A stretch of 64,000 nt of DNA, taken from assembly GCA_045629665.1 (NCBI GenBank), contig JAZQRQ010000073.1:7892-71891 (forward strand). The letters run 5' to 3'. Positions 1-64,000 of the stretch are shown in pieces. The position numbers and the translations under genes were made by a program. Source of the stretch: Faecalimonas sp. Its GTDB lineage: Bacteria > Bacillota > Clostridia > Lachnospirales > Lachnospiraceae. How positions within the stretch are numbered: the first letter of the stretch is position 1; each line of letters starts with the position of its first letter. The notes below the pieces were generated by a model that saw only the letters and a list, made by a program, of their open reading frames with translations, had not been told where the DNA came from and did not search any database.

Positions 1-1
1 C

Positions 2-244
2 GACGCCCTGATGATTTACAATTATCAGCTCATTGTAAATTTCCTGTGGTCGATTTTCTTCTTCAACTTCGAATGGCGCCTGTTCTCATTTTTCTGGATA
101 CTACTCTTATGGGTGCTGATTATCCTGATGATACGGCAGTTCGACAAGATTTCGAAGACGGCTGCGTACTTGAATCTTCCATACCTATTATGGGTCACGT
201 TTGCGGCGTATTTGAACTTTGGCGTTTGGTGGTTGAATCGATAG
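2..244 (+). CDS. TspO/MBR family tryptophan-rich sensory protein, 5'-truncated by the window edge
   Basis: Hydrophobic Trp-rich C-terminal half (QLIVNFLWSIFFF, LNLPYLLWVTFAAYLN) typical of TspO; frame stays open to the window start. Confidence 0.85.
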   Translation, partial: DALMIYNYQLIVNFLWSIFFFNFEWRLFSFFWILLLWVLIILMIRQFDKISKTAAYLNLPYLLWVTFAAYLNFGVWWLNR

Positions 245-293
245 AAAAAATGCATTAAAATACTCATATACGATTTTGAGAGGAAGCGATTTT

Positions 294-1139
294 TTGAAAA
301 CCGGACTTGTATTGGAAGGCGGCGGCATGCGTGGCATTTACACCGCAGGAATATTAGATGCATTTATGGAACATGATATCAATTTTGACGGAGTAATCGG
401 TGTCTCTGCCGGGGCTATTCACGGCTGCTCCTTCGTGTCTCGTCAGAAAGGCCGCAGTATTCGCTATTATAAGAAATACTGCAAGGACCCGCGTTTTATG
501 AGTTTCAAGAGCCTCATTACCACAGGCGATTTTGTCGGGGCGGATTTCTGTTATCATGAACTGCCGGAGAAATTGGATGTGTATGACAACGATGCATTTC
601 TGGCTTCATCGACTGATTTCTATGTCACTTGCACAGATTTGGAAACCGGTAAAGCCGTAAACCATCTGGTTAAAGATATGTTCAAAGAAGTGGACTATCT
701 GCGCGCCTCTGCCTCTCTTCCACATTTTTCACGAATCGTAGAAATAGGCGGAAAGAAATACCTAGATGGTGCAGTTACCGACAGCATCCCTGTTCTCGCC
801 TTTCAGGAAATAGGCTACCAACGTAATGTTGTTGTTTTGACGCGCGAGGATGGTTATGTGAAGAAAGCAGAAATGCCATGGCTTGCGAGACTCGCTTACC
901 GCAAATATCCAAAATTCGTAAAGGCGTTGCAAAATCGCCACGTGATGTACAATGATTCTTTGGCCAAACTCAAAGAAATGGAGCAAGAAGGCACCGTGCT
1001 GGTCATTCGCCCGGCGGCTTCCTTGAATATCGGTCGATTGGAAAACAACCCTGGGAAGATACAGGAAATATATGATGTCGGGTATCAGGATGGGTTGAAG
1101 ATGACGGAGAAGGTGAAAGAGTTTCTTGCTGCAGAATAA
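294..1139 (+). CDS. Patatin-like phospholipase family protein
   Basis: GGGMRG glycine loop, GVSAG nucleophile elbow, DGAV catalytic Asp motif; TTG start at 294 follows a GAGAGG RBS. Confidence 0.9.
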   Translation: MKTGLVLEGGGMRGIYTAGILDAFMEHDINFDGVIGVSAGAIHGCSFVSRQKGRSIRYYKKYCKDPRFMSFKSLITTGDFVGADFCYHELPEKLDVYDNDAFLASSTDFYVTCTDLETGKAVNHLVKDMFKEVDYLRASASLPHFSRIVEIGGKKYLDGAVTDSIPVLAFQEIGYQRNVVVLTREDGYVKKAEMPWLARLAYRKYPKFVKALQNRHVMYNDSLAKLKEMEQEGTVLVIRPAASLNIGRLENNPGKIQEIYDVGYQDGLKMTEKVKEFLAAE

Positions 1140-1145
1140 AAATTT

Positions 1146-1176
1146 ACAGCTACTGGGGTGTCCTCAGTAGCTGTTT
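1146..1176. terminator. Probable bidirectional intrinsic terminator
   Basis: ACAGCTACTG (1146-1155) / CAGTAGCTGT (1165-1174) stem between convergent genes, with A/T-rich flanks. Confidence 0.75.
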
Positions 1177-1187
1177 ATGTATATACC

Positions 1188-1646
1188 CTAAACCACTTGC
1201 TTCAATATCTGATAAATGGCCCTTCCATCCTCTCGTCCAAATTCATGCAATGAACCCGTATACAGAATTCTTGGCGTTTTCATGTCTTGCTTCTCTATGA
1301 ATTTTAAAATATTATCCGTTTTTTCTTCGTATTCTGTTCCCTCAAAAGTTCTTATGATTTTATTTACAAATTCCCTGTGTTCTTTTATTCTCGCTTGCTC
1401 CGAATCTATATTCAGGCTTCTCACTTTCTCATGTATTAACCTTCTGCGAGTCACATCCTCTGGTGCGTTTAATGACAACAGTGCGTTTTCTATCATATCT
1501 ATGTACTCCGCACGAATCTTTTCACAACTCTGACTATAAAAAATAACAAGCGTATCGTTTTCTTTTAGATATTCCGCACCTTTGAGTCCGTCGGTTGTAA
1601 ATACATTCTCATAATCTACCAGTATTGTTGCCAATGATTTCACCAC
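1188..1646 (-). CDS. PIN-like (NYN/PIN7-type) domain protein, probably internally deleted
   Basis: N-terminal ILVDYENV...GLKG...LVIFYS fits PIN-like domains; the central KNALDF-type segment expected in this family is absent. Confidence 0.5.
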   Translation of the reverse strand: MVKSLATILVDYENVFTTDGLKGAEYLKENDTLVIFYSQSCEKIRAEYIDMIENALLSLNAPEDVTRRRLIHEKVRSLNIDSEQARIKEHREFVNKIIRTFEGTEYEEKTDNILKFIEKQDMKTPRILYTGSLHEFGREDGRAIYQILKQVV

Positions 1647-1655
1647 CTTATTGTT

Positions 1656-2647
1656 TTATAAAATTTCAATTTCTTTATTGACTAATCTATTTAATATACC
1701 CTTTACAATTATTTTGTCCTCTATCTTGTTAATGGCGAAGCACTTTTTTCCCGCATCTTTCAATGATGCACCAATATGATACACACATTTTTCATCTAGG
1801 ATTAAAAACCTATCGTGAAACACGTTTGTATAACTTACCTCTAGTGATGGATATTGGTGATTAAAGTTATCTATATCTTCTTGAGACAATTTTGTTTTTT
1901 TTAACGTATACATAAGTACCTCTACGTTAGGATTCTTTTTGGCCAAAATATTCAAGGTTCCAATATCAACATAATTGTCTATCAGTACGATTGTCTTTTC
2001 TGCTTTGGATACTAATTGGGTGAGCAAACTAAACGCATCATATATTTGTCCTTCGAAGAAGATTTTTTGAGATACTTCTTTGTGTTCGGATATATAATTA
2101 AAAATTTCTTCGAAATTTTTTTCTGTTTTTTCTTCAAATTGTTGCCTTTTTATGTCTCCCTCAATTTGCATACTTTCTAACTGATTTACCTTCTCCAATA
2201 AAAATGTATCATGTGCTAAATATCGTCGCATCTCCACAAAAGTTTTCATAATACGTACGCTAACTTTCACCGCAATTTCACTTCTCAAAACAGCAGAAAG
2301 CATTGCTATTCCTTGTTCCGTATAAACGTATGGTAATTTTCGTCTACCCCCATACCCATTATCCTCTCTTTGAAAACTTGAAGTTCCAAATTGGAACTTC
2401 AAGTTTTCATACTCCGCTTTTGTTAACTGAAAACAGAACTCTTCAGGAAAACGATTTATATTTCTCTTCATTGCCTTATTTAGGTTTTTGTCTCTACTTG
2501 ATACAAAACTGCTAAATCACTATCTAGCATTACCTGTTGTCCGCGTACTACATATATTAAGTTTTTAATTGTTTTTTCTGTAATTTCCAAATTAGCTAAC
2601 GGTTCTTCCTCCTGAATTACAACTTCCATCTTTTCTTTCTCATCCAT
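1656..2647 (-). pseudogene. ORF6N-domain protein with C-terminal PLD-like motif, split by a 1-nt frameshift
   Basis: Frame from ATG 2647 (after GAAAGGGG RBS) gives ...NLIYVVRGQQVMLDSDLAVLYQVETKT*; the adjacent frame continues LNKAMKRNINRFPEEFCFQLT. The break is in an A5 run (T5 at 2485-2489). C-terminus has FHDRFLILD...GASLKD. Confidence 0.85.
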
Positions 2648-2794
2648 ATTTGCTTCCCCTTTCTTTTTTGGGTTGAAATTTAAAACCTCAAGTTTTTAAA
2701 TTTCATCTCTGCTCTATCAACAAACAAAGCCGCAGCAATTGCCACGGCTTCATTCTATAATTAATGCCTGTGTTACCAACATTTTTTCACTCAT

Positions 2795-2858
2795 AAAAAA
2801 ATCCTCCCTGAAATTTGTCTCTAAAGTTTTATCTCTAAAAACAATTTTAAGGGAGGAT
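2795..2858 (-). terminator. Long imperfect inverted repeat, probable terminator of the XRE gene
   Basis: ATCCTCCCTGAAATTTGT (2801-2818) vs ACAATTTTAAGGGAGGAT (2841-2858), followed by T6 on the minus strand. Confidence 0.55.
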
Positions 2859-2891
2859 ATTACATTTGTCATTGAACTTGTAGTTCAATTT

Positions 2892-3212
2892 TTATGCAGC
2901 ACGTAGCGCATTTAATTTTTCATAATACGCATATAATCTTCTATCACGCAAATCAAGCGTTTCTAATAAGATGCTTGGTACAATCGGTGCTCGATTACCA
3001 CGCACAATTGCATCAATTGGTAATTGGAACAATGCGCTAAGAGCGTATAAATTATCAATCGTTGGCATATTGACGCCATCAATCCAACGATATACACTCT
3101 GCACACACCCTAAGCCAAGATATTCCTGCACGTCCCTTGCAGTTATACCACGCTCATCCATAATTCTGCGCAAATTAATTCCTGTTTCTCGTTTGTTGAT
3201 TAATGGGAACAT
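2892..3212 (-). CDS. XRE-family helix-turn-helix transcriptional regulator
   Basis: GINLRRIMDERGITARDVQEYLGLGCVQSVYRWIDGVNMPTIDNL HTH pattern; ATG 3212 after GAAAGGAAGG. Confidence 0.85.
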   Translation of the reverse strand: MFPLINKRETGINLRRIMDERGITARDVQEYLGLGCVQSVYRWIDGVNMPTIDNLYALSALFQLPIDAIVRGNRAPIVPSILLETLDLRDRRLYAYYEKLNALRAA

Positions 3213-3238
3213 ATAACACCTTCCCTTCCTTTCTGAAA

Positions 3239-3973
3239 TCATATTGTAAAACTACCGATATAAGCATATCCTTTTAATTCCTTCGCGCTGTCTGCCTTGA
3301 AGAAACGGAACGTATCTTCATTTGCAACGTACATATGCGCCAACGCGATACCCATGTCAATCTGATTCATGTCGCCAAGCACTTTCGCCTTAAACAATCC
3401 CTGAAGTGCGCAGTATGCGTGGATGGTGTCGCCCTCGTGAGTGAAATACCACGGCTGACTGTTTACGCTGGATGGCGCAAATCGTGCCGGCTCCAGTCTC
3501 TCGTCCTGCTCATCGGAAATTTCCGCAAGGCTCTTACGCTTGAACTCGCCGGTTGAGCCTCGATACAATTCACCCTTCGGCTCACCAAACGCTAACATCA
3601 TAACAAATTCAAGACCGTCATCATTTTTCGTCTCGACAATACCTTGTGCGCTGAGTTTGCCCATTCCGAGCCAGCATACTCCCAAACCGATGCTGTGCAG
3701 GTAAAGGTCGAGTTGTTGGAACATGAAACCAACATTTACTAAGGCACCCTCTTTGTCCTCCGTGAAAATGGTGATTAACTGCGGCGTTGTCCATGGGCAA
3801 ATGCATTTCACATTTTCCCTGCTGACAATCTCCGAACGCACCCTGATGTCCGGATATAATAGTTGAATGGTTGTTGTAAATTCTTGTATCTTTTGAATTG
3901 TCGCTTCGTCCACCGGGATGTTCGTGTAACTGCGGGTGGATTTGCGACAGTAGATTAAGTCTTTTAGGTTCAT
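3239..3973 (-). CDS. Nitroreductase family protein
   Basis: IYCRKSTRSY FMN-binding start, GLGVCWLG, and FAPSSVNSQPW motif. Confidence 0.85.
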   Translation of the reverse strand: MNLKDLIYCRKSTRSYTNIPVDEATIQKIQEFTTTIQLLYPDIRVRSEIVSRENVKCICPWTTPQLITIFTEDKEGALVNVGFMFQQLDLYLHSIGLGVCWLGMGKLSAQGIVETKNDDGLEFVMMLAFGEPKGELYRGSTGEFKRKSLAEISDEQDERLEPARFAPSSVNSQPWYFTHEGDTIHAYCALQGLFKAKVLGDMNQIDMGIALAHMYVANEDTFRFFKADSAKELKGYAYIGSFTI

Positions 3974-4017
3974 GGTGTGGCTCCTTTTTAACTTTATTAC
4001 ATTTCAATATATGAAAA

Positions 4018-4773
4018 TTACTTCTTATATTCTTCGCACTGGTATCTTGGCTTACCCTGGCTGCGTTTTCCATATTCAATCGCCTCCGTCGGACATCCGC
4101 AAATGCACGCCATGCAGTGCGTACACGCATCGCCCCACACCGGCTTGCCATCCTTTATGGAAATGTTGTTTAGCACGCACACCTTCGCACATTTCCCGCA
4201 TCCAATGCAGGCGTCCGTTGTATAAAATGACTTCGCCTTGACAAATAACTTGTAGAAAATTGGGTTGAGTGGTCCAGATTTGAACTTATCCGCCAAATTC
4301 ACCTTCGGTTCAAGGAAACGCTCTCCCTTTCGAACCGTTCTGACCACCTTTAAAAGCGAGCGTTTCGCTACAAACACAATGCGTTTCGCAAGCTCCGGCT
4401 GTGGCACCTCAAACATCGCAATGTAGTTCTCCGGCATCACCACCGGCAAAACGCCTCGGTAATTCAATCCTACTTCCTCGCATAATTTCGCAATCTTCTC
4501 ACTCGCATTTCCGATGTCGTTGCCGCAAGTCATCACAAAATACGCTTCCTTGCAGCCCTCGAAACGCGCCGTCCGAATAAATTCTTCGAATACGTGTGGC
4601 AATTGCCAGCAGTACGTCGGCGACACAAACACCCACGGCGTCCCCGAAACCAACTCCGCCGCGATTCCGTTTTTAATATGGTAAAAAGAATCAAATAATT
4701 CTTCCTCTAACTTGTCCGCAAGCATCTGTGCACAGTATCTGCTGTTGCCTGTTCCTGAAAAATAGATGATCAT
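4018..4773 (-). CDS. EFR1-family ferrodoxin (flavodoxin plus 2x[4Fe-4S])
   Basis: YFSGTGNS flavodoxin loop; CIGCGKCAKVC and CTHCMACICGCP ferredoxin motifs. Confidence 0.9.
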   Translation of the reverse strand: MIIYFSGTGNSRYCAQMLADKLEEELFDSFYHIKNGIAAELVSGTPWVFVSPTYCWQLPHVFEEFIRTARFEGCKEAYFVMTCGNDIGNASEKIAKLCEEVGLNYRGVLPVVMPENYIAMFEVPQPELAKRIVFVAKRSLLKVVRTVRKGERFLEPKVNLADKFKSGPLNPIFYKLFVKAKSFYTTDACIGCGKCAKVCVLNNISIKDGKPVWGDACTHCMACICGCPTEAIEYGKRSQGKPRYQCEEYKK

Positions 4774-4887
4774 GTTAGTTCTCTCCTTTGTGGTGCACTT
4801 GTGCCCCGTGGAAATATCTGTATTTGTTTGCTACTATAGCGTACTTTAACTCAAATGACATTTTACGAATACTTTCGTATGTATACA

Positions 4888-5682
4888 TTATGCACCTCGA
4901 AAAATCACATCATTATGATATTCTATAAACTGACGTCCTGGATAAAATCTATCTGGTAGAATAATTTGTTTACCTTCATAGGAAAGCAACCATTCCTTTG
5001 ACTCTTTATCCATATCTGCATCCTTCAACACCTTCGAATTGAGAATGCAATAGTTTTTATCAATAGTAATCAACCCTTTATCAAAAGCCTTGTCATGGAG
5101 AGCATTGAGACACAGTCCATTGCTAGGATTGGTTCTTTCAGTCTTTTCATCACTATCTAGCCATGGTTTAATATGACTAGCAATTAAAACATTTGGCAAT
5201 TCCATTCCTGTGACACAACATCTATTCCTGTATGCAGAAAGTACCGACATTCTAAAGAAGTATTGCCCCACTCTTGCCTTCATTGCTTGTTCACGATATT
5301 TACCATCTGGCAGTTTCACTATTTCTTCTACATCGTCAATCTCGGCAACTTCTTCAATCGTCGTTTGACTCATCTTAGCTTTAATTATTTGTGCCTGATA
5401 AGATAACTCTGTCCAATCTTTAGCAAATTCTTGAAATATTTCTCCATCTAGCTTGCTAGCATTCGACATCCCAGAAACATTCCTTGCTCTTAATTCGGGG
5501 TCAAAATGTGCAAGATTCGCCATTTTCAATCCTACAGAACTAGGTGTTCTTCCTAGCAAGTTAGCCAATGCAATAATATCCTTATTTGCTTTGCTAATCT
5601 TTGAAAAGGGTATTTTACAGTATAAATCAAAAGCTAAAATTGTTTCTTCTCTAGTCCATTTTACACGATATTTTTCTGCCAT
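4888..5682 (-). CDS. HNH endonuclease (putative restriction endonuclease)
   Basis: RCCVTG...LIASHIKPW...NPSNGLCLNALHDKAFDKGLITID HNH signature; N-terminal WTREETILAFDLY helical domain. Confidence 0.85.
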   Translation of the reverse strand: MAEKYRVKWTREETILAFDLYCKIPFSKISKANKDIIALANLLGRTPSSVGLKMANLAHFDPELRARNVSGMSNASKLDGEIFQEFAKDWTELSYQAQIIKAKMSQTTIEEVAEIDDVEEIVKLPDGKYREQAMKARVGQYFFRMSVLSAYRNRCCVTGMELPNVLIASHIKPWLDSDEKTERTNPSNGLCLNALHDKAFDKGLITIDKNYCILNSKVLKDADMDKESKEWLLSYEGKQIILPDRFYPGRQFIEYHNDVIFRGA

Positions 5683-5714
5683 ACATTCACTCCGTATTTA
5701 ATAAACAATAAATT

Positions 5715-6647
5715 TTACATTTCTATTGGTTCATGATAGTTACACTTAGTTCTATCAAAGTAACCTTCGCATCCCCAAAACCAATTGTATCCACGCCTTA
5801 GCACTAATGTCCTTCCACAGTTCGGACATTTTCTTTTTAAACGCACAGATGCTCTCTCATCAATACCCTCTCTTATATTCGGAGTATAAATCTCCGGCAT
5901 GGAATGCATGTTCCCTGTTTGAAAATAATAATTTTCTGCATCCATTTTTGTTCTTCCATTTAACATCGCACTTTGTGGTATAATGCGCCCTTCTTTTATT
6001 AATTTAACTAGTTCGCTATGATAAATAAAGCCCGGAAAATCATATGTCCAATTTTTTCTATAAATAGTTTCAATCAAAATATCCCTGATATTACTTGGAA
6101 TTTCATTTTCTCTTTGATATAGAAGCTTTTTCTCTTTCATCAACCCTTCACCATCTGGTGTGAATCTAACCAACACAGTATAATCGTATTTGGCTGTTCC
6201 TTCCAAAAGATTTGGGATGTACTCTCCTTTTTTATTCCAATCTTTGGTTTCCAACAGCAATAAATCCCCATATGATTTTGTTGATTTTACAGAAAAATGT
6301 TTACCTTGACAATCCAAATCAAAGGAATCCCATTTGCCCAACTTATATTCTGAAATATCCGGTTTGTCTACATCTATATGACGACTTGTTAAATAGCGAT
6401 ATAGCGCAAACTCCGCCATTTTCCCTTGAAAAGTATTGATGAATATTTGCCCCATTGTTCTATGCATCACTCCACCACTTCTGGAATCTCTGTGGGCACC
6501 CTTTTTCGCATAAGACATATTATAGGCAAAATTAAAACATTCTCCTTTGTCTGATTGTAGCATAGTTGCATATGCCAAAAAGTGTTTCTTTTTTTGTACG
6601 TAGTAGTTATTTAACTCTATACGAAGTTCACCTGCTTCATAATCCAT
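5715..6647 (-). CDS. Putative PD-(D/E)XK restriction endonuclease with C-terminal C4 zinc ribbon
   Basis: QGKMAEF...WDSFDL...SVKSTK fits a PD-(D/E)XK core; C-terminal CPNCGRTLVLRRG...FWGCEGY...C resembles the topoisomerase-type zinc ribbon; 13 nt downstream of the C5 MTase. Confidence 0.55.
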   Translation of the reverse strand: MDYEAGELRIELNNYYVQKKKHFLAYATMLQSDKGECFNFAYNMSYAKKGAHRDSRSGGVMHRTMGQIFINTFQGKMAEFALYRYLTSRHIDVDKPDISEYKLGKWDSFDLDCQGKHFSVKSTKSYGDLLLLETKDWNKKGEYIPNLLEGTAKYDYTVLVRFTPDGEGLMKEKKLLYQRENEIPSNIRDILIETIYRKNWTYDFPGFIYHSELVKLIKEGRIIPQSAMLNGRTKMDAENYYFQTGNMHSMPEIYTPNIREGIDERASVRLKRKCPNCGRTLVLRRGYNWFWGCEGYFDRTKCNYHEPIEM

Positions 6648-6660
6648 TTACTTTTTCCTC

Positions 6661-7629
6661 TTATACACAACTCTTATATGCTTCTGCTATTTTTCCTGCT
6701 ATACGCTGTATTACCGATACACACACAGAATTACCAGCCTGCTTGTATAATCTCGCATCGCTCATATCGGTTGGTAGTTTGAATTTTTTAGGAAATCCCT
6801 GTGTGTTAAAACATTCATGCGGAGTCATTTTTCTAATTCCATGCATTGTTTTTATCAAGCATACATTATGACCACCTTCACCCTGATTTGCCGTAAGTGT
6901 AGGAACTACTCCACTTTTATTTTTTCTTACATATTTTCTTCTCCACTGATAAATAGCATTTTCATCATCCATTGCTTCGACAAGCTGTTTGTATATATCT
7001 CCTTTGTATTTTCCATCTGTATAATAATATTTTTCATCGACTAAATTTTTGAAATCAATAATATCAGAAAGTTTCTTTTTCAATGGTACAGGTAAAGGAA
7101 ATTCGAAGCTCTTATATTGTTCAATATCTTTGAAAGCCACAATATAGATTCTTTCTCTATTCTGTGGAATGTTTCCATATTCCATTGCATTTAAAACGGC
7201 ATATTTTACATGATAATTTTCTTTTTGTAATTCATCTACAATGACTGCAAAGGTATTTCCATTGTCATGTCCAACCAAATTCTTTACATTCTCCAAAAAA
7301 ACTATTTGAGGCTGCTTTGCTTTTATTATGCGTACCAATTCAAAAAACAAGGTCCCCCTACCTTTTTCATCATCAAATCCTTTTCTATATCCTGCAACGC
7401 TAAATGCTTGGCAAGGAAAACCAGCTAACATCACATCGAAATCCGGTATTTCTTCATTCTTTACTTCATGTATATCCCTACAATCTACCTTAACCTTGCT
7501 ATTTAACTCATAAGTCTTTACTGGATATGGATCAATTTCGTTTGCATAAATAACTTTAAATAATTTTGCACTCTCGAATCCAATATCTATTCCTCCCACT
7601 CCAGCGAAAAAGGATGCACATCTCAACAT
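6661..7629 (-). CDS. DNA (cytosine-5) methyltransferase, Bsp6I/LlaDII/NgoFVII-like (GCNGC/GCSGC family)
   Basis: Motifs FAGVGG, GFPCQAFS, ENVKNL, QNRERI, QAGNSV; target region YQWRRKYVRKNKSGVVPTLTAN closely resembles M.Bsp6I as recalled. Confidence 0.92.
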   Translation of the reverse strand: MLRCASFFAGVGGIDIGFESAKLFKVIYANEIDPYPVKTYELNSKVKVDCRDIHEVKNEEIPDFDVMLAGFPCQAFSVAGYRKGFDDEKGRGTLFFELVRIIKAKQPQIVFLENVKNLVGHDNGNTFAVIVDELQKENYHVKYAVLNAMEYGNIPQNRERIYIVAFKDIEQYKSFEFPLPVPLKKKLSDIIDFKNLVDEKYYYTDGKYKGDIYKQLVEAMDDENAIYQWRRKYVRKNKSGVVPTLTANQGEGGHNVCLIKTMHGIRKMTPHECFNTQGFPKKFKLPTDMSDARLYKQAGNSVCVSVIQRIAGKIAEAYKSCV

Positions 7630-7659
7630 AAATAATTCCTCCTAAATTCAACTACTGAT

Positions 7660-7688
7660 ATCATACCAAAAATCGCGGCGCGCCGCAA
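7660..7688 (-). promoter_or_regulatory. Sigma-A promoter of the C5 MTase overlapping a palindrome of two GCSGC sites
   Basis: Minus strand TTGCGG (7688-7683), 17 bp, TG-n-TATGAT (7665-7660); perfect palindrome GCGGCGCGCCGC at 7675-7686. Confidence 0.75.
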
Positions 7689-7720
7689 TGAATTTTTATA
7701 AAAAAGAAGACCAGATTTCC

Positions 7721-8935
7721 CTAGTCTTTTTCCTCTCCGTAAAATTGTTCATATGTTCCTACTTCAGCAAAATCAATTGAATAATCCAATTCTGCATTTT
7801 TAGTAAAAATAACACTGTCAACACCGAACAACTCCAACATTTCATATGTAATAACTGTACCTTCAGGTACTTCAAAAACATCTCTTAACAACCATTTCCC
7901 GAGCACCTTGTTTGGATTGCTCATTACCGATTTCCCAACCAACGCATTGTTCTTGTCTGCCTCTTGACATACCTTTGCAGATATTGCGGTTCCATCCGGC
8001 AAATGCAAAGTAAATGGAGTATCTCTTGGTGGAAAGAAAATTAAATCTCTTTGTCTATCTACCGCCTGATAAGGAATGTATATTTCATTTACATCTCTCG
8101 CTCGACCAGCTGCATTCCATTGATTTAATCCACTCTTTTCTGCAACAAACTTTTCTTTATCAGGTCCTCTTCTGGAATACAATGGCAAGCACAACATTGG
8201 TTTGTTATCCATTTTCATTTTTGGTATCGCCTCAAATTCTTTTACAATGCCTTCTCTATTAGTTAGCCAATCAAATTTAGGGTTACTTCCCGAATTTGAA
8301 CGCGCGAAAGATAGTAAAATTCTATAAGGATCTTCTACTACATTTACCTCAAATGAATCTAACAATTTTAAGTCATCAAATATCATATATAATGTGTTCT
8401 TTGACACACTGAAATGATATGTATGCTGTCCATCTGTAAAATATGTGTTATTATCATTGCCCCTATTAGGAATTATTTTAATGGAATCTATATCAATATA
8501 ATCAAATGCACATTCTAAAATTTGCATCATGTTTGGAACACGCTTGACAACATGATATATCATCTGTTCTATACCATGAAGCCTTTTAGTAACCCTTATT
8601 CTCTCATTTCTATACTCAGCAATTCTTTTTACAAGTTCAATCCCTGTAAGTTCTGAATAATTCTTCTTCAGTTTACCAAACTCTGCTACCTTCTGGTCAT
8701 CATTTCCAGTCCATGTTTTGAGTCCAATTCCAATACCATCTTTTTTAGCATCGGCAGAACAATCTGAACGCGCTAGGTTTTCAGCTTCTAAATATCTGCA
8801 GAAAATATTTTCATGCGCTCGATATGCCAAATATGGACAATCACTTTCAGAAAAGAGATTTGACAACTGTCCCATTATTCGAAGCATTTCTTTGTAATTT
8901 TGTTTATTTAAAAAAGGTTGTTTATCGTAAAACAT
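7721..8935 (-). CDS. NgoFVII-family restriction endonuclease (PD-(D/E)XK domain plus B3-like domain)
   Basis: LSNLFSESDCPYLAYRAHENIF, SADAKKDGIGIGLKTW, KSGLNQWNAAGRARDVNEIYIP, SNPNKVLGKWL; ATG 8935 after GAAGGAG. Confidence 0.8.
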   Translation of the reverse strand: MFYDKQPFLNKQNYKEMLRIMGQLSNLFSESDCPYLAYRAHENIFCRYLEAENLARSDCSADAKKDGIGIGLKTWTGNDDQKVAEFGKLKKNYSELTGIELVKRIAEYRNERIRVTKRLHGIEQMIYHVVKRVPNMMQILECAFDYIDIDSIKIIPNRGNDNNTYFTDGQHTYHFSVSKNTLYMIFDDLKLLDSFEVNVVEDPYRILLSFARSNSGSNPKFDWLTNREGIVKEFEAIPKMKMDNKPMLCLPLYSRRGPDKEKFVAEKSGLNQWNAAGRARDVNEIYIPYQAVDRQRDLIFFPPRDTPFTLHLPDGTAISAKVCQEADKNNALVGKSVMSNPNKVLGKWLLRDVFEVPEGTVITYEMLELFGVDSVIFTKNAELDYSIDFAEVGTYEQFYGEEKD

Positions 8936-9206
8936 ATCGCCTTCTCCTTTCAGATGTTTCAACACAACTTGTTTTTTTATTTTAACACTTGTACTAATAT
9001 TTAGCAATCTCGTATCTTTTCAAAACATTTATTCAGATTATTCTTTTATATGAAAAAGTAGAATCGAATATAAATAAATTTTCTATAACTACTGCACCCA
9101 AATGCTAGACTAAAACGATTTTCGTTATAATGTAAATTGTACGCCAAAAATCGTTCGTTCACGTGTCTATATATAATATAAACCTATAAAAAGGAGGTGA
9201 ATTCAA

Positions 9207-9611
9207 ATGGCTCAAGCAGGCGATAGATATATTGTAGAACTAACCCCGTCTCAACTGGGGTGGGGCGAAGAACGATATACTAATTCCAGACATACGAGAC
9301 AAGGTGAGGCCTATCTAGCAATACCTCGTAGATATGCTAAAGCATACAATTTATTTAATTCAAACCACACAAATGGACAGGACCTTCTTGGAACAAACAT
9401 TTATAACTGTATAAGTGTGGACGGCTTTCTAAATGACCAAGTAAAATCTCAAGGTTGCGTTCATGAAGGCGATGAATTCGCAAAGCAATTTGCAGGTAAT
9501 AATAATCTCAAACTTCTCGGCGATTGGTATAAACACATGCAAGCTGATGTCGGTGATAAGGTCGAAGTATATTTTCTTTCCCCTATTGATATTCAGCTGA
9601 CACTATTGTAA
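9207..9611 (+). CDS. 134-aa protein, putative stand-alone B3-like DNA-recognition domain
   Basis: Strong RBS AAGGAGGTGA and own terminator; motif order parallels the C-terminal domain of the neighbouring NgoFVII-family nuclease. Confidence 0.6.
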   Translation: MAQAGDRYIVELTPSQLGWGEERYTNSRHTRQGEAYLAIPRRYAKAYNLFNSNHTNGQDLLGTNIYNCISVDGFLNDQVKSQGCVHEGDEFAKQFAGNNNLKLLGDWYKHMQADVGDKVEVYFLSPIDIQLTLL

Positions 9612-9618
9612 AATTTTT

Positions 9619-9660
9619 CGGCTGTCGTTTAACAAAACACCTTGTTACGACAGCCGTTTT
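9619..9660 (+). terminator. Intrinsic terminator
   Basis: CGGCTGTCGT (9619-9628) / ACGACAGCCG (9647-9656) followed by TTTT. Confidence 0.8.
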
Positions 9661-9896
9661 ATATAATTTTATTTGATTTTAGTGTGTTCCTTCTGTGAGG
9701 TTGTAGCCTTGCATGAGTTTCTCATCCTACATACGAAAATAAAATTTATTTATTATTCCAAAAAGCATGCCGTATCTCCAGTTCTACTACAAAGCAACAA
9801 ATTGATTATCAAACCGATACATATAAAAAATAGGGGGTTTTAGCACACCAATGACTGTAGAGCTATTCAATGGAGTCATGTACTATTTTCAAAATA

Positions 9897-11297
9897 TTAA
9901 TCATCACATTCTATAACATTTGTAGATTTCGTTGTTTTTACAAACACTAATATATGCTCTCTCGTCATTGTTGTTTGTGGTTCTTTTTTTTCACCAACAT
10001 AAGAACTTATTTCCGGCATCCTTTTATTATGAATTTTCCTTGTAAAACTCGTCACTAAAGATAACTGGTACTGCGAACAAAGTTCAATCATTATATTGTT
10101 CATGAGTATTTCTTTTTTCGCAATTTTCCTATTCCCTAATGTCCACACCGAAACTGAGTTTTGTTTCATTTTCTTAGACAGCACAGACAAGAATAAATCA
10201 TAATCGCTATAAAAAGCGATAAGTTTGTTAACCTGTTTGACCGCACTTGCTTCAATTTCATTGCAGTGACTTTTTAAAGTACGTGATTTTCCCAACACGC
10301 TTTTTCGTCTTCTTGTCATACTTTTGTTTGCGGATTTACCACCCAACGATGCATTGTCAATTCCACATAAAGTGGATAATAAATCTTCGTCAAAATCATC
10401 ATCAATGTCAGAGCAATCAATCCACCTTAATGGCATAACCGAATATTGTCCATATGAAACCGTAGTGTGATTATCCCCATAAGGTGGCGAGGTCAAAACC
10501 AAATCAAATTTTTGCTTTGTATGTTTAAGATAAGTAATTGAATCCGACAAAACAATTTTTATGTTTCCCTTGTACGAATTCCCGTCTTTTTTAAGGTTTC
10601 CAGAAGTTTTCAATGTACTATAAAACGAGAAATATTTCTTTTCATTGTAGTTTAATGTTTTCAAAAAAAGCTCTATTGCGTCTTTATTATAATTAGCAAT
10701 ATCCGTTTTTTCTTTAATATGCAATTTATAGGTACAATCTCTAGAATTAGACACTATTCTGACAATTTCACAAAATGTTGCCCAAAAAAAGCGTCTAACA
10801 TTTATATCGTTATCTTTAATAATAGCTTCACGGAGAATTGTTAAGTCTTTTACGGCTTGTTCCGTAAACCATTTGTCGATTCCCTCAAAAGAATGTCTTT
10901 TTATTGAAGACGTCCTCAGAATATCGATTTCCTCTTTCAATTTTTTTACATGTTTCTCTAATATCTCGGGATTAATTATTGTTGTTTTAACTTTGCAGAG
11001 TAAAACTGCAAGTGGATTGATATCTATTCCAACTATATCAAGTCCTTTCAACATTCCTTCAACTAAAACAGTCCCTGATCCGGCAAATGGATCCAATAAT
11101 TTGAGACGCTTATTATTAGACTGCTCAAGACACACTTCTAAAATTTCCCTTTGCATTTTAGGAACCATCATAGCAGGATAAGTACAAAACCCATGAACAT
11201 AATCTCGCTCACTTTTTCTTTTTCCGCGATAATCCCAACGATCTTCAGATTCCAAAGTGAGTTGCTTAAACCTTGATTTAATATATTCAATACTCAT
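9897..11297 (-). CDS. N4-cytosine DNA methyltransferase, M.MvaI-like
   Basis: YPAMM, LDPFAGSGTVLVEG (motif I), TSPPYGDNHTTVSYGQYS (motif IV SPPY), RKIHNKRMP; same blocks as recalled for M.MvaI. Confidence 0.85.
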   Translation of the reverse strand: MSIEYIKSRFKQLTLESEDRWDYRGKRKSERDYVHGFCTYPAMMVPKMQREILEVCLEQSNNKRLKLLDPFAGSGTVLVEGMLKGLDIVGIDINPLAVLLCKVKTTIINPEILEKHVKKLKEEIDILRTSSIKRHSFEGIDKWFTEQAVKDLTILREAIIKDNDINVRRFFWATFCEIVRIVSNSRDCTYKLHIKEKTDIANYNKDAIELFLKTLNYNEKKYFSFYSTLKTSGNLKKDGNSYKGNIKIVLSDSITYLKHTKQKFDLVLTSPPYGDNHTTVSYGQYSVMPLRWIDCSDIDDDFDEDLLSTLCGIDNASLGGKSANKSMTRRRKSVLGKSRTLKSHCNEIEASAVKQVNKLIAFYSDYDLFLSVLSKKMKQNSVSVWTLGNRKIAKKEILMNNIMIELCSQYQLSLVTSFTRKIHNKRMPEISSYVGEKKEPQTTMTREHILVFVKTTKSTNVIECDD

Positions 11298-11323
11298 TTT
11301 ATCACCATCACGAATTTTAAAAA

Positions 11324-11352
11324 ATTATACTTTTTGATATATAAATTGTCAA
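11324..11352 (-). promoter_or_regulatory. Perfect consensus sigma-A promoter for the N4C MTase
   Basis: TTGACA (11352-11347), 17 bp, TATAAT (11329-11324) on the minus strand. Confidence 0.85.
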
Positions 11353-11383
11353 TAGAATATGAAATAACAAATGAATCAACTTG

Positions 11384-14194
11384 TTATTTTCTGTCATGAT
11401 AACAAGCACCATAAAATTCACACTGGATATTTTTACAAAAATCCTGATTTTTATTTTTGTCTACTTCAAATACCTTCTTATAATCATTCGTCTTAATAGT
11501 CTTTTCACATTCTCTTAATTTTTCGTTAAATGTATCTCTATCATCATCTAACAATTCAATTGTAGTAGGATTACTATTATTAAAATCATAAGATTCAATG
11601 TAGTCGACTTTTTCTCCAGTCAAGCTCTCGTATCCCAATACATATACCATTAATTGATTTTTTATTTGACTCTTAGTTAATACTTCGCTACTGGATTTAA
11701 AATCCACAAGAGTAATTGTGTGATTTAATTCATCTCTAACAAGATCTATTCTTCCATTGATAAACATATATTCATCAACACTAAAATCAATACTCTTCTC
11801 AGAAAACTTAATATACTTAAATCTAGAAGCATTGTTCTTAATATAGGAAGTCAGATTTCTCATTGCCTTTTCAGTCATTGCCTCATACAGTTTTGGAGAG
11901 CCGTATGGCAGATGTAAGTATTTTTTTACAATACTTGCAATAACCGTAGGATCATTATAACTAATTGTTTCATAGTTTTTGTGAATGTAATCTAACATAT
12001 TGTGGATTGATCTACCATAACCCATACGAATATTTAGAGGAGAACAAAAACCATATATATTAGTCATTTTGAATTTGTATGGACAATCAAACAAATCCTT
12101 AAGCAAGGAGAAATTCAATGTGATAATTTCATCCGCGGAGAATTTGGCTTTATTACTTTTTTCATATTCCTTGTCCAAATAGAGGCGAGTTTCTTTAAAA
12201 GGCGAATTCTTAGTCTCTACAAACGGAAATGCTGGAGCTTTATAATGTGTTTTCCCACTATCTGAAATATGGTTAGACCGAGTAAGAAAAAGAAACTTTT
12301 CACTTCTAGTCATTCCGACATAAAACACTCTTCTAATACTTTCGTCATCATCTTCATACTGTTGTTTTATTGTATTGTCATCTATGATCCCCCAAGCATT
12401 TAGACCACCAGGATTTCGTTGCGGAAAAATTGAATGTTTTGTTAAAAAAGGCATGAATACTACTGGATATTCCAATCCTTTAGATTGATGAAATGTCATA
12501 ATCCTTAAACACTTTACAGCCTTGAAATTAGGCGACAACCAACCTTCCGGATATATTTCTGGAGCCTCAAGAGTCAAAAAAGTCTCAAATGCTTTCAGTC
12601 TATATGAAGGAACCATATCAAGATTAATTTTTTCAAAATCATTAATCATCTCCGTAAACTTGCCCCAATTGTAAAGAATCTTTTCATCTGCAACACAGAA
12701 TAACTGTAAATCCATAAACAATTTTCTGATTGAACCTTGAATAGTATATTCATAATCATCCGATTCAAAAGGCAATTTTGTAAATTCTTCGATACTCTCT
12801 TTAATCTTATCTCTGCTAAGTGAAGTATATTTACACCATCTTGCTACAAGTTCAACAGGTACACCTGACACTTTGATCTTTTTCATTGTTTGTTCTTTGT
12901 TTGGCCCTTTATGATCAAATACAATCCGAGAAAAAATCAAAGAAAGTGTATCACATAAAATCATAATTTCGTCAGAATTAAACAAATTCTTTGTTCCTTC
13001 AACAATAAAGTCAATATTATTTTTTTCGAGTTCAGTGATTAATTCAGGTATTCTCTTTACAGAACTAACAAGGATAACCATATCGTCTAGATCCAATCTA
13101 AACTCTACTTCCTTACGTACATATTTACATCCAATCAATTGTTTGATTTTATTTACAATAAAATCAACTTCTGAGGCCCGATTGTCGAACTCATATGTAA
13201 TTATATCTCCTAGTTCATATTGTTGACTTTCGTTACTTTGCATGTTTTTTGCTATACGATTATTATTTTGGTTTATGACCTGCTTTGAAATTTCAGTAAT
13301 ACCCTTACTGCTTCTAAAATTGATATCTAAATCGATTTTTTCAACATTGGCATACGAATTAGCAAAGTTTTTTATGAAATTCAAATTGCTACCACGCCAT
13401 TGATAAATAGTTTGATCATCATCTCCTACAACACAAACAATTGCCCCTTGTTCAGAAAAGTACTTTATAATTTTTTCTTGTGCATCATTTACATCTTGAT
13501 ACTCATCAACTATTAAATATTTAATTTTTTTTGCAATAAAATCATCAAAAACACCACTCTGAAGTTTAGTGAGTGTAGTTGAAATAATGGAAGTGAAATC
13601 GAAAAATTTATTTTTTATTAACGTGGTTTCATACTTCTTGATATGTCCTTGAAGAACTGCGTCAAGTTTTTCTACCCCATGCTCTCTTCCAATGTCAAGA
13701 AACGTTTTATAGGCATTAATTGCTTTTGTTTTTACATCTGCCCTACTCCCCTCATTGAAAAGCTGATATGTTGTGCCATTAACTGCATGATATTTAACAT
13801 CATAAATACCATTTTCTCTGCGGTATCTCTTTATAAACAACTTAGTTTGAACATCATTTAGTGTTTCAAATGTTTTATATTCATCAGAAAACTCTTGCAA
13901 CATGTAAAGACAAAAACCATGTATTGTTCCAATATACATATTTGCAAGTCCCTCAAGAGAATGCTGTTGCTTTTCATAAGCTTCAAATACTTTTTGCTTT
14001 AACGAAGCCGCTGCTTTTTCTGTATAGGTAATAGCCACGATATTTTCAGGCTCTATACTAGGTTCATTAAGTAATTGAAGAATATGCGCAACCATAGTAG
14101 AAGTTTTTCCCGAACCTGCACAAGCAACTATTTGCATATTTTGACCAATTGTATTAATAGCTTTCTCTTGATTTTTCGTCCATTTTGTACTCAT
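11384..14194 (-). CDS. UvrD/REP-family SF1 helicase with C-terminal PD-(D/E)XK (RecB/Cas4-like) nuclease
   Basis: ACAGSGKT, LIVDEYQD, VGDDDQTIYQWRG, NFRS, MTFHQSKGLEY, RVFYVGMTR; nuclease GRIDLV...LVDFKSS...QLMVY; Cys in DCPYKF plus CKNIQCEFYGAC. Confidence 0.9.
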   Translation of the reverse strand: MSTKWTKNQEKAINTIGQNMQIVACAGSGKTSTMVAHILQLLNEPSIEPENIVAITYTEKAAASLKQKVFEAYEKQQHSLEGLANMYIGTIHGFCLYMLQEFSDEYKTFETLNDVQTKLFIKRYRRENGIYDVKYHAVNGTTYQLFNEGSRADVKTKAINAYKTFLDIGREHGVEKLDAVLQGHIKKYETTLIKNKFFDFTSIISTTLTKLQSGVFDDFIAKKIKYLIVDEYQDVNDAQEKIIKYFSEQGAIVCVVGDDDQTIYQWRGSNLNFIKNFANSYANVEKIDLDINFRSSKGITEISKQVINQNNNRIAKNMQSNESQQYELGDIITYEFDNRASEVDFIVNKIKQLIGCKYVRKEVEFRLDLDDMVILVSSVKRIPELITELEKNNIDFIVEGTKNLFNSDEIMILCDTLSLIFSRIVFDHKGPNKEQTMKKIKVSGVPVELVARWCKYTSLSRDKIKESIEEFTKLPFESDDYEYTIQGSIRKLFMDLQLFCVADEKILYNWGKFTEMINDFEKINLDMVPSYRLKAFETFLTLEAPEIYPEGWLSPNFKAVKCLRIMTFHQSKGLEYPVVFMPFLTKHSIFPQRNPGGLNAWGIIDDNTIKQQYEDDDESIRRVFYVGMTRSEKFLFLTRSNHISDSGKTHYKAPAFPFVETKNSPFKETRLYLDKEYEKSNKAKFSADEIITLNFSLLKDLFDCPYKFKMTNIYGFCSPLNIRMGYGRSIHNMLDYIHKNYETISYNDPTVIASIVKKYLHLPYGSPKLYEAMTEKAMRNLTSYIKNNASRFKYIKFSEKSIDFSVDEYMFINGRIDLVRDELNHTITLVDFKSSSEVLTKSQIKNQLMVYVLGYESLTGEKVDYIESYDFNNSNPTTIELLDDDRDTFNEKLRECEKTIKTNDYKKVFEVDKNKNQDFCKNIQCEFYGACYHDRK

Positions 14195-14544
14195 AATACA
14201 ATCTCCTTTCTAACATTAAATTTAATTATATTTGTTATAAAAAAGCAAGGCAAACCAAGGGCACTCACGAACCCTTAATCACCTTGCATCGATAACCTCC
14301 CTTATATCCTAACACACTTTCTCCAAAAAATCGACAATTATTTCCTTATTCTATCTGTTTTCTCACACTACGCCACGTCCACTTCCACAATTTTTGTCCT
14401 GAATTTGCCCTAAAACTCTCTTGTCAATCTCTACAATCCTTAAAAAATCTAGCCTTTTCACCATACTATCAGATTGCTGCCGCAGCATATAAATAACACT
14501 ACACAACAAACACACATTATTTTCGCTTCATATCTCCCGATTGT

Positions 14545-14598
14545 ATTTAGTCGCAATCCTTCCAAATTTAGTCGCAATGTTTTCAATTTAGTCGCAAT
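14545..14598 (+). repeat. Three direct repeats of ATTTAGTCGCAAT
   Basis: Exact 13-mers at 14545, 14566 and 14586; degenerate ATTTAGTCCGC at 14647. Confidence 0.9.
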
Positions 14599-14632
14599 CT
14601 ACCTCCAATTACCCCTTTTATGCCGGCTTTCG

Positions 14633-14830
14633 TCACTGTTTCAGCCATTTAGTCCGCTCAAATGGGACTTTTTTTATGCCCATAATCTTTTTCTGACATT
14701 CTATTTTCCCTCCATATGAAGGATGTCTAATATATTGTTCTTCCGAAAGCCCTAATTGTTTCTGTGCTTTTCTTCCAATGGCATAAATATTTTCATCGCC
14801 GATATTAAATATTCTCTGTGTTTTTCCAAG
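14633..14830 (-). pseudogene. Possible C-terminal remnant of a uracil-DNA-glycosylase-superfamily gene
   Basis: Own translation gives ...NIYAIGRKAQKQLGLSEEQYIRHPSYGGKIEC..., with no start codon after an in-frame stop. Confidence 0.4.
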
Positions 14831-14884
14831 TTATTCATATTTCAATATTCTTTTGTTTTTGACCTTCCATTTTGGAATATCAAA

Positions 14885-16012
14885 CTACTCCTCCCCCTTC
14901 TCAAACGCCTCTGCTACCCCCACCAGCAACTCTCTTATCCCCAAATGCTGCGGGCACACTTTCTCACACTTTCCACACTTCACGCAATCCGACGCCTTCC
15001 CGCCATTTTGCGTATGGATATCATAATACCATCCGCTATTCCAATTGTTGTGGATTGTCTTCGCATTTAGATCTGAGAACAAATCCGGAATCGCAATCTT
15101 CTGCGGGCACACATCCATGCAATATTTACATGCGGTACATGGAATAAGTCCCTGTGCACTGATAATATCGCGCACTTTGAAAACCGCGGCAAATTCTTCT
15201 TCGCTCAGCGGTTTGAAATCTTTCATGTAACTGAGATTATCTTCCATCTGTTCCATATTACTCATGCCAGAGAGCACCATCATCATGTTGTCGAAGCTTG
15301 CCGCAAATCGAATTGCATAACTTGCGTTGCTTCCGCCGCCAAGGTCATCGAATATCTTCTGTGCTGCCGTAGGAAGTTCCACGAGGCTACCGCCTTTTAC
15401 CGGCTCCATGACGATGACAGGTTTGCCGTGTTTTACGCACACTTCATAGCATTTTCTCGATTCGATTCCCACATCATCATAGTCCAGATAGTTGAATTGA
15501 ATCTGCACGACTTCGATTTCCGGGTACTCGGTCAGTATCTGCTCCAGCACCTCGGCTTTGTCGTGGAAGGAGATGCCGACATGCTTTACTCTTCCTTCTT
15601 TTTTGAACTCAAAAGCATGCTCGTAGGCTCTGCATTTTTTGTATTTTGCAAAGAATTCTGCATTTTGCGCATGCAACAAGTAGAAATCAAAGTAATCCAC
15701 ACCACAGGCTTCCAATTGCTTTTCAAAAAGCGGTACGATTTCTTCTTCTTTCTCGAAAAAATATGTAGTCAATTTATTTACTAAAATGTAATCTTCTCTC
15801 GGATAGCGTTTCACAAGACATTCGCGAAGTGCCGGCTCGCTTTTCTCGCCGATATAACCGTGAGCGGTATCAAAATAGTTGAAACCATTTGCCATAAATG
15901 CATCTATCATCTTGCAGGTTTCCTCATAATCCACTTCTTTCCCTTTCATTGGGAAACGCATGCACCCGAATCCAAAATTCCCTTTAATGTCATCAAAAAA
16001 TTTATTTTTCAT
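14885..16012 (-). CDS. Aldo/keto reductase with C-terminal 4Fe-4S dicluster
   Basis: GFGCMRFP, NYFDTAHGY, DYFDFYLLH, VMEPVKGG; CTACKYCMDVCP and CVKCGKCEKVCP. Confidence 0.92.
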   Translation of the reverse strand: MKNKFFDDIKGNFGFGCMRFPMKGKEVDYEETCKMIDAFMANGFNYFDTAHGYIGEKSEPALRECLVKRYPREDYILVNKLTTYFFEKEEEIVPLFEKQLEACGVDYFDFYLLHAQNAEFFAKYKKCRAYEHAFEFKKEGRVKHVGISFHDKAEVLEQILTEYPEIEVVQIQFNYLDYDDVGIESRKCYEVCVKHGKPVIVMEPVKGGSLVELPTAAQKIFDDLGGGSNASYAIRFAASFDNMMMVLSGMSNMEQMEDNLSYMKDFKPLSEEEFAAVFKVRDIISAQGLIPCTACKYCMDVCPQKIAIPDLFSDLNAKTIHNNWNSGWYYDIHTQNGGKASDCVKCGKCEKVCPQHLGIRELLVGVAEAFEKGEE

Positions 16013-16107
16013 ATTTCCAATTTCTCCCTCTTCCTCGAAACAAAAAACCTAGTCTTATTGATAAAATTATACTGCGAAAAGTCCCCTCGGTCAATGACAG
16101 CAAAATA

Positions 16108-16136
16108 TTGCATTTCTCGCCTTTTTGGAGTATTCT
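16108..16136 (+). promoter_or_regulatory. Probable sigma-A promoter of glnA
   Basis: TTGCAT (16108-16113), 17 bp, TATTCT (16131-16136). Confidence 0.5.
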
Positions 16137-16182
16137 ATTGTTAACTAAATATCGTTAAAAATTTTACTGGAGGTAAATAAAA

Positions 16183-17607
16183 ATGAAGAGAACAGCTTCA
16201 GACATTATGAAAATGATTCAGGAACAGGGCATCAAGATGGTTGACTTTAAAATCGTTGACATCAACGGCCAGTTCCGCCACGTAACCATTCCGGCTTCTC
16301 AGTTTACGGAAGGCACGATGAAGAACGGAATCGGTTTTGACGCTTCGAACTACGGTTACGCTGTGGTTGAGAAAAGTGACATGGTATTTATCCCGGATTT
16401 GGACACTGCAGTGACCGACCCATACTGCGAAGTGCCGACATTATCCATCACAGGTAATGCGATGATTATCGACTATCCGGAAAACCGTCCTTTGGATCAA
16501 TATCCAAGAAACATTGTACAAGCTGCTGAGCAGTACATGAAGGACTGCGACATCGCGGACACAATGTTAATCTTACCGGAATTTGAATTCCATATGTTTG
16601 ACCAGGCTGGTTGGTCAGTGTCTCCGGACTCTATCGGATTTTCCGTTGACTGTGAGCAGGCTTACTGGAACAGTGCTAATCAAGGACTCGGCTGTGTCGT
16701 TCCTCACCAGAAGAACTACCACGTTGCGAAACCATTTGACAAAACATACGAATGCCGTTCGGAAATGTGCTTAGAATTAGAAAAAATGGGTATCGAAATC
16801 AAATACCACCATCCGGAAGTTGGAGCTGCCGGTCAATTTGAAATCGAACCGATGCTTGGACAAATGTCTAAGATGGCTGATAACACAATGATGATTAAAT
16901 ATGTCATCCACAATACAGCACAGAAATACGGCATGACTGCAACATTTATGCCAAAACCGGTTTATCAGGAAGCCGGAAACGGAATGCATGTACATATGTT
17001 GTTATTGAAGGACGGAGAGCCTGTTTTCTCTGATGATGAAGGCTACTCACACCTCAGTGAAACAGCTCACTACTTCATGGGTGGTTTGCTGAAACATATT
17101 TCTTCACTCTGTGCTATCACGAACCCAAGTACCAACTCATTCAAGAGACTGGTTCCTGGATTTGAAGCACCGGTAACTGTTGGTTATGCGACATCTAACC
17201 GTAGCGCAGTTATTCGTATCCCTGCATATGCAAAATCTCCGAAACTTCGTCGTTTCGAGATTCGTAACCCGGATGCAACTTGTAACCCATACCTTTGCTA
17301 CGCTGCTCTTCTTATGGCAGGTATCGATGGTATCAAGAATAAGATTGACCCACATGCAAACGGTTGGGGACCATACGACATGAACCTCTATTCATTGTCA
17401 CCGGAAGAGAAAGCAAAATTATCTTCTCTCCCAACACGTTTGGAAGATGCTTTGGATGCACTCGAAGCTGATCATGATTACTTGACAGCTGGCGGAGTAT
17501 TCCCGGAACACTTAATCAAGAACTTCATCGCTATGAAGAGAAAAGAGTGCTTCGAGATGTCTAAGATTCCACATCCGGCAGAGTTTGACAGATATTTCAA
17601 CTTATAA
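16183..17607 (+). CDS. glnA: Glutamine synthetase type I
   Basis: FDASN, HHPEVGAAGQFEI, FMPKP...GNGMHVH, NSFKRLVPGFEAP, NRSAVIRIP, RFEIRNPDATCNPY. Confidence 0.95.
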   Translation: MKRTASDIMKMIQEQGIKMVDFKIVDINGQFRHVTIPASQFTEGTMKNGIGFDASNYGYAVVEKSDMVFIPDLDTAVTDPYCEVPTLSITGNAMIIDYPENRPLDQYPRNIVQAAEQYMKDCDIADTMLILPEFEFHMFDQAGWSVSPDSIGFSVDCEQAYWNSANQGLGCVVPHQKNYHVAKPFDKTYECRSEMCLELEKMGIEIKYHHPEVGAAGQFEIEPMLGQMSKMADNTMMIKYVIHNTAQKYGMTATFMPKPVYQEAGNGMHVHMLLLKDGEPVFSDDEGYSHLSETAHYFMGGLLKHISSLCAITNPSTNSFKRLVPGFEAPVTVGYATSNRSAVIRIPAYAKSPKLRRFEIRNPDATCNPYLCYAALLMAGIDGIKNKIDPHANGWGPYDMNLYSLSPEEKAKLSSLPTRLEDALDALEADHDYLTAGGVFPEHLIKNFIAMKRKECFEMSKIPHPAEFDRYFNL

Positions 17608-17653
17608 TTTGTAAATAACTTTACAACAAATCGCGCAACCAGCGCACAAAAAT

Positions 17654-17690
17654 ACGGAGTATGCTTTTTTGGAGCATACTCCGTTGTTGT
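17654..17690. terminator. Bidirectional intrinsic terminator
   Basis: ACGGAGTATGCT (17654-17665) / AGCATACTCCGT (17673-17684) between convergent genes. Confidence 0.8.
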
Positions 17691-17722
17691 TTGGTACCAT
17701 AGGCTCCGAGAGCCTGTCCACA

Positions 17723-18364
17723 CTATAATTTGGAATATCCGAAACTATTTACAATCGCATCCAGATGTTTTCCTTCCTTACACATTGGACATTCGCTCGG
17801 TGCATACGCCTTGTAATCCGGAATGTCCTCCTCTGTAAAGATACTCTTTACTTCGATTCCGCGAATCTCTTTCACCGAACTGAACACCGAACACACGCCA
17901 CAAACAGTTCCACCGTAATACTCTACCGCCTCAATTGCACGGTTTACGGATTTACCGGTTGTAACCGACGGTGCCAGAATCAGGACCTGTGAATTCACGA
18001 TCATTCTCTGCACGTTGTCGCGGAACAGAATGAGTCCACTCTGGTGATACTCAGGAGATATGATGGAAATGTTATTTCCCTTGCTGAACGAAAGCGGGCT
18101 TCCGTCTGCCAAATGCTCAGCCATAAAGGTTCCGATTGTATCGGTCTCTTCCAGACAAACAATTGTGTCCACTGTGGTATTGTGAATGTACTCCATTGCC
18201 AATACTTTTGCAGTTTCTCTACAGTTGTTGTGTCTTGCTTTTACGGTTGACATATCAATATATGTATTAATATGCGAGTGGCTGGTAGCAAAATGACCTT
18301 TCATAATTTTGATTCTTGCTTTTGGATTCTTCTTCGAGCGAAGGTCTATTAATCTTTCGTCCAT
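17723..18364 (-). CDS. Type I phosphoribosyltransferase-fold protein (orotate PRTase-like)
   Basis: GHFATSHSHINTYID start and VLILAPSVTTGKS PRPP-loop-like segment; C-terminal CPMC. Confidence 0.7.
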   Translation of the reverse strand: MDERLIDLRSKKNPKARIKIMKGHFATSHSHINTYIDMSTVKARHNNCRETAKVLAMEYIHNTTVDTIVCLEETDTIGTFMAEHLADGSPLSFSKGNNISIISPEYHQSGLILFRDNVQRMIVNSQVLILAPSVTTGKSVNRAIEAVEYYGGTVCGVCSVFSSVKEIRGIEVKSIFTEEDIPDYKAYAPSECPMCKEGKHLDAIVNSFGYSKL

Positions 18365-18493
18365 ATGCTGCCTCCTTTGTGTTTCTAAATTATTTGATAA
18401 TTTAGTATATCACAATGAATTGTCAGACGCAACGAGTTGTTGCAACAATTTGTGCAATTTCTAACCATTTTTCCAAACATTCAGAAATGCTCA

Positions 18494-19330
18494 CTAAATG
18501 TTTAAGAGGATAAGCGCAATCAAGATGCCAACAATGGCAATCCACTGTCTTTTTCCAAGCTTCTCTTTGAACAAACATATGCCTGCCAAGCTCACCACGA
18601 TAATCGTACTTACACTAAACGTCGGGTATGTGATGACTGCCGGCAAGGTCTGCAAGGATTTCAGCAGAAATTTCGCCGCAAAGAAGTTCGGCACACCAAT
18701 CAACATTCCATAGATGATATGATATTTCTGCAAACGCTCCTTCTTGTAGATTACTAATCCCCAACACAGCAAGCACGCCATTCCGAATGTAAATAACAAG
18801 AACTGGGACGAAAGTGCCTCATTCCCAACTTCCTCAAATACCTTCGACATACCGTCCGCCATACCACCTACCAAAAGGAGTAAGATTAGACCTGTCTTAA
18901 ATTGCATCGATGTCTCTTCTTTTTCGAAGTTAATCAGTATAATGGCGGCTACTGCAAGAACAAATCCCAATGCTTGCATCAGATTCATTCTTTCACCAAA
19001 AATCAACATAGAAAAGAGCATTGGCACAAGTAAACCAAGTTTCATAAATGTGGTTGACATTACTACACCATTTCTTTTTACATTTACCTGAAGTAATACG
19101 AATCCTCCTAAGTATAGGAAACCATTGATAAGCCCCATACCCAAGGTAAGACCGACACCTTCCTCACTTGGAAATATATTTCCTACTCCGCTGTAAATCA
19201 GTGAAAGAATCGTGCAGGTTATGTAATTAAATGCCAACATGCTCACATTTTCTCCGATGTGGCGTTCGCTCAGGCGCATGATAATAGAAAGCATTGCGCT
19301 ACATATAATTGCCAGTAATAAATATATCAT
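18494..19330 (-). CDS. DMT/EamA-family transporter
   Basis: About ten hydrophobic segments in two repeats; ending LFKEKLGKRQWIAIVGILIALILLN. Confidence 0.85.
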   Translation of the reverse strand: MIYLLLAIICSAMLSIIMRLSERHIGENVSMLAFNYITCTILSLIYSGVGNIFPSEEGVGLTLGMGLINGFLYLGGFVLLQVNVKRNGVVMSTTFMKLGLLVPMLFSMLIFGERMNLMQALGFVLAVAAIILINFEKEETSMQFKTGLILLLLVGGMADGMSKVFEEVGNEALSSQFLLFTFGMACLLCWGLVIYKKERLQKYHIIYGMLIGVPNFFAAKFLLKSLQTLPAVITYPTFSVSTIIVVSLAGICLFKEKLGKRQWIAIVGILIALILLNI

Positions 19331-19349
19331 TTCTTTTCTTCCTTATCTT

Positions 19350-20069
19350 CTAGTCATTTTCTGTAAGTCGGCTGTCGCCGTTCGCATAATCAATCGTAAT
19401 TCCCGGTTGTGCATTATATACATACACGTTAAAGCACACACCTTTTCCGTCGTCCTCCACAGAGTAGGCTTCCATCTGCACACCACTCGCAAGCAGATTC
19501 GTCCCTTCAAAATGAGGCGTCACGCGATACATGACATGATTGCCGGTCTCTTCCACATACTCAGCAACCATATTTTCAAACGGAAGCATTCCTTCCACGT
19601 TCAGATAGCGGGTTCCTGTAATCAGATTCTTCGTGTTGGCATTTTCGCCCGTCAACTGATATCCGATTAAATGACACCTATTGTATAGATATTTGCCGTC
19701 TACAATATCGTATTTGATAGTGTGCCACCCTGTCGGTTTCACTTGTCCGATTGCGCCGCGCTCTTCCGTCGGCATAATTTCCTGACCGACGCACGCATAT
19801 GCTACACCACATCTGCCCAGGCTATCCAATTTAGAGTACTCTTCAAAACATTTGGTGGTCAGTTCATCGAACTCCGGCTTATTGCCGTTCATTTCTACAT
19901 ATGGCTTATCAGCGTATTCCTCTACTGCAGAGTAATCAGAGTTCGATGCACCCGGCAGAATCCCTACGTCTATCAGTTCACTCCGCACAACTAGGAGGGC
20001 TAGAACAAGGTATATGGCTATCTTAATCCACTTTGATGTTTTGCTTGATTTTGCTCTTTGTATTCGCAT
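19350..20069 (-). CDS. Membrane-anchored DNA/RNA non-specific endonuclease (streptodornase/EndA-like)
   Basis: YSKLDSLGRCG, RGAIGQVKPTGW, YNRCHLIGYQLTGENAN, NLITGTRYLN; N-terminal hydrophobic anchor; ATG 20069 after GGAAGGA. Confidence 0.88.
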   Translation of the reverse strand: MRIQRAKSSKTSKWIKIAIYLVLALLVVRSELIDVGILPGASNSDYSAVEEYADKPYVEMNGNKPEFDELTTKCFEEYSKLDSLGRCGVAYACVGQEIMPTEERGAIGQVKPTGWHTIKYDIVDGKYLYNRCHLIGYQLTGENANTKNLITGTRYLNVEGMLPFENMVAEYVEETGNHVMYRVTPHFEGTNLLASGVQMEAYSVEDDGKGVCFNVYVYNAQPGITIDYANGDSRLTEND

Positions 20070-20092
20070 TTTTGTTCCTTCCCGATATACCA

Positions 20093-20117
20093 CATCATGA
20101 CCATTATGGTCATGATG
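20093..20117. repeat. Perfect 25-bp palindrome
   Basis: CATCATGACCAT-T-ATGGTCATGATG. Confidence 0.9.
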
Positions 20118-20122
20118 AACTT

Positions 20123-21529
20123 TTATGAATAATACTTTTGATTCTTGCTTGATGGTTTATCCGGCGCAGTTCTTTTTAAGATTTTCAATTTAAGCATCTT
20201 ATTCAAATAATGTCTTCTAAAGTAAGAACGCTCCAATCCAAATTTTTGCATAATTTCACCTGCTGATTTTGGTTCTCTACAAAATTCTATTATTTGGCTC
20301 ATTACATCTTGGTCACTATCTTGGTCACTTTGACCAGGACGACTAGCATCACGCAAAAGCTCCATATACTTATCACAAGCATTACATAAAACCATAATAC
20401 CCGATTCACTAATTTTATAATCCGGCAACGGTCCATCATATAATGCGCAAGCCTCTCTGATTTTTTCGAAACTTCTTCCCCAAGCTTCTATCATACCACT
20501 CTTAAAGAATACTTCTGCCAACTTAGGATTATATGGTTTTGAAGAGTGCTTCTCAAATAATTTTTCTGTTGAATCAAGCTCAGGCGGCATCGTTCCATCA
20601 TTCCAAATATAGATTTTATCTTCGTATACACTGATTTGAATCGGGTTGCAACTACGATAATCTTTATGAATAATTGCATTTATCAATATTTCACGAAAAG
20701 CGTCTTTATGAAACATGAACTGTTCAATTCTTTGAATCCCTTCATAATAAATCAAAGCTTTCATGTACTTTGTGTATACCAAATCTACTGTTCTATCCAC
20801 TTGCTCAATTAGAGGTCCATGCACCTCATCTTGATACACTAAATCGGAATGAGATTTCCCAAAATAACCAATTTTTATATAAGAGCCAGTTACCCATTTT
20901 TCCGGATCTTTGTAAAATGCCAACATCGCTGCTCGATTCAAATAACCTTGCTCATCAATGAGGTGCAGATTTTCCATCAAAATGGAGTCTTCTACACCCA
21001 CTTCTTCTTTCGTTAACCGACCTCTTTTTACAGCTTTCTCTTTGAACAGTTGTATAGCGTCTTGCTTTAAATCTTGTACTGAAATTTTAGGTAAAGGTAC
21101 ACCATCCCAAGTTCTTCCTTGCGACTTCAATAATGCTCGCTCCAATTCTTTTCCGGTAATTTCACGCATGGTACTTCCGGAACGATAATAGTATTTTCCG
21201 TGATAACTAATTAATGATGGATATTTATCAACGATAATCTTTAAATATTCTAGTTCGTCCTCGTAACAATGAATGACGTCTGCTATAATTCCCATTGTGT
21301 CGGTAATTTTGTTTGGAATTTGCTCTAGCAATACCTCTGAATGATGAATTCCGATTACGTTACCTTTATCATCTTTTCCGATGTATAAGGTTCCTCCGTG
21401 TGCATTAGCATAACCGCAAATCCATTTGAGATACTCGTCCCTCCATGATTCTTTCCATTCTACGGATTGATTTTCTTTCTGATGTTCTTTCATAATTGAC
21501 TTACCAAAGACTCTCTCAGCATTCCCCAT
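20123..21529 (-). CDS. AlbA_2 (Schlafen-like) domain plus RecG-C/HATPase_c_4-like domain plus wHTH protein
   Basis: ENQSVEWKES...ICGYANAHGGTLYIG, FREILINAIIHKDY, PYNPKLAEVF, APDKPSSKNQKY; start may be 21493. Confidence 0.8.
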   Translation of the reverse strand: MGNAERVFGKSIMKEHQKENQSVEWKESWRDEYLKWICGYANAHGGTLYIGKDDKGNVIGIHHSEVLLEQIPNKITDTMGIIADVIHCYEDELEYLKIIVDKYPSLISYHGKYYYRSGSTMREITGKELERALLKSQGRTWDGVPLPKISVQDLKQDAIQLFKEKAVKRGRLTKEEVGVEDSILMENLHLIDEQGYLNRAAMLAFYKDPEKWVTGSYIKIGYFGKSHSDLVYQDEVHGPLIEQVDRTVDLVYTKYMKALIYYEGIQRIEQFMFHKDAFREILINAIIHKDYRSCNPIQISVYEDKIYIWNDGTMPPELDSTEKLFEKHSSKPYNPKLAEVFFKSGMIEAWGRSFEKIREACALYDGPLPDYKISESGIMVLCNACDKYMELLRDASRPGQSDQDSDQDVMSQIIEFCREPKSAGEIMQKFGLERSYFRRHYLNKMLKLKILKRTAPDKPSSKNQKYYS

Positions 21530-21606
21530 TCACATTTTACCATATGATTCTACTCTTTGAAACCAATTTTTACTCAAACTCTTTTGCAACAAAAAAAGGC
21601 AGAGAA

Positions 21607-21885
21607 CTATATTGTTCTCCACCAATTCCCTTTCTGCTCCATATGTAGATACTTTTCCTTCGTGGCCATACCTCCACGGATGTGACGCTCGGATTTGTTC
21701 ACATCTAAAACCTTTCTCGCCTCTGTCGCAAGTGTTGGATTAATTTGTGACAGACGCTCGGCAACATCCTTATGTACTGTACTTTTACTGATTCCAAATG
21801 CCTTCGCTGTCTGCCTCACCGTAGCATTATTTTCTATAATATAATATGCAATTTCAATTGCTCGTTCCTCAATGTAATCCTTCAT
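21607..21885 (-). CDS. spoIIID: Stage III sporulation transcriptional regulator SpoIIID
   Basis: YIEERAIEIAYYIIENNATVRQTAKAFGISKSTVHKDV...KSERHIRGGMATKEKY. Confidence 0.97.
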   Translation of the reverse strand: MKDYIEERAIEIAYYIIENNATVRQTAKAFGISKSTVHKDVAERLSQINPTLATEARKVLDVNKSERHIRGGMATKEKYLHMEQKGNWWRTI

Positions 21886-21913
21886 AAAACCCCTGCATAA
21901 ATCGCTTTTTTAC

Positions 21914-21942
21914 AATCTATGCAGGGGAATAATAACTTATTC
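21914..21942 (-). promoter_or_regulatory. Sigma-E-like promoter of spoIIID
   Basis: GAATA (21942-21938), 16 bp, CATAGATT (21921-21914); spoIIID is sigma-E dependent in Firmicutes. Confidence 0.55.
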
Positions 21943-22603
21943 ACAAAGTTTCCCATATAACTTCTACAGGTGCAGAATCTTCTGCACATACAGAAACGAT
22001 ATATCCTTTCAATTGCACTGAACGCAGGTGACATTCTTGTATTTCTCCGTTTCGAAGCACCCGTACGTAGCCACCTTGAGACCACGATGCGCATTCGTCA
22101 TCGGCAACAACCTCATACGCCTCAAATGGCACTCTCAACCCTTCCCCTGTCATCTTGACATAACTTTCTTTCATCGTCCAAAGTCGGAAGAATGCCTTGT
22201 CATAATCATCCTCGGAAATTTGATTGAGATATGTTTGCTCACGGTCAGAATAATAGCGAGATGCCACATCTTTCGGTGCCTTGCGAAGTTCTTCCACATC
22301 ACACCCCACCGGTGCATTGCTAACTGCACAGACAACAAGACTGCCCGAATGAGACAAGTTAAACTCAAGGCCTTCTATCATGGGTTTCCCGTGTTCTCCT
22401 AAAAACACCTGAGAGTCTTCCATATGATAAAGGGCTAGGACTTTCTGTAACAAAAGTCCTACCCCCATACTTTGTTTTCTGCTTTTTTCTTGTTTTAGCT
22501 TGTGAATCCTCTGTTGCCTATTCAGTGGAAGTTTGTGTAACAACTCCGAATTCAACATAGGATCCGGCAGATTTGAAATATCCGCCACATATAACTTTAC
22601 CAT
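21941..22603 (-). CDS. Sfp-type 4'-phosphopantetheinyl transferase
   Basis: GEHGKP, FNLSHSG, VGCDVE, FFRLWTMKESYVKMTGEG. Confidence 0.92.
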   Translation of the reverse strand: MVKLYVADISNLPDPMLNSELLHKLPLNRQQRIHKLKQEKSRKQSMGVGLLLQKVLALYHMEDSQVFLGEHGKPMIEGLEFNLSHSGSLVVCAVSNAPVGCDVEELRKAPKDVASRYYSDREQTYLNQISEDDYDKAFFRLWTMKESYVKMTGEGLRVPFEAYEVVADDECASWSQGGYVRVLRNGEIQECHLRSVQLKGYIVSVCAEDSAPVEVIWETL

Positions 22604-22604
22604 A

Positions 22605-23654
22605 CTATTTCTCTTTATCTTCTTTTGGTTCTACCTGTACACAGTTATCTACCAAGAACTTACCAACCTTCTCCTGCATCAATGCCTCGCGAACTATATC
22701 TTTTCCATATGCTTTCTCAAATTCCTTCACATCTTCGTAGCCGTATTGTGCTGCAAATTCTTTAACATCGTCTTCATATTCTTTGTCGTCAACTGTCAAT
22801 CCCTCTTTTTCTGCAATGAGTGAGATTGCAAGTTGTTGAATTACGGTGTTTCTTGCCATTTCTTTGGAACTCATTCCAAACATCTGCTTAAAAAATTGAT
22901 CAAGCTCCATTCCATACATCTGTGCATAGTAGGAATATTGTTGTTCTATATTTTTTTGCTGCTCGTCAACTTTTCCTTCCGGATACTTCTTCACTTCACA
23001 GTGGTCAACCAATGCTTCCCATACAGAACTTAGGAGTGTTGATTCTGCTGTTTGCTTATTCGACAATTCTAAATCAGCGCGAACCTGTGCCTTGTAGTCT
23101 TCAATTGTCTTAGCCTCTGTTCCAAGTTCTTCCAAGATATCTACAGTAAGCTCAGGTACATTTTTTTCCTTAAGACCCTTTAATGTAACTGTAAAAACAA
23201 CCGCCTGTCCTGCTAAATCAGCACTACCATAAGTTTCAGGAAACGTGAGGTCAATGTCAAATGTTTCACCAATGTTATGTCCTACCACTCCATCTTCAAA
23301 ACCATCAATAAATTGTCCCGAACCAAGTTCTAATTCATAATCTGTTCCTGCTCCGCCATCAAATGCAACTCCGTCTTTCTTTCCTTCAAAATCGATAACT
23401 GCAATGTCTCCAAGCTTTGCCGCACGACCTGTTATGTCTGTCTTTGTAGCTAATGTTTCAAGGTCGGACTTAATACTCATCTCTACATCCTCATCAGTCA
23501 CAGCAATTGTCTCAACCTTGTCTACTTCCAAACCTTTGTACTGTATGATTGTAATATTATCATTGGAAAGTACTCCCTTTCCTTCTCCTGCACATCCTCC
23601 AAGGAGTGCTAATGCACATATTCCTGCAACAATTGTTGTCAATTTCTTTTTCAT
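22605..23654 (-). CDS. Trigger-factor-like FKBP peptidyl-prolyl isomerase lipoprotein (lacks the ribosome-binding domain)
   Basis: MKKK...ALLGGC lipobox; IDFEGKKDGVAFDGG, LGSGQFIDGFEDG, TFPETY, LAGQAVVF; trigger-factor C-domain; 349 aa. Confidence 0.85.
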   Translation of the reverse strand: MKKKLTTIVAGICALALLGGCAGEGKGVLSNDNITIIQYKGLEVDKVETIAVTDEDVEMSIKSDLETLATKTDITGRAAKLGDIAVIDFEGKKDGVAFDGGAGTDYELELGSGQFIDGFEDGVVGHNIGETFDIDLTFPETYGSADLAGQAVVFTVTLKGLKEKNVPELTVDILEELGTEAKTIEDYKAQVRADLELSNKQTAESTLLSSVWEALVDHCEVKKYPEGKVDEQQKNIEQQYSYYAQMYGMELDQFFKQMFGMSSKEMARNTVIQQLAISLIAEKEGLTVDDKEYEDDVKEFAAQYGYEDVKEFEKAYGKDIVREALMQEKVGKFLVDNCVQVEPKEDKEK

Positions 23655-23752
23655 AGTCTTTCTCCGTTTCTTTCTTTGTTAGAGGCAAAACCTCGAAAAT
23701 CTGCCCTTACCGTACATTATACCATAAAAAATTTTTTTGAAAAGCATTTCTC

Positions 23753-23781
23753 TTGCACTTAATCTAAAAGAATGATAAAAT
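23753..23781 (+). promoter_or_regulatory. Probable sigma-A promoter
   Basis: TTGCAC, 17 bp, TG-n-TAAAAT upstream of the 23817 gene. Confidence 0.55.
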
Positions 23782-23816
23782 ATTTCATTATGTAGAAAGA
23801 TTTTAGGAGGTTTGAC

Positions 23817-24260
23817 GTGAAAACAGGAACAATTGTTTTAATCGTAATCGCTATACTAGTAGTTGCAGCATTCGTTGCATTGTATTTTATTTCAAAGAAA
23901 GCACAGAAGAAACAAGTAGAAACAGAACAACAGATGAAAGCGTCTGCACAGACTTTTTCGATGTTGATTATCGACAAGAAAAAAATGAAGATGAAAGAAT
24001 CAGGACTTCCGGCAGTCGCTATTGAGAATACACCAAAGTATTTGCGTGGAATGAAGGTGCCGGTTGTCAAAGCAAAGGTTGGGCCAAGAGTTATGACTCT
24101 TCTCTGTGATGAGAAAGTATTCCCGAACATCCCTGTAAAGAAAGAAGTGAAGGCTGTTGTAAGTGGACTTTACATAACAGATGTAAAGGGACTTAGAGGT
24201 GCGCTCGAAGTTCCGAAGAAAGAGAAAAAAGGTCTTTTCGGAAGAAAGAAAAATAAATAA
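23817..24260 (+). CDS. Hypothetical membrane-anchored basic protein
   Basis: GGAGG RBS, GTG start, N-terminal TM helix, Lys-rich body. Confidence 0.75.
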   Translation: MKTGTIVLIVIAILVVAAFVALYFISKKAQKKQVETEQQMKASAQTFSMLIIDKKKMKMKESGLPAVAIENTPKYLRGMKVPVVKAKVGPRVMTLLCDEKVFPNIPVKKEVKAVVSGLYITDVKGLRGALEVPKKEKKGLFGRKKNK

Positions 24261-24268
24261 TGAAATCA

Positions 24269-24306
24269 AAAATGTGCGGTCGCAATTGCAATCGCACATT
24301 TTATTT
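24269..24306. terminator. Bidirectional intrinsic terminator
   Basis: AAAATGTGCG (24269-24278) / CGCACATTTT (24293-24302) between convergent genes. Confidence 0.8.
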
Positions 24307-24315
24307 TACAAAATC

Positions 24316-24792
24316 CTAAAACGTCATTTTATCATGTATCGAAAATTCTTTGGAATCCCTCGGTTTAATATTAATCCGTATCGTACAGTCTGCCAATGGT
24401 TCATAGTTAACATCCAACGCATACTCCGCACGAATATTGATATTGTTTTCCTTCTCGTCTACCACAATTTTACTTGTGCTGATTCCAAGATTCAACTCTC
24501 CAAGTGGTGTTCGATAAAAACAACGATTGATCTTTCCCCTTTCAAACACCATATGCATATTAGAGATACCTTTTTTCATTACCTCTAAGGTTTCTTTCCC
24601 GGTTAACCGAATCTGTGTTTTCGTAACTCCCGGAATCCCTTCCGCCACCTCTTCAAAGAAGATATAGTGTTTTCCATCTTTAAAGTAGTAAGTACCAGCG
24701 CTAACAACTTCAATCGGCTCATCATCATTACTCTCCATTTCATTTACGGCCATCTGAAGGCCGGAAATACTTACCAATACATCTTTCGTCAT
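24316..24792 (-). CDS. DUF1934-family beta-barrel protein
   Basis: GTYYFKDGKHYIFFEE, KKGISNMHMVFE, YRTPLGELNLGIST. Confidence 0.8.
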   Translation of the reverse strand: MTKDVLVSISGLQMAVNEMESNDDEPIEVVSAGTYYFKDGKHYIFFEEVAEGIPGVTKTQIRLTGKETLEVMKKGISNMHMVFERGKINRCFYRTPLGELNLGISTSKIVVDEKENNINIRAEYALDVNYEPLADCTIRINIKPRDSKEFSIHDKMTF

Positions 24793-24800
24793 ATCATCAC

Positions 24801-25628
24801 CTAGTATTCTTCTATGTTAATCTGCTTTGTAGTTTCTATGTCATAAGGCAAGATTGAATTCGCAAACTGCTTAAACTTATCAGCCGCATCACTGACATAG
24901 AAAGAATAGGAACCGTGGTCTCCCTCCGCATCCGGATTCTCCATATCATTTTCCTGTAAAATCAATTTAAGATCCATAGCCGTCTCATAAGCAGGATTCA
25001 CCAGCGTAATTTTATCGCCCACATACTCGCGAATCTTTGAGCGCAAAAGTGGATAATGAGTACACCCCAAAATCAACGCATCAATATCTGACTCCTTGAA
25101 CGAAGCAAGATAGTAATCAATAATCTCATCTGTTACGTGATGTTTTTTGAATCCTTCTTCCACGAGTGGTACAAAAAGCGGACAAGCCTTTGCAATGACT
25201 GATACATCCGGTTCGATACCCTGGATGATTTTCTCATACATGGAACTTCGCACCGTTGCCTCTGTTCCGATGACACCGATTTTCTTTGTCTCAGTTACTG
25301 CAAGAGCAGCTCTCGCACCCGGCTCCACTACACCGATAATCGGAATGTCGAACTCATCCTTAACTGCATCGAGCGCCAGTGCACTTGCCGTATTGCAGGC
25401 TATTACAATGGCCTTTACTCCCTTTGTCTGCAGAAAATGAATGATTTGTCTGGAATAGCGAATGATATTATCTTTTGATTTGCTACCATAAGGAACACGC
25501 GCTGTATCACCAAAATAAACAATGTCTTCATTTGGCAGATTACGCATTATCTCTCTGGCTACTGTAAGACCACCTACGCCGGAGTCAAATACACCGATTG
25601 GCGCTGTCTTTTTTACATCCATTCCCAA
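24801..25628 (-). CDS. murI: Glutamate racemase
   Basis: IGVFDSGVGGLTV, VPYGSKS, IACNTAS, ILGCTHYPLL. Confidence 0.97.
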   Translation of the reverse strand: MGMDVKKTAPIGVFDSGVGGLTVAREIMRNLPNEDIVYFGDTARVPYGSKSKDNIIRYSRQIIHFLQTKGVKAIVIACNTASALALDAVKDEFDIPIIGVVEPGARAALAVTETKKIGVIGTEATVRSSMYEKIIQGIEPDVSVIAKACPLFVPLVEEGFKKHHVTDEIIDYYLASFKESDIDALILGCTHYPLLRSKIREYVGDKITLVNPAYETAMDLKLILQENDMENPDAEGDHGSYSFYVSDAADKFKQFANSILPYDIETTKQINIEEY

Positions 25629-25659
25629 AATATGTTTCTCCTTTTACTGTACTTAGTAA

Positions 25660-26652
25660 TTATAAAATCTTGGAAATCTTTAACTGATATTCCGGAATCT
25701 CTTTTTGCATCTTGAGTGCATCATTGATATCAAAATCGATAAACTGTGCATTTTGATAACCAACTACACGATTTCTCTTACCTTCTACAAGACAGTCAAC
25801 TGCCTTGGCCCCCATGACAGAAGCATATACACGGTCTTTCACAGTCGGGCTTCCCCCGCGCTGTAAATGTCCGAGAATCGTTGCTCTCGTCTCTACACCG
25901 GTTGCCTCTTCAATTCTCTTTGCCATGTTAATGGAATCACCAACACCCTCCGCGTTGATAATAATATAATGTTTCTTACCATTTTTGCGATTCTCAATGA
26001 TGTCATTGATGATTGCCTGCTCATCATATCCATGTTGCTCCGGCAAAAGGATATACTCTGCACCGTTTGCAATACCACACCAGAGTGCAAGGTAACCGGC
26101 ATCTCTTCCCATTACCTCAACAATACTGCATCTCTCATGAGAAGTTGAAGTATCACGAATCTTATCGATAGCTTCCATCGCTGTGTTCGCCGCCGTATCA
26201 AAACCAATTGTATAGTCTGTACATGCGATATCAAGGTCAATAGTTCCCGGAATACCAATTACATTGATTCCGTATTCTGCAAGTTTTTGCGCTCCTGCAA
26301 AAGAACCATCACCGCCAATAACAACCAGTCCCTGAACACCATATTTTTTCAGAATTCCGGCTGCCTTTCTCTGTCCCTCCGGCGTGCGCATCTGCTGACT
26401 TCTTGCTGTCTGCAGAATCGTACCGCCACGTTGAATGGTATCGGCAACATCCTTTCTTGACATATCTATAATCTCTTCACGAAGTAATCCGTGATAACCA
26501 CGTCTGATTCCAAGCACATTTAATCCGTGTGCCAAAGCAGTTCTTACAACCGCACGCACTGCTGCATTCATTCCCGGTGCATCGCCTCCGCTTGTCAAAA
26601 CACCAATTGTGTGAAGAGGTTCTCTCATTTCAAGTTCATCTATCATAGTCAT
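25660..26652 (-). CDS. pfkA: ATP-dependent 6-phosphofructokinase
   Basis: LTSGGDAPGMNAA, IGGDGS, PGTIDLD, VEVMGR, LGHLQRGGSP. Confidence 0.96.
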   Translation of the reverse strand: MTMIDELEMREPLHTIGVLTSGGDAPGMNAAVRAVVRTALAHGLNVLGIRRGYHGLLREEIIDMSRKDVADTIQRGGTILQTARSQQMRTPEGQRKAAGILKKYGVQGLVVIGGDGSFAGAQKLAEYGINVIGIPGTIDLDIACTDYTIGFDTAANTAMEAIDKIRDTSTSHERCSIVEVMGRDAGYLALWCGIANGAEYILLPEQHGYDEQAIINDIIENRKNGKKHYIIINAEGVGDSINMAKRIEEATGVETRATILGHLQRGGSPTVKDRVYASVMGAKAVDCLVEGKRNRVVGYQNAQFIDFDINDALKMQKEIPEYQLKISKIL

Positions 26653-26691
26653 TTCTCCATTTTCTCATATTGTCTTATTATTGTTAGCATT

Positions 26692-29600
26692 TTACACCTT
26701 TTCTAGTTGTTTTTCCACCACTTTTACGCGGTCTTTGCCAAAATATTTTTGTAGCATCTCTAAAACATCTGCATCGACGTGAATATTGCGGTTTGCAGGA
26801 AGTCTTTTGACTGCTTTTTCCTTTGCGCAATATATCACAACTCGATCAGGTCCCTCCGAATGCTTTAACATTTCAAACAGATTTGCTTCCTCTGCCTGAT
26901 ATGATGGAATATCTGTAAATTGAATCCATAATTCACAAGGAACATCTTCAAATGGAATTACGGTCTCGCAAATGAGCTTGCTCGCGCCACCGTCTTCCTC
27001 AGATACTCGCCCTTTCACAAACACTTTTGCATCCTCATTCAGATACTGCTTACTCCTCTCGTAATCCTTTGGAAATACCATAACTTCCACCGTTCCCATA
27101 AGGTCTTCAATACTTAAGAACGCCATCGTCTTATTGGTCTTGGTATATTTGATCGTCTTTGCCGCAATCATACCACCGATAATCGCGCGCTCACCTTCGC
27201 GCACCTTTGTGTGTCCGGTCTCCTCATCCAACTGGAAGTCCATCGTTGTTGCTGTAATACTCTTCTTCCACTTCGCCTCATACTCTTCCATTGGATGCCC
27301 GCTGACATAGATGCCGAGCACTTCCTTCTCAAAAGCAAGCATTGTCTCTTTCTCATACTCACCCACATTTGGAAGCGGAATGTCAAATTCGCTCTTCTGC
27401 TCTTCACTCACCATATCAAACAATGTCATTTGACCGGTCATAGAGTATTTTTTCTCCTGCGCCACTTGGTCTACAATCTTGATATATATCATCATGAACT
27501 GCTTTCTGGTTCCGCCGAGGCAATCCAGTGCACCTGCTTTGATAAAGCTTTCAATGGTTCGCTTATTCACTTCTTTTCCTGTCAAACGCTCAATAAAGTC
27601 CTTGAGATGTTTGAACGGACCATTTTTCTCTCGCTCTGCAACAATTGCTTCAATCACCGGACGGCCGACACTCTTGATTGCTGACAACCCGTAGAGGATA
27701 TTGTTGCCGCTCACAGAGAAATTGCCCTCGCTGGTATTGATATCAGGTGGTAATATCTGAATTCCCATCTGACGACAAGTATAAATATATTCTGCCACTT
27801 TTCCGGCATTATCAATCACGGAAGTCATAAGGGCTGCCATGAATTCTACCGGATAATAGTATTTGAGATACGCTGTCTGATATGACACAATCGCATAAGC
27901 TGCCGCATGCGACTTATTAAATGCATACTTTGCAAAATCAATCATCTCATCATATATTTTATTTGCGGTCGCTTCATCGATACCATTTGCAATACATCCC
28001 GGCACGCCTTCCTCCGCATTACCATACACAAAGTTCTGTCTCTCCTTCTCCATGACATCCGCCTTCTTTTTAGACATGGCACGGCGGAGAAGGTCACTTC
28101 TGCCGAGTGTATAACCTGCCAGGTCACGCACAATCTGCATAACCTGCTCCTGATATACAATACATCCGTAGGTTGCCTTTAAGATCGGCTCAAGTTGCGG
28201 ACAATCGTAGGTAATTGCATTCTGATCATTTTTGCCCTTAATATACTGTGGAATAAAATCCATCGGACCCGGTCGGTAAAGCGCGATACCCGCAATAATA
28301 TCTTCAAGACTCTGAGGTTTGAGTTCCTTCATAAAACTCTTCATGCCGGCACTTTCCAATTGGAACACACCATCTGTCTTGCCGGTTCCAATCGAATCCA
28401 GTACTGCTTTATCGTTATAATCGATATGGTCAATATCAATTTTCTTTCCTGTATTCTTCTCAACCAAACGAACGGCATCACGAATAACGGTCAACGTGCG
28501 CAGACCGAGAAAATCCATTTTAAGCAAGCCTAATTCTTCCAACGTCGTCATAACAAACTGTGTCGTTACGGAACCATCTGAACCTAACGACAATGGAACA
28601 TATTCATCTACCGGCTCTTGACAGATAACAACGCCCGCCGCATGCATAGACGAATGGCGTGGCAATCCTTCTAGACGTTTTGATACTTCAATGAGTTCCT
28701 GTACCTGTTCATCCTTCTGATACAATTCACGCAGTTCCGTGCTTGCATCCAATGCTTTATCCAACGTCATTCCAAGATCATTTGGAATCATTTTGGAAAT
28801 ACTGTCGCAGAGTGCATATGGCAAATCCATAACACGCCCCACATCGCGAACAACGGCTTTCGCCTTCAAAGTTCCGAATGTTACAATCTGTGCTACATTT
28901 TCGGCACCGTACTTACGCACCACATAATCGATTACCTCCTGTCTTCTCTCGTAGCAGAAGTCGATATCAATATCAGGCATGGAAACACGCTCCGGGTTGA
29001 GGAAACGCTCAAACAGAAGCTGGTACTTAATTGGGTCGATATTGGTGATGCCAAGAGTGTAAGCAACAATACTTCCTGCTGCAGAACCACGTCCCGGTCC
29101 AACCATAATTCCGTTTGTGCGGGCGTAATTGATAAAATCCCACACAATCAGGAAATAATCTACATAACCCATATTTTTAATGGTATTTAACTCATAGTTG
29201 AGTCTCTCCGTCAGTTCTCCCTCCGGATTCTCATATTTCTTATGTAATCCGTCGAAACAGAGTTTGTTCAGATATTCCCAAGCCGTAAGACCGTTCGGAA
29301 CTGCATATTTCGGCAACTTTGTCACGCCGAATTCTATAACCACATTACAGCGGTCGGCGATTTTCTGTGTGTTTTCAATCGCCTCCAAGGCATACGGAAA
29401 CAGCGCACGCATCTCGTCTTCTGATTTGACAAAATACTGTCCGCCCTCATAACGCATACGGTCTTCATCCGCCAATTTCTTTCCTGTCTGAATGCAGAGC
29501 AAAATATCATGCGGTTTCTCATCGTCCGCATAAGTGTAATGCACGTCATTCGTCGCCACAAGTTCAATCCCCGTATCTTGCGACAGACGCAAAAGTTGCT

Positions 29601-30165
29601 GATTCACCATTCCCTGCTCCTGCATGCCGTGGTCCTGAAGCTCCAGAAAGAAATTATTCTTTCCGAAAATATTCTCATAGCGCTTTGCCGCCTCCATCGC
29701 CTCTGCATACATGCCGCGAAGCAGGAACTTCTGAACCTCTCCGGCCAGACATGCACTGAGGGCAATGATACCCTCATGGTACTTCTCCAATACCTCCATA
29801 TCGACACGCGGTTTGTAATAATAACCGTCCACAAACCCTTTGGATACAATCTTCATAAGATTCTGATATCCCGTATTATTCTCAGCAAGAAGCACCAGAT
29901 GGTAATATCGCTCCTCACTGCTATTGCCCGGCGTCTTGTCAAAACGGGAACCCGGTGCCACATAGACCTCGCAGCCCAATATCGGTTTGATACCGGCATT
30001 TTTTGCCGCACGATAGAAATCAATCACACCGTACATGACACCGTGGTCCGTAATCGCCGCACTGTTCATTCCCAGTTCTTTTACTCTTGCAACGTATTCT
30101 TTTATCTTATTCGAGCCGTCCAACAGACTGTATTCTGTATGGACGTGTAAATGTGCAAAACTCAT
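26692..30165 (-). CDS. dnaE: DNA polymerase III alpha subunit
   Basis: HLHVHTEYSLLDG PHP start, GPGRGSAAGS, NPERVSMPDIDID, KMDFLGL, YAFNKSHAAAY. Confidence 0.98.
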   Translation of the reverse strand: MSFAHLHVHTEYSLLDGSNKIKEYVARVKELGMNSAAITDHGVMYGVIDFYRAAKNAGIKPILGCEVYVAPGSRFDKTPGNSSEERYYHLVLLAENNTGYQNLMKIVSKGFVDGYYYKPRVDMEVLEKYHEGIIALSACLAGEVQKFLLRGMYAEAMEAAKRYENIFGKNNFFLELQDHGMQEQGMVNQQLLRLSQDTGIELVATNDVHYTYADDEKPHDILLCIQTGKKLADEDRMRYEGGQYFVKSEDEMRALFPYALEAIENTQKIADRCNVVIEFGVTKLPKYAVPNGLTAWEYLNKLCFDGLHKKYENPEGELTERLNYELNTIKNMGYVDYFLIVWDFINYARTNGIMVGPGRGSAAGSIVAYTLGITNIDPIKYQLLFERFLNPERVSMPDIDIDFCYERRQEVIDYVVRKYGAENVAQIVTFGTLKAKAVVRDVGRVMDLPYALCDSISKMIPNDLGMTLDKALDASTELRELYQKDEQVQELIEVSKRLEGLPRHSSMHAAGVVICQEPVDEYVPLSLGSDGSVTTQFVMTTLEELGLLKMDFLGLRTLTVIRDAVRLVEKNTGKKIDIDHIDYNDKAVLDSIGTGKTDGVFQLESAGMKSFMKELKPQSLEDIIAGIALYRPGPMDFIPQYIKGKNDQNAITYDCPQLEPILKATYGCIVYQEQVMQIVRDLAGYTLGRSDLLRRAMSKKKADVMEKERQNFVYGNAEEGVPGCIANGIDEATANKIYDEMIDFAKYAFNKSHAAAYAIVSYQTAYLKYYYPVEFMAALMTSVIDNAGKVAEYIYTCRQMGIQILPPDINTSEGNFSVSGNNILYGLSAIKSVGRPVIEAIVAEREKNGPFKHLKDFIERLTGKEVNKRTIESFIKAGALDCLGGTRKQFMMIYIKIVDQVAQEKKYSMTGQMTLFDMVSEEQKSEFDIPLPNVGEYEKETMLAFEKEVLGIYVSGHPMEEYEAKWKKSITATTMDFQLDEETGHTKVREGERAIIGGMIAAKTIKYTKTNKTMAFLSIEDLMGTVEVMVFPKDYERSKQYLNEDAKVFVKGRVSEEDGGASKLICETVIPFEDVPCELWIQFTDIPSYQAEEANLFEMLKHSEGPDRVVIYCAKEKAVKRLPANRNIHVDADVLEMLQKYFGKDRVKVVEKQLEKV

Positions 30166-30987
30166 TTATTTCACCTTTATCGATTTATCGTCTATTAGTA
30201 TTTTACCTTCTTTTAAGAGTCTCCCAACTGCACGCTTAAATGCATTTTTGCTTAGGTTAAACTCTCTCTTAATGATTTCAGGGTCTGCTTTATCGTTAAA
30301 TGGAAGTGCTCCGCCATATTCCTCCAGTCTCTTCCAAATCATTTCCGCATCCTTGTCCATCTGCATCGGAATCTTATCCCGAACACTTAAGTCCAGTTTG
30401 CCGTCCGTCTTCACTGCTGTTACGCGGGCCTTTACCGTTTGTCCAACACGAAGCTTTCCGTATGCTTCTTTCTTCGGAATCAAGGCTGAAAATTGATTGT
30501 CTACCGCAACAAACACACCGAATTCCTCACTGGTGTCGTAGATAATTCCCTCCACCATGTCATCCTTCTGATACGGCGAATCCTTGCGTAGTAAATCATA
30601 CACTTTCATGGTTGCACAGAGGCGCTCGCTCTTATCGATGTAAAGAGTGACCAGACACTTGTCCCCTTTCATCACCTTTGCCGTCTGCTGTTTAAACGGA
30701 AGGAACAAGTCTTTTTCCAATCCCCAGTTTAAGAATGCCCCGAATTTATTCGTGTCTGCAACTTCCAGAACTGCCAGTTCACCAAGTTCCACCTTCGGCT
30801 CATTTGTGGTCACAATTAAACGGTCATCCGAATCTTTATACAAGAATACCTCCACAGGATCCCCCGGCTCTACTCCTGCCGGCACCTGTTTCTTTGGAAG
30901 CAATACTCTCTCCTCATCATTTCCAAGGTATACACCAAAATCTACTTGTTTCACTACTGTCAGCACTTGTCTTTTGCCTAATCTCAT
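30166..30987 (-). CDS. cvfB: CvfB-family S1 RNA-binding protein
   Basis: FGVYL...VLLPKKQ, GAFLNWGLEKDLFLPF, SKNAFKRAVGRLLKEG; ATG 30987 after GGAG. Confidence 0.9.
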   Translation of the reverse strand: MRLGKRQVLTVVKQVDFGVYLGNDEERVLLPKKQVPAGVEPGDPVEVFLYKDSDDRLIVTTNEPKVELGELAVLEVADTNKFGAFLNWGLEKDLFLPFKQQTAKVMKGDKCLVTLYIDKSERLCATMKVYDLLRKDSPYQKDDMVEGIIYDTSEEFGVFVAVDNQFSALIPKKEAYGKLRVGQTVKARVTAVKTDGKLDLSVRDKIPMQMDKDAEMIWKRLEEYGGALPFNDKADPEIIKREFNLSKNAFKRAVGRLLKEGKILIDDKSIKVK

Positions 30988-30992
30988 CTCAT

Positions 30993-31700
30993 CTATTCTC
31001 CTATAAATTCTACAATCGCGTATGGACTGCCTTCCTCGTCGCAAAGGCCTGCACAGATTCTACCTTCCTCCACCGCACATTTCAAGATCATTTTATCTCC
31101 GTATACTGCTGCCTTTTTGTATTCCACACGAAGTCCTGTCACGTCAAAATTCTCCGGAACGGCCTCGTAAGCAAGCTCAATATATTTACTATTGTTGACG
31201 TGATTGTTCGTATCAATATGATACTTGTGAACCATAAATGTGTCAACCACTTGCGCCTCCTCCGGAAGCTTGATTTTTCTGGAAACGCTCGCTATCGGAA
31301 GTGGCTCCTCCGTCCCGTAAGTGTCAATCTCTTCCTGGTCAGGTTTTACCGGTCTTCCTGTCTCCGTGTCCACATAGACCCACAGGCTGTGCGCACAGGC
31401 GAGTTCCTCTCCATCTGCCGTCTTCAGCATGAAATCTCTCGGTCCAAATACGCCCTTGAATCCGGTCGCCCAGGTGGATACTTCTATCCTTTCTCCGACT
31501 TCCGGACGGCGCCTTACAAACACCTGCCAGGAATTCAGAATCCACGCTCTTTTCTTCTCTCTCAGATATGTAAATCCCACGCCCAACTTCTCAGAGTTCT
31601 CCGTGGTGCAATCCTGAAAGTAATTGATAATTGCAGGAATCTTTATTTTATTGTCTGTCGCGCACTCGCTGTAGCGAACACGCCCTTCCATCTTGTACAT
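30993..31700 (-). CDS. Acyl-ACP thioesterase
   Basis: RVRYSE, AWILNSWQV, HIDTNNHVNNSKY. Confidence 0.92.
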   Translation of the reverse strand: MYKMEGRVRYSECATDNKIKIPAIINYFQDCTTENSEKLGVGFTYLREKKRAWILNSWQVFVRRRPEVGERIEVSTWATGFKGVFGPRDFMLKTADGEELACAHSLWVYVDTETGRPVKPDQEEIDTYGTEEPLPIASVSRKIKLPEEAQVVDTFMVHKYHIDTNNHVNNSKYIELAYEAVPENFDVTGLRVEYKKAAVYGDKMILKCAVEEGRICAGLCDEEGSPYAIVEFIGE

Positions 31701-31721
31701 TTTGTCTCCTCCGTCCGCGGA

Positions 31722-32312
31722 TTAGAAAAAGAACCATCCGATTTTAAAACGGGTTGTCGCCGTCACCATCTCATAGGTATCCTCTTCCAGTACTTTTTTC
31801 AAATCCTTTTTTCCTTTCTCCGGCACCACTGCATGTACCGCGTCGATAAAGCAGAGATTCGGGTACAACACGCACCACCAGTTCTGCCCTTTGGCTTCTC
31901 CGATTTCTATGCGAAGCGCCTCATATTCCCCCGGCGGAAATGTAATATCGCCGTAGGTCTTTTCCGGAAAATCACAGGTTGTAACCTCTGCCGTCACTTC
32001 ATACGCATAGCCTTCCTCACAAATCACTGCTTCCGCCAGATTTACAATGGCATCCAAATGGCTCTTCGCCCATTCCTTTGTCGTCTCCACACTGTCAGAA
32101 CTCGGAATCTCCTCCTTCATATAGGCAATGACCGCTTCCTTGACCTGCATTTTGAGTGCCTGGTCCTCCTCACTGTCGCTGTTTGCCAGCACATGAAAAC
32201 GGAACACTTCCTCCGCCAAATCCTGTTGCATCTGAGACTGCTTTGCATTTACCACAATGCCGGTCACCACAAGTGAAATCAGGATTCCGGCTAACACACA
32301 TATCTTTTTCAT
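31722..32312 (-). CDS. spoIIR: Stage II sporulation protein R
   Basis: FRFHVLANSDSEEDQALK, FPEKTYGDITFPPGEYEALRIEIGEAKGQNWWCVLYP. Confidence 0.96.
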   Translation of the reverse strand: MKKICVLAGILISLVVTGIVVNAKQSQMQQDLAEEVFRFHVLANSDSEEDQALKMQVKEAVIAYMKEEIPSSDSVETTKEWAKSHLDAIVNLAEAVICEEGYAYEVTAEVTTCDFPEKTYGDITFPPGEYEALRIEIGEAKGQNWWCVLYPNLCFIDAVHAVVPEKGKKDLKKVLEEDTYEMVTATTRFKIGWFFF

Positions 32313-32342
32313 ACTCTATGTACCTCCATATATGATAGTCGG

Positions 32343-32370
32343 AGTGTTCCCATATTTCTGAAAAGTATAC
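32343..32370 (-). promoter_or_regulatory. Sigma-F-like promoter of spoIIR
   Basis: GTATA (32370-32366), 14 bp, GGGAACACT (32351-32343); spoIIR is sigma-F dependent in Firmicutes. Confidence 0.55.
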
Positions 32371-32378
32371 ATTTATTT

Positions 32379-33053
32379 TTATTTCTTGGTGCGAATCGTA
32401 TCTACAACCGCATTCATCTGATTGTCGATATGCGTACCGATGGCCTGTTTTGCTGCCACCTTGTCCCTCTGTGCAAGACACTCGATAATATGCTCATGCT
32501 CCGCAAACAATGTGGCATGGACCTCTTCTCTCTTCAAATATTCCACGCGATAACGATACATCTGTTCACGCAGGTTATACAAAAGCTGAATGAGTCTCTG
32601 ATTATCCGTCGCAAAATAAATAATGTCATGGAACTTTACATCTGCCTCTGCAAGTGCAGTCACATCTTCTCCCTTTGACACTTCTTCAAATTCCTTTGCA
32701 GCAGCACGGAGTTTGTCCACATCCTCTTCGGAGATTCGAGCACAGGCAAGTTCAACTGCCAGTTCTTCCAACGCACTGCGCACTTCCAACACATCGCGCA
32801 GACTCTTTTCCGTAATCTCTGCAACCTCTGCGCCGCGTCTTGGAATCATCAGCACCAATCCCTCTAATTCTAATTTGCGAATCGCCTCACGAATCGGTGT
32901 GCGGCTAACACCTAATTTATTCGCAAGTTGAATCTCCATCAGACGTTCGCCCGGTTTTAACTCTCCGCGAAGAATCGCCTGACGCAGTGTATTAAATACC
33001 ACGTCACGAAGTGGTAAATATTGATCCATATCTACTTGAAAATCCGTTCCCAT
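32379..33053 (-). CDS. GntR-family (FCD domain) transcriptional regulator
   Basis: LKPGERLMEIQLANKLGVSRTPIREAIRKLELEGLV; FHDIIY, EHEHII. Confidence 0.93.
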   Translation of the reverse strand: MGTDFQVDMDQYLPLRDVVFNTLRQAILRGELKPGERLMEIQLANKLGVSRTPIREAIRKLELEGLVLMIPRRGAEVAEITEKSLRDVLEVRSALEELAVELACARISEEDVDKLRAAAKEFEEVSKGEDVTALAEADVKFHDIIYFATDNQRLIQLLYNLREQMYRYRVEYLKREEVHATLFAEHEHIIECLAQRDKVAAKQAIGTHIDNQMNAVVDTIRTKK

Positions 33054-33054
33054 G

Positions 33055-33933
33055 TTATTTCCTCCTGACATTGTGTACATTTGCTATATAAACTTGCTTT
33101 GCAATCTGTAACTCTCGAATCTTTTGCCTCGCAACCTTTGCCTTTGCGCAATCCTCAAAGATTCCAAAAACAGTCGGACCACTACCGCTCATCATTGCAT
33201 TCAGCGCACCGTATTCTTTCATGACATTTTTAATTTGCTCAATAATTGGATAATCCCCGATTGTTACAGTCTCAAGCACATTTCCCATAGAAGCCACGAC
33301 CTTGTAAATGTCCTGCTTGTCCAGACCTTCTAAGATGCCGTCAATATTCGGATGCTCGGTAATCTCCTGCGAATCCAGTTTCTCATACACCGTCTTTGTA
33401 GACACGCTGATTCCCGGCTTTGCAATCAGAACATAGCATTTTGGAAGTGGTGGCAGTGGAGTTAGTATCTCGCCGATTCCCTCCGCGAGCACAGTTCCTC
33501 TCATCACGCAATACGGAACGTCCGCGCCGAGTGACACGCCTCTCTCCATCAGATCCTTCTGAGAAAGCCCCAATGAAAACAGTCGGTTCATTCCCACCAG
33601 AACTGCTGCCGCATTGGCACTTCCACCGGCCAAACCTGCGGCAACAGGAATATGTTTATCTAATACAATGCGAACACCTTCCTGAATATCAAACTCATCC
33701 ATCAAAAGCCTCGCCGCTTTGTATGCAATATTAGTATTGTCCACCGGAAGATAGAAGAGATTACATTCCAAATGAATGCCCGCCTCCTCTGTCTTTGTGA
33801 GCGTCACGTTGTCGTACAAATAAATGGTCTGCATAACCATACGGACATCGTGATAACCATTCTCTCTTCTTCCTAGTACATCTAACCCCAGATTAATTTT
33901 CGCAAGAGCTTTTAGCGTTACGGTATCGTTCAT
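33055..33933 (-). CDS. ispE: 4-(cytidine 5'-diphospho)-2-C-methyl-D-erythritol kinase
   Basis: AKINLGLDV, KHIPVAAGLAGGSANAAA, LGADVP, MMSGSGPTVF. Confidence 0.96.
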   Translation of the reverse strand: MNDTVTLKALAKINLGLDVLGRRENGYHDVRMVMQTIYLYDNVTLTKTEEAGIHLECNLFYLPVDNTNIAYKAARLLMDEFDIQEGVRIVLDKHIPVAAGLAGGSANAAAVLVGMNRLFSLGLSQKDLMERGVSLGADVPYCVMRGTVLAEGIGEILTPLPPLPKCYVLIAKPGISVSTKTVYEKLDSQEITEHPNIDGILEGLDKQDIYKVVASMGNVLETVTIGDYPIIEQIKNVMKEYGALNAMMSGSGPTVFGIFEDCAKAKVARQKIRELQIAKQVYIANVHNVRRK

Positions 33934-33989
33934 GTTTTTCCCCCGTTAAGTCATCTTTGTATTTCTTTTGTATCTTGTATACACTCTTA

Positions 33990-35549
33990 TTACAGTATAC
34001 TCATATTTTCCTTAAAAATCAATAACCTGTCACCCGGTTTTATCTGTTCATTTCCCACATCATTCATCTCTTTGATAGCATCCACGGTCGTACTGTAACG
34101 CTTCGCCAGTGTCCACAGATCATCGCCGTCTTTCACCAAATACCCCACGATGCTCGGACGCTTCGCTGCCTCTTCCATATCAATCGGCTCCACGCGCACA
34201 TTTTGAATCATTTCCGTTCTTCCGCTTTTCTTAAAAAAGCCGTGAAATGCCAGCGCGGCTTTCACTTCAATCTCATCGCCACCCTGCAACGTAATGCTGA
34301 GTTGCTCTAAAGTCACAGATATATGATATCTCAGATTTTCATCTGTCTCATTACATTCAATCAGATGTGTAAACGGAACTACGCCGTGCCATGTATCAAA
34401 TGGCATGTTATCATTAGCCTTTACATATAGGAAACTAATATACAAGGCACCTTCTACCAAAATGCCATCTTCTCTCATATCCATTTTATCTACGCAAATC
34501 GTTCCGCTGCTATGGCAAATCTGCAAAATGTCACCCCGAAGTTCCGGAAGCGAAAGTCTCTCCATTACCTTACATTTTGAATGATTTTGAAGCACGAGTT
34601 GCTCATATTCTACCGGCTTTTTCTCCAAAATGCAGTTGTGCTCCAGCGAGTAAAGGTCCTCGAGAACTTCCATTTTTTCTTCTTCATATACTGCGATAAA
34701 TAGTTGCAAAGTTCCCTCAATTCCAATTACACGCATCTCGCCGTCCTCGTCCACGCGCACATCCGCATGTACATCCTCCATATTTGCCTGCACGTGATGG
34801 AACATCGTCTCGTCAACGCCATAGCATTCCACGCGGCCTTGATACGGAACCGCCTGTTCAATCCAATCGATTTTGCCGTCCGGCGACTCATAGAAACAGA
34901 ATACCAAAAGTTCGCCCATGATTTGCAGTTCATCCACCACAAGCTTTGTGTCCAGTCTGCGGTTCGCAATATCTGTCCACAGCATCACACCGATCGATTC
35001 CTTGGTTCCCGGAAGCGTAATTTCCTCCTTGATTCGATAAGTGTCCTTTTTCGATGTCTGCAGCTTTAACATATCTATCTCTTTTTGCTTTTTATACACT
35101 CTTCCGCCACTCTCCACATCGGTCGGAATCTCCCATGTGTTTTGTTTTTCTGACTCAATTTCCATCTCTACCATTGCCTTGATGCGGAGCTTTCTAGAGT
35201 GTATCATATGTACATGAAGCTCTGCCCTCGCACTCTTTACATCCATGTTTCGGTCGGCGCCGTCCTCCACATAGACCATTTCCACAAACGGAATCTTGCC
35301 TTCCAAACTAGAAAATGTTGGCTCGATTCCCTCCGCCACATAGAGAATCTGGAACTCAATTTTTCCCTGCACGCGCAGATAATTTTCCACCGGTTTAATC
35401 TCGTCAATTCGCACGCGCCCTTCGCTGCTCACGATTTTCTCTACATCATTTTTACTGTCCGGCACATTGAAATCTTCATCCAGCATAAACTGGTCGAAGA
35501 GCCTTCTGTCCACCTGATTTGTCTCGATTTGTCTTGTTATTACTTCCAT
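33990..35549 (-). CDS. SPOCS (DUF3794) repeat plus LysM spore-coat assembly protein (SipL-like)
   Basis: Three SPOCS-like repeats; C-terminal YLVKDGDDLWTLAKRYSTTVDAIKEMN LysM. Confidence 0.88.
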   Translation of the reverse strand: MEVITRQIETNQVDRRLFDQFMLDEDFNVPDSKNDVEKIVSSEGRVRIDEIKPVENYLRVQGKIEFQILYVAEGIEPTFSSLEGKIPFVEMVYVEDGADRNMDVKSARAELHVHMIHSRKLRIKAMVEMEIESEKQNTWEIPTDVESGGRVYKKQKEIDMLKLQTSKKDTYRIKEEITLPGTKESIGVMLWTDIANRRLDTKLVVDELQIMGELLVFCFYESPDGKIDWIEQAVPYQGRVECYGVDETMFHHVQANMEDVHADVRVDEDGEMRVIGIEGTLQLFIAVYEEEKMEVLEDLYSLEHNCILEKKPVEYEQLVLQNHSKCKVMERLSLPELRGDILQICHSSGTICVDKMDMREDGILVEGALYISFLYVKANDNMPFDTWHGVVPFTHLIECNETDENLRYHISVTLEQLSITLQGGDEIEVKAALAFHGFFKKSGRTEMIQNVRVEPIDMEEAAKRPSIVGYLVKDGDDLWTLAKRYSTTVDAIKEMNDVGNEQIKPGDRLLIFKENMSIL

Positions 35550-35561
35550 GCCTTAACTCCT

Positions 35562-35969
35562 TTACTCAAACACAACATTTTTATCAATAAATTCTGTCTT
35601 GACTACGATATACGGGTAGGTCGCCCGCTCCAATATCTTCTCATCTTTTGCCGGTCCAATCAGGTTCGTGTGTATATAAATGGCATTCTCTGTCTCGTAA
35701 AGTTCTGTCACTTCAATGCTGTAGCCACTCGTCGGCTGTCTGCCGTAGCCCACTGCAATATAGAGGGAACCGTCATCTGCGTAGGTCAGCTTAAAAGGCT
35801 CCTCATCTTTCTCGTCAATCATCTCCTCGAGTTCCTCCGGTATGTCCTTATTCGGAACAACCGTAAACTCAATATCTCTCAGTTTTTCTGTGCTGATTTT
35901 CTCTGTGGAACAGCCTATACAAAGGCATAAGATACTCATACATAATATGGCTAGGATATATTTTTTCAT
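35562..35969 (-). CDS. PrcB C-terminal domain lipoprotein
   Basis: Signal with LCIGC; YIAVGYGRQPTSGYSIEV, TYPYIVVK. Confidence 0.82.
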   Translation of the reverse strand: MKKYILAILCMSILCLCIGCSTEKISTEKLRDIEFTVVPNKDIPEELEEMIDEKDEEPFKLTYADDGSLYIAVGYGRQPTSGYSIEVTELYETENAIYIHTNLIGPAKDEKILERATYPYIVVKTEFIDKNVVFE

Positions 35970-36056
35970 GACAACCCCATATATGATTTCACTACTATCA
36001 TACGCATGAGGCTTGCTTTTTAGAATTATTTTGCTCTGAAACCCTGTGCAAATGTA

Positions 36057-36297
36057 TTTTACGGTGCATGTTACTCTTTTGCTGTTTTACACCGTAAATT
36101 ACGCTGACACATTTCGCACTTTACGGAATTTGATTAACAAATCAATATATACACCGTAAATTTCCGATACAGTCAAGCAAATTCGATTTTTTCTACGGTG
36201 TGTATTTGGATTTTTTCAACATTACACCGTCAACTCAAGAATTGACATCGCTTTGCTACGGTGAGCATGTTAAATATAAAGACTTGCACCGTAAAAT
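36057..36297. repeat. Array of four ~65-bp inverted-repeat units ACGGTG-N23/24-CACCGT
   Basis: ACGGTG at 36061, 36195, 36258 (ACGGAA at 36123); CACCGT at 36090, 36152, 36225, 36287; inner spacers 23, 23, 24, 23 nt. Confidence 0.85.
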
Positions 36298-36335
36298 GTC
36301 ATGAGGAGAAGTCTCAAATATTGGCTTAAAGCCAA

Positions 36336-36375
36336 AGAAGCCAGAGAGTCAATCGACTACCCTGGTTTCTTTTTC
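36336..36375. terminator. Probable terminator after the GNAT/small-ORF pair
   Basis: AGAAGCCAG (36336-36344) / CTGGTTTCT (36362-36370) with inner AGTC/GACT. Confidence 0.6.
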
Positions 36376-36383
36376 ATTGTAAG

Positions 36384-36578
36384 CTAATCAGATATTTTAA
36401 ACTTCTCAACTATCTCAGGTGTTACATCTCTGTTTGAGAGATTATTTTCCTTAATATAGCGACTCAATGCCCTTAAATCGACATCTAATGGTTCATGTGG
36501 GGCATAAGGCGAATGTGTTCTTACATATTCGTTTATCTGCTTTTCATACTCACTATAATTCTTCGTCTGTCCACTCAT
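36384..36578 (-). CDS. 64-aa hypothetical protein overlapping the GNAT gene end
   Basis: GGAGG RBS inside the upstream gene, ATG 36578, 26-nt overlap. Confidence 0.7.
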   Translation of the reverse strand: MSGQTKNYSEYEKQINEYVRTHSPYAPHEPLDVDLRALSRYIKENNLSNRDVTPEIVEKFKISD

Positions 36579-37101
36579 AATTGTATACCTCCATGAGTTT
36601 TTGAGTGTTTTCTCCATCTATCATAAAACGATGTGTTCCGTTTCTTGTAAAAATCTGTGATGCATGAAAATTCATAAGGTAATGTTTAAAGACTTCTTCA
36701 TTAATTGCATCGCCATATACATATCCTTCATATCCATGTGTAAACGATAATTCTGCAGCTATAGCAATCAAGTGGCCTCCCACACCTTGATACTTTTGAG
36801 TCCCTGTTTTTAACTTATTGTTCCAAGGTGCTGTGCACGCCCATACAATATATGTTGCCTTTGCAGCATCATCATATCTGAGTGCTATCAATCCTTGCAC
36901 ATCCACAGTTCCTTTTAATACTAGTGCATAGATCTCCACATCGTCTCCGAATTTGATCCAATTTACATACCAACCTGTATGTTTATTGAATTTTGCGAGA
37001 AAACTCTTTCTTTTTAATTGTATTACCTCTGTTTCAAAAATCTCACCAGTGCCTGTTTCTCTTAAGCATGGTGTCAATGTATCAATTGTAAATGTTATCA
37101 T
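36553..37101 (-). CDS. GNAT-like acetyltransferase
   Basis: VQGLIAL...YIVWACTAPWN...KYQGVGGHLIAIAAELSF..GYEG, an acetyl-CoA-binding GxG-type motif; AGGAGG RBS. Confidence 0.65.
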   Translation of the reverse strand: MITFTIDTLTPCLRETGTGEIFETEVIQLKRKSFLAKFNKHTGWYVNWIKFGDDVEIYALVLKGTVDVQGLIALRYDDAAKATYIVWACTAPWNNKLKTGTQKYQGVGGHLIAIAAELSFTHGYEGYVYGDAINEEVFKHYLMNFHASQIFTRNGTHRFMIDGENTQKLMEVYNYEWTDEEL

Positions 37102-37338
37102 CATTTACCTCCTTATTATAGCATGTTTTTTCTTGTAGTAACAGACTTAAATAAAGATTTCTACAATCATAGACATCCGCCCTTTCTTCTATATTCTGTT
37201 GTTCAAACATTGAAACACGTTGGTGAAATACCATAATTTTTCTAGAAATGAAAAAATATTTGAATGTTTGAAAATGTATTGAAATTATAATATACAGCTG
37301 AAAAAGATGAGAACATTACTCGCTCTCATCTTAATTCA

Positions 37339-38073
37339 CTATACCAACTTTGCATTCTTTTTAATTGTCTCCTGTATCATCGTCTGGCACGTCGCCCCGA
37401 TGACTTTCTGCTCATCTCTACTTAAATCCTTCGGATATATCGGCTTGCCATACTCGATAACCACATGTGTCTTCTTAAGCTTCGGAAAATGATTCTCGAA
37501 TATCTCCGCCGAATTGTTAATTGCCACCGGCACAATCGGACATCCGGTCTTCAGCGCAATCTTAAAGGAGCCTTCTTTGAATGGCAGCATGCTGAGTTCC
37601 TCGCCTGTATTTCTTGTCCCCTCCGGGAAAATGGCAATAGACACACCCTGCTTCACATACTCAATCGCCTGCAAAATAGTCTTCATTCCCTGCTTAATAT
37701 CCTTGCGGTCAAGGAAGAGGCAGTATACATAGCGCATCCACACACGAAGGGACGGAATTTTACCAAGAGAATCCTTTGCCACGAATCCCGTTAAATCCTT
37801 GCACTGCACATACATGATGAGAATATCAAAGAAACTCCTGTGATTTCCCACGTAAAGTGCAGCCTCATCCGGCATGTTCTCTTTTCCGATTACTGTAATC
37901 TTCGTACCTGCAATCTTAAGAATCACTCCAAATCCCCATTGAATAAATCGCAGAGAGAAGTAATCCTTCGCTTTTGGGTTGCGTTTTCCAACCAGCCATA
38001 AGATTGGAAATATTAGATACGAAAGCAGTAAAACTGTTCCTAAAAATATGCATCCAATGATAAATCTTATCAT
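37339..38073 (-). CDS. plsC: 1-acyl-sn-glycerol-3-phosphate acyltransferase
   Basis: GNHRSFFD, FVAKDSL, IFPEGTR, IVPVAI. Confidence 0.93.
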   Translation of the reverse strand: MIRFIIGCIFLGTVLLLSYLIFPILWLVGKRNPKAKDYFSLRFIQWGFGVILKIAGTKITVIGKENMPDEAALYVGNHRSFFDILIMYVQCKDLTGFVAKDSLGKIPSLRVWMRYVYCLFLDRKDIKQGMKTILQAIEYVKQGVSIAIFPEGTRNTGEELSMLPFKEGSFKIALKTGCPIVPVAINNSAEIFENHFPKLKKTHVVIEYGKPIYPKDLSRDEQKVIGATCQTMIQETIKKNAKLV

Positions 38074-38090
38074 AACATCTATCCCTTCTC

Positions 38091-39602
38091 TTAACGTCCA
38101 TAGAGTCGCGTAATTCTGGCAAGCTCTTTCGCCAGTCCCTCAGTCAAATCTTCTTTTCTATAACGCCATGCCCAGTTATGTATCTCTTCTCCTGATACGC
38201 CCGGTGTGTTCATACGTCCTTCACTTCCCACGCCAAGTACATCCTGCAACGGAAAAATTGCATATTGCGCAACCGTGCCGAGACATGTACGAATGAAATC
38301 CCAAGAAATCAGTCCGCCATCGGTATTCATATAGCATCGCACCTTATCTCTGGAATACTCCTTTGCACTCTCGTACCAACCGCGTGTCGTATCATTATCG
38401 TGAGTTCCCGTGTAGCAGACACAGTTCGTATCTGTAAATTGATGCGGAAGGTATAGACTCTCTCCTTTTGCTTCAAACGCAAACTGCAAAATCTTCATGC
38501 CCGGAAAACCTAGCTTCTCGCGAAGTGCATGCACTTCTGGTGTAATCAGTCCCAAATCCTCCGCAATAATCGGAAGATTCTTTCCAAGTTCTTTTTCAAT
38601 TGCCTCAAACAACTCTTCTCTCGGTCCCGGAACCCATGCTCCGTTTATAGCGGTCTCCTCGCCTGCAGGAACGGACCAGTAGCTTTCTAATCCTCTAAAG
38701 TGGTCGATTCGTAAAATGTCACACATCTTTAACTGCTGGCGCACACGTGCGATCCACCATTTATAACCTGTCTTCTTGTGCTTCTTCCAGTCATAGAGTG
38801 GATTGCCCCAGAGCTGCCCTTCCTCGCAGAAATAATCCGGCGGTACTCCTGCAACTGAAGTTGGATATCCCTTGGAATCTAATTGAAATAAGCCTTGATT
38901 CGCCCATACATCCGCACTGTCCAATGAAACGAAAAGCGGAATGTCTCCTATGATTGTAACCTCTTTTTCATTGGCATATGCTTTGATTGCCGCCCATTCT
39001 TTATGAAACATAAACTGCACAAAGTAATAATATTTAATATCCTCGGCAAACTGCTTCTTCATACGCTTCTTAACAGAAGCAGTAGGCTTGCGATATCCTT
39101 TGCCCCAGTCCAGCCATGATTTGCCCTCATGATGGTCCTTACATGACATGTAGAGTGCATAGTCCTGAAGCCAAAACAGATTCGTACTGACGAACTTCTG
39201 ATATTCATTGCGCAGATCTGTACGCGCTACTTTTTCAAAGCGTCCTGCTGCTATGCGCAAAATCTTTGTCTTCCATGGAATAATTGTTCCATAATCCACC
39301 ATGTTACCGTTTCCAACAGGACAATCATCTAGGTCCTCTACCCTAAGAAGTCCCAATTCTACCAGGTGCTCCGGACTAACCAAAAGCGGCTGTCCTGCAA
39401 ACGCAGAAAAGCTCTGATACGGCGAATCACCAAATCCGGTTGGCGTAAGCGGCAAGATCTGCCACAGGTGCTGCCCGGAGCCTTTCAAAAAATCTATAAA
39501 ACTGTATGCTTCCTTCCACAAATCCCCGATTCCGTACGGTGATGGCAGAGATGTTGGGTGAAGTAATATTCCTGATACTCGTTTCTTCTGTGTATTGTTC
39601 AT
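38091..39602 (-). CDS. malQ: 4-alpha-glucanotransferase (amylomaltase)
   Basis: GILLHPTSLP, WQILPL, SPYQSFSAFAG, GVPPDYF, RIDHFRG, IIAEDLG, YTGTHDNDT. Confidence 0.97.
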   Translation of the reverse strand: MNNTQKKRVSGILLHPTSLPSPYGIGDLWKEAYSFIDFLKGSGQHLWQILPLTPTGFGDSPYQSFSAFAGQPLLVSPEHLVELGLLRVEDLDDCPVGNGNMVDYGTIIPWKTKILRIAAGRFEKVARTDLRNEYQKFVSTNLFWLQDYALYMSCKDHHEGKSWLDWGKGYRKPTASVKKRMKKQFAEDIKYYYFVQFMFHKEWAAIKAYANEKEVTIIGDIPLFVSLDSADVWANQGLFQLDSKGYPTSVAGVPPDYFCEEGQLWGNPLYDWKKHKKTGYKWWIARVRQQLKMCDILRIDHFRGLESYWSVPAGEETAINGAWVPGPREELFEAIEKELGKNLPIIAEDLGLITPEVHALREKLGFPGMKILQFAFEAKGESLYLPHQFTDTNCVCYTGTHDNDTTRGWYESAKEYSRDKVRCYMNTDGGLISWDFIRTCLGTVAQYAIFPLQDVLGVGSEGRMNTPGVSGEEIHNWAWRYRKEDLTEGLAKELARITRLYGR

Positions 39603-39724
39603 GTTTCTATCCTCTTTTTTGCTTACATTATAAATTATTATACAAAACTATCTTTCCAAAGGCAAGATTTGTGTTATACTAATTGGAAAGGGATTTTTCC
39701 CATACATACAAAGGAGTGACTATA

Positions 39725-41179
39725 ATGAACAGACGTAATCTAACCCTATTAACTGATTTGTACGAATTAACAATGATGCAGGGATACTTCGAAAGACAGG
39801 AAAACGAAACCGTAGTATTTGATATGTTTTTTAGGTCTAATCCGAACAAATCCGGCTACTCTATTGCTGCCGGTCTCGACCAAGTAATCCAGTACATCAA
39901 GAACCTTAACTTTTCTTATGACGATGTTGAGTATCTTCGCAGCCTGAATATTTTCAGCGAAGAATTTTTAAATTATCTGAGTGGCTTCCACTTTAGCGGA
40001 GACATCTACGCAATTCCGGAAGGAACTGTTGTATTTCCAAAGGAACCTCTTATCAAGGTTGTAGCACCGATTATGGAAGCTCAGCTGATTGAGACAGCGA
40101 TTTTAAATATTATCAATCATCAGTCTCTAATCGCAACTAAGGCTTCTCGCGTGGTACATGCAGCAGAGGGCGACGGCATTATGGAATTCGGACTCCGACG
40201 TGCACAGGGACCGGACGCAGGACTTTACGGTGCAAGAGCTGCCATGATCGGCGGTTGTATCGGAACCTCTAACGTGCTTGCCGGACAACTTTTCGATGTG
40301 CCTGTAAAGGGAACTCATGCTCATAGCTGGATTATGAGTTTTGAAGATGAATATACAGCCTTTAAGACTTATGCCAACCTGTATCCATCCGCATGTATTT
40401 TACTGGTTGATACTTACGATACATTGAAATCCGGTGTGCCAAATGCCATCCGTGTATTTACCGAGATGCGCGAAGCCGGTATAGAACTTAAAAACTATGG
40501 AATCCGCCTCGATAGCGGTGACCTTGCATATTTATCAAAGAAGGCACGTAAAATGTTAGATGAAGCCGGTTTCGAGACAGCGGTTATCTCCGCTTCCAAT
40601 GATCTGGACGAATTCTTAATTCATGACCTGAAGATTCAGGGAGCCAAGATTACATCTTGGGGTGTAGGTACCAACCTTATTACTTCTAAGGACTGCCCTT
40701 CTTTTGGTGGCGTATACAAGCTTGCTGCCATTCAGCAGGAAGACGGAAGCTTTATTTCCAAAATCAAGCTTTCAGAAAATACAGAGAAGGTTACAAACCC
40801 TGGTAACAAGACTGTTTACCGCATCTATGACAATGAGACAGGTAAACTTCGCGCAGACTTAATCTGCTTTGTGGATGAGACCTTTGACGTGTCACAGGAT
40901 CTTCGCATTTTTGACCCATTGGAGCCTTGGAAAAAGACAAAACTTTACGGTGGCACATACCACATGCGTGAAATCTTAGTTCCGATTTTCCAAAACGGTC
41001 AGTGTGTATACGAATCACCAAGCGTGATGGAGATTGCTGCTTACTGTAAGCAGGAAAAAGATACCTTATGGGATGAGACAAAACGTCTTTTCAATCCACA
41101 CAAGGTTTATGTGGATTTATCACAGAAATTATTCGATGAAAAGCAAACCTTATTGAATCAAATGGGAGCTACAGAATAA
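39725..41179 (+). CDS. pncB: Nicotinate phosphoribosyltransferase
   Basis: LLTDLYELTM, EFGLRRAQG, GTHAHSW, LLVDTYD, IRLDSGDL; ATG 39725 after AAAGGAG. Confidence 0.96.
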   Translation: MNRRNLTLLTDLYELTMMQGYFERQENETVVFDMFFRSNPNKSGYSIAAGLDQVIQYIKNLNFSYDDVEYLRSLNIFSEEFLNYLSGFHFSGDIYAIPEGTVVFPKEPLIKVVAPIMEAQLIETAILNIINHQSLIATKASRVVHAAEGDGIMEFGLRRAQGPDAGLYGARAAMIGGCIGTSNVLAGQLFDVPVKGTHAHSWIMSFEDEYTAFKTYANLYPSACILLVDTYDTLKSGVPNAIRVFTEMREAGIELKNYGIRLDSGDLAYLSKKARKMLDEAGFETAVISASNDLDEFLIHDLKIQGAKITSWGVGTNLITSKDCPSFGGVYKLAAIQQEDGSFISKIKLSENTEKVTNPGNKTVYRIYDNETGKLRADLICFVDETFDVSQDLRIFDPLEPWKKTKLYGGTYHMREILVPIFQNGQCVYESPSVMEIAAYCKQEKDTLWDETKRLFNPHKVYVDLSQKLFDEKQTLLNQMGATE

Positions 41180-41197
41180 TAAAGGAGTATATTAATT

Positions 41198-42253
41198 ATG
41201 AAAATTGTTGTATTAGCAGGGGGCTTAAGCACAGAACGTGACGTATCTCTCGCTTCCGGTGCCGGAATCTGCAGAACACTTCGCGAAAGAGGACACGAGG
41301 CTTTCCTTCTGGACGTATATCTCGGATTTCCTTACGACGCAGATAAATTAGAAGAAGTATTCACTCTTCCGGGTGCAGGACTTGAGATTGCGGAAGGCAT
41401 CAAAACCACAGAGCCTGACCTTGTTGCAATCAAGGCATCCAGAGAAGACCAGTCTGACTGCTTCCTCGGACCAAATGTCATCGAAATCTGTCGCATGGCA
41501 GATATCGTCTTCATGGGACTTCACGGTGACGTAGGGGAAAATGGTAAGTTACAGGCAACCTTTGACCTTCTCGGCATCCGCTATACCGGACCGAACTACT
41601 TAGGAAGCGCCCTTGCAATGGACAAAGGGATTGCCAAGAAGATTTTCAAAATGTCAGGTGTTCCAACACCGCTTGGCACTTCCATTAAAAAAGCGCAAAA
41701 GGATGTTGACCTTGCAGAGCTTGGTCTAAAACTTCCTGTTGTTGTGAAGCCTTGTTCCGGTGGTTCAAGCATTGGTGTGTACATTGTAGATGCAGAAGAA
41801 GCATACAGAGAAGCAATTGAAAAATCATTCAAATACGAAGACGAGGTTGTCATCGAGCCTTACATCAAAGGCCGCGAGTTTGCCTGCGGTATTATCGACG
41901 GCAAAGCACTTCCGGTAATCGAGATTATTCCAAAGACCGGATTCTTTGACTATGCCAACAAATATCAGGCTGGTGCAACAGAGGAAATCTGTCCTGCACC
42001 GATTCCGAATGAGATTGCAGAGAAGATGCAGCGTGCAACCGAGCTTGCATTCAAATCACTGAAACTTGACATCTACTCTCGCGCGGACTTCTTGTTGGAT
42101 GAAAATGGAGACATCTACTGCTTGGAAGTTAACACACTTCCTGGTATGACAGCGACCAGTCTTCTCCCTCAGGAAGCAAAAGCAGCCGGTATTGAATACG
42201 GCGAGCTCTGCGAACTGATTATTGAAAAATCTTTAGCGCGTTACAACGCTTAA
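41198..42253 (+). CDS. ddl: D-alanine--D-alanine ligase
   Basis: GGLSTERDVSLASG, LHGDVGENG, GGSSIG, FFDYANKY, EVNTLPGMT. Confidence 0.95.
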   Translation: MKIVVLAGGLSTERDVSLASGAGICRTLRERGHEAFLLDVYLGFPYDADKLEEVFTLPGAGLEIAEGIKTTEPDLVAIKASREDQSDCFLGPNVIEICRMADIVFMGLHGDVGENGKLQATFDLLGIRYTGPNYLGSALAMDKGIAKKIFKMSGVPTPLGTSIKKAQKDVDLAELGLKLPVVVKPCSGGSSIGVYIVDAEEAYREAIEKSFKYEDEVVIEPYIKGREFACGIIDGKALPVIEIIPKTGFFDYANKYQAGATEEICPAPIPNEIAEKMQRATELAFKSLKLDIYSRADFLLDENGDIYCLEVNTLPGMTATSLLPQEAKAAGIEYGELCELIIEKSLARYNA

Positions 42254-42266
42254 TTGGAGATTGATT

Positions 42267-43640
42267 ATGAAAGCAATGTCATTAAGACAAATCGCCGCTG
42301 CCTGTGGCGGACATTACTATGGTGATAAAGTAAAATTAGATATAGAGGTTACAGGAGTAGCCATCGACAGCCGCAAAGTAGAAGAAGGTTTCCTTTTCGT
42401 ACCTATTAAGGGTGCTCGCGTGGATGGACACACTTTCATCCAACAGGTCATGGAAAAAGGTGCTCTCTGTACCTTGAGTGAGGTTGAATTAGAAAATGCC
42501 ACACACCCATACATATTGGTGCAATCTTCTGAGCAAGCTCTTAAGGACCTCGCAGAACACTACCGCAAAGCCCTTGACATCAAAGTAGTCGGAATCACCG
42601 GAAGTGTCGGAAAGACAAGCACTAAGGAAATGATTGGCTCAGTCCTCTCACAGAAATATAACGTATTAAAGACAGCAGGAAACTTTAATAACGAGATTGG
42701 TCTTCCTCTCACCATCTTCAATATCCGCGACGAACATGAAGTAGCGGTACTTGAGATGGGCATCAGCGATTTTGGTGAAATGCACCGCCTCGTGAAAATG
42801 GCAAGACCAGATATCTGTGTCATTACTAACATTGGACTTTGTCACTTAGAAAATCTTGGCGACCGCGATGGTATCTTAAAAGCCAAAACTGAAATGTTCG
42901 ACTTTGCACAGCCAAATGCAACCATCATCTTGAACGGCGATGACGACAAGCTGATTACCGTAAAAGATTGGGACGGATATTCTCCGCTTTATTTTGGATT
43001 ATCCACAGAGATGAATGCATTTGCGAAAGATATCCACAGTCTGTCTCTCAAAGGAACAGCATGTACGATATGCCTTGGGGATAACTCCTTTGACGTTACG
43101 ATTCCGATTCCGGGACACCATATGGTGTACAATGCACTTGCTGGTGCGTTGGTAGGACGCGAACTTGGACTTAATGCAGACGAAATCAAAGCAGGTATTG
43201 AAGCTCTTGTACCTGTATCAGGAAGAAACAACCTGATTGAAACTAACAGTCTTATGATTATCGATGACTGCTACAATGCTAACCCGGTATCAACAAAAGC
43301 GTCTCTTGATGTACTTGCAACTGCGGACACAAGAAAAGTTGCTATCTTGGGAGATATGTTTGAACTTGGGGAAAATGAAAAAGAACTCCACTATGGAGTC
43401 GGAAAACATGCCGCTGAGAAGAACATTGACCTTGTGGTTTGTATTGGAGAACTCTCTGAAAATACTGCAAAAGGTGCTTCGTATTCTAAGACGGAAGTAA
43501 GATACTTTGAGACAAAGGCTGAGTTCCTGGCACAAGCTGAGAAGTTTCTTAAGAAAGGTGATACCATACTTGTAAAGGCATCACATGGAATGGAATTTCC
43601 GGAGATTGTGGAGGAACTGAAAGAGTTAAGAATGTTTTAA
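42267..43640 (+). CDS. murF: UDP-N-acetylmuramoyl-tripeptide--D-Ala-D-Ala ligase
   Basis: ITGSVGKTSTKE, NFNNEIGLP, VLEMG, DDCYNANP, LGDMFELG, VKASHG. Confidence 0.96.
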   Translation: MKAMSLRQIAAACGGHYYGDKVKLDIEVTGVAIDSRKVEEGFLFVPIKGARVDGHTFIQQVMEKGALCTLSEVELENATHPYILVQSSEQALKDLAEHYRKALDIKVVGITGSVGKTSTKEMIGSVLSQKYNVLKTAGNFNNEIGLPLTIFNIRDEHEVAVLEMGISDFGEMHRLVKMARPDICVITNIGLCHLENLGDRDGILKAKTEMFDFAQPNATIILNGDDDKLITVKDWDGYSPLYFGLSTEMNAFAKDIHSLSLKGTACTICLGDNSFDVTIPIPGHHMVYNALAGALVGRELGLNADEIKAGIEALVPVSGRNNLIETNSLMIIDDCYNANPVSTKASLDVLATADTRKVAILGDMFELGENEKELHYGVGKHAAEKNIDLVVCIGELSENTAKGASYSKTEVRYFETKAEFLAQAEKFLKKGDTILVKASHGMEFPEIVEELKELRMF

Positions 43641-43659
43641 ATAGCATATAACGAAATGA

Positions 43660-43690
43660 ATGGCACAGACCTTACGTCTGTGCCATATTT
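43660..43690. terminator. Bidirectional terminator between murF and hicB
   Basis: ATGGCACAGAC (43660-43670) / GTCTGTGCCAT (43676-43686). Confidence 0.75.
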
Positions 43691-44040
43691 AATGCATCAT
43701 TCATTGATAACAAATACACGCAGTATTGATTCATACTTACCCCTTCCACTTTCGAGTGTTCTGCAAGCTGCTTATGCAGAGTTTTCGGAAGTCGTAGTTT
43801 AAATTGACCCGAATATTCTTTTAAATCTTCAGGCTCTGGTATTGTAGCTCCTATCTCTAACTCCGCTTCTAGCCATACTCTTTTTGCATCAATAATATTC
43901 TGAATAGCCTCTTCAATTGTATCTCCAATAGTTATACATCCCGGCAAGTCTGGAAATGACGCAACAAATCCCCCCTCGTCTTTATCGGGAATAATTTCCA
44001 TTTTATAAGGCAGATTTATATAATAATCAATTGTTTTCAC
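43672..44040 (-). CDS. hicB: HicB-family antitoxin
   Basis: FVASFPDLPGCITIGDTIEEA, YSGQFKLRLPKTLH...GVSMNQY; GTG 44040 after GAGGAG. Confidence 0.92.
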   Translation of the reverse strand: MKTIDYYINLPYKMEIIPDKDEGGFVASFPDLPGCITIGDTIEEAIQNIIDAKRVWLEAELEIGATIPEPEDLKEYSGQFKLRLPKTLHKQLAEHSKVEGVSMNQYCVYLLSMNDALNMAQT

Positions 44041-44281
44041 TATTTTTCTCCTCACCTTCAACAATATTTTTTACCATTTCTACATAAACTCTCTTAATCG
44101 TCTTATGTTTAGGAATCGTTATCGATCTGCAACCTGGTTTTCTAAATATATAATGACTACTGCCACTTTTAGGCGCATTCATTATGTAGCCATAATCTTC
44201 TAGTACTTTCTTTAGTTCATCAAATCTCAAATCTGTCGACAATGTTCTGATTCGATATAATAATTTATCCCACTTGGACAT
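44027..44281 (-). CDS. hicA: HicA-family mRNA interferase toxin
   Basis: LRFDELKKVLEDYGY...GSSHYIFRK...ITIPKHK; overlaps hicB. Confidence 0.9.
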   Translation of the reverse strand: MSKWDKLLYRIRTLSTDLRFDELKKVLEDYGYIMNAPKSGSSHYIFRKPGCRSITIPKHKTIKRVYVEMVKNIVEGEEKNSENN

Positions 44282-44300
44282 TAAATATTCTTCCTCCTTT

Positions 44301-44330
44301 ATTATATTACGGTGTCATATATGGTGTCAA
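44301..44330 (-). promoter_or_regulatory. hicAB promoter with tandem TGACACC operator-like repeats
   Basis: TTGACA (44330-44325), 18 bp, TATAAT (44306-44301); GGTGTCA at 44311-44317 and 44323-44329. Confidence 0.7.
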
Positions 44331-44525
44331 CTTTTTTCACATAAATATACACTCTCCCATTCTGTTTTTGTCATTCTATTTTCATCAAAATGAAATCTTC
44401 GGCTGAACTGCCTTGAAATTCAGATGCGTGTTTGGTACGCAAAGGACATCTAATGTTTGAATAAACGTGTCCTGATTTTGATGTGTTTATATGTTAACAG
44501 ATTTAGAATCTGTTTTCAACACATA

Positions 44526-44557
44526 ATGTAAAATACGCGGAACAACATTGTTCCGCG
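44526..44557 (-). terminator. Terminator at the end of the SipW/TasA operon
   Basis: CGCGGAACAA (44536-44545) / TTGTTCCGCG (44548-44557), followed by TATTTT on the minus strand. Confidence 0.7.
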
Positions 44558-44570
44558 CATGCTTCTATAT

Positions 44571-45383
44571 CTATTCTATTGTATTTATTGGAGGTGTAAC
44601 GTCTTCTGCCGATTCCTCACTCTTGACTGCGTCACCTTCCACATCACTACTTGCTACTTCTTCTTTCTCATCTTGTGTCTGCGTTGCTGTACTGTCCGGA
44701 GTTTCCGATGAAACGACACTATCGTCTTCAGTTGTTGTCTCTGTCGGAGCTGTGTTATCTTGCATTGGCACAGAATCTTTGGACGCCACCACCTCATTCG
44801 TCGTCAGCATCTCCGACTTTCCTCCAACTCCTACTTCCTGCCCGTCAATGATTATCATTTCTTCCAACTCGCGAATTGGATTACCGCTATATGTTCCCCA
44901 ACATGACACAAATCTCACTCTTGTTTCAGTTGCCACCCGTATTTGAAGGGTTCTTTCCTCAATAGAATCTTCTTGGTCTTTTATCTTTCCAAACTGCTGA
45001 GTATAAACAGATTGACTGTTACCTGCATCATCATATATCAATATCTCACAATAACCAGTAGTCGCATTACCCTTCTTTTTCAATGTAAAATCATAGATAC
45101 CAGGTTGGAGTTTATACGTCTTCTCACTCTCATAGGATGCACTCGATGTTTCTGTTTGCGGTTCAATTTTCTGAACCTCCAAATCAAAATACGCCGCCTG
45201 TATCTGATTCATGTTGGAACTTACATTTGCTGTGAAAAAAGCGTATGCAGAAAAACCCATTGCAGACATACACAGTACGATACACGCAATAGCCACCGTC
45301 AGTCGTGCGAAAAATACACGTTCGCCTATGATGCCTTTGCCTTCTTCCGGTACTTCAAAATACTTCTGATATATTTTTCGCAT
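44571..45383 (-). CDS. SipW-type substrate with acidic low-complexity tail (possibly TapA-like)
   Basis: Hydrophobic segment ending MGFSAYAFFTA (SipW-type A-F-F-T); about 70-aa T/S/E/D-rich C-terminal tail. Confidence 0.6.
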   Translation of the reverse strand: MRKIYQKYFEVPEEGKGIIGERVFFARLTVAIACIVLCMSAMGFSAYAFFTANVSSNMNQIQAAYFDLEVQKIEPQTETSSASYESEKTYKLQPGIYDFTLKKKGNATTGYCEILIYDDAGNSQSVYTQQFGKIKDQEDSIEERTLQIRVATETRVRFVSCWGTYSGNPIRELEEMIIIDGQEVGVGGKSEMLTTNEVVASKDSVPMQDNTAPTETTTEDDSVVSSETPDSTATQTQDEKEEVASSDVEGDAVKSEESAEDVTPPINTIE

Positions 45384-45400
45384 AACCTTCTCCTCCTTTA

Positions 45401-46096
45401 CTAGTCTAGTGTTTCTCTCTGCGAGGCAAATACTGTAATTCCCAAATCTACTCTCGGGATATCATTTCCTCGATAGTTGGACTCATTGCCTACTTCCTCC
45501 GGCATATACAGAATCAAAGCCGCATAATCAATGCTTCCCTCTCCTGCCTCTGCCTCCAGCTGTCCGATACTGGACGAATATGTGTTTAATGGTAACATCT
45601 CCTTAGAAGGAGCCTTCTCGTCATCTAAATCTTCTGTTGCAATCACTCTCGCGACCTCTCGTGTGAGCGACTGCTCATCTCTCTCAATTACCGCACCGAA
45701 CTTCAGATAATTCGGTAAATAAATTGGTTGTCCCGCCTCATTCACTCCCGGCACAAAGTCATTCATGTTAACCGAAAGTTTGTAGTCAAATTCCACTTCA
45801 CCTTCGTTTACAATCTTCAGATAGACCACCTGTGTGAAGCCCGGCTCGTAAAGTGCTTCTTCATCGAAAATCTTTGTCTTCTCATCAACCTTCACCCACT
45901 CATCGTTTCCCTGCACATTCGTAACCTTGTAATACACTTCCAGATCCAGTTCCCCAAAATCAAAAGTATTTACAAGTTCCGGCGTCTCATCCATAAACCA
46001 TGCGATAGAAGTTCCTGTTCCGAGGATGCCCCACAGAAAAAGTAAACAGATACTGAGGACGAACGCGATTTTTGTAAATGTTCTATTCTTTGCCAT
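45401..46096 (-). CDS. TasA/camelysin-like SipW-dependent protein
   Basis: GTGTSIAWFMD signal; LYEPGFTQVVYLKIVNEG, NYLKFG, EVGNESNY core shared with the paralogs. Confidence 0.85.
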   Translation of the reverse strand: MAKNRTFTKIAFVLSICLLFLWGILGTGTSIAWFMDETPELVNTFDFGELDLEVYYKVTNVQGNDEWVKVDEKTKIFDEEALYEPGFTQVVYLKIVNEGEVEFDYKLSVNMNDFVPGVNEAGQPIYLPNYLKFGAVIERDEQSLTREVARVIATEDLDDEKAPSKEMLPLNTYSSSIGQLEAEAGEGSIDYAALILYMPEEVGNESNYRGNDIPRVDLGITVFASQRETLD

Positions 46097-46106
46097 GCTG
46101 TCCCTC

Positions 46107-46745
46107 CTATTCCGTCTCTGCTTTGTCTATATTTCTTCGTTTCCTTACAATCAATACAATCAAAATTAATGCTGCGGAACATCCGATTGATGCAATCCAA
46201 AGCCACTGCTCGGATGTATCACCAGTCTGCGCACCGTCATCATCAATCTCTTCCACCATGAACTCCCAATCCAAATAGCCCACGAGATTCTTAAAATTAT
46301 TGTCAAGGCTCGTTGGAACCTGAAGTCCAACCATAAGCTCTGCCTCACCACCTGATGTGAGTACACCTATCTCTCGCCACTCGGTCAGTTGTGCCGTCTG
46401 GTCTGCCGGTGCTTCAAAAAGTGGCGTATCCGTTACTTTTTCTACATATAAATGCAATTTCGACAAGAAATCTTTCGAATCCTCATGTGCACCAAGCGCA
46501 CGCATGGATATCTTTACACTCTTTTTCGCATTGTTCCTTACAACAATCTTCTGTGTTAGAGTATCTCCCGGCATCACATCCTTGAAGTTCGGAAATAAAT
46601 CTGTCAAAGAATGTTCACTGCCCGGTGCAAAGACAAATTTCCCTGCGTCTCCACTGTATGTTACGTTGCCATCCGCAGCCGAAGCCGTGAAAGTAACTAA
46701 CATCATCATAATCAGTGCGAATACTACTCTTGTTATTTTCTTCAT
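46107..46745 (-). CDS. Cell-wall-anchored protein with sortase-type sorting signal
   Basis: Sec signal (TASA-ADG); VMPGDTLTQKI TasA-like segment; AQTGD, then TM helix, then RKRR. Confidence 0.75.
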   Translation of the reverse strand: MKKITRVVFALIMMMLVTFTASAADGNVTYSGDAGKFVFAPGSEHSLTDLFPNFKDVMPGDTLTQKIVVRNNAKKSVKISMRALGAHEDSKDFLSKLHLYVEKVTDTPLFEAPADQTAQLTEWREIGVLTSGGEAELMVGLQVPTSLDNNFKNLVGYLDWEFMVEEIDDDGAQTGDTSEQWLWIASIGCSAALILIVLIVRKRRNIDKAETE

Positions 46746-46755
46746 CCCGCACCTC

Positions 46756-47319
46756 CTATTCCTGTGGCCAGCCGGATGCAGTAAATGTATCCGTGCCCTC
46801 TATAGGATTATTTTCACTCTGCACTGCATGAGCAATTACAGAGAGAGACAATGTCTTTCCTATATAACTGTTATCTACCTTACTTCCCACTATCTCAACT
46901 TTCGAAAATACATCCGGTGTGGTCTGATTTGGTTCCACAACGCCGGTGTAATAGTACCATCCATCATGGTATTTCCAATTATTTTCATCAATATTCAGTT
47001 TGAAACAATCCTCCGCAGAAAGTTCCCGCGAATCCACTCCATAGACAATCTTCACTCGCAAGTAAAACGGATGTGTACAGATATTTTCCACACTCACTTT
47101 CTTGCTCACAATATCACCCGGAATAATGTAGACACCTTTCTTCGGAAATTCTGTTCCCTGGTCAGTTGTCTCGTGGATGACAAACTGAATATCGCCGGAG
47201 GTCACAACATTGGTAGCCTGACCAACCGAGGAGTAATACGCCTGCGTACTTTGGGTGAAAAATGTAAATGCGATGGCAATATATGCTATGGTAATAAATT
47301 TAAGTCGAAGCTTTCCCAT
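46756..47319 (-). CDS. SipW-dependent TasA-like small subunit
   Basis: TQSTQAYYSS signal; NVVTSGDI, IIPGDIVSKKVSVEN, WYYY, AHAVQ; ATG 47319 after GAAAGGAGG. Confidence 0.8.
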   Translation of the reverse strand: MGKLRLKFITIAYIAIAFTFFTQSTQAYYSSVGQATNVVTSGDIQFVIHETTDQGTEFPKKGVYIIPGDIVSKKVSVENICTHPFYLRVKIVYGVDSRELSAEDCFKLNIDENNWKYHDGWYYYTGVVEPNQTTPDVFSKVEIVGSKVDNSYIGKTLSLSVIAHAVQSENNPIEGTDTFTASGWPQE

Positions 47320-47339
47320 GTGTAACCTCCTTTCATATT

Positions 47340-47406
47340 CAGCAATCAAAAGACACAATGGGCTTGTGGCCTTTGATTGCCGGGGAAATCGATTACCGAT
47401 TTCCCC
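47340..47406. other. Intergenic double stem-loop, copy 1
   Basis: CAGCAATCAAAAG / CCTTTGATTGCCG (47340-47382) abutting GGGGAAATCG / CGATTTCCCC (47382-47406). Confidence 0.8.
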
Positions 47407-47434
47407 TTATGCATTATTTTAAACTAACTGTTTT

Positions 47435-49321
47435 TTAATCTGCTTGCAAACGGAATGTGTTTGTTGTAGCATCCCAATAAGTGCTGTAACCTTCGTTCAT
47501 GCATACTAATTTGGCTTCATCACCTTCGGTATAGGTGTAACCAGATCCAGGTTTGAAGTTAAATGCGCTAAAGTTTGTATCCTCAACGACCACAAACTTA
47601 ATGGTGCCAAATTCAGAGGCAAGGTTAATTGTATTGTGGTTAGTGCCAATATTAAAATTCACAATGCCTGTGATGCCGTCACCACCAACAGTAGGAGTAT
47701 GACCGCCAGCAAGGTAAATGTTGTCAGCAAGTTCGCCGCCGGAAATCGTTAATCTCGGACACCAGCCATAGAAACCGTTGTGATTAGCATTACTCGTACT
47801 CACATTACCGCTGATTTTACCACCGGTCATATTCAAAATGGTATAGTTGGTAAGACGCAAAGCACCGGAATCTGCAGCAGTGTTGTTGCAGATCTCAAAA
47901 TCACCACTAAGATTGATGGTAGAGTAAGTTCCGGTGTAGATACCACCGCCAACACCGCCTGCAGTGTTATTGTTAATCTTACCGCTATTGAGATTGTAAA
48001 CAGAGGTATTTCCGTTTACGCCGTAACCCCAGATAGCACCGCCGTCCGTTGCAGCTATGTTGTTGCAAATTTCGCCACCATTCATAGTAAGATTGCATTT
48101 ACCAACCATACGGATTGCACCTGCAACGCCAGTAGAACGGTTGTTGTTGATTTTCGATCCTTCGTTGATGGTAATATGTCCGCCACCCCAGATTGCACCA
48201 GCATCAGAGCGATTGTTGATAATCCAACCACCATTCATAGTTAGGGTTGCGCCGATTCTTGTGCCGAGGTTAACAGCAAAAGCCCCATCATTATTTTGAA
48301 GCACTGCACCTTCGTTAAGCACAATTTTGGCATTACTCTCAGCCAAAATTAAATCGCCTGTTGCAGTGACACCGGCATTAGTAACATTTTCATCGGAAAG
48401 TGTATTCGCCCAAACAGCACCGCCATCTACGATTGTATCCTCAACAGTTAAAGATGCATTTGCTTTCACCGTAAATACCGTACCAGTGTAACCGCCTGCT
48501 CGGCTAATTGTGTGACCTGCACCGTTAATATTTGTAGCATAATCTACGTTAAAGGTTTCAGCAGTTTCAATGTTTTCAGTCAAAACTATATTTTCTACCT
48601 TGTTTGCAAGAGCAATCTTCAACTCATTTGCGTTGGAAACCGATACAAAATCAAGACTTGCATCCTTATCATACTGATTATCAAAACTATCTTCTTCTGC
48701 AGTAAGCTGAGTTGCAACAAGTTGAACTGCAAAATCAGCACCAATTTCCTTGTTCTGATATGTATTTCCTGCTGTCTCCTGCATCTTAAGAGCAAGTGTC
48801 ACAATCATACTTTCACCAGCCAACAGGTTACCTGTTGCTGTACTGTTATCACTAGCCAAATTAGCAAGAACAGCGCTGAGTGTACCGATTTTATTGCTAT
48901 CAGCAAGGTCTGTTCGCTTTGTAACGGCACTTGCAGGATCCATGTAATACACATCGATTACATCTGCTAATTCGCTAACTGTACCGTTTGCTATAATATT
49001 TAATTTGTACTTAAGAGCAAGTGTGCCTACATTTGCAATTCTAATATGACGAACCTGTGTATAACCTGGTTCCCATAAGTCATAGTCGAAGATTGCTCCT
49101 GTAGATGCATCTGTCCATACTGCATCTGTCGCTGAAGGATCATTTTTTCCTTCCATCCAATCCATTGTCACATCTAATGTTCCTGATTTGATGATATTAC
49201 CTGAGCTTGTAACTTCATCTGTGAACCATGCAAATGTGGTTCCAATGAGCATTGCCATACAAAGTACTAATGACAAAATACTGCTGAACAATGCTTTTTT
49301 TGTTGTTTTTTTGTTTGTCAT
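47435..49321 (-). CDS. TasA-domain protein fused to a beta-helix with GGAI-type repeats
   Basis: MLIGTTFAWFTD signal; LWEPGYTQVRHIRIANVG; repeats GAIWG, AGAIR, GGAIWG, GGGIY. Confidence 0.85.
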   Translation of the reverse strand: MTNKKTTKKALFSSILSLVLCMAMLIGTTFAWFTDEVTSSGNIIKSGTLDVTMDWMEGKNDPSATDAVWTDASTGAIFDYDLWEPGYTQVRHIRIANVGTLALKYKLNIIANGTVSELADVIDVYYMDPASAVTKRTDLADSNKIGTLSAVLANLASDNSTATGNLLAGESMIVTLALKMQETAGNTYQNKEIGADFAVQLVATQLTAEEDSFDNQYDKDASLDFVSVSNANELKIALANKVENIVLTENIETAETFNVDYATNINGAGHTISRAGGYTGTVFTVKANASLTVEDTIVDGGAVWANTLSDENVTNAGVTATGDLILAESNAKIVLNEGAVLQNNDGAFAVNLGTRIGATLTMNGGWIINNRSDAGAIWGGGHITINEGSKINNNRSTGVAGAIRMVGKCNLTMNGGEICNNIAATDGGAIWGYGVNGNTSVYNLNSGKINNNTAGGVGGGIYTGTYSTINLSGDFEICNNTAADSGALRLTNYTILNMTGGKISGNVSTSNANHNGFYGWCPRLTISGGELADNIYLAGGHTPTVGGDGITGIVNFNIGTNHNTINLASEFGTIKFVVVEDTNFSAFNFKPGSGYTYTEGDEAKLVCMNEGYSTYWDATTNTFRLQAD

Positions 49322-49381
49322 TTTTGTTTCTCCTTGTATTCTTATTTTTGTTCACTCCAAAGAGTGAAGGATAATTGTTAA

Positions 49382-52300
49382 TTATTTAAAAAATTTTCCG
49401 TAGCATTCAATCATCGCCACCAATTCTTCTACTGTTAAGTTACCTTTACCAATAGACACTTTCAAGAACTGACCACCTGCCGCATCAAACATCTCTCTTG
49501 ATAATTCTGCGTATTGTGAAAGTTCTTCATATGTGAACAATCCATATGTCTCGATATCACGAGCCATTGCCTCGTAGTCATAAGTCATTGTTTCTGCATC
49601 TACATCAAAGATGTTAAACAATCCACCTACACCGCCTGGCATAGAAAGCATACCATTTACAAAGTAACAAAGGTGTCCGGCTGTAACAGGACTCCATGCA
49701 GTTGTTACTTGGTTTTCCAGTACAACATCCACTAATGCAACTTTCTCTAACTTATCGCCATTTTGTTTCGCAAATGTATGTCCGATATATTGGTCTGCAT
49801 TTCTGTCAAGGTATACATACTTGTTCAGATTGTAATCCCAGAAACCATGTTCTGAAATAACTTTTACCTCTGTACCATCTGAGAAGTAGAGTTTGATTAC
49901 TTCTACCTCTCTTTCCACTTCACTATCTACAAACATAATTGGTGCAAAATCAAATGCACCTGTTTCAAGATTCCAAACCAATAAATCTTCTGTGCCCGTT
50001 AACTCACAAACCTTTTTCAGGGTGCCATCTGCAAGAGTGATAAGAGTATCAGGAGTTACACAGGATGGACATTCATGTTCTGCACGATAAAACTCGATTA
50101 CATAATAGTACGTAGTTCCCTTATTATCTTTATAAGTAAACTGGCAGTATATAGAATTGGCTTTTTGGTCAGAACCTAATGCACCACTTGTCCATCCATA
50201 TAAGCTCTTATATGTTCCTGAGGTAATTGCACCCTCACTACCACTCTTTCCCGATCCAGAAGACCATCCCCCTCCACCGGATGGTTTATCTGTGGTTAAA
50301 ATAGTTAGATTTGTCGGTTTGGTTGTCGATTCTGGAGAAACGATTGTGGTTGCAATATCTGCTGTTCCTCCCTCTGCATAATCCTCTATCTTTATACCCA
50401 AGAACACTGGATACAACCAGTTGAAATCTGAAGAATTATCTTTAAAATCAACATACACTCTTGGACAATTAACTGTTATTCCATCAATTGTAGTACTTGT
50501 AACATTTGTTCCTGTTGAAGAAGGCATAATGTAAAGATTTCCACTGTTAGATGATACTGTCTTAACATCAGTAATAGTAGTGGCTGCCGTTTTACTTATA
50601 GAACTATATCCATAGAATGTGAATTTTGCATCCTTTGCCGTAGCTTCAACAACATAAACTGCTATTTCTATACTCTTCTCATATTTAATCTCAAAACTAA
50701 CAACTTCACCTTTGTCATTTAATTTAAAATTATACGGGTCTGTATATGTATACACTGCTTGATATGTTCCCGCTTTATTAAAGGTAATTGTCTTTCCAGT
50801 ATAATCTATTCCATCAATTATCACGGTATAAGGCAATTGGTTTCCAGTTTTAGTTACTGAAAGAATGTTCGGATCATATACCTTGTTTTTACCTTGATCA
50901 AATGAAATCTCTAGTTGTTTCGTATCACTATTGTAATAACAATGTTCATTTGAATCTGATGAAGGTGCCACATAATTTTGCTCTGCTTCGTGGTCAAATT
51001 TTACATTAGGTAAAATACTATATTGTTCGCTAGGAGAAAATGTTTTAGGTGGCATTGAAACACTAGTAGGTACTGCAGTATAAACATATCCCCTGTATGA
51101 CATAATAGAAGCATCTTTTCCTGTATATCCCTTTAGTGTATCGATATTATCTTTTCCTATTCCCTCAGTTATAGATAATATACAAGGATTAATCCATGTT
51201 ACACCATCAGAATCTGTATATTGCAAATTCTTGTAAGTTGTATTAAACATAGCTGAACGAAGCTGTTCCGCTGTACTATCTTTAAAGGTTGTTTTATTTG
51301 AAATACAATTATACTGTGTTAGTAAAGGATTTCCGTTTGCGTCCGTCTTGACATGCAATTTGGCTGCAAGATTGCATTCATAGAATACAATGCCTAATCC
51401 AACAACTCCCTTATCATTTGATGTCGATTTTCCATCCGCTGTCGACTGATTAATTGTTATCACGTTATCTAGTGTAATACTACCACCTCGAATATCTAGG
51501 TTGGCAAAAATTCCACCCTCAAGGGTAGTATTAATAATCTGCAAATCTCCATCTTGTGCACGTACAGCCGAAGAACCATTCGACACGTAACTATTCGCGA
51601 TAATCGAATTACCATTTGTCAGAATTGTAGGATAATTATATTCGGATTTAGCTGTTGCACCGTATTTCGTATATACTTCTCCAATGATTTGAATATTATC
51701 TAAAATAGCATTTTTCAACGCAACAGCATAATTACCTCCGATATAACCGTTCACGGTATCTCCATCCTTACCAGCAGTAACATCAAATTTAAATCCATTT
51801 CCGTACAAAGTCGCATTTTCGAGCCAGAAATTACCGTTTGAAGACATAGTAATGTCATTGAGCAGAACAGAATTCCTATTCTTTAACGGAGAGTTACCAC
51901 CGCTAGCAGTAGTTACATTGTAGGCATTCACAACTTCCAAATACAATATTGTAGGTTGACAGAAATCGTAATCTTGGATAGTAACTTTAACAACACCTGT
52001 TCCAGAGAATTCAATTGTACCTTGCATCCAATCTGTAGTATTAGGTTTGAATGTTCCTGATACATTTGAATTTTCGTCAACTTTATCAATGCTTACATAT
52101 ACACCTGAGTCACTAATTTCACGCGCTAGTTTCTTGCCATTCTCATCAGATTTAGGTTTTTCATCTTCGTCATATAATTCAGTATTTGCTTGGAATAACG
52201 TTTCTAGATATACAGTATTTTGGTTACCAACGCGATATAAATAATCATTAGTAAATTTACTTACAAATTTCTCAGCAGATTCGTTTTGATCACCTTCAAT

Positions 52301-54721
52301 AATACCCAAATCGGTTACAATACCACTATATTCTTTCAATCCAATACTATTTACTCCCCAACTGAAACCAGTAAAGAGTTGATGGAATGGAAGGTATACG
52401 GCTTGCTTATCTTCAGCATCTGTGTGGTTGTGTCCAATACAGGTCGCTTGTTCTTTCCCTTTTGAGATATCAATCTCATCATTCGGAACACGGCTGAACT
52501 GATAATCCTCCGAATATGAAGCCATGGTATTTTCTTCAAACTCACAATAGAAGTAATCATTCCAATCACCAAAATTAACGGTGCACTTCTCTGCTGAAAT
52601 ACCTTTCATATTTGGAATAACTTTTCCTTCTTCATTAGTTGTATTATGGCGAATAGAACCAATTATCATACCTGCATAGCGATATGCATAATATTGATAA
52701 TTTGCACATACGTCATTGTAAACATCAATCTGTGCAGCAACATGACAGTTGTCAAAATAAACCGTATCTCCTGTAGAATCACCATTTTCATCGACATTAC
52801 CACGATACATACCAATCAGACCACCACAAGCAACATCCCAGCTTCCCCACAAAGCCGAAATAATATTAGTATTATCCACAGTAATGTTCTTTAAAGTAAT
52901 AGTTTCTTTTGTTTCATGTTCTCTTCCAGCAATACCAATAATTCCTCCATTACCAGTGTTATATACACGAGGATTACATTGTGTAATTGCAATATTTTCA
53001 AACTTTGAATTCACTGCATATGCTGCAATAACACCTGTAGGTGTAAATTCACCATCAGATTCGAATTTGTCAACAGTCAAGTTCTTAACACTACCATTTA
53101 CAACATAACCGAAAAGTCCCATTGCATCTTTATAGTAATTTGGTGTTCCACTATAACCATCATTATAATCGCCAAACATTTCCCAAGTATTCTGATAGAA
53201 ATTAGAAATAGTATGACCATCACCATCAAAAACACCTTCGAAAGAATATACAGTACTTTCAACATTCGTTTCTACAGTTGTAGGTCGATTACAGTTGTTC
53301 TTACTTACAAATTCTTTGTTATTATTGTATCCAATAGGATAAAAAATTGTCGTTGTTGCACTTCCCTTTTCTTCATCAGACACTACATTACCATGATTCA
53401 AGTTAATATCTGAAAGAAGTTTTACTGTTTTGCCTTCAAAACTATCTCTTGCAATTCCTGCGGCCATACCACCTACGATTTGAGAAAAAGCATGAAGTTG
53501 ATCGGCATTGGCAACAGTCAACTCAGTTTTACTTACATCATACCAATCATAATCAACTTTACCCTGCCAAGCCTTTGAAGTGTCAGCTACCATTGCAACC
53601 TCAGAGAACGAAGTCATTGCAACACTTACTTCTCCTGTAAGCGGATCATATGTAAATGTATTATGTGCAGTAAGTTCAGACGCATCATTAACCAACGTCA
53701 TCTTTGAAGTAGTACCATCTTCGACGTGGAAAAGGTGATAGTTACCCATGTTCATGTATTTAGGTAATACTTCGCCAAGTTCAATTACTATCGGAACTGT
53801 ATTATCTTCAGCCACTCCATCAATATGAACATCAACCGGAATCAACACTTCGTTATTAACTACTGTAATGTCACTTGTTGTATTTTTAAGAGGCGTAACA
53901 GAAAGTGTAAGTTTGTCTGCATCATCTTCCATAGTTACACCAGCCGGAACAAATGCGGAAATACCGTCTCCATTTAAAGTTACGCCATCTGTTGGAACCT
54001 TTCCATTGTCAGGAGTAACATTTACTGACACCTTGCCTGGAGTTAAGATTGTCGGCATTTCTGCTTTTGAATCATAATCCGAACCAAAAGAATCCTGCTC
54101 AAATGGTGCCTGAGTTGCTAATGCCGTAATGGTAAATTGTCCGGCATCCTCATTCTGGTACTCATTTCCGGCGGTAATAATCATATTCATCGCCATGGTC
54201 ACAATAACCTCACCTGACGGATGCAGAGGGCTGGATTGTTCTGCTGCCAACAGGGTACCATCTGCAGTAGCACCACCATTTAATACGTTATTAAGCAAAC
54301 CTATTACCTTTAGGTTCTTCAAATCTGAGCGTTGTTCTACATTTACACCACCCTCAGCAAAGTACACGTTAATAACTTCAGCTAGTTTGCCCACACCATT
54401 CTGAGGCGTGAGAGATAACTTATAGTTAAGAGCAAGTTCACCGGCATTAACCAATTTTATGTACTTAACATCAGTGTATCCCGGCTCCCAATTATCATAG
54501 TTGAATATAGTATTATGTCCGTCTTCCTCAACATTGCGCCATTCGCCACTATTAAGGTCGTCCGTCCAATACATTTCTAAATCCAAGTTTCCAGCTGTAA
54601 TAATATTATTACTACTAGAGATTTTGTCGCTGAACCACGCAAATGTCGTGCCAATGAGCATAGATATGCACAACAGCAAGGCTATTACACTATGGAGCAA
54701 CGAATTTTTAGTCTTCTTCAT
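49382..54721 (-). CDS. 1779-aa TasA-domain adhesin with GLUG/beta-helix region and C-terminal Hedgehog-like Hint domain
   Basis: MLIGTTFAWFSD signal; NWEPGYTDVKYIKLVN; FEGVFDGDGHTISN...GLFGYV (GLUG-type); Hint from C1554 (CVTPDTLITLADG) to YFVNGMLS1693. Confidence 0.88.
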   Translation of the reverse strand: MKKTKNSLLHSVIALLLCISMLIGTTFAWFSDKISSSNNIITAGNLDLEMYWTDDLNSGEWRNVEEDGHNTIFNYDNWEPGYTDVKYIKLVNAGELALNYKLSLTPQNGVGKLAEVINVYFAEGGVNVEQRSDLKNLKVIGLLNNVLNGGATADGTLLAAEQSSPLHPSGEVIVTMAMNMIITAGNEYQNEDAGQFTITALATQAPFEQDSFGSDYDSKAEMPTILTPGKVSVNVTPDNGKVPTDGVTLNGDGISAFVPAGVTMEDDADKLTLSVTPLKNTTSDITVVNNEVLIPVDVHIDGVAEDNTVPIVIELGEVLPKYMNMGNYHLFHVEDGTTSKMTLVNDASELTAHNTFTYDPLTGEVSVAMTSFSEVAMVADTSKAWQGKVDYDWYDVSKTELTVANADQLHAFSQIVGGMAAGIARDSFEGKTVKLLSDINLNHGNVVSDEEKGSATTTIFYPIGYNNNKEFVSKNNCNRPTTVETNVESTVYSFEGVFDGDGHTISNFYQNTWEMFGDYNDGYSGTPNYYKDAMGLFGYVVNGSVKNLTVDKFESDGEFTPTGVIAAYAVNSKFENIAITQCNPRVYNTGNGGIIGIAGREHETKETITLKNITVDNTNIISALWGSWDVACGGLIGMYRGNVDENGDSTGDTVYFDNCHVAAQIDVYNDVCANYQYYAYRYAGMIIGSIRHNTTNEEGKVIPNMKGISAEKCTVNFGDWNDYFYCEFEENTMASYSEDYQFSRVPNDEIDISKGKEQATCIGHNHTDAEDKQAVYLPFHQLFTGFSWGVNSIGLKEYSGIVTDLGIIEGDQNESAEKFVSKFTNDYLYRVGNQNTVYLETLFQANTELYDEDEKPKSDENGKKLAREISDSGVYVSIDKVDENSNVSGTFKPNTTDWMQGTIEFSGTGVVKVTIQDYDFCQPTILYLEVVNAYNVTTASGGNSPLKNRNSVLLNDITMSSNGNFWLENATLYGNGFKFDVTAGKDGDTVNGYIGGNYAVALKNAILDNIQIIGEVYTKYGATAKSEYNYPTILTNGNSIIANSYVSNGSSAVRAQDGDLQIINTTLEGGIFANLDIRGGSITLDNVITINQSTADGKSTSNDKGVVGLGIVFYECNLAAKLHVKTDANGNPLLTQYNCISNKTTFKDSTAEQLRSAMFNTTYKNLQYTDSDGVTWINPCILSITEGIGKDNIDTLKGYTGKDASIMSYRGYVYTAVPTSVSMPPKTFSPSEQYSILPNVKFDHEAEQNYVAPSSDSNEHCYYNSDTKQLEISFDQGKNKVYDPNILSVTKTGNQLPYTVIIDGIDYTGKTITFNKAGTYQAVYTYTDPYNFKLNDKGEVVSFEIKYEKSIEIAVYVVEATAKDAKFTFYGYSSISKTAATTITDVKTVSSNSGNLYIMPSSTGTNVTSTTIDGITVNCPRVYVDFKDNSSDFNWLYPVFLGIKIEDYAEGGTADIATTIVSPESTTKPTNLTILTTDKPSGGGGWSSGSGKSGSEGAITSGTYKSLYGWTSGALGSDQKANSIYCQFTYKDNKGTTYYYVIEFYRAEHECPSCVTPDTLITLADGTLKKVCELTGTEDLLVWNLETGAFDFAPIMFVDSEVEREVEVIKLYFSDGTEVKVISEHGFWDYNLNKYVYLDRNADQYIGHTFAKQNGDKLEKVALVDVVLENQVTTAWSPVTAGHLCYFVNGMLSMPGGVGGLFNIFDVDAETMTYDYEAMARDIETYGLFTYEELSQYAELSREMFDAAGGQFLKVSIGKGNLTVEELVAMIECYGKFFK

Positions 54722-54751
54722 GTCTGTATCCCCCTTTGAATATTGCCATTA

Positions 54752-54822
54752 CAGCAATCAAAAGACACAAAAGATTATTTATGCCCTTTGATTGCCGCCT
54801 ATCCCTAGTAAATAGAGATAGG
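54752..54822. other. Intergenic double stem-loop, copy 2
   Basis: CAGCAATCAAAAG / CCTTTGATTGCCG (54752-54797) abutting CCTATCCCTA / TAGAGATAGG (54798-54822). Confidence 0.8.
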
Positions 54823-54864
54823 TCGGACTTATATCATCTGATTCATCAGATAAATTTTAGTTCA

Positions 54865-56850
54865 CTAAGGTTTAGCTATGTCTTCCCAACCATCGTTAGC
54901 AAGGTATCTGCCAAGTTCACCCTTGAATGTACCGCCAGTGATAGTAACATTCTCTGTGGTAGCCTTTGCATTTCCACCACCGAAAGCAACATCATTATTG
55001 AATGTACCACCGGTGATAGTAACATCCACATTAGCAAAACTCTGTCCATATGAATATGAGTAGATAGATAAACCACCTGTACCATTCAGAACTCCACCGT
55101 TAACAGTCAGATTAACATCAGGAGCATCTGCTGGCTTGTTGCTAGGCAGTTGAATCTGAACAGCACGAGCACCGGTAATGGTTCCGCCGTTGATTGTACA
55201 ATTGATAGCAGCACTGCCAAATGGACACAGACGGATGGCATTCTTCTGGCTTACAACCTTACCACTATTGATAATCAATTCAGCACCGGCAGAGCAGTCG
55301 ATAGCAACACTAGATCCTGAATTAGTTGTATTGATTACAGTTGCACCGTCAATCACAAGTTTCCCGGTATTATTGATAGTGTTGGTGCCATAACCAAAGT
55401 TAGGATCGCCAACGCCTTTGTAAGTAACAGTACCGTTCTTGATTGTAAGTTCGCCCTTGTTAGCAATTGCACTAGATGCAGCTGCAGTTGTGTTCTTAGT
55501 AGTAATGGTGTTGCCATTTAAATCAAGTACAACAGCCTTGTCTGCTGGGACAGTAATGTTTGCTTCACCAAGGTCAACATCAGCATCTAAAATAATGTCT
55601 CCACCTTTTGCAATAGCATCTGCCAATGTAGCAGCATCAGCAACCTTCTTAGCACCGAAGGTGTAGGAATATGTACCGATGGTGATATACTCGCCTGTCT
55701 CCTCATTTGCTGAACCAGAAGTAGCGTTAGGATCTATTGTAGTCTCATAGAGACGCAATTCAACAGTCATAGTCTTTCCTGCCATAGCAGCCTGATCTAC
55801 AGCAAATGCACCACAAGAGAATTCTTTAACAGCAAGGCAGAGTTCTTCATAGTTCATGCTAATACCTGCAAACTCAAGCATACGAACAGGAGTATTAGCA
55901 GCGATATCGCCAACACCATCTAATTCAAATGCGAGCCAATCAGGAGAATATGTATCATACTGACCTGCTAGACCGATAGCAGCATCATCTACATCCTGAT
56001 CAAAGAATGCAACAAAGTCAGCGTGCCAGTAACGGTAAGCGTTCATCTGTGCCTGATCGTAAGTCTCGGTTGTGTTAAACACATAGCCGGTGTCTAATGT
56101 AACAGTATTGCCGCCAAGGGTTCCAACTGTAGGCATTTTTGCCAAAACAGTAGTACGTGCTGCCGGAGCACCGCCAAACTTTGCATCTGCGTCATATTGA
56201 TTGTTGAAAGAGTCACTCTCAGAAGTGTACTGAGTAGCCATAAGGTTGATTCCTAGATCAATCTGAGGTGCAACCTCTCCTGTACGGTAATTTGCTTCAT
56301 TACCAACTGTTTCAGGCATATAAACTACTAATGCAACATACTGTTCAACTGCACCTGCTTCGATGCTACCAGCCTTAGTATAACCAGTAGATAAAATAGC
56401 AGAATTAGTCACTGCGGCACGTGCAGCTGCACGGTCTGCATAAGGTGTGGAAACACCTTCGATAGCACCGAACTCAATGTAATCAGAAAGACGCAGTGCT
56501 TCACCTGCAACATTAATAGATTCGACCTCATTTACAATGTTAATACCCAACTGATATTTCAACGCAAGAGTTCCAAGATTAGAAACCTTTAAGTAAACAA
56601 CTTCTGTGTGCCCAGGTTCCCAAAGAGTATTTTCCTCAAACACATTAGTATTAGCGGTAACTTTTTCCCAGCTATCGCCATTGTAGTATTCCAACTCAAC
56701 ATCAAGATTACCGGACTTGATGATATTGTTAGTGCTGGAAACACTATCCGTAAACCAAGCGAATGTCGTTCCAATAAGCATTGCCATGCACAGAACTAGT
56801 GACAACACGCTTGATAAAAGTGCACGTTTTGTGCTTTTTTTGTTATTCAT
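54865..56850 (-). CDS. TasA-domain protein fused to an uncharacterised domain and a beta-helix
   Basis: MLIGTTFAWFTD signal; LWEPGHTEVVYLKVSNLG; C-terminal xTIxGGTF beta-helix repeats; ATG 56850 after GGAGG. Confidence 0.85.
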   Translation of the reverse strand: MNNKKSTKRALLSSVLSLVLCMAMLIGTTFAWFTDSVSSTNNIIKSGNLDVELEYYNGDSWEKVTANTNVFEENTLWEPGHTEVVYLKVSNLGTLALKYQLGINIVNEVESINVAGEALRLSDYIEFGAIEGVSTPYADRAAARAAVTNSAILSTGYTKAGSIEAGAVEQYVALVVYMPETVGNEANYRTGEVAPQIDLGINLMATQYTSESDSFNNQYDADAKFGGAPAARTTVLAKMPTVGTLGGNTVTLDTGYVFNTTETYDQAQMNAYRYWHADFVAFFDQDVDDAAIGLAGQYDTYSPDWLAFELDGVGDIAANTPVRMLEFAGISMNYEELCLAVKEFSCGAFAVDQAAMAGKTMTVELRLYETTIDPNATSGSANEETGEYITIGTYSYTFGAKKVADAATLADAIAKGGDIILDADVDLGEANITVPADKAVVLDLNGNTITTKNTTAAASSAIANKGELTIKNGTVTYKGVGDPNFGYGTNTINNTGKLVIDGATVINTTNSGSSVAIDCSAGAELIINSGKVVSQKNAIRLCPFGSAAINCTINGGTITGARAVQIQLPSNKPADAPDVNLTVNGGVLNGTGGLSIYSYSYGQSFANVDVTITGGTFNNDVAFGGGNAKATTENVTITGGTFKGELGRYLANDGWEDIAKP

Positions 56851-56884
56851 TTTCATTTCCTCCAATTAAATCTGTCTTAACTAA

Positions 56885-57583
56885 CTAGTCTTCATCAACA
56901 AATGCTGTTCCGGCTGTCCAGTTAACATAAGCAAACGCCTCGACTGCATTATCGCCTGTATTATCTCTTTGTAATGCATCAGCTGACACAACAATATCAA
57001 ACTCATTATTGATTTCAGCCATTTCCTGTTGAGTGAACTCTGTAGGAATATTTACGTTTGTAAATAAGACCTCATCACTACCTGCCGGAAGTTCTCTGTT
57101 AAGATAGAGATACCATGTAGCCTTGTCATCTTGAACAGCCACTTCATCTTCTACCAGAAGCCATTTGCTAGTTATATCTGTCCCAACATTAGCAGCCAAG
57201 CCATAGCTAGAACCCTCAAATAACTCCGTGAAAACAAGAGAGCCACCTGCTGCTTTCCAGCCACCTGCCTTATTCAATGTTACTGCCACACGAATCCATT
57301 GTGTATAATCACCTGTATTTGTGATTGTAGGATCCTTAGCGATATCATCACCTGGGATTACATCATAATATGTAACACCTGTAGTTGTTTCATTACCTTC
57401 AAGGTCTGTTTCTGATACTTTTACTGAAAATTCAGGATCGGTATCATTTTCACTTGTAGCAACCTTGAATGAGTTGGTAACGCTCTTGGTATCATTAAAC
57501 CAAGCCAATGTTCCCAATGATAAAATTGCAACCAAAGAAACAGCTAACGATGCAGTCAACACTTTTTTCTTATTCATTTTCAT
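56885..57583 (-). CDS. SipW-dependent TasA-like protein, candidate major fibre subunit
   Basis: ILSLGTLAWFNDT signal; VIPGDDIAKDPTITNTG; ADALQ near the C-terminus; single domain, first substrate after the peptidases. Confidence 0.85.
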   Translation of the reverse strand: MKMNKKKVLTASLAVSLVAILSLGTLAWFNDTKSVTNSFKVATSENDTDPEFSVKVSETDLEGNETTTGVTYYDVIPGDDIAKDPTITNTGDYTQWIRVAVTLNKAGGWKAAGGSLVFTELFEGSSYGLAANVGTDITSKWLLVEDEVAVQDDKATWYLYLNRELPAGSDEVLFTNVNIPTEFTQQEMAEINNEFDIVVSADALQRDNTGDNAVEAFAYVNWTAGTAFVDED

Positions 57584-57669
57584 CTCTTTGTCCTCCTTTC
57601 CCTCATGATATTTATTTCAAAATCATGCTTACCGGAATTCCATGAGCAAACACGATTCTAAAACCGAAT

Positions 57670-58368
57670 TTATTGTGATTCCTGATTACTTGCATTCACC
57701 CTTAGATAACAGGTCTCGCACAATTGCCCCACGCCTGTGACATAGTACTTTCTTGCATCTGCCGGCAGGTCCCTTAGCACACCTGTATCATCTCCACAGA
57801 GTATGCATTGTTCTGTTTCCAACCTGACTTTTTCCTCTGCGCCCTTCTCTTCGACGAGCTCATCCTCTTCTTTCTTCTTTCCAAAGAAATCCGGCAAGAA
57901 GACAATTAGAATCAATATGAACCCAACGCCCACCGTGATATACATGCCCGGTGGATTCTGAACAAAATCAGACACATACCCAAGCAGTGGAATGCTAAAC
58001 CGCGGCACTCCGATAACATTGTTAAAATGCACCGGCGAAGCGTCTGCTGTATCGTTTGCATCTCCCTTTGTATAGAAGTGTTGATTTTCTTCATCCACCT
58101 CCACAACTCTATGTGTGGCCACTACCAGATTCTCGTTTAATACAAATGTAATCGGTGTTCCCACCTCTATCTCATATGGATTCACATCTTCTACATAGAT
58201 GAGGTCTCCTACACTGTAAGTCGGTTCCATACTGCCGGATATAACATTGAACACCTGATACCCCAGTAATCTTGAGCCCATTAGGAACACGGCACATAGC
58301 ACAAAAAGCCCTACTAAAAATGTAGAGCTTACATTCCAAATTTTCTTAAACACATTATTGCGTTGCAT
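57670..58368 (-). CDS. sipW: Signal peptidase I, SipW/ER-type, with C-terminal zinc ribbon
   Basis: VISGSMEP (Ser), ATHRV (His), TKGDAN; tail CILCG...QLCETC. Confidence 0.9.
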   Translation of the reverse strand: MQRNNVFKKIWNVSSTFLVGLFVLCAVFLMGSRLLGYQVFNVISGSMEPTYSVGDLIYVEDVNPYEIEVGTPITFVLNENLVVATHRVVEVDEENQHFYTKGDANDTADASPVHFNNVIGVPRFSIPLLGYVSDFVQNPPGMYITVGVGFILILIVFLPDFFGKKKEEDELVEEKGAEEKVRLETEQCILCGDDTGVLRDLPADARKYYVTGVGQLCETCYLRVNASNQESQ

Positions 58369-58392
58369 AGTATCGCCTCCCCTTACCAAGTC

Positions 58393-58620
58393 TTAATAAC
58401 GCACAAATGGTAGAATAGATAACCAAAGCTTGCGCCTTTTTTGAATCCAATATTTCTTTTCTCTTCCACGTGTTCTGTGTATTTCCCCTGTGAGATGTTG
58501 TAGTTCTCTGCGAAAATCAAGCAGCCATTTTATTAAACCAACGAAAACTACAAGCAAGAGAAATCCAATGCAAATAGCGAGTAGCAGATAAATGCCAAAG
58601 TCGCTTCCAGACTGATTCAT
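58393..58620 (-). CDS. Small membrane protein
   Basis: One long TM helix and a basic tail; TAATG overlap with the upstream sipW. Confidence 0.7.
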   Translation of the reverse strand: MNQSGSDFGIYLLLAICIGFLLLVVFVGLIKWLLDFRRELQHLTGEIHRTRGREKKYWIQKRRKLWLSILPFVRY

Positions 58621-59336
58621 TATTCTTCCTTCTTCTCCGTCTCAACAGAGTTTTTTTGACGGGTAAGTTCTTCTTTCAATGCCAGAAGTTCTTCCATCAT
58701 CCTTGCATTTTCGGCTGCTCCCATTGCAATCTTCGCCCGTTCTTCCTCCATCTCCTGCATTTGCTCCTTCTTATATCTACGGAACAAGCGAAGGCAATTG
58801 AGTCCTTGATAGAGTATCAAGAGCATAAATGGTATGAAAATGCACACGAAATATCCTTGCGTTGTCTTAAGAAAATTGAAGAAGGTTCCAATATTAGGAA
58901 TTGCTTTTTCATATCTTCCCAGAATATAAGGGTAAGTTACGATTGTAGCATCGTCTGTATCCGTGGTTGTACCATAAGTAACGAATCCCGGATTGCCATT
59001 CGCATCCGTTGTCAGGGCACGAATCTTATGGGTGATTGTCTCACCAAAACTCTCTGGATTCTGTGACATGTATGTAATGATGTCATCCTCTTTTAACGTC
59101 GCAGGGTCCACTTGTTTTACCAAAATCAAATCTCCTGCATCAAAATCTGTCTTGCTCATGGAATCTGAGGTTACAACGTAGGCTCTGTATCCAAATAAAC
59201 TTCTATCATTACGGTTAAATGTAGTTACAGAGACTATGGTGAATATCATCATACACACTGCAAGAAGCACTACTGCCCAGACCACTATTGTTTTTACTAT
59301 ATTGAATATTTTCTTTGCATTACTTGGAAGTTTCAT
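58620..59336 (-). CDS. sipW: Signal peptidase I, SipW/ER-type, with C-terminal coiled coil
   Basis: VVTSDSMS (Ser), GDLILVK, ITHKI (His), two TM helices, charged helical tail. Confidence 0.88.
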   Translation of the reverse strand: MKLPSNAKKIFNIVKTIVVWAVVLLAVCMMIFTIVSVTTFNRNDRSLFGYRAYVVTSDSMSKTDFDAGDLILVKQVDPATLKEDDIITYMSQNPESFGETITHKIRALTTDANGNPGFVTYGTTTDTDDATIVTYPYILGRYEKAIPNIGTFFNFLKTTQGYFVCIFIPFMLLILYQGLNCLRLFRRYKKEQMQEMEEERAKIAMGAAENARMMEELLALKEELTRQKNSVETEKKEE

Positions 59337-59351
59337 TTTCTATTATCCTCC

Positions 59352-59379
59352 GTAGAACATAATTCTTATTATGTGGTAA
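59352..59379 (+). repeat. dif-like recombination site A
   Basis: GTAGAACATAA-TTCTTA-TTATGTGGTAA (11-6-11); direct repeat of site B. Confidence 0.8.
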
Positions 59380-59381
59380 AA

Positions 59382-59409
59382 AAACTACATAATTCTTATT
59401 ATGTAGTAA
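59382..59409 (+). repeat. dif-like recombination site B
   Basis: AAACTACATAA-TTCTTA-TTATGTAGTAA. Confidence 0.9.
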
Positions 59410-59633
59410 AAAAGCAAAATAAAATTATATAATTTTTCTCCTTTGAATAATGGTATCATAATACATAATTGTTTTAAAAGCAAGGCTTTTTTGATAATAA
59501 TTTAACAGAATGAAATATACGCACGTCAATAACACCCGCGAGCTGAGTTTTACATAAAATCGCCGGGGGTGTTTTTTTCGCGCTCGAAAAGTCGCGTGGG
59601 GAATGCGTTTTATTATTAGCCCGAAAGCACCTA
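59408..59633. promoter_or_regulatory. Candidate invertible promoter segment, currently pointing into the sipW/TasA operon
   Basis: Between inverted sites B and C; minus-strand TTGCTT (59483-59478), 17 bp, TATGAT (59460-59455); plus-strand hairpin plus T7 at 59531-59578. Confidence 0.75.
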
Positions 59634-59659
59634 ACTACATAATAAGAATTATGTAGTAT
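59632..59659 (-). repeat. dif-like recombination site C (inverted copy of B)
   Basis: TAACTACATAA-TAAGAA-TTATGTAGTAT; the 24-bp core 59634-59657 is the exact reverse complement of 59384-59407. Confidence 0.9.
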
Positions 59660-59667
59660 TTTTTATT

Positions 59668-60489
59668 TCAGACTACTAATCCCAATTGCTCAATCTTTCT
59701 TCTGTGTTCCATTCCTGTTGTCATGATATAGATACGAGTTGTGTCTATACTGCCATGTCCAAGAATATCTGCCAATTTAGCAATATCCTTTTCTATTTTA
59801 TAAAATGTTTTTGCAAATAGCTTGCGTAAATTGTGTGGAAATACTTTTGATGCACTTACACCTGCTTTCTCACATAATTTCTTCATATCTGACCAGATAT
59901 TGCTCCGATTGAGTGGTTTACCGCTCTTTGTCCGAAATATGATTCCCGAACGAATTCCTTGTTGCTTTGCGAATCCAATTAATGTCTTTCTAAGTTTTCC
60001 CGGAAGAAGGATTGTTCGCGTTTTATTTTTACAACACACTACAACCTCTCCGTTCTGAACTGCCTCAACTGTAAAATAAGAAAGTTCCGATACACGTATT
60101 CCTGTCCCGCAGATTGTCTGCAAGATGAAATACAGTCGCGTTTGTTGCCTTGCCGCACTCAGTAGTCGCATGTACTCCATCTTTGTCAATTCCCTCTGTT
60201 CTGCACAATAGATCTGACGCTGTGTTTTCATACTCTTTACTTTGTAATCAGCCCAACCCACATACGATAAAAAACTATTCAACGATGCTAACATGGAGTT
60301 GATGCTTCTTATTGCATATCCACTTTCTATTAGAGACTTTTTGTATTCTATAACTATTTCTTTTGTGACGTCGTTATGTCCTACAAACCTTGAAAACTTC
60401 CTCACATCACGTAGATATTTTTCGACTGTGATGCTACTCTTTTCTTCCTGCCTTAAATACTCCTCAAATTCTAAAATTAGTTTTTCCAT
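59668..60489 (-). CDS. Tyrosine recombinase (Xer/integrase family)
   Basis: Intact catalytic set: GIRVSE (R), KNK (K), PHNLRK (H-x-x-R), LGH, TTRIY (Y); ATG 60489 after GGAGG; stop 8 nt from site C. Confidence 0.95.
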   Translation of the reverse strand: MEKLILEFEEYLRQEEKSSITVEKYLRDVRKFSRFVGHNDVTKEIVIEYKKSLIESGYAIRSINSMLASLNSFLSYVGWADYKVKSMKTQRQIYCAEQRELTKMEYMRLLSAARQQTRLYFILQTICGTGIRVSELSYFTVEAVQNGEVVVCCKNKTRTILLPGKLRKTLIGFAKQQGIRSGIIFRTKSGKPLNRSNIWSDMKKLCEKAGVSASKVFPHNLRKLFAKTFYKIEKDIAKLADILGHGSIDTTRIYIMTTGMEHRRKIEQLGLVV

Positions 60490-60560
60490 ACGAGACCTCC
60501 ATGAACCAAATTTTTCATTTGTAACATTAGTTTCTCCTATGATGGTATTATAATGCAATT

Positions 60561-60607
60561 AAAAAAGGACAAAATTTGTCTATCCTTACAAATTTCGTCC
60601 TCTTTTC
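60561..60607. terminator. Probable terminator of pepD
   Basis: AGGACAAAATTTGT / ACAAATTTCGTCCT imperfect stem with A6 at 60561 (T6 on the minus strand). Confidence 0.6.
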
Positions 60608-60658
60608 TTATTATATATGTTTTGATCTCATTATGCAATCTCACAATGCAAAACGGAA

Positions 60659-62104
60659 TTATTTCTCCGCCAACACTGCTTTCAAGAATTCCCACACTCT
60701 CGCAATCGAACTGATGCTAATCACTTCATCCGGTGTGTGCACATCTCTCATGTTCGGTCCAAGTGAAATGCAATCTAATCCTTCAATCTTATCTGCCAAC
60801 AGTCCGCATTCTAGTCCTGCATGAATCACTTCGATTTTTGGTGTTACACCTGTCTGCTTTTCGTACACCTTGATACAAAGGTCACGAAGCTTAGACTCTC
60901 TTGCATATTCCCATCCTGGATATTTTCCATGGTAAGATGTCTCTCCCCCAAGGCTTTTTGTAATCTGCTCTAATTTTGCTGCAAGGTACTCTTTTGCTGT
61001 TGCAACAGAACTTCTGATTGAGAAGCACGTCTGAATTCCTTCTGCGTCAATCTTCATCACACCCATGTTGAGTGACGTCTCAACAAGTCCCGGCAAATCC
61101 TGACTCATTGCCTGCACGCCGTTTGGCATCAGGTTAAGTGCCGTGATTGCTTTTTCCTTAGATGCATCTGTAAGAACTTCGCATTCTGCCACGTCTTTTA
61201 CCTCAAGCACCATTGCAATATTTGAATCTGTCACACCATACTCTGCCTGAATCATTGCATTGAATTCATCTGTTGCTTTTTTCAGTGCATCTACATCTGC
61301 TTCTGCTACAACAAATGTTGCATTAGCATTCTTCGGAATGACATTGTCTTTCACTCCACCCGCCATACTCACTATATCGCATGCCACCTTATCTTTCATA
61401 AACAAGAAGAAACGTCCCATCATCACATTTGCATTTGCACGTCCTCTGTCAATCTCAATTCCGGAATGTCCACCGAGAAAGCCTGTCGTCTTAATCTCAC
61501 ATACAACTCCACTCTTTGTATCCATTTCCACTGGGATCTTGCAGTCTGCTCTCATACCGCCTGCACAACCTGCTGTGAATACACCTTCATCTTCTGAGTC
61601 GATGTTGAGAAGTCTTTTCGCCTTACAGCATGACATATCAATTGCTGCTGCACCTTCCAATCCCGTCTCCTCACAAATCGTAAATACACACTCCAAACGT
61701 GGATGCGGAATATCCTTCGCATCCAGAAGCGCAAGCCCATAAGCCACCGCAATACCATCATCGCCACCGAGTGTCGTGCCGTCTGCTGTAATATAATCTC
61801 CGTCCACCATGATACGAATGCTTTCTTTTTCCATATCAATATCGCATTCCGGAACCTTGTCTCCGACCATGTCCAGGTGTCCCTGAATAATGATTGGCTC
61901 TACATCTTCGTATCCCGGTGTTGCCTCACCAATAATAATCACGTTACCAAGTTCATCCTGCTCGTAATAAAGTCCTCTCTCCTTTGCAAATGCCACACAG
62001 TAGTCGCTTAGTTCCTTCTCATGATAAGAAATGTGTGGAATATTGCAAATATCCTCAAAAAATCCAAGCACTGATGCCGGTTCATATCCGTTTAAAACTT
62101 TCAT
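60659..62104 (-). CDS. pepD: Aminoacyl-histidine dipeptidase (M20C)
   Basis: IQGHLDMV, TTLGGDDGI, FTICEETGL, LNIDSEDEG, IHAGLECG, VHTPDE. Confidence 0.95.
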   Translation of the reverse strand: MKVLNGYEPASVLGFFEDICNIPHISYHEKELSDYCVAFAKERGLYYEQDELGNVIIIGEATPGYEDVEPIIIQGHLDMVGDKVPECDIDMEKESIRIMVDGDYITADGTTLGGDDGIAVAYGLALLDAKDIPHPRLECVFTICEETGLEGAAAIDMSCCKAKRLLNIDSEDEGVFTAGCAGGMRADCKIPVEMDTKSGVVCEIKTTGFLGGHSGIEIDRGRANANVMMGRFFLFMKDKVACDIVSMAGGVKDNVIPKNANATFVVAEADVDALKKATDEFNAMIQAEYGVTDSNIAMVLEVKDVAECEVLTDASKEKAITALNLMPNGVQAMSQDLPGLVETSLNMGVMKIDAEGIQTCFSIRSSVATAKEYLAAKLEQITKSLGGETSYHGKYPGWEYARESKLRDLCIKVYEKQTGVTPKIEVIHAGLECGLLADKIEGLDCISLGPNMRDVHTPDEVISISSIARVWEFLKAVLAEK

Positions 62105-62186
62105 GTTATGTCCTCCAAATGTTTCTCATACTTATTTATTATTTTAAAGCATTGCTTAGAACTTTTCAACCTAAAAAGAGACCACT

Positions 62187-62939
62187 TTAAATGGTCTCTT
62201 CTCCAGATAGGTGTTGTAAAATTTCTTTTTTATATTGCAAGAATGCTTCTGTGAGTTTAAAGTCTTGTGTTCTCGGTTTCGGTTCTCGAACCACAATCTC
62301 TTTCGTTATCTGTCCCGGTTTTCCTGTAAGCAAATATATTCGGTCAGAAAGCAAAATTGCTTCGTCAATATCATGTGTGATAAATAGAGTTGACAATTTA
62401 ATTCTCTCCATCACATCCAGATACCACTCGTGCATCGCCTGTTTGGTCAGCATATCCAAGGCTGAAAATGGTTCATCCAAAAGTGCAACCTTCTGCGAAA
62501 ACAGGTAGGTACGCAGCAAGGCTGCCCTCTGCTTCATTCCGCCGGATAACTGCGCCGGATATTTTTTCTCTGTCCCTTCAAGACTAAACTCAGCAAAGTA
62601 CGGCGCTGCTTTTTCCCGCGCTTCCTTTTTCTTCATTCCACGAATGATTAGCGGAAGTGCCACGTTATCCAAAATCGTGCGGTATGGCAGGAGCAAATCC
62701 TTTTGAAGCATATAACTTACATTACCCGGCTTTCCTGTGATTTCCTCACCGTCAATCCATACACTCCCCTCATCCGGCAAACTTAGACCTGCGATGATGT
62801 TGAAAAGTGTTGTCTTTCCACCGCCACTGACACCGAGGAGGGAGACAAGCTCTCCCTCGTGAAGTTCTACGGATATATTTTGAATGATTGTTTCGGAATC
62901 GAAGGTCTTTGTAACGCCTTCCACCTTTAATACTGCCAT
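62187..62939 (-). CDS. ABC transporter ATP-binding protein (NitT/TauT family)
   Basis: GVSGGGKTT, YMLQKDLLLPY, LSGGMKQR, LLDEPFSALD, ITHDIDEA. Confidence 0.93.
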   Translation of the reverse strand: MAVLKVEGVTKTFDSETIIQNISVELHEGELVSLLGVSGGGKTTLFNIIAGLSLPDEGSVWIDGEEITGKPGNVSYMLQKDLLLPYRTILDNVALPLIIRGMKKKEAREKAAPYFAEFSLEGTEKKYPAQLSGGMKQRAALLRTYLFSQKVALLDEPFSALDMLTKQAMHEWYLDVMERIKLSTLFITHDIDEAILLSDRIYLLTGKPGQITKEIVVREPKPRTQDFKLTEAFLQYKKEILQHLSGEETI

Positions 62940-63002
62940 GTCATCCTCCTGTTGAAATCTTCCACTGCAGGCCCCCGTGCATCCCCGCGGAGCATTGCCT
63001 GC

Positions 63003-64000
63003 TTAGTCAGGCAAATAATCGTTCGTAAATCCTGTATTCTCCGGAATATCTGCCTCTACCAAATCCCGCTCGTTAAGCCAATTGTAGAAATTATTCCAGC
63101 GGGTCGCATCAATGTATCCCCATTTTACTGCATCTGCCTGATATTTATCCGCCAGATAGTTCTGACTTGCCTTTACTAACTCTTTATCCAATTCCGGATT
63201 CGCTTGGCAAAGAATGTCTGCTGCCTCCTCCGGGTGCTCCATTGCATATTCATATCCCTTGGTAAGCGCACTTAAAAATGCTTTCGCCGTCTCCGGTTTC
63301 TCTTCTAAAAATTTATCTCCTGCAATAATCACAGGGGTATAATAATCAAACACGGGGTCTATATCTGCAAATGCAAAATAATCGGTCTCTAACTTCTCAA
63401 GCTCTGTCTTCACGCCTGCCCAGCCGTAGAATATCCAAATAGAATCCACAGACTTTGTCTTAAGCGCAGACACTTCATCTGTCACTGTACTTGGAATCAA
63501 CTCAATCTTAGAGAAATCTCCACCGTCTTTTTCTATCACCTGCTCAAGCGTTGCAAGTTCTATCGGACCATTCCATGTTGCATAGGTATGACCTTCCATA
63601 CCCTTCGGCACATCCATTCCTTCACCCTTGCGTGAAATGATTCCGGATGTATTATGCTGAATCACTGCTGCCACCGCTGAGATTGGAAGTGCATTCTCTC
63701 CGGATAACGCTGCTGCCATCGAATCCTGGAACGATACACCAAATTGTGCCTTTCCTGAAGCCACAAGTACTTCTGCACCATCCTCCGGCGGTTGTACGAT
63801 TTCCACTGCCAATCCAGCACCCTCGAAATATCCCATTTCCTGTGCCACATACAATCCTGTATGATTAGTATTAGGCGTCCAATCCAGCACAAATGTAATC
63901 TTTTCCAAATCTTTAATATCTTTTTCCCCATCCTTTTGGGTCGTTCCACAAGCAGCCAATGTAAAAATCATTGTAGCTACCAATAATAATGCTAATATTC
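63003..64000 (-). CDS. NMT1/THI5-like ABC substrate-binding lipoprotein (thiamine/HMP-type), 5'-truncated
   Basis: LAACG lipobox; FVLDWTPNTNHTGLY, FDYYTPVI; frame open to the window end. Confidence 0.9.
   Translation of the reverse strand, partial: ILALLLVATMIFTLAACGTTQKDGEKDIKDLEKITFVLDWTPNTNHTGLYVAQEMGYFEGAGLAVEIVQPPEDGAEVLVASGKAQFGVSFQDSMAAALSGENALPISAVAAVIQHNTSGIISRKGEGMDVPKGMEGHTYATWNGPIELATLEQVIEKDGGDFSKIELIPSTVTDEVSALKTKSVDSIWIFYGWAGVKTELEKLETDYFAFADIDPVFDYYTPVIIAGDKFLEEKPETAKAFLSALTKGYEYAMEHPEEAADILCQANPELDKELVKASQNYLADKYQADAVKWGYIDATRWNNFYNWLNERDLVEADIPENTGFTNDYLPD

Follow-up and report, generated by a model that had tools for sequence, protein, structure and literature searches.

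The seven genes between positions 4,888 and 14,194 of a Faecalimonas sp. contig (GCA_045629665.1) are most likely not one system but a mosaic in which three modules, each mobile by itself, share one variable slot of the chromosome (probability about 0.7). We number these genes g1 to g7; "the window" is the whole 64,000-nucleotide stretch that was analysed. By the neighbourhoods of its genes in other genomes, the island divides into module A (g7 and g6), module B (g5, g4, g3 and g2) and module C (g1). Among the loci we fetched, each module recurs without the others and the full seven-gene set never recurs. The surplus of nucleases is explained because the island is a patchwork of separately mobile methylation and nuclease modules. 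The original prediction, that this is a composite island with more nucleases than simple restriction-modification (R-M) pairs need, was therefore borne out. It had also placed some components outside named systems, which agrees with our results: g2 and g5 have no PADLOC match, g7 has only GajB-like helicase matches, some of the genes turn up together in other genomes, and not all seven can be assigned to a described system. That a defence island is composite is in itself ordinary, since such islands are known mosaics.

Setting and gene content of the island

The island, a low-GC insert of 9.3 kb with seven genes and 32% GC, lies in a small Bacillota genome of gut type. Across positions 4500–14500 the GC content is 30–36%, versus about 44% outside. 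The flanking genes have housekeeping functions (a flavodoxin/Fer4 protein, an aldo-keto reductase and glnA), and the aldo-keto reductase orthologue in two congeners has no island gene beside it. We looked for a tRNA, an integrase and a flanking direct repeat at the island and found none.

All seven ORFs are present at full length (Table 1), contiguous and mostly on the minus strand. We searched their products against Pfam, NCBIfam and PADLOC profiles, and the proteins keep the catalytic residues that are invariant in their own families. Domain content, intact catalytic motifs and stand-alone recurrence of each module are direct observations; the activities, specificities and partnerships of all the genes are predictions made from them. 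Contexts for g2, g1 and g5 were gathered starting from those genes, and the frequencies given below hold in that direction.

Table 1. Genes and regulatory elements of the island (positions in the window).
Feature	Position	Strand	Description
g1	4888-5682	-	264 aa; Pfam HNH_2, E 3e-13; PADLOC HNH PDLC04132, E 4e-88
g2	5715-6647	-	310 aa; weak Zn_ribbon_Top1 match, E 3e-5, below Pfam cut-off
g3	6661-7629	-	322 aa; C5 DNA methylase PF00145, E 2e-89; TIGR00675, E 2e-101
Palindrome ATTGCGGCGCGCCGCGAT	7672-7689	-	overlaps -35 box (TTGCGG) and spacer of g3 promoter
Terminator-like hairpin after g4	7707-7728	-	9-bp stem, then T run
g4	7721-8935	-	404 aa; RE_NgoFVII_C (PF20731), E 1e-8
g5	9207-9611	+	134 aa; RE_NgoFVII_C, 26.4 bits (cut-off 23.8); own RBS
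g5 terminator hairpin	~9619-9656		
g6	9897-11297	-	466 aa; motif I DPFAGSG at residue 69; motif IV TSPPYGDN at residue 270
Sigma-70 promoter TTGACA-17-TATAAT	11324-11352	-	in g7-g6 spacer; 12/12 matches; by consensus match alone
g7	11384-14194	-	936 aa; UvrD-helicase, E 3e-52; PDDEXK_1, E 1.5e-14

The helicase-nuclease and its methylase

The prediction of a UvrD-nuclease was upheld by both domain matches of g7, which is an SF1 UvrD-type helicase fused to a RecB/Cas4/AddB-type PD-(D/E)XK nuclease with a four-cysteine cluster of the Fe-S type. PcrA is the closest solved structure. The Walker A motif, DEYQD, D817, D831-x-K833, Q847/Y851 and C704/C920/C925/C931 are 99–100% conserved in 114 homologues. 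In PADLOC, GajB profiles matched best (E 2e-56) and covered only the helicase part; compared with the GajB-type UvrD helicase of Gabija, g7 has an additional nuclease domain. Neither Pfam nor PADLOC searches found a gene for GajA, the OLD-family ATPase-Toprim protein of Gabija, in the island. We found g7 in none of 12 same-family genomes sampled and in just one other genome among 399 of the class.

The adjacent g6 matches PADLOC profile PDLC03322 (E 5e-88), and UniRef names one homologue with 64% identity "cytosine-N4-specific". Its SPPY motif, the one basis of the assignment, suggests that g6 is probably an N4-cytosine amino-methyltransferase, as originally proposed. The consensus promoter in the g7-g6 spacer would allow transcription of g6 independently of g7.

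A g7-like gene is followed after 6–37 nt by a g6-like methylase of ~440 aa in all eight independent contexts (the window, L031, L032, L033, L160, L187, L188 and L189). Their settings range from a chromosome through conjugative or plasmid-like elements and a viral contig to the neighbourhood of R-M genes of type I or III. None of the other contexts carries g1–g5, and L031 has an unpaired HNH_2 (g1-like) gene near its g7 homologue. Every partner methylase contains DPFxGSG ... TSPPYG(D/E)N. Close homologues of g6 (62–64% identity) are paired with a GHKL ATPase, not g7, and the methylases adjoining g7 homologues are just 31–37% identical to g6, so the pairing is modular and not strictly co-evolved.

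We regard g7 and g6 as a candidate ATP-driven R-M unit. The methylase would mark host DNA, probably as N4-methylcytosine, with sequence recognition possibly coming from the long region between its motifs I and IV; the g7 motor and Fe-S nuclease would then translocate on, and degrade, DNA without the g6 mark. This mode would be like that of a type III (Mod/Res) enzyme, with an SF1 helicase as its base. Judged by domains, both EcoP15I-type Mod/Res and the g7-g6 pair would take specificity from the methylase and combine an ATP motor and a PD-(D/E)XK nuclease in one polypeptide. However, the motor of type III Res is SF2 (ResIII), whereas that of g7 is SF1 and UvrD/PcrA-like, and the g7 nuclease is of the Cas4/AddB Fe-S type. 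Unlike type III Mod, g6 has no TypeIII_RM_meth or EcoP15I_C match and has the motif order I ... IV with SPPY; the comparison loci L160 and L163 did yield true type III Mod proteins. The gene order of module A, nuclease then methylase, also differs from that of type III systems.

A family of UvrD-Cas4-like fusions (Hudaiberdiev et al. 2017, BMC Evol Biol 17:232, PMC5704561) has the same architecture as g7, namely an SF1 UvrD helicase, a PF12705 Cas4/AddB-type nuclease and a Cys cluster. According to the portions of that paper available to us, these fusions adjoin type III Mod/Res or Dcm/Vsr genes, which is the same kind of genomic association with R-M genes as that of g7; the link was made in silico and an ancillary role was proposed. 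Those portions do not describe what we saw in 8/8 contexts, a close pairing of the fusion with an SPPY methylase (~440 aa) of its own. We found no experimental work on this family in the literature. Plasmids of Priestia and Vibrio carry distant relatives of g7 (26–34% identity) beside complete type II systems with a C5 methylase, and HNH genes also neighbour distant plasmid-borne relatives in this identity range. In the island, g7 could also cooperate with module B.

The C5-methylase cassette and the HNH gene

The C5 methylase g3 has intact motifs I (FAGVGG), IV (PCQ), VI (ENV), VIII (QNRER) and X (GNSV). The hairpin after g4 parts that gene from the g3-g2-g1 transcription unit. The palindrome in the g3 promoter contains two of the three GCSGC sites of the island. 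It recurs before the g3 homologues of five loci (L036, L038, L039, L059 and L063), where the -35/17 nt/-10 geometry is unchanged. A related locus, L045, has a Bsp6I (GCNGC) nuclease. From the palindrome and this nuclease we infer that g3 would methylate GCSGC or GCNGC, and it may regulate itself through the two target sites within its own -35 region. In CfrBI-type systems, methylation of promoter sites controls expression of a type II R-M system. The position of the g3 target sites over the -35 box suggests a similar methylation feedback; however, the element also scores as a terminator-like hairpin and could also act as one.

Apart from its weak zinc-ribbon match, g2 belongs to no Pfam, NCBIfam or PADLOC family. 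It has a core of about 245 aa and a C-terminal C4 zinc ribbon, and E79, D107, D110, K121 and E133 are invariant. A Foldseek search with its AlphaFold2 (AF2) model (pLDDT 90.8) gave no significant match; the weak ones include EcoRV, Hjc, ThaI and BglI, and several of the best of these non-significant matches are PD-(D/E)XK nucleases. The core is probably PD-(D/E)XK. That part of the original prediction is plausible but weakly supported. We consider g2 a putative type II restriction nuclease from a family not yet described. A g3-like C5 methylase adjoins the g2 homologue in 33 of 38 genome loci, including bare convergent pairs in Flavobacterium, and g2 with g3 is the simplest and most widespread pair in the island. 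The g4, g3 and g2 trio occurs in about 13 loci from Lachnospiraceae, Flavobacterium and Chryseobacterium. Two loci, L041 and L059, have g2-like domains fused to UvrD helicases.

The NgoFVII-like/C5 pair had been singled out as a known type II arrangement, with g4 as an NgoFVII-family nuclease. Neither claim held. There is no match to the PLD nuclease domain PF09565 and no HxK/GSxN motif in g4, and with hhalign only residues 243–371, within its B3-like DNA-binding C-terminal domain, align with canonical NgoFVII (prob 83%). The N-terminal domain has invariant E42, D62 and K73, and PADLOC matches g4 to REase_II PDLC03479 (E 2e-83). Judged from these features, g4 is a predicted restriction-type nuclease with a non-PLD catalytic domain. 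Homologues of g4 begin MFY..., so an ORF starting from TTG at position 9007 is too long. EcoRII/BfiI-type enzymes couple a B3-like pseudobarrel, which reads the DNA, to a nuclease domain distinct from it. This modular plan is found in g4, but with a different, unclassified catalytic domain (the E...D...K invariants), and the island additionally encodes a free-standing B3 reader, g5.

True NgoFVII/NgoAVII/CglI enzymes combine a PLD domain with a required DEAD-Z1 ATPase (PMC4267653, PMC5861437). The island resembles NgoAVII/CglI (PMC4267653, PMC4267654, PMC5861437) in its C5 methylase, in the GCSGC sites of the g3 promoter and in the B3-like domain that R.NgoAVII shares with g4 and g5; however, the PLD (HxK) catalytic domain is not in g4. 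None of the seven island proteins matched the DEAD-Z1 ATPase (PF10593), which the same tool detected in a canonical PLD + Z1 system used for comparison (L106).

Co-occurrence with a g3-like methylase, as in a type II pair, holds for both g2 and g4 (the latter in its trio loci and L076), and g3-family methylases are thus partnered by two nuclease families. Both g2 and g4 would cut at sites protected by g3. The methylase would shield the host from two sequence-specific nucleases, g2 and g4, the latter acting as a B3-like reader fused to its non-PLD catalytic domain.

The B3-like nature of g5 was confirmed, and hhalign relates it to the B3 domain of g4 (E 2.5e-4, prob 43%). Its association is with the C5 cassette, not the N4C/helicase pair: eight loci (L036, L038, L045, L052, L074, L076, L077 and L138) have a homologue next to a C5-methylase cassette. 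The family has 209 representatives, mostly of 125–145 aa, and its domain is fused elsewhere to ABC/OLD-type defence ATPases. We rejected a C-protein-type controller for g5, since its position is controller-like but its domain is B3-like, not HTH. As a free B3-like reader, g5 may be a DNA-state sensor or a regulator of the C5 cassette.

In g1, H170, N188 and N193 are invariant and H196 is nearly so. Its only significant sequence and fold matches (AF2 pLDDT 88) are the modification-dependent enzymes VcaM4I (EVE-HNH, PDB 6yex) and TagI (SRA-HNH, PDB 6ghs), and the Foldseek matches cover the HNH part. The HNH_2 cleavage domain is common to all three. Where VcaM4I and TagI have an EVE or SRA reader, however, the N-terminal 125 residues of g1 are all-helical with weak HTH/SANT-like fold matches only, and no modified-base reader (EVE, SRA, SBD or PUA-like) is recognisable. 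Thus g1 has the HNH_2 domain of type IV modification-dependent HNH enzymes (VcaM4I, TagI, ScoMcrA) but not the reader domain. A further difference from VcaM4I and TagI is that g1 is embedded in C5-methylase/Vsr operons. The family, with 475 metagenome relatives, is the tail gene of C5-methylase/Vsr cassettes of many specificities. A C5 methylase is present in 42/56 loci (13/18 non-redundant), and vsr follows after a gap of 4–17 nt in 37/72 (12/26 non-redundant), usually in translational coupling. No vsr was found in the island or the whole assembly. The nucleases upstream of g1 homologues are unrelated to one another (FokI/AlwI-like, HpaII, MutH-like, canonical NgoFVII + Z1, AIPR and DUF6339). 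We rejected g1 as a cognate type II enzyme in favour of a specificity-independent accessory of C5-methylase/Vsr cassettes. Our best guess is that g1 would serve as a type IV-like back-up, cutting cytosine-modified DNA that the type II enzymes let through; a partner role in very-short-patch repair seems less likely.

Competing explanations and implications

We propose tentatively, at odds clearly short of even, that g7 and g6 form a new class of ATP-dependent R-M system and that g1 and g5 are specificity-independent accessories of 5-methylcytosine cassettes. In the proposed class, an SF1 UvrD motor carrying a fused Fe-S nuclease of Cas4 type would owe its specificity to an N4C-type methylase. 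The accessories would read DNA state (modification, damage or unmethylated sites), not sequence.

It is unlikely, in our view, that g7 is instead an ancillary helicase-nuclease processing ends cut by g4 and g2, with modules A and B functioning together and g7 amplifying restriction as RecBCD or AddAB degrades cut DNA. The ancillary role proposed for fusions beside Mod/Res or Dcm/Vsr, in the available portions of PMC5704561, favours this account, as do the type II systems flanked by plasmid-borne g7 homologues, the g7 pairs that follow type III or type I genes (L160, L189 and L188), and the g2-like domains fused to UvrD helicases. However, an enzyme for processing ends would have no use for a methylase of its own, and the g7 subfamily (at least 49% identity) always comes with one. 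Moreover, the stretch shown for L032, L033 and L187 has no other R-M genes, and L031 has just its unpaired HNH_2 gene nearby. We give a little less credence to g7-g6 as a mobile-element maintenance or anti-restriction unit, in which an orphan methylase protects the transferring element and a recombination or repair helicase-nuclease travels along. Several copies do have ArdA, ParAB and T4SS genes nearby, in the backbone of a conjugative element or plasmid, and g6 has its own perfect consensus promoter. Yet defence systems often ride on mobile elements, the tight g7-g6 order holds throughout, also within chromosomal defence islands and beside type I/III R-M genes, and the nuclease and Fe-S motifs of g7 are strongly conserved.

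Two further explanations concern the whole island, and we consider both very improbable. If the surplus nucleases were functionless, decaying remnants of dismantled R-M systems, the loss of vsr, the usual partner of g1, and the fragmented g4 homologues in L038 and L077 would be expected, but not seven full-length ORFs in which the catalytic residues invariant in each family are retained. The least probable explanation is one integrated multi-component system. In its favour, the genes adjoin one another within a single low-GC block and mostly share a strand; however, a terminator and separate promoters divide that block, the modules each recur alone, and the only mixed-module loci fetched are L138 (g1 and g5) and L031 (a g1-like HNH gene near a g7 homologue). 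The neighbourhood data largely refute this reading.

The mosaic reading turns a vague surplus of nucleases into three recurrent modules with defined partners and mutable catalytic residues. The g2 family is widespread yet absent from Pfam, NCBIfam and PADLOC, and annotation pipelines miss it. Should g1 and g5 prove to be general-purpose accessories of C5 cassettes, common type II systems would have an overlooked second layer. If g7-g6 restricts DNA, an SF1-helicase-based architecture would join the known translocating restriction enzymes; the pair would then be a fourth way to build such an enzyme, beside types I, III and ISP and CglI.

Extent and gene content of the island

All seven genes of the defence island (g1 to g7) are intact. 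GC content across 4500–14500 is 30–36%, compared with about 44% outside, and the genes on either side are housekeeping genes. We found neither tRNA nor integrase nor flanking direct repeat at the island borders. The aldo-keto reductase orthologue of two congeners has no island gene adjoining it, and no clean empty site could be demonstrated in congeners because synteny is too eroded. The host assembly comprises 99 contigs (1.63 Mb), and relatives of the island genes came mainly from Lachnospiraceae and human-gut metagenomes. Searches against Pfam, NCBIfam and PADLOC bore out the original prediction's count of seven genes and its domain assignments, apart from two labels, both among g2 to g5.

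The island consists of three mobile modules stacked at a single variable site: the helicase-nuclease g7 with the methyltransferase g6, the cassette g5-g4-g3-g2 built around the C5 methylase g3, and the HNH nuclease g1. This reading follows from the near absence of combinations in the loci that we fetched, where mixing was limited to two single cases (g1 with g5 in L138, and a g1-like HNH gene near a g7 homologue in L031), and from the terminator and separate promoters predicted from sequence to split the block.

Two nearby features were also recorded. A second small low-GC islet lies beyond two 45% GC genes (nitroreductase and flavodoxin) that stand between it and the main island. The 690-bp non-coding gap that separates g7 from the aldo-keto reductase gene contains tandem repeats of ATTTAGTCGCAAT(C/G), which may serve as a protein-binding array or may be left over from the element that delivered the island.

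Features of the window and of related loci, each in its own coordinates
Feature	Position	Description
Second islet	1188-3242	32-36% GC; ORF6N-domain protein, unknown 152-aa ORF, HTH_3 protein
Flavodoxin/4Fe-4S protein	4018-4773	Housekeeping flank
Island	4888-14194	g1 to g7
g1		HNH_2
g2		Weak Top1-type zinc ribbon as sole match
g3		C5 methylase
g4	start codon 8935	RE_NgoFVII_C, no other domain
g5		RE_NgoFVII_C, barely over Pfam cut-off
g6		Amino-methyltransferase, DPFAGSG and TSPPYGDN
g7		UvrD helicase and PDDEXK_1
ATTTAGTCGCAAT(C/G) repeats	14545-14599	Three tandem copies, spacing 20-21 nt
Aldo-keto reductase	14885-16012	Housekeeping flank
glnA	16183-17607	Housekeeping flank
L041	7995-11159	UvrD helicase (1054 aa), g2-type N-terminus
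L059	7950-13508	DEAD + UvrD double-helicase protein (1852 aa), g2-type N-terminus
L076	2919-3845	GIY-YIG protein (PDC-S14 match) between methylase and next gene
L039	7016-7954	As L076
L083	2120-5974	PDC-M33 components upstream of HNH-vsr pair
L106	2961-6762	Canonical NgoFVII (PLD + B3), its Z1 ATPase, then directly g1-type HNH
L170-L172	5755-11675	Operon with g6-like methylase; human gut metagenomes, integrase-bearing elements
L168	6001-11653	Operon with g6-like methylase; Desulfosporosinus lacus
L031		g7 context: Anaerolentibacter hominis chromosome
L032		g7 context: element with PcfJ/PcfK/ArdA and rve-family integrase (transposase-type)
L033-35, L187		g7 contexts: ParAB/T4SS elements
L160		g7 context: viral contig, type III R-M upstream of pair
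L188		g7 context: type I HsdR upstream of pair
L189		g7 context: type III Mod-DUF2971-Res upstream of pair

The C5-methylase cassette

Relatives of the nuclease candidate g2 occupied 38 loci in a genome-wide scan, and 33 of these loci had an adjoining g3-like C5 methylase gene. The two genes stand as a bare convergent pair, the classic type II layout, in many Flavobacterium genomes. The family core of about 245 residues is covered by no Pfam, NCBIfam or PADLOC model, and the zinc ribbon is restricted to Lachnospiraceae versions. Residues E79, D107, D110, K121 (in S/A-V/I-K) and E133 are invariant in the family alignment. The AlphaFold model is confident (pLDDT 90.8). Its Foldseek search gave no significant fold match; several of the best weak matches were PD-(D/E)XK enzymes (EcoRV, Hjc, ThaI, BglI and a SPARDA nuclease). 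In L041 and L059, where homologues of g3 and g4 adjoin, the g2-type domain is fused to helicases.

The original prediction placed g4 and g3 in a known type II arrangement as an NgoFVII-like nuclease with its C5 methylase. We compared g4 with canonical NgoFVII proteins from L106 and its relatives, each with a Z1 ATPase gene next downstream, and the C-terminal B3-like domain alone aligned (hhalign probability 83%). Lacking both a PF09565 match and an HxK motif, g4 is ruled out as an NgoFVII/CglI-type PLD enzyme. The published NgoAVII and CglI enzymes require a PLD R-protein and a DEAD-Z1 motor (PMC4267653, PMC5861437), and g4 therefore lies outside that family. Residues E42, D62 and K73 are invariant in g4. 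The trio g4, g3 and g2 recurs in about 13 loci from two phyla, and in related loci other genes take the place behind the methylase, encoding a GIY-YIG protein (PADLOC candidate PDC-S14), an SF1 helicase or Vsr.

At the g3 promoter, an 18-bp palindrome, ATTGCGGCGCGCCGCGAT, overlaps the -35 box and holds two of the island's three GCSGC sites. Five related loci keep it in identical promoter geometry with different surrounding spacers, and a Bsp6I-family (GCNGC) nuclease is present in the related locus L045. From the conserved palindrome and this nuclease we infer that g3 would be specific for GCSGC or GCNGC and may be subject to feedback through methylation of its promoter. The palindrome scores as a hairpin too.

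The small B3-like protein g5 resembles the B3 domain of g4 weakly but consistently (Pfam 26.4 bits; hhalign E 2.5e-4). This likeness does not make it a decayed fragment of g4, an origin ruled out by nil BLASTP similarity, by a ribosome-binding site and terminator of its own, which mark it as a genuine gene, and by a conserved stand-alone family (small, with 209 representatives in 1.84 billion proteins, most of them 125–145 aa). A partnership with g6 and g7 is likewise ruled out, as no g7 locus carries it. The homologues always adjoin C5-methylase cassettes, often beside vsr and with nucleases of varying type, and no shared operator was evident upstream of them. A few proteins of 638–656 aa (P0339, P0356, P0390, P0401) carry the g5-type domain as the N-terminus of AAA_15/AAA_21 (ABC/OLD-type) ATPases. 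This pattern suggests that g5 may sense DNA in defence rather than act as a plain controller protein.

The HNH nuclease g1

A metagenome scan returned 475 relatives of g1, of which the best 80 loci were analysed. Among these, 72 loci extend far enough downstream to be scored for vsr, which lies 4–17 nt after the HNH gene in 37 of them (12 of 26 once near-duplicates are removed); 56 extend far enough upstream, and 42 of those have a C5 methylase (13 of 18 non-redundant). The upstream genes belong to unrelated restriction systems, including FokI/AlwI-like, HpaII, MutH/Sau3AI-like and AIPR components, canonical NgoFVII with Z1, and PADLOC candidate PDC-M33. Because HNH proteins 52–79% identical cannot fit all of these neighbouring specificities, g1 appears to be a specificity-independent accessory of 5-methylcytosine cassettes. 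The L106 locus shows that g1-type HNH genes also ride on ATP-dependent CglI/NgoAVII-type systems.

What such an accessory would do is a matter of graded likelihood. We put a type IV-like back-up nuclease somewhat short of even odds. The putative catalytic residues H170, N188, N193 and H196 are conserved, and the structural match of the model (pLDDT 88) is confined to the HNH part, which g1 shares with the modification-dependent enzymes VcaM4I and TagI; its first 125 residues form a helical, HTH/SANT-like region, with no EVE or SRA reader. A role tied to very-short-patch repair is a doubtful but conceivable alternative; replacement of Vsr itself is ruled out, since vsr is usually the next gene downstream. 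Some other function is unlikely. Least probable is the cognate type II enzyme of g3, a role at odds with homologues that trail methylases and nucleases of unrelated specificities.

No vsr remnant was found within the island, and no Vsr was detectable in the whole assembly, although it encodes a C5 methylase (g3). Most related cassettes have Vsr, unlike this host genome.

The g7-g6 pair and the nuclease surplus

Clustering at 90% identity divides the homologues of g7's nuclease region into at least 183 groups, and the fusion architecture is common to all of them. In seven further independent contexts (49–72% identity), the helicase-nuclease gene is always followed after 6–37 nt by one for a methylase of about 440 aa, which carries DPFxGSG about 190 residues ahead of TSPPYG(D/E)N. 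Genes g2, g3, g4 and g5 are absent from all seven, and the one resemblance to the island is in L031, where an HNH_2 gene (317 aa; 37% identity to g1 over the HNH part) lies 1.4 kb upstream. Across 114 homologues, the Walker A and DEYQD motifs, the RecB-type D817, D831-x-K833 and QxxxY motifs and cysteines C704, C920, C925 and C931 are 99–100% conserved. The g7-g6 spacer in the window contains a perfect sigma-70 consensus promoter match. The family is sporadic: among 399 genomes of the class, one other carries a relative, and none was found in phage records.

Close homologues of g6 (62–64% identity) occupy HTH-methylase-GHKL ATPase (850 aa)-577 aa operons without g7, on integrase-bearing elements, and the methylases adjoining g7 homologues are no more than 31–37% identical to g6. 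Together these point to exchange of methylase and restriction modules, as expected if the methylase carries specificity. The operon order in L170–L172 is HTH_3 (78 aa), methylase, GHKL/HATPase_c_3 (~850 aa) and an unknown protein of ~577 aa; L168 lacks the HTH_3 gene. This is a MORC-like R-M arrangement whose methylase is of the same family as g6.

We propose that g7 and g6 would work as a type III-like restriction unit on an SF1 motor. A live rival is that g7 is an ancillary helicase-nuclease rather than an autonomous restriction unit. PMC5704561 describes UvrD-Cas4-like fusions as monophyletic, places them next to type III Mod/Res or Dcm/Vsr genes and suggests that they have an ancillary role in defence. 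Distant g7 relatives (26–34% identity) on plasmids adjoin complete C5-methylase type II systems, and others, from the genome sample, have DISARM-like, Gabija-like and type III settings and were left out of the evidence for the pair. Our literature search found no experimentally characterised system of a UvrD-nuclease with a methylase.

The surplus of nucleases thus has a structural explanation: two nuclease families would serve one methylase family, an accessory HNH protein would accompany the C5 cassette, and an autonomous helicase-nuclease/methylase pair would sit alongside. Bench work is most worthwhile on the g7-g6 pair and on the idea that g1 and g5 are accessories.

Follow-up and report, generated by a model that had tools for sequence, protein, structure and literature searches.

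Within the window (the whole 64,000-nt stretch of Faecalimonas sp. DNA that was analysed), a gene for a free-standing protein with a B3-like domain, hereafter the small B3 protein, lies in an island at ~4888–14194 with 31–35% GC, against 40–45% in the housekeeping flanks. It is transcribed divergently from a Type II restriction endonuclease (REase) gene of the minus strand, beyond which follow an m5C methyltransferase, a 310-aa protein and an HNH_2 endonuclease (Table 1). To its right are genes for a UvrD-PD-(D/E)XK helicase-nuclease and an N6/N4 methyltransferase.

Table 1. Genes and sequence signals at the left side of the island, in window coordinates
Feature	Position	Strand	Details
HNH_2 endonuclease, 264 aa	4888..5682	-	PF13391 E 3.2e-13; PADLOC HNH PDLC04132 E 3.6e-88
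Uncharacterised 310-aa protein	5715..6647	-	Same minus-strand gene row; sub-threshold Zn-ribbon PF01396, 24.1 bits against a cut-off of 32
C5-cytosine DNA methyltransferase, 322 aa, subgroup M.1	6661..7629	-	PF00145 E 1.7e-89; TIGR00675 E 2.1e-101
GCGGCGCGCCGC, two inverted GCSGC pentamers	7675..7686		Between REase stop and methyltransferase start
Type II REase, 404 aa, N-terminal PD-(D/E)XK and C-terminal B3-like domain	7721..8935	-	PADLOC REase_II PDLC03479 E 1.7e-83
Inverted repeat AACGATTTT / AAAATCGTT around TATAAT (9126-9131)	9114..9155		Upstream of the small B3 gene
Shine-Dalgarno sequence AAAGGAGGTG	9190..9199	+	7 nt 5' of the ATG; read from the sequence
Stand-alone B3-like DNA-binding protein (predicted binder)	9207..9611	+	134-aa ORF, ATG start
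Terminator-like hairpin, then UUUUAUAUAAUUUU	9619..9656	+	RNA fold -20.6 kcal/mol, z -6.95

Gene model and immediate neighbourhood

The coordinates, ribosome binding site, terminator and orientation that a first-pass annotation had assigned to the small B3 gene were all correct. None of 200 shuffled sequences folded as well as the hairpin at its 3' end, which is followed by a U-run; the hairpin is absent from the output of a simple consensus terminator scan (0 found). The gene is under purifying selection, with dN/dS of 0.08–0.23 in pairs with unsaturated dS (0.44–1.16), and the 271-nt intergenic region upstream of it holds neither an ORF nor remains of a nuclease domain. The inverted repeat in this region (pair I6 of the repeat search) has 9-nt arms that are 100% complementary and 24 nt apart, and with the -10 element assigned by eye it may be a candidate operator of the small B3 gene. 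It is specific to the window: no counterpart was found as a conserved element among 23 dereplicated upstream regions.

The ORF of the divergent REase extends over 7721–9007; homologues of ~403 aa begin at MFYDK, and the true start is therefore 8935, in agreement with the first-pass annotation. PF20731 covers residues 278–403 of the long ORF. In the structural model (pLDDT 67), residues 1–218 resemble 3ndh_B (Z 9.1) and NaeI (Z 8.3), and residues 242–391 resemble 4rd5_A (Z 7.0).

A free-standing B3 domain and its relatives

An AlphaFold2 model of the small B3 protein built with 22 homologues (pLDDT 86.4, pTM 0.83) consists as a whole of one B3 domain. The top Foldseek match was R.NgoAVII (4rct/4rd5, E 3.3e-4, probability 1.00), followed by LlaJI.R1-N, plant B3 domains, BfiI-C and EcoRII-N, and a fold search independent of Foldseek again placed 4rd5_A first (Z 10.6, rmsd 2.8, 113 aligned residues), with B3 or B3-like domains in all of rows 2–12. 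The only Pfam match is PF20731 (NgoFVII C-terminal B3-like, RE_NgoFVII_C; E 7.8e-6, residues 13–110), at 26.4 bits against a curated gathering cut-off of 23.8 bits; most homologues score just under that cut-off or show no match at the thresholds used. Neither Pfam nor the model reveals a PLD catalytic domain or any other nuclease domain on the 134-aa chain, Pfam gives no match to a HTH family, the fold being a beta pseudobarrel, and searches of NCBIfam, PHROGs and PADLOC returned nothing meaningful. The first-pass proposals of a B3 pseudobarrel, and of a nuclease-free, stand-alone protein, are thus borne out, the former by the model and Foldseek, the latter by the single Pfam match and by the conservation of a stand-alone family.

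The two recognition elements of such domains, an N-arm (residues ~12–40, motif SQLGWG..RYT.SR..R.GEAYLAIP) and a C-arm (residues ~74–100, motif K.QG....GD.[YF]AKQF), are both present and are the most conserved parts of the small-B3 family, with motifs that stay constant whatever the cassette type. Net charge was considered as a functional clue and dropped, because pI values are widely spread both in the family (4.7–10.8) and in the B3 domains of REases (4.4–9.5).

It had also been suggested that the protein mirrors the recognition domain of the neighbouring REase. This is true only at the level of families, since BLASTP of one protein directly against the other finds no significant similarity (best E 1.7); the three motif pairs on which the suggestion was based do correspond exactly to columns paired by hhalign. 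Profiles of the small-B3 family (50 sequences) and of the neighbour's REase family (17) align with E 2.7e-4 and a probability of 41.9% over 85 columns, and both proteins match PF20731, the REase at 35.8 bits. The alignment of the small-B3 family with 17 PLD-B3 REases reaches E 1.8e-9 and 96.3% over 101 columns, and here an SxLxWG..R..R..EAYIPIP motif and an AK.F...LG.W motif are held in common. Judged by these profiles, the homology to the neighbouring REase is real but remote, the small B3 protein is no specific copy of that domain, and it resembles the B3 domains of PLD-B3 enzymes more closely than that of its own neighbour.

Of 22 candidates of similar length found by search, 21 passed at E<=1e-3; their identity is 50–90% and nearly all are 134 aa long. 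When 1.84 billion representatives were searched with a profile, 190 (clustered at 50% identity) matched at E<=1e-3, of which 120 also passed 1e-10 and 30 passed 1e-30; most of the 190 are 120–145 aa long, with the match starting at residue 1. The nearest cluster in the ESM Atlas has 2222 members of ~130 aa, annotated as 'hypothetical' and mainly from Bacillota. Members of the family are nearly always separate proteins of ~134 aa. Fused forms are represented, among the 150 matches listed, by five proteins of 638–656 aa in which the B3 domain is N-terminal to AAA_15/AAA_21, one of them matching PADLOC PtuA (E 2.8e-116). Four relatives of ~225–240 aa carry a C-terminal tail weakly resembling the Tudor domain of UvrD/PcrA (PF21196 E 0.0022, below its cut-off; PDB 7egt_B E 0.025); a search with the tail alone found just two proteins, and we regard this possible Tudor-like tail as a lead only.

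The distribution is patchy. Six of 401 genomes of the order carry the small B3 gene and nine the REase family of the neighbour, the two occurring together in two; neither was found in the two genomes of the same genus. Seven of the nine REase carriers have no small B3 gene, which is accordingly optional for this REase family. Some copies are broken: one is split by a DDE transposase (G238), one has two in-frame TGA codons (G202) and one is a short remnant (G255). Stand-alone EcoRII-N proteins were considered as a parallel and set aside, as the only match among 401 Bacillota genomes was a full-length EcoRII-like ORF.

Constant methyltransferase, changing nuclease

The loci gathered were 8 from genomes, 80 from metagenomes (the best 80 of 146 confirmed stretches) and 5 from viral contigs, making 94 sources together with the window. 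Four were dropped because a crude ORF caller missed their B3 ORF, which left 90; neighbours within four genes were clustered and the cluster representatives named with Pfam, and dereplication at 90% B3 identity left 52 clusters. Within four genes, an m5C methyltransferase was found in 39/52 clusters (adjacent in 25), and most clusters that have none are short contigs. Next in frequency came Vsr in 27/52 (adjacent in 17, 1–86 nt apart and with either gene first) and an REase with a B3 domain of its own in 24/52 (adjacent in 10), followed by a Z1 helicase-like protein (15/52), HTH (14/52), an REase with a FokI cleavage domain (12/52), HNH_2 (6/52), AAA_5 (3/52) and the LlaJI nuclease (2/52).

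Gaps of 5–31 nt, or overlaps, place the small B3 gene inside restriction-modification (R-M) operons, for instance in the order M – FokI-like R – B3 – M – Vsr, while at other loci it lies back to back with the leading gene of an R or M operon, as in the window. Two members of the 401-genome sample bear this out: in one single-contig genome (G160) it faces an HTH – M – FokI-like REase row near Gabija-like and Shedu genes, and the other is G238 with its split copy. The order is B3 – Z1 (890 aa) – DUF4420 on a Priestia plasmid (NZ_CP024036) and Z1 (863 aa) – DUF4420 – AIPR – 78-aa ORF – B3 at locus L072. Relaxase/MobC, integrase and IS genes are among the neighbours of the cassettes.

Subgroup M.0 accounts for 61 of the 79 methyltransferases and is found with CglI-like (PLD-B3 plus Z1), NgoFVII-like, FokI-like and LlaJI-like nucleases, with 63–94% identity across those cassette types apart from one outlier at 53–59%. 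A second subgroup, M.1, accompanies the PD-(D/E)XK-B3 REase in the window and in loci L001 and L008. The partnered nuclease varies repeatedly among CglI-like, NgoFVII-like, FokI-like and LlaJI-like enzymes and the PD-(D/E)XK-B3 type of the window. On a maximum-likelihood tree of the small B3 proteins (51 rows, after exclusion of one that was over-long), no fewer than 21 changes of nuclease type are needed, compared with a minimum possible of 5 and a mean of 29.8 after shuffling; none of 200 shuffles gave a value as low. Correlations between B3 and partner distances are weak: 0.23 for M.0, 0.12 for Vsr, 0.27 for FokI-like, 0.39 for PLD-B3 and 0.45 for Z1.

None of the 51 other dereplicated clusters has the UvrD-type helicase-nuclease with its N6/N4 methyltransferase at a distance of up to four genes from the small B3 gene, and at the closest syntenic locus (L001) a HamA and helicase pair takes that place. 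The suggestion in the first-pass annotation that the small B3 protein might be a specificity subunit for the helicase-nuclease fails on this point, the association being confined to the window. In our best reading, the small B3 gene belongs to the m5C R-M cassette on its left and not to the methyltransferase and helicase-nuclease pair on its right.

We conclude that the small B3 gene is recurrently linked to m5C methyltransferases while the nuclease is exchanged, and that it is a conserved, selected, modular and optional part of these cassettes. It is best read as an optional, horizontally mobile add-on to them.

Proposed role, rival explanations and known systems

The nucleases that accompany the small B3 protein match RE_NgoFVII, RE_Bsp6I and the CglI-type R plus Z1. 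Bsp6I cuts GCNGC and LlaJI cuts GACGC. According to published accounts, GCSGC is recognised by M.CglI and M.NgoAVII, and GCCGC by CglI (PMC4267653; PMC5737866). In the window, the two inverted GCSGC pentamers of GCGGCGCGCCGC are the sole intergenic GCSGC sites of the island, with none in the region between the small B3 and REase genes. They end 9 nt before a TATGAT and overlap the -35 region of a candidate promoter assigned by eye. The same inverted pair, with a variable 2-nt spacer, precedes the M.1 gene in L001, L008 and L105, and this conservation of the pentamers around differing spacers points to GCSGC as the functional unit. Neither L105 nor its genome has a small B3 gene, yet the double site is present, and it is therefore independent of the small B3 protein.

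Across the 52 clusters, the intergenic DNA of the cassettes shows no enrichment for GCSGC: its 27,957 nt contain 22 sites, the 300,467 nt of coding DNA contain 344, and 38 clusters have none at all between their genes. No operator common to the 23 dereplicated upstream regions was found, their shared k-mers being only -10-like or AT-rich words. A family-wide role in sensing methylation at promoters was rejected on these grounds, GCSGC lacking intergenic enrichment and the double site also occurring in a cassette that lacks a small B3 gene. Word statistics of the window's own genome, in which the island is recently acquired, show no avoidance of GCSGC (observed/expected 1.02), which likewise speaks against a general part in promoter sensing; CCWGG (0.68) and GCWGC (0.88) are depleted.

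By analogy with its homologues, we tentatively suggest that the small B3 protein, itself lacking a nuclease, reads the GCSGC-type target of the cassette and acts through DNA as a modulator or controller, a role that we consider plausible, if somewhat short of probable. It would bind duplex DNA as the homologous REase domains do, with N-arm and C-arm gripping the major groove, a mode for which R.NgoAVII-B3 serves as the model (PMC4267654). The homologues further suggest that it would read the target modified by the cassette methyltransferase, probably only when this is unmethylated. Since it has neither a catalytic domain nor a constant protein partner, it would most likely work by occupying such sites. 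Where targets sit in promoters, as in the double GCSGC site at 7675–7686 before the methyltransferase gene, it could act as a controller, and elsewhere it might modulate the access of the cassette enzymes to their sites. The roles of regulator or site protector raised by the first-pass annotation are possible. We also put forward, as an unlikely but broader proposition, that stand-alone B3 proteins may form a fourth class of R-M gene beside R, M and C/V: methylation-sensitive readers paired with a hub m5C methyltransferase, which would sense whether the targets of their cassette are still unmethylated and accordingly time or gate whichever nuclease is docked onto that methyltransferase, or block foreign DNA without cutting it.

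Besides the results on GCSGC sites and operators given above, two observations count against a modulator or controller that reads the target: 14 of the 52 cassettes already have an HTH controller, and the rows of the Priestia plasmid and L072 (Z1 and DUF4420, with AIPR in L072) have no evident reader and would better fit a trans-acting recognition subunit for a reader-less nuclease or motor, a split version of the fused B3-nuclease enzymes. This is the main rival, and we consider it somewhat unlikely. The candidate partners would be Z1 together with the DUF4420 PD-(D/E)XK protein, HNH_2, which lies nearby in the six clusters given above, or the 310-aa protein of the window, a relative of which in L030 lies directly upstream of the small B3 gene, with a Bsp6I-like REase on its other side. 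In every characterised homologue, going by PDB titles and the accessible part of PMC4267654, the B3-like domain is the recognition module of the nuclease; fused B3 forms exist with PLD, PD-(D/E)XK and the PtuA ATPase, and by analogy only the AAA_5 protein of LlaJI-like cassettes may be added, the solved N-terminal domain of LlaJI.R1 (6c5d) being among the fold matches. Against this, no reader-less nuclease family is constant, and some architectures contain only enzymes that bear their own readers (HTH – M – Z1 – R(PLD+B3) – B3; M – FokI-like – B3 – M – Vsr). The repeated change of nuclease type on the B3 tree, the weak distance correlations and the fact that the neighbouring REase family mostly occurs without a small B3 gene likewise speak against a dedicated subunit. 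An establishment or restriction-alleviation factor, which would sit on unmethylated targets in a new host and delay cleavage or promote de novo methylation, would suit the methyltransferase as the most constant neighbour, the location of the cassettes on mobile DNA with their patchy distribution, and the strong ribosome binding site, own promoter region and own terminator seen here. Site occupancy would, however, hinder the methyltransferase too, and B3 and M.0 distances correlate weakly, so that we judge this role quite unlikely.

The remaining explanations fare worse. The five fusions of B3 to AAA_15/AAA_21, one of them matching the Septu ATPase PtuA, and neighbourhoods that are defence islands (Hachiman-like in L001, Gabija-like and Shedu in G160), would fit an independent sensor of unmethylated or foreign DNA that signals to other effectors; the fusions are, however, a small minority of the 150 matches listed, and the stand-alone form sits with short gaps inside R-M operons and not beside Septu genes, which makes such a sensor distinctly improbable. 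Proximity to Vsr in about half of the clusters could suggest a helper in very-short-patch repair that guides Vsr to T:G mismatches at the methylated site. Vsr genes beside m5C methyltransferases are expected anyway, and the lack of any Vsr match in the 97.6%-complete genome from which the window comes weakens the idea; whole architecture classes also have none within four genes and Vsr gave the lowest distance correlation of all partners, which leaves a helper role very improbable. The broken copies are what a functionless, decaying remnant of a B3-containing REase might leave. A remnant is contradicted by the length of ~134 aa conserved across the 190 representatives and by the dN/dS values, and the small B3 gene has its own ribosome binding site and terminator and no nuclease-domain remains upstream; we find this explanation scarcely credible. 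A modulator or controller acting through occupancy of GCSGC-type sites is the reading that we retain, with the reservations given above.

To our knowledge, the B3-like domains known from bacteria all serve as recognition modules of a nuclease or NTPase to which they are fused. Neither in the full-text literature searched (supplements aside) nor in the accessible parts of PMC4267654, PMC4267653, PMC3973309, PMC11347163, PMC12707154 and PMC5379612 did we find free-standing B3 proteins of bacteria described as part of R-M systems. The existence of a conserved free-standing family whose members are all unnamed suggests an unstudied accessory component of R-M systems, kept with a single methyltransferase lineage even as nucleases of at least five types are gained and lost. 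If it reads the methylation state of the target, it would represent a new principle of control or gating in R-M systems and, besides, a compact natural protein that binds DNA sequence-specifically.

By both profile and fold, the closest relative is the C-terminal B3 domain of the R.NgoAVII/NgoFVII-type PLD REases (PF20731; 4rd5, 4rct), with which the small B3 protein has in common the N-arm motif and a YxK.F...L..LG.W motif. Unlike that domain, it is encoded by a separate gene, has no PLD domain and implies no requirement for a partner ATPase, and its N-arm exceeds that of the PLD-B3 enzymes in related loci by ~5 residues. The same pseudobarrel fold is found in the C-terminal domain of BfiI (Z 7.6), the N-terminal domain of EcoRII (Z 6.9), UbaLAI (Z 5.7) and the N-terminal domain of H. 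pylori LlaJI.R1 (Z 8.5), all of them domains of multidomain nucleases or NTPases whose sequence likeness to the small B3 protein goes undetected by Pfam. Controller (C) proteins of R-M systems are HTH dimers with conserved C-boxes. Like them, the small B3 protein is the product of a small DNA-binding gene in R-M cassettes, often divergent from the operon; unlike them, it has a B3 fold, no conserved box was found in the 23 upstream regions, and an HTH gene stands alongside it in the cassettes counted above. Plant B3 domains are domains of transcription factors. Those of RAV1, FUS3, VAL1 and ARF have the same fold (FUS3 Z 9.6, RAV1 Z 8.5), a likeness of fold only, as the small B3 protein gives no match to the plant-type profile PF02362 at E<=0.1; a further contrast is that no operator was found in the 23 upstream regions. 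The plant domain is eukaryotic and part of larger regulators, and it works free of any nuclease as a sequence-specific regulator of transcription. The small B3 family bears in this respect on the route from a nuclease recognition domain to a stand-alone regulator, as has been proposed for the plant B3 factors.

Neighbours of the small B3 gene

The first-pass annotation had allowed that the small stand-alone B3-like protein might act as a specificity subunit for the UvrD helicase-nuclease; judged by comparative context, however, its gene is unrelated to the N6/N4 methyltransferase and UvrD module. In the window, the methyltransferase gene is followed by that of a 936-aa UvrD helicase with a PD-(D/E)XK nuclease domain at its C-terminus, and together they appear to make up a two-gene module of their own within the island. 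No reader other than the small B3 protein is evident in the gene rows of comparison loci L094 and L072. Where the B3 gene is split by a transposase insertion (L104), its neighbours encode Vsr, an AlwI/BpuJI-like REase and an m5C methyltransferase.

Features of the window and of comparison loci
Feature	Position	Strand	Context or evidence
310-aa protein	window 5715-6647	-	Zn-ribbon match below threshold, no other
GCGGCGCGCCGC, two inverted GCSGC pentamers	window 7675-7686		AT-rich gap ahead of m5C methyltransferase gene; sequence
N6/N4 DNA methyltransferase (466 aa) and UvrD helicase-nuclease genes	window 9897-14194	-	PADLOC MTase_II PDLC03322, E 4.9e-88 (methyltransferase)
DNA/RNA non-specific endonuclease (NS_2) gene	window 19350-21529	-	adjoins Schlafen AlbA_2 + HATPase_c_4 + Fic-like_C protein
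Small B3 gene, long Z1 helicase-like protein, DUF4420 PD-(D/E)XK protein	L094 (Priestia plasmid NZ_CP024036) 7001-11118		one row
Small B3 gene, long Z1 helicase-like protein, DUF4420 PD-(D/E)XK protein, AIPR	L072 6-6429		one row
Small B3 gene cut in two	L104 (G238:C4) about 6950-9020		DDE transposase insertion

The m5C cassette and its candidate control site

The inverted GCSGC pentamers are kept in three comparison loci (L001, L008 and L105, the last of which lacks the small B3 gene), with variation in the 2-nt spacer between them, and the double site is a candidate for methylation-dependent control of this cassette type. In the window's own genome GCSGC is not depleted (observed/expected 1.02), GCWGC stands at 0.88, and the strongest depletion among GC-containing 5-mers is that of CCWGG (0.68, z -13). 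The 310-aa protein may be a further nuclease of the cassette; in L030, a relative is flanked by a Bsp6I-like REase on one side and the small B3 gene on the other.

Other proteins with a B3-like domain

ESM Atlas matches of the small B3 protein include other clusters of bacterial proteins of 121-132 aa, one of them annotated as EcoRII N-terminal domain protein, which suggests additional stand-alone B3-like families in Pseudomonadota. Among the profile-search representatives, four B3 proteins of ~225-240 aa (P0022, P0026, P0059, P0170) carry a C-terminal tail with a weak likeness, under thresholds, to the UvrD/PcrA Tudor domain. In five others of ~640 aa (P0108, P0133, P0158, P0160, P0162), the B3-like domain is fused N-terminal to a PtuA-type (Septu) ATPase, an arrangement that would amount to a defence ATPase equipped with a sequence reader.

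Follow-up and report, generated by a model that had tools for sequence, protein, structure and literature searches.

A candidate mobile restriction-modification module pairing a UvrD-Cas4-like helicase-nuclease with a putative MvaI-family methyltransferase

In the 64-kb stretch of DNA analyzed here (the window), a gene for a UvrD-type helicase fused to a Cas4/AddB-like nuclease (P0001) is followed by a gene for a putative MvaI-family DNA methyltransferase (MTase; P0002). We consider it an even call that the two genes form a horizontally mobile, restriction-modification (R-M)-like module, in which the helicase-nuclease would fill the restriction slot and would be driven by ATP. A more specific reading is offered tentatively, as somewhat short of even: the pair may be a self-sufficient and so far unclassified ATP-dependent R-M system, in which a single-chain SF1 helicase/Fe-S nuclease restricts and an MvaI-family m4C methylase marks self. 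The case is built on the observed architecture, intact catalytic residues, fold, strict linkage, co-divergence, purifying selection, partner swapping, and a defence-island or mobile-element setting.

Both ORFs lie on the minus strand, with the helicase-nuclease gene upstream, the MTase gene downstream and a spacer of 86 bp between them, and the co-oriented unit described in the first-pass annotation was thus confirmed. The features of the locus are as follows.

11384..14194, minus strand: P0001, UvrD/PcrA-type SF1 helicase fused to a Cas4/AddB-like PD-(D/E)XK nuclease, 936 aa (Pfam, AF2 fold)
14102..14116, minus strand: Walker A / helicase motif I of P0001 (G27-S-G-K-T31), invariant in 61 homologs
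11402..12118, minus strand: nuclease domain of P0001 (aa 693-931), with H731, GRIDL D817, VDFK D831/K833, Q847..Y851 and 1+3 cysteines
12083-12085 (C704) and within 11402-11437 (C920, C925, C931), minus strand: cysteine codons of P0001
9897..11297, minus strand: P0002, MvaI-family amino-methyltransferase, 466 aa, predicted N4-cytosine (Pfam, PADLOC MTase_II E 5e-88, motifs)
11073-11087, minus strand: FAGSG of P0002, residues 71-75
10479-10493, minus strand: TSPPY of P0002, residues 269-273
11324..11352, minus strand: perfect sigma-70 consensus promoter TTGACA-17-TATAAT in the 86-bp spacer, for the MTase
14225..14253, minus strand: promoter-like site TTGCCT-17-TATAAT (10/12) upstream of the helicase-nuclease gene, a consensus match only
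9619..9656, no strand assigned: strong hairpin between the MTase gene and a convergent 134-aa ORF (-21.4 kcal/mol, z -4.6)

The promoter that had been noted for the MTase was the single perfect match to TTGACA-17-TATAAT across the window, compared to 0.02 expected, and its -10 element was partly conserved in the orthologous spacers of loci L003 and L108. The promoter-like site of the helicase-nuclease gene was weaker as a consensus match, and a ribosome-binding site, GAAAGGAG, was located between it and the ATG at 14194. Since the MTase has its own very strong promoter, we propose that it is produced earlier and in larger amounts than the nuclease. The hairpin is probably a two-way terminator closing the two-gene unit. 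No conserved third gene was found up- or downstream of the pair, every context having different neighbours. HNH_2 proteins, found once each in L003, L005 and the window, were considered as a third component and rejected; they have nothing but the HNH domain in common, and the other loci lack such a protein. A triple 13-mer upstream of the helicase gene was absent from every related locus checked.

P0001 matched the Pfam families UvrD-helicase (PF00580, E 3e-52), UvrD_C (PF13361, E 5e-29) and, at residues 693-931, PDDEXK_1 (PF12705, E 1.5e-14). Residue conservation was counted over 61 homologs, down to 23% identity. In this alignment, helicase motifs I, II, III, IV, V, and VI were all invariant (Walker A G27/G29/K30, DEYQD 230-234, R294, Q570/G573, and R630), as were the nuclease residues H731, D817, D831, K833, Q847, and Y851. 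Cysteines C704 and C920 were also invariant, and C925 and C931 were at least 90% conserved. This 1+3 pattern is that of the Fe-S clusters of AddB and Cas4, and the four cysteines are predicted to form an Fe-S-type set. The intact SF1 motifs, RecB-like nuclease and cysteine pattern first read from the sequence therefore stood. The AF2 model (pLDDT 87) had its best PDB matches in AddA, UvrD, PcrA, RecB, and AdnAB, with AddA at the top (4cej_A, E 1.5e-31).

P0002 carries its motifs in alpha order, FAGSG before TSPPY, the latter a hallmark of N4-cytosine MTases and found in, for example, M.MvaI (PMC2532716). Its fold search returned weak, generic methyltransferase matches. Homologs that are 34% identical to it along the entire length (E 1e-79) are encoded next to restriction endonucleases (REases) of Pfam MvaI_BcnI, in agreement with the "MvaI-like" label it had been given, and P0002 is assigned to the MvaI family from these homologs together with its motif order and TSPPY. 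Given that its homologs adjoin MvaI_BcnI REases, it is fair to describe the locus as carrying a helicase-nuclease instead of an MvaI/BcnI nuclease. Both genes were under strong purifying selection, with pN far below pS in comparisons with orthologs (P0001, 0.10-0.12 versus ~0.70; P0002, 0.14 versus 0.62-0.73).

The suspected association of the two families was borne out across loci. At a helicase identity of 49% or more, all informative loci encoded an MTase of the same family directly downstream of the helicase, which amounts to about 20 loci in at least 10 neighbourhoods (the window, L001/2, L003, L004, L005, L006-8, L108, L110-118, L120-122, L124, and L129-133). Only L109 and L119 were without a downstream MTase, and both stop at a contig edge. 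The surroundings of the pair included type I R-M with Septu, a C5 MTase with HNH, an ICE with ArdA and PcfJK, histidine kinase and FtsX genes, PRiA4, AbiTii, and type III Mod-Res. Within subclades, helicase and MTase identities tracked each other (79-87% versus 75-85%, and 57-83% versus 55-88%), showing that the two proteins co-diverge. These counts rest on metagenome loci because the class-wide genome search matched the window's own genome alone; the helicase-nuclease gene was found in 1 of 399 genomes of the class, a rare and patchy distribution, and the genome contig scan gave distant relatives only among the matches listed.

The island around the pair has a low GC content (0.30-0.35 compared to ~0.43). 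Its gene inventory in the first-pass annotation was correct for the pair itself, but had overlooked a type II REase gene, P0003, at 7721-8935, co-oriented with the MTase gene and 890 bp further downstream (PADLOC REase_II, E 1.7e-83). It could therefore be argued that P0002 and this REase form an ordinary R-M system, with the helicase an unrelated neighbour. We regard this as extremely improbable, and the pairing was ruled out since P0003 travels with partners of its own: its homologs (70-80% identity) always occurred with a C5 MTase and a 310-aa zinc-ribbon protein, never with a P0002-type MTase or the helicase, and this trio recurs elsewhere without the helicase pair. Conversely, no P0003-type REase was found beside the MTase homologs, and in the window the convergent ORF and the strong hairpin lie between the two genes. 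P0003 is part of a separate cassette of restriction enzyme, C5 methylase and zinc-ribbon protein. No MvaI/BcnI-type ORF was found in the island from 4800 to 14900, where all scanned ORFs were assigned otherwise, as the first reading had it. The interval that holds the island varied between congeners, and a clean empty site was not found among them, the AKR-to-patatin interval there carrying other genes.

The MTase family was also found with other partners. On three plasmids, from C. perfringens, Geobacillus and L. lactis, homologs were encoded beside Pfam MvaI_BcnI REases, while others were paired with an HATPase_c_3 (GHKL ATPase) protein and a ~577-aa protein. In the MTase tree, the subclade of the window grouped with the MTases whose partners are GHKL or MvaI/BcnI proteins, apart from the other helicase-linked MTases (supports 100/99 and 92/92). 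As the helicase-linked MTases are not monophyletic, at least two partner changes must have occurred, always within one MTase family, and the replacement MTase was only ~35% identical to the previous one. One methylase family thus serves three "restriction" partners, an MvaI/BcnI endonuclease, a GHKL ATPase pair and a UvrD-Cas4 helicase-nuclease, which clearly illustrates how defence systems evolve by exchange of modules and offers a practical way to look for more such partners.

More distant UvrD-Cas4 homologs (23-35% identity) adjoined complete type III or type II R-M systems. They were encoded directly upstream of type III Mod and Res in L020, L024, L043, L070, and pDY28-poxtA, and beside Mod and Res in L128, while in L126 the neighbours were an MspI-type REase, a C5 MTase and Vsr. 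In L025 and L026, the homologs lay next to PolA or DinB, without an MTase. From these contexts, we conclude that the fold is neither intrinsically methyl-dependent nor toxic. The R-M neighbours also lend weight to a different view, in which the helicase-nuclease is an accessory "finisher" that loads on ends or nicks made by other restriction systems and degrades the DNA, while the linked MTase serves another partner or protects independently. The fold of P0001 matches end-processing enzymes, and in subclade C the pair is fused to a type III operon in the order Mod-Res-helicase-MTase. In L121 and L122, a GHKL ATPase also lies 3' of the MTase, which could serve it instead of the helicase. Other R-M genes are adjacent to the pair in L001, L003, L108, and the window, where they count against the R-M-module reading, and an ancillary role was the reading reached in 2017 (PMC5704561). 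However, no R-M genes could be recognised in the scanned neighbouring ORFs of L116 (where the pair sits between kinase and permease genes) and L112, or in the precomputed Pfam table for L004. An accessory enzyme would have no obvious use for a private MTase, yet the MTase was kept in all loci and co-diverged with the helicase, and when replaced, it was again from the same family. Overall, we consider the accessory role unlikely, although it is the strongest alternative to the R-M-module reading.

We also considered that the pair may not be a defence system, but serve a mobile-element function (establishment, plasmid competition, or anti-restriction methylation with DNA processing) or act as a methyl-directed repair or regulatory pair. 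Points in favour are that MvaI/BcnI enzymes are relatives of MutH, the protein with which UvrD cooperates during mismatch repair, and that some distant homologs have PolA or DinB as a neighbour. Several loci are on integrative/conjugative elements (ArdA and PcfJ/K in L004, integrases in L003 and L129-133, and TnpV), and ZomB, which is of similar architecture and ICE-borne, alters host gene expression (PMC9453066). Most neighbours of the pair, however, belong to defence (type I and III R-M, Septu, AbiTii, and PDC candidates), the other partners of the MTase family are restriction-type proteins, and both the patchy distribution and the low GC content of the island are in keeping with cargo defence genes. 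A function outside defence therefore seems to us improbable.

Under the R-M-module reading, P0002 would methylate host DNA at a short motif, with the variable middle part of the protein determining which one. As a TSPPY-bearing member of the MvaI family, it most likely makes N4-methylcytosine; CCWGG as its target is a guess. P0001 would be a single-chain AddA/RecB-like machine, combining a UvrD-type 3'-5' motor with a Cas4/AddB-like nuclease, that uses ATP to unwind and degrade unmarked DNA, e.g., of a phage or plasmid, and it would occupy the slot held in sister systems by the MvaI/BcnI endonuclease or the GHKL ATPase pair. The methylation chemistry, the motif and the discrimination of unmethylated DNA are all predictions from sequence. 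The MTase might guide the nuclease in a complex, as in type III systems, or the nuclease might read the mark itself. That an MTase of such low identity could replace the old one argues against a tight, co-evolved MTase-nuclease complex, and the nuclease may therefore read the methyl mark itself while translocating. The mark would then act in the way Chi does, telling the nuclease to stop because the DNA is self, in place of guidance by a co-evolved methylase complex. No sequence- or methyl-reading domain was recognisable in P0001.

The architecture of P0001 has been described before. Hudaiberdiev et al. (2017, PMC5704561) reported a UvrD-Cas4-like fusion of a UvrD SF1 helicase and a pfam12705 Cas4-like nuclease with four cysteines, which was predicted to be a defence component because it neighbours methylases; its contexts were type III Mod and Res or Dcm and Vsr, and an ancillary role was proposed in silico. 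The link between UvrD-Cas4 and R-M genes is thus already published in silico. P0001, assigned to this family by architecture and gene context, likewise has intact SF1 motifs, PF12705 and four cysteines, and the Mod-Res context was reproduced here for the distant homologs. The strict linkage to an MvaI-family TSPPY MTase in a minimal pair, and partner swapping, are described here and not in that study. No experimental test of a UvrD-nuclease and methylase system was found in the literature. If confirmed, the pair would add an R-M architecture with an SF1 helicase and Fe-S nuclease to the classical types, which have SF2 motors or none, and give a function to a widespread helicase-nuclease family known since 2017 from genome context alone.

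Compared to MvaI/BcnI type II R-M, the MTase is of the same family, but a predicted ATP-dependent helicase-nuclease stands in the endonuclease's place in the window. Type III R-M (EcoP15I-like) appears to be the nearest working analogy, as it likewise consists of two genes, a methylase and a helicase-type ATPase with a C-terminal PD-(D/E)XK nuclease, and relatives of P0001 are encoded beside true Mod-Res pairs. However, Res is an SF2 ResIII protein, whereas P0001 is of the SF1 UvrD type with an Fe-S-type nuclease and had no ResIII match in Pfam; Mod is a beta-class N6-adenine enzyme, whereas P0002 has the alpha-order TSPPY and no T3RM_EcoP15I_C domain; and the gene order is opposite to that of the pair.

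The first-pass annotation had found no match to the gene sets of Gabija, DISARM or BREX, and the scanned ORFs contained none of their partner genes: GajA (ATPase-TOPRIM/OLD nuclease) had no match among the flank ORFs, and none of the DISARM/BREX core genes (DrmA/DrmB; BrxC/PglZ/PglX) occurred among the island ORFs. The best PADLOC matches of P0001 were GajB models (E 2e-56), since both are UvrD-type helicases sharing only the fold; P0001 differs in its own nuclease domain and methylase linkage. Taken together, the interpretation in that annotation was partly supported.

ZomB of the Streptococcus pneumoniae element ICESp23FST81 resembles P0001 in its described architecture. [quoted passage not shown] The best structural matches, AddAB, RecBCD, and AdnAB, have in common with P0001 an SF1 motor and a RecB-type nuclease at the C terminus, and the cysteine staple is also present in AddB. 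P0001 is, however, a single chain with no gene for a partner subunit (AddB/RecC) adjacent, and its link is with a methylase, not with Chi recognition. AddAB/RecBCD are core and vertically inherited, whereas P0001 is rare and mobile, and the genome of the window encodes a separate AddA elsewhere.

P0001, a 936-aa UvrD-type helicase-nuclease, and P0002, a 466-aa MTase, were encoded on the minus strand, and the spacer between their genes held a promoter, in agreement with the first-pass annotation of a co-oriented two-gene unit with a perfect promoter. This promoter was the sole perfect match to TTGACA-17-TATAAT within the 64-kb window (0.02 expected).

14253..14225: promoter-like site of the helicase gene (10/12 positions), weaker than the MTase promoter
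11384-14194, minus strand: P0001 gene, upstream member of the pair
86-bp helicase-MTase spacer: TTGACA-17-TATAAT, consensus match
9897-11297, minus strand: P0002 gene, downstream member of the pair
9619-9656: strong hairpin between the MTase gene and a convergent ORF

Loci were fetched around helicase homologs of 83, 82, 72, 59, and 50% identity, and further loci came from one metagenome scan, one viral scan, and the neighborhood of a 75%-identical MTase. Co-occurrence of the two families, which had been suggested as a check, was found as direct adjacency: a same-family MTase came next after the helicase, at -38 to +99 nt, in every locus with sufficient downstream DNA (~20 loci), and it was absent in only two helicase loci, both ending at a contig edge. 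The surroundings of the pair varied widely: it lay beside R-M genes of type I (with Septu) or type III (Mod-Res), next to a C5 MTase and an HNH protein, on an ArdA-carrying conjugative element, among kinase and permease genes, or by AbiTii. Helicase and MTase diverged in step within subclades, and both genes were under purifying selection (pN 0.10 to 0.15 versus pS 0.62 to 0.73). The helicase gene was rare (1/399 genomes of the class), and the interval holding the pair varied between congeners. In one subclade, a gene for a 299-aa 5'-nucleotidase-family protein (PADLOC candidate PDC-S08, E 1e-129; L111 7508-8407 and L112 9138-10037) overlapped the MTase stop codon, as if it were co-transcribed with the pair.

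The SF1 motifs, RecB-like nuclease, and 1+3 cysteine pattern that the first-pass annotation had noticed in the helicase were recovered: Pfam assigned UvrD-helicase, UvrD_C, and, over residues 693-931, a PDDEXK_1 nuclease, and an alignment was made of 61 homologs reaching down to 23% identity. Invariant across this alignment were Walker A G27/G29/K30, DEYQD 230-234, the motif III acidic run, R294, Q570/G573, and R630 of the helicase, as well as H731, D817, D831, K833, Q847, and Y851 of the nuclease. One cysteine preceded the nuclease core (C704) and three followed it (C920, C925, and C931); C704 and C920 were invariant, and C925 and C931 were at least 90% conserved. In AddB and Cas4, cysteines placed 1+3 in this way ligate an Fe-S cluster, and by this likeness P0001 carries a putative Fe-S site. 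The AlphaFold model was confident (pLDDT 87, pTM 0.87), and its best matches among solved structures were AddA of AddAB (E 1.5e-31), UvrD, PcrA, RecB, and AdnAB, which identifies P0001, as modeled, as a single-chain AddA/RecB-like helicase-nuclease.

In P0002, FAGSG (residues 71-75) lay ~195 residues ahead of TSPPY (269-273), giving the motif order alpha, and the TSPPYG-x-N block was invariant in all helicase-linked MTases. N4-cytosine MTases, M.MvaI among them, typically carry a TSPPY motif (PMC2532716). Three plasmid homologs had ~30 to 35% identity to P0002 along the full length (34%, E 1e-79, for the one compared directly), and each adjoined a protein matching Pfam MvaI_BcnI (E 1e-47 to 1e-53); the label "MvaI-like" has therefore passed a test. 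For P0002 we infer the methylated base and motif, as we do the restriction activity of the pair.

The closest relatives of P0002 outside its own subclade (62 to 64% identity) had as partners a GHKL ATPase (~850 aa) and a ~577-aa protein. In a maximum-likelihood tree, the window subclade grouped with these GHKL-partnered MTases (support 100/99), and together they joined the MvaI/BcnI-partnered MTases (92/92), apart from other helicase-linked MTases. Between subclades A and B of the helicase-MTase loci, helicases were 70 to 73% identical and MTases just 33 to 39%, a disparity showing that the MTase was replaced, still by one from the same family. The replacement coincided with a shift from tight coupling to a spacer of 76 to 99 nt that contains a promoter-like -10 element. 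That such a swap was tolerated argues against a tightly co-evolved helicase-MTase complex.

These nearest MTase relatives without a helicase (L009-L014, 8001-13675; L134, 6001-11653) lay in cassettes ordered C-protein-like HTH, MTase, GHKL ATPase, and 577-aa protein, the last without a family match. The cassettes, carried by integrative elements of Desulfosporosinus and of human gut metagenomes, look like a MORC-type R-M-like system.

Distant P0001 homologs (23 to 35% identity) immediately preceded the type III genes Mod and Res. In one case the neighbors were instead a C5 MTase, an MspI-type REase, and Vsr; in a few they were PolA or DinB, without an MTase. The 50%-identity subclade formed a four-gene operon, Mod-Res-helicase-MTase. 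Stops and starts overlapped in this operon of Mod, Res, UvrD-Cas4 helicase-nuclease, and MvaI-family MTase (L006, L117, L118, L122, and L124), and in L121/L122 a GHKL ATPase gene additionally followed the MTase. The UvrD-Cas4 fusion was named, with a suggested ancillary defense role, by Hudaiberdiev et al. 2017 (PMC5704561), and the contexts reported there agree with those of the distant homologs; the broad outline of a link between the helicase-nuclease and R-M was already foreseen in silico in 2017. ZomB of a pneumococcal ICE, similar to P0001 in architecture, acts in vitro as an ATP-dependent nuclease (PMC9453066). Our literature search found no experimental test of a UvrD-nuclease and methylase pair.

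The main rival reading, which we consider rather unlikely, is that the helicase-nuclease only finishes off DNA cut by neighboring R-M systems; the Mod-Res contexts support it. It is an even call whether the pair is an R-M-like module with the helicase-nuclease filling the restriction slot, a reading we favor because linkage is strict, because the two genes co-diverge under purifying selection, because the pair also occurs without other recognizable R-M genes nearby, and because the MTase family's other neighbors are restriction-type proteins. P0001 had no evident reader domain. The helicase-nuclease and MvaI-type MTase make a credible candidate R-M-like system. The possible helicase-driven restriction system of the first-pass annotation is partly supported: strict linkage and the MvaI-like family speak for it. 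The REase, C5 MTase, zinc-ribbon, and HNH genes of the same island had been overlooked.

The pair sits in a low-GC island (roughly 4900-14300), together with:

7721-8935, minus strand: P0003, type II REase (404 aa) with an NgoFVII-like B3 DNA-binding C-terminus (PADLOC REase_II, E 1.7e-83; true start M25)
6661-7629, minus strand: C5 cytosine MTase of the REase cassette
5715-6647, minus strand: 310-aa protein with a topoisomerase-type zinc ribbon, same cassette
4888-5682, minus strand: HNH_2 endonuclease (PADLOC HNH model, E 4e-88), at the island end away from the helicase

P0003 as the true partner of P0002 was rejected, since its homologs of 70 to 80% identity always kept their own C5 MTase and zinc-ribbon protein, with Vsr optional, and had no helicase or P0002-like gene nearby. 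The trio at 5715-8935 is a separate conserved cassette that recurs in gut metagenome contigs, at times with Vsr. L003 and L005 also have HNH_2 proteins close to the pair, unrelated to that of the window.

Convergent with the MTase gene, a 134-aa ORF (9207-9611, plus strand) encoded nothing but a B3-like DNA-binding domain (Pfam RE_NgoFVII_C, E 8e-6). This ORF had no detectable similarity to the B3 domain of P0003 and no homologs in the fetched loci. At the island boundary, upstream of the helicase, lay three exact ATTGCGACTAAAT copies at 20 to 21 bp spacing (14545-14598, minus strand; 0.14 expected). This array was absent from the rest of the genome and from related loci, and may be a protein-binding array or an integration-site remnant. 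A second low-GC patch (1188-2471, minus strand) encoded a 271-aa protein with an ORF6N domain and a 152-aa, weakly PIN-like one; the two may form a small toxin-antitoxin or defense pair.

Follow-up and report, generated by a model that had tools for sequence, protein, structure and literature searches.

What does a cluster of SipW-type signal peptidases, SipW-processed proteins and a site-specific recombinase produce, and how is it controlled? The question is raised by a 64,000-nt stretch of Faecalimonas DNA (the window), in which the minus strand from 60489 to 44533 carries a 12-gene operon of gut Clostridia that would encode a TasA/BsaA-type surface fibre with large, variable payloads on some of its subunits. 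The operon is probably phase-variable, and its product would be a SipW-processed TasA/BsaA (donor-strand) surface fibre into which cargo subunits are co-assembled and which a 212-aa protein anchors to the wall.

Gene content and conservation of the operon

The recombinase, its sites, two SipW peptidases, seven proteins with SipW-type leaders and one protein with a sortase-type tail form one co-oriented cluster on the minus strand, as a preliminary description of this DNA had it, and every element listed there was found at or near its place. The genes and the terminator, all on the minus strand, are as follows.

59668..60489, minus: Xer-like tyrosine recombinase, 273 aa from ATG (the open frame extends to a TTG at 60558)
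58620..59336, minus: SipW-type signal peptidase 1, 238 aa
58393..58620, minus: small membrane protein, 75 aa, no family match
57670..58389, minus: SipW-type signal peptidase 2, 239 aa, C-terminal tail rich in Cys
56885..57583, minus: BsaA-like subunit, 232 aa, proposed shaft subunit
54865..56865, minus: 666-aa subunit, TasA-fold N-domain (about residues 1-235) and payload
49382..54721, minus: 1779-aa subunit, TasA-fold N-domain, payload of ~1,300 aa and C-terminal Hint-like domain
47435..49321, minus: 628-aa subunit, TasA-fold N-domain and Gly/Asn-rich repeat payload
46756..47319, minus: BsaA-like paralogue of the 232-aa protein, 187 aa
46107..46745, minus: 212-aa protein, proposed wall anchor
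45401..46096, minus: stand-alone TasA-fold subunit, 231 aa
44571..45383, minus: 270-aa protein, leader of SipW type, tail acidic and rich in Ser/Thr, possibly accessory, no family match
44533..44560, minus: intrinsic terminator (12-pair stem, 6 of the pairs G-C, followed by a T-run)

The intergenic gaps measure 10-143 nt, and the single strong terminator stands at the end. Comparative genomics, which had been suggested as a check, showed that the core order (sipW1, orf75, sipW2, 232, cargo genes, 200, 212, 231, 270) is shared by 12 species from several families, with 0-5 cargo genes per locus. Most loci encode the 75-aa protein, at 42-64% identity, in the space between sipW1 and sipW2. In the sister strain (locus L001), the 628-aa cargo gene is missing and a divergent XRE-type regulator occupies the position of the switch; the switch is dispensable, because this strain keeps the operon without recombinase or switch. 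Beyond the operon terminator, a consensus promoter for hicAB was seen at 44330-44301.

Leaders, folds and payloads of the subunits

Both peptidases passed TIGR02228 (63.8 bits for peptidase 1 and 95.2 bits for peptidase 2; cut-off 51.85). Peptidase 1, which scored 79.9 bits against the SipW equivalog, under its cut-off of 190, was kept in 12 of 12 genome loci, and the CILCG...CETC tail of peptidase 2 was restricted to the window, L001 and L010. Seven proteins carry a leader ending in A-[WYF]-[FY]; the fuller G/S-T-x-A form given for all seven in the preliminary description is loose for the 231- and 270-aa proteins. Those that pass TIGR04088, the model for SipW-cognate signals, are the 232-aa protein (28.7 bits, over the cut-off) and the 666-, 628- and 1779-aa proteins. 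The 231-, 200- and 270-aa proteins had no TIGR04088 match and share the leader by profile homology. The two peptidases would cleave these special leaders.

The 232-aa protein matched the BsaA family model TIGR04090 at E 6e-7, under the cut-off, and its paralogue at E 5e-8; BsaA family scores were 29-33 bits against an NCBI cut-off of 60, and 47 of 53 homologues of the 232-aa protein matched the family. The paralogue was present as the predicted 200-aa open reading frame, with a start most likely at ATG 47319 behind AGGAGG, which gives 187 aa, and it was homologous to the 232-aa family over its full length (hhalign, 98.3%). Residues N37, E58 and K83 of the 232-aa protein are invariant. They correspond to N35, E56 and K74 of BsaA, for which the same V-x-N-x-F strand and the same distance of 21 residues from N to E have been reported (PMC11580942). 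The AF2 monomer of the 232-aa protein (pLDDT 85.5) has residues 26-39 disordered, and the donor-strand region is disordered in the model of the 231-aa protein as well. We infer that the product of 56885-57583 is the major or shaft subunit, as had been proposed, and that it would form the shaft together with the 187-aa paralogue, the N-terminal strand of each subunit being inserted into the next. An Asn-Glu-Lys isopeptide may lock this join, as proposed for BsaA.

The 231-aa protein belongs to a second, TasA-like class. Its AF2 model (pLDDT 78.7) retrieved the TasA fibre 8aur as the top Foldseek match (E 1.9e-4, probability 1.00), followed by the archaeal bundling pilus 7ueg and then chaperone-usher pilins, and its homology with the three cargo N-domains extends along the whole protein (hhalign, 100%). 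The predicted TasA fold, on which the earlier proposal of a fibre depended, was recovered for the 231-aa and N-domain class, whereas Foldseek did not retrieve TasA with the model of the 232-aa protein, the proposed major subunit (best matches weak cohesin/CBM jellyrolls, E about 0.01), and profile searches of the PDB from alignments A1 and A3 gave no match. Four proteins passed PF12389 (Peptidase_M73) along with TIGR04088, the 666-, 1779- and 628-aa subunits at 25.8, 29.3 and 31.9 bits, in matches that span just the first 50-90 of 196 model positions. Taken together, the TIGR02228, TIGR04088, BsaA family, hhalign and Foldseek matches bear out the assignment of these proteins to a SipW/TasA-BsaA type. 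The 270-aa protein is homologous to the N-domains in its leader and first strand only (hhalign, 97.5%, residues 26-74).

Each of the three cargo-bearing subunits named in the preliminary description indeed joins a TasA-fold N-domain to an unrelated C-terminal payload. The payload region of the 1779-aa protein has a G+C of 0.35-0.37, against 0.41-0.43 nearby, its Hint-like domain (at about 49643-50062) is indicated by weak convergent matches, and the same architecture occurs in L001, L005 and L012. The payloads had no Pfam, NCBIfam or PDB family match; because no family or solved structure matches any of them, the name adhesin is a guess. The three cargo N-domains, like the 231-aa protein, may plug into the same fibre and so display the variable payloads, and all these proteins may co-polymerise as one heteropolymeric pilus.

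The BsaA-like (232 and 200 aa) and TasA-like (231 aa and N-domains) classes are related over the first ~100 residues only. This would also suit a quite improbable alternative, in which the proteins form separate homopolymers or monomers, the N-domain is a stalk or pro-domain, and the locus encodes a battery of alternative surface proteins with common processing enzymes. Two distinct SipW paralogues are conserved and could serve the two classes, and BsaB was reported to form no more than dimers. The strict co-occurrence of both classes, in a kept gene order across distant taxa, argues instead for the single heteropolymer, a possibility that PMC11580942 itself raises for operons with multiple paralogues.

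The signal of the proposed anchor is an ordinary one of AxA type, its N-terminus resembles a donor strand (NVTYSG), and its tail consists of AQTGD, rather than LPxTG, a hydrophobic stretch and RKRR. The protein has 3,092 homologous clusters, and in nine orthologues the tail is conserved as (P)PQTGD/APQTGD, a hydrophobic stretch and an R/K tail; the one sortase-type anchor signal that had been noticed thus belongs to a conserved subunit. Profile links were weak to the 232-aa family (E 3e-4, probability 39%) and reached a probability of 73% with the 200-aa family. No sortase gene was found within the window, and three sortases are encoded elsewhere in the genome, one of which could tie the fibre to the cell wall through the 212-aa protein.

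Both the missing local sortase and the weak relation of this protein to the subunits would also fit a shed, TasA/BsaA-like biofilm matrix with no anchored pilus, which we regard as rather unlikely. The cargo proteins would then be independent secreted or surface proteins sharing merely the SipW export leader and N-domain, the 212-aa product would be a separate wall protein, and the switch would still apply. TasA and BsaA, the relatives that have been characterised, form matrix fibres (PMC9674648; PMC11580942), and C. perfringens BsaA oligomers were reported as anchored to the membrane, not to peptidoglycan (PMC11580942). However, in every locus that extends far enough the 212-aa gene occupies a fixed place within the operon, the N-terminus of its product can be aligned to the donor-strand region in the 200-aa paralogue, and the cargo N-domains are complete TasA-fold domains, more than leaders. 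These observations favour the wall-anchored fibre.

Recombinase and invertible cassette

The recombinase matched PF00589 (Phage_integrase, 2e-22) and a SAM-like N-domain; its best NCBIfam matches were XerA, XerD and XerC, every one under its cut-off, and the model of FimB/E-type invertases was matched at E 0.0016. Residues R132, H219, R222, H245 and Y254 lie at the expected catalytic motifs and are invariant across four aligned recombinases (alignment A2). More than 563 relatives were found in metagenomes. Between this gene and the first sipW gene lie the following features.

59634..59657: site R, ACTACATAA-TAAGAA-TTATGTAGT (plus strand), dif-like half-sites, 10 nt past the recombinase stop
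59408..59633: invertible segment, 226 nt, in the presumed ON orientation in the window
59531..59578, plus: hairpin and T7 run on the strand opposite the operon (ViennaRNA, -15 kcal/mol)
59455..59483, minus: promoter-like TTGCTT-17-TATGAT facing sipW, 47 nt from site L1
59384..59407: site L1, spacer TTCTTA (plus strand), the reverse complement of the site R spacer
59357..59377: site L2, a third, tandem site with the L1 spacer, just upstream of the sipW ribosome-binding site

All three sites read ACATAA-N6-TTATGT with identical half-sites, a pattern that we take to resemble dif. The pattern has five copies in the 1.63-Mb genome, and only the three of this locus have extended arms and matching spacers. 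The third tandem site was found only in SipW-linked switches (the window, L004, L007, L017 and L018). Of 74 related metagenome loci, 63 have a pair of sites whose 6-nt spacers are reverse complements of each other, with 28 distinct spacers; L002, L004 and L007 have the matching site architecture, with spacers that differ yet still pair. Segment lengths in related loci are 203-277 nt. In the metagenome contig L016, whose recombinase is 93% identical, the segment is inverted, with 89% identity over 228 nt, and several near-identical pairs in other lineages (95-99.7% identity) are inverted relative to each other, among them L066/L080 (99.7%), L044/L045 (98%) and L070/L091 (98.6%). The natural orientation variants and the covariation of the spacers uphold the earlier proposal of switching by DNA inversion, and that the cassette inverts is well supported by sequence comparison.

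The promoter motif lies 33-50 nt from one site and points toward the operon in six SipW-linked loci and toward the recombinase in five. It recurs in matching geometry in L002, L004, L007, L017 and L018; in L016, L019, L021, L023 and L059 it stands at the other end of the segment and points to the recombinase. Hairpins equivalent to that of the window (-15 to -20 kcal/mol) were present in L002 and L017, and no comparable hairpin was found on the ON strand of the segment. This flippable promoter beside its own recombinase almost certainly serves to turn the operon on and off. The Xer-like recombinase would act on the dif-like sites, whose asymmetric 6-nt spacers are oppositely oriented around the 226-nt cassette. 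In the ON state the promoter would be directed at sipW; after inversion it would fire toward the recombinase gene, and the hairpin and T-run would face the operon and stop read-through.

Xer-type best matches and dif-resembling sites, the missing cassette in the sister strain and its position beside many unrelated genes at other loci might together suggest a mobile-element remnant or Xer/dif-type resolution with no regulatory role for the operon. We give this explanation very little credence. The sites form inverted rather than direct repeats around a conserved promoter whose geometry is fixed, near-identical sequences occur in both orientations, and extended paired sites occur only at this locus in the genome. 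Moreover, the genes downstream of the cassette at other loci are typical phase-variable targets, and a matching Clostridia inverton/invertase group flips in culture (PMC11892184). The cassette is generic, driving many other surface and restriction-modification genes.

Relation to characterised systems

Every part is of a known kind, and the combination appears not to have been studied. Operons with multiple TasA/BsaA paralogues, LPxTG proteins, signal peptidases and sortases have been noted (PMC11580942), as has a group of Clostridia invertons linked to a tyrosine recombinase next to them (PMC11892184). The literature search returned no paper joining the two and none on cargo-bearing TasA domains; the claim of an uncharacterised combination should be moderated accordingly.

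The sipW-bsaA-bsaB-bsaC operon of C. perfringens (PMC7395162; PMC11580942) likewise encodes a SipW peptidase with TasA-related paralogues; the 232- and 200-aa proteins match its BsaA family model under the curated cut-off, the V-x-N-x-F donor strand and the Asn/Glu/Lys of the proposed isopeptide "exchange and lock" are shared, and family members were noted beside LPxTG proteins and multiple paralogues (preprint). Unlike it, the window has two SipW genes, two subunit sequence classes, three subunits fused to payloads of 400-1,550 aa and a dedicated sortase-signal subunit, and lacks the vWA protein BsaC and a two-component regulator; regulation there is by temperature, whereas DNA inversion is proposed here. 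B. subtilis tapA-sipW-tasA (PDB 8aur; PMC9674648) has leaders that depend on SipW and a subunit of jellyroll fold in common with the window; its TasA fibre gave the best structural match for the 231-aa model, and Peptidase_M73 matches the leader-proximal part in the window. The 270-aa protein may be likened to TapA, but only in its layout of a SipW-type leader, a short folded part and a disordered tail, and the window has no TapA family match. It has many more subunits, payload fusions and a sortase-type anchor, and a proposed invertible promoter in place of SinR regulation.

The proposed logic is that of the E. faecalis Elr/WxL pilus (bioRxiv 10.64898/2026.10.17.759780), a Gram-positive donor-strand-exchange fibre with modular tip adhesins (invariant attachment module and variable payload) and a basal LPxTG protein anchored by the housekeeping sortase. 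That pilus uses WxL and a DUF916 chaperone instead of TasA/BsaA and SipW, is reported as confined to Bacilli, whereas the window is from Clostridia, and has no invertible promoter described. Short promoter segments between inverted repeats, adjoined by a tyrosine recombinase gene and controlling a surface structure, are known from E. coli fimS with FimB/FimE, C. difficile RecV and inverton group 139/invertase group 35 (PMC11892184). Group 139, which flips in culture, is similar to the window's switch in dimensions, with 14-26-nt repeats and an inner segment of about 206-228 nt. In contrast to these switches, the window has an Xer-like recombinase, dif-like sites with a locus-specific 6-nt spacer and, in common with its SipW-linked subset, a third tandem site.

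Gene order and recombination sites

The source genome of the window (1.63 Mb, 97.6% complete) has as its closest public relative a goat-caecum MAG labelled Tyzzerella sp. RGIG1712 (sister strain, L001). All genes of the locus lie on the minus strand, from 60489 down to 44533, and the genes and sites listed for a fibre locus in the preliminary description were confirmed over this interval. In the direction of the operon the features are as follows.

From 60489, minus strand: tyrosine recombinase
Minus strand: 330-nt intergenic region
59634-59657: site R, ACTACATAA-TTCTTA-TTATGTAGT, 10 nt after the recombinase stop codon
59384-59407: site L1, the same site with spacer TAAGAA, 226 nt further on
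59357-59377: site L2, spacer TAAGAA, 6 nt beyond L1
Minus strand: SipW-type peptidase 1
Minus strand: 75-aa membrane protein
Minus strand: SipW-type peptidase 2
56885-57583, minus strand: 232-aa protein, proposed major subunit
Minus strand: 666-aa, 1779-aa and 628-aa cargo proteins, in this order
54752-54800 and 47340-47385: repeated hairpin element
46756-47319, minus strand: 200-aa (probably 187-aa) protein
46107-46745, minus strand: 212-aa protein, proposed wall anchor
45401-46096, minus strand: 231-aa protein
To 44533, minus strand: 270-aa protein

Intergenic gaps within the operon are 10-143 nt, and its last gene is followed by a 12-pair terminator and then by the consensus promoter of an unrelated hicAB pair. 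This HicA/HicB toxin-antitoxin pair (window 43672-44330) lies directly 3' of the operon terminator behind a perfect TTGACA-18-TATAAT promoter, and a second hicAB copy was found on contig C52 of the genome.

The invertible cassette

The recombinase matched PF00589 (2e-22), and its catalytic residues R132, H219, R222, H245 and Y254 were invariant in the recombinase alignment. Its best HMM matches were XerA, XerD and XerC, every one below cut-off. Because the half-sites are palindromic, a site takes its orientation from its 6-nt spacer, and the outer and inner sites point in opposite directions. The core of the sites, CATAA-N6-TTATG, has the form known for Xer/dif sites, which fits the Xer matches of the recombinase. 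The site pattern occurs five times in the genome, with extended arms and matching spacers only in the three copies at the locus. A lone ACATAA-GATAGT-TTATGT site at contig C23:14888 may be the chromosomal dif site, in which case the switch sites would closely mimic dif.

The same operon is present in three other genomes (L002, L004 and L007), where the recombinases are 58-67% identical and the switch layout is as in the window. Their spacers differ (TGACTA, TGGTTA and TTCGCA), each being paired with its own reverse complement. When metagenome contigs were scanned with the recombinase alignment, more than 563 relatives were detected; in the 74 kept loci, which had enough downstream sequence, paired sites were found in 63, with 28 distinct spacers. 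Invertible segments in related loci ranged from 203 to 277 nt. Since an exact reverse-complement match between two independent 6-nt words has a chance of 1 in 4,096, the pairing of spacers amounts to strong covariation, and it offers a simple rule by which this switch family can be found in genomes with no need of reads.

In the metagenome locus L016, which has the same site and a recombinase 93% identical to that of the window, the segment is the reverse complement of the window segment (89% identity over 228 nt) and corresponds to the R x L1 product. In other lineages of the cassette family, pairs 95-99.7% identical were yet inverted relative to each other. These natural orientation variants are direct evidence of flipping in the cassette family. 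The DNA-inversion switch that had been proposed for the locus is supported both by the two orientations seen in nature and by spacer covariation. A mobile-element reading of the recombinase was rejected, because the inverted sites bracket a conserved promoter and both orientations occur among near-identical sequences. The third tandem site (window 59357-59377) was, among the switches, confined to SipW-linked ones (the window, L004, L007, L017 and L018); it could give a second inversion product with another leader or be an accessory binding site.

The segment contains a TTGnnn-17-TAnnnT promoter motif, 33-50 nt away from one site, that points towards the operon in six SipW-linked loci (the window, L002, L004, L007, L017 and L018) and towards the recombinase in five (L016, L019, L021, L023 and L059). 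On the strand opposite the operon, window 59531-59578 holds a hairpin of -15 kcal/mol with a T7 run behind it, with equivalents in L002 and L017, and no comparable hairpin was found on the ON strand of the window segment. In our reading, the window cassette is probably in the ON orientation. Inversion would turn the terminator to face the operon, where it would halt transcripts running on from the recombinase gene; the promoter, in turn, would fire into that gene in the antisense direction. From the promoter and the opposite-strand terminator we infer that orientation alters operon expression.

SipW genes were found downstream in only about 11 of 84 recombinase loci. Elsewhere the cassette precedes cohesin-, collagen/LRR- or dockerin-bearing surface proteins, and also an Eco57I-type methylase, an O-antigen-ligase-like (Wzy-like) protein, SPFH-domain proteins and Lgt. 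The recombinase-plus-switch cassette is a large, generic and optional family. A published survey (PMC11892184) linked Clostridia inverton group 139 to the adjacent tyrosine recombinase group 35 and described flipping in culture. As described there, group 139 has dimensions similar to those of the window cassette, and the window cassette may belong to group 139/35.

In the sister strain, the 232-aa protein is 99.6% identical and the recombinase and switch are absent. In place of window 60659-59316 this strain has, at L001:3996-8252 and directly upstream of sipW1, two genes for ABC exporters and a divergently oriented one for an XRE-type HTH regulator. In B. subtilis, sinR adjoins tapA-sipW-tasA, an arrangement that the sister strain recalls.

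Subunit families, leaders and cargo

Profile comparison resolved two subunit classes. The BsaA-like class comprises the 232- and 200-aa proteins (98% probability over the full length), and in the TasA-like class the 231-aa protein groups with the first ~220 residues of each cargo protein (666, 1779 and 628 aa; 100% probability by hhalign). The relationship between the two classes is limited to the first ~100 residues (95% probability). The 232-, 666-, 628- and 1779-aa proteins matched PF12389 (Peptidase_M73) with 25.8-31.9 bits against a cut-off of 22.5, in matches that reach just 50-90 positions into the 196-position model, over the leader and the first strands; the 231-, 200-, 212- and 270-aa proteins had no significant match to this model.

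When the AF2 model of the 231-aa protein (pLDDT 78.7) was searched with Foldseek, the top PDB match was the TasA fibre 8aur_A (E 1.9e-4, probability 1.00, TM 0.39), followed by the archaeal bundling pilus 7ueg and then by chaperone-usher pilins, so that the leading significant matches are donor-strand fibre subunits. The predicted TasA fold is carried over to the three cargo N-domains because of their 100% hhalign probability to the 231-aa protein. In contrast, the AF2 model of the 232-aa protein (pLDDT 85.5, confident except at residues 26-39, the presumed donor strand) gave weak matches to cohesin/CBM jellyrolls (E about 0.01), and TasA was absent from the top 50. The expectation of a TasA fold was upheld for the 231-aa protein and the cargo N-domains. 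For the proposed major subunit, the 232-aa protein, a TasA fold is not claimed, and what is retained is homology to the BsaA family and a jellyroll-type sandwich. Sequence and profile searches of the PDB with the 232-aa and 231-aa families yielded nothing useful. The segment after the leader was disordered in both monomer models (residues 26-39 of the 232-aa and 28-36 of the 231-aa protein), which is compatible with donor-strand exchange but does not prove it.

Against TIGR04090, the 232-aa protein scored 29.4 bits (E 6e-7) and the 200-aa protein 33 bits (E 5e-8), below the cut-off of 60 bits. Among 53 homologues of the 232-aa protein, 47 matched the same model at E<=1e-3 (best 1.3e-9), again below cut-off. 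These scores make the 232- and 200-aa proteins distant BsaA relatives and not members by NCBI's rule. Only 17 columns were invariant in the 53 homologues, and N37, E58 and K83 are among them; N37 lies within a V35-x-N37-x-F39 strand, and E58 is 21 residues after N37. For BsaA, an intermolecular isopeptide has been proposed, with V33, N35, F37, E56 and K74 (PMC11580942). Set beside these reported residue positions, the V-x-N-x-F motif and the 21-residue N-to-E spacing are equal to those given for BsaA.

Both SipW-type peptidases exceeded the cut-off of TIGR02228 (ER-type signal peptidase I; 63.8 and 95.2 bits, cut-off 51.85), and both were below that of the Bacillus SipW equivalog NF046067 (80 and 89 vs 190 bits). 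A search of other assemblies for the exact SipW-1 protein gave no match. TIGR04088 (cut-off 19 bits) was passed by the 232-aa (28.7 bits), 666-aa (24.2), 628-aa (24.2) and 1779-aa (22.1) proteins. The 231-, 200- and 270-aa proteins were below this cut-off; by profile homology the leader is nonetheless common to them. In the window, SipW-2 ends, by eye, in a small fused Cys-rich zinc-ribbon-like module (57670-57880). Elsewhere the module has a gene of its own, placed between the switch and the gene of a TetR-type regulator (L004:6827-7021, L007:7015-7215 and L017); it is the first ORF past the switch in L017 and has a Pfam Cys_rich_KTR match in L004.

The three cargo proteins share a DSFxxxYD boundary motif after the N-domain. 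Past this motif, no payload families were detected by PDB sequence and profile searches or, for six payload fragments, by Pfam at E<=1. The labels 'adhesin', 'beta-helix' and 'Pmp-like repeat' are not claimed for the payloads, as they were impressions from sequence periodicity with no credible Pfam match. In loci from 12 species the core gene order is kept and cargo genes number 0-5 (396-1,803 aa). Compared with the sister strain, the window has the 628-aa gene in addition and a different, replaced centre in the 1779-aa gene. The G+C content is 0.35-0.37 across the 1779-aa gene (window 49000-54000) versus 0.41-0.43 in its neighbours. The low G+C and the lack of a sister-strain counterpart for the centre of this gene suggest a recent payload replacement. 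The repeated hairpin element (GGCAATCAAAGG...TGTGTCTTTTGATTGCTG), with a second hairpin before it and no T-run, is present after both the 666-aa and the 628-aa gene and may act in the processing or stability of RNA or mark a junction for the exchange of cargo genes.

The last ~230 residues of the 1779-aa protein are 82% identical in L001 and L012. No Hint HMM scored above threshold on this C-terminus (window 49385-50104), and all the weak matches fell in the same superfamily: an intein-containing rSAM model (2e-4), intein_Nterm (2.5e-3), PF01079 Hint (0.037) and PF14890 (0.11). PDB profile matches were Hedgehog 6td6/1at0, at E about 0.05, and DnaB mini-inteins. C1554 falls at Cys1 of Hedgehog and the EH of the VISEH motif at position 72 (block-B His), and neither C1554 nor this His varies among four orthologues. 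The Hint-like domain would not be expected to splice, as it lacks a terminal His-Asn, and it carries a conserved extension of ~70 aa. A 'CPSC redox trap' before the Hint cysteine was rejected as a conserved feature, since the orthologues have LKNC or DEGC.

A possible display fibre and its proposed anchor

Of the earlier interpretation as a fibre locus, the inversion switch and the protein families were sustained; assembly into a heteropolymer, the subunit roles and the payload functions are putative. A joint reading, which we consider possible but rather unlikely, is that the locus codes for a type of modular display fibre so far undescribed in Clostridia. Isopeptide bonds would lock a BsaA-like shaft, which a sortase would fix to the wall at its base. 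Payloads specific to the strain would be loaded onto the shaft by exchangeable TasA-fold 'plug' domains; one payload, of ~1,300 aa, would end in a Hedgehog-type Hint domain that could cleave itself and join the new C-terminus of the payload covalently to another molecule. An Xer-derived invertase would switch the whole fibre, with the 6-nt spacer as its private address, and the two conserved SipW paralogues would serve one subunit class each.

In chemistry, the closest systems to this locus are C. perfringens sipW-bsaA-bsaB-bsaC and B. subtilis tapA-sipW-tasA. In the proposed logic the closest is the E. faecalis WxL pilus, with its donor-strand fibre, modular adhesins and LPxTG base, and in control the closest are fimS-type and Clostridia group-139 invertons. 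Members of the family have been found with LPxTG proteins, peptidases, sortases and multiple paralogues (PMC11580942). No paper was found in the literature on payload-bearing TasA domains or on an invertible promoter for such an operon. In Bacillus and C. perfringens, fibres of TasA or BsaA are known to serve as simple scaffolds of the matrix; the locus suggests that in uncultured gut Clostridia the same chemistry could be a wall-fixed platform for large, fast-changing payloads, and it may be the Clostridia counterpart of the recently described enterococcal donor-strand WxL pilus. ON/OFF flipping of the operon together with cargo-gene swaps between close strains would make it a testable case of surface variation.

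The 212-aa protein, the proposed anchor, carries a conventional AxA signal, and in the alignment the start of its mature chain (NVTYSG...F.F) falls on the stretch of the 200-aa paralogue that holds the donor strand. Its tail in the window consists of GAQTGD, a 20-residue hydrophobic stretch and RKRR. In orthologues the motif is PPQTGD, APQTGD or SPNTGD, and the hydrophobic stretch and R/K tail are conserved. These tail motifs resemble the (S/P)PxTG of clostridial sortase B substrates. Pfam anchor models did not match the 212-aa protein, and three PF04203 sortase matches over cut-off were found on other contigs of the genome. In profile comparison the match of the protein to the 232-aa family was no more than suggestive of homology to the fibre subunits (E 3e-4, probability 39%), and the comparison with the 231-aa family was negative. 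Public data contain 3,092 clusters homologous to the 212-aa protein, almost all of them unnamed, and the distribution of the family is patchy, with 9 of 400 sampled Clostridia species and 6 of 217 genera.
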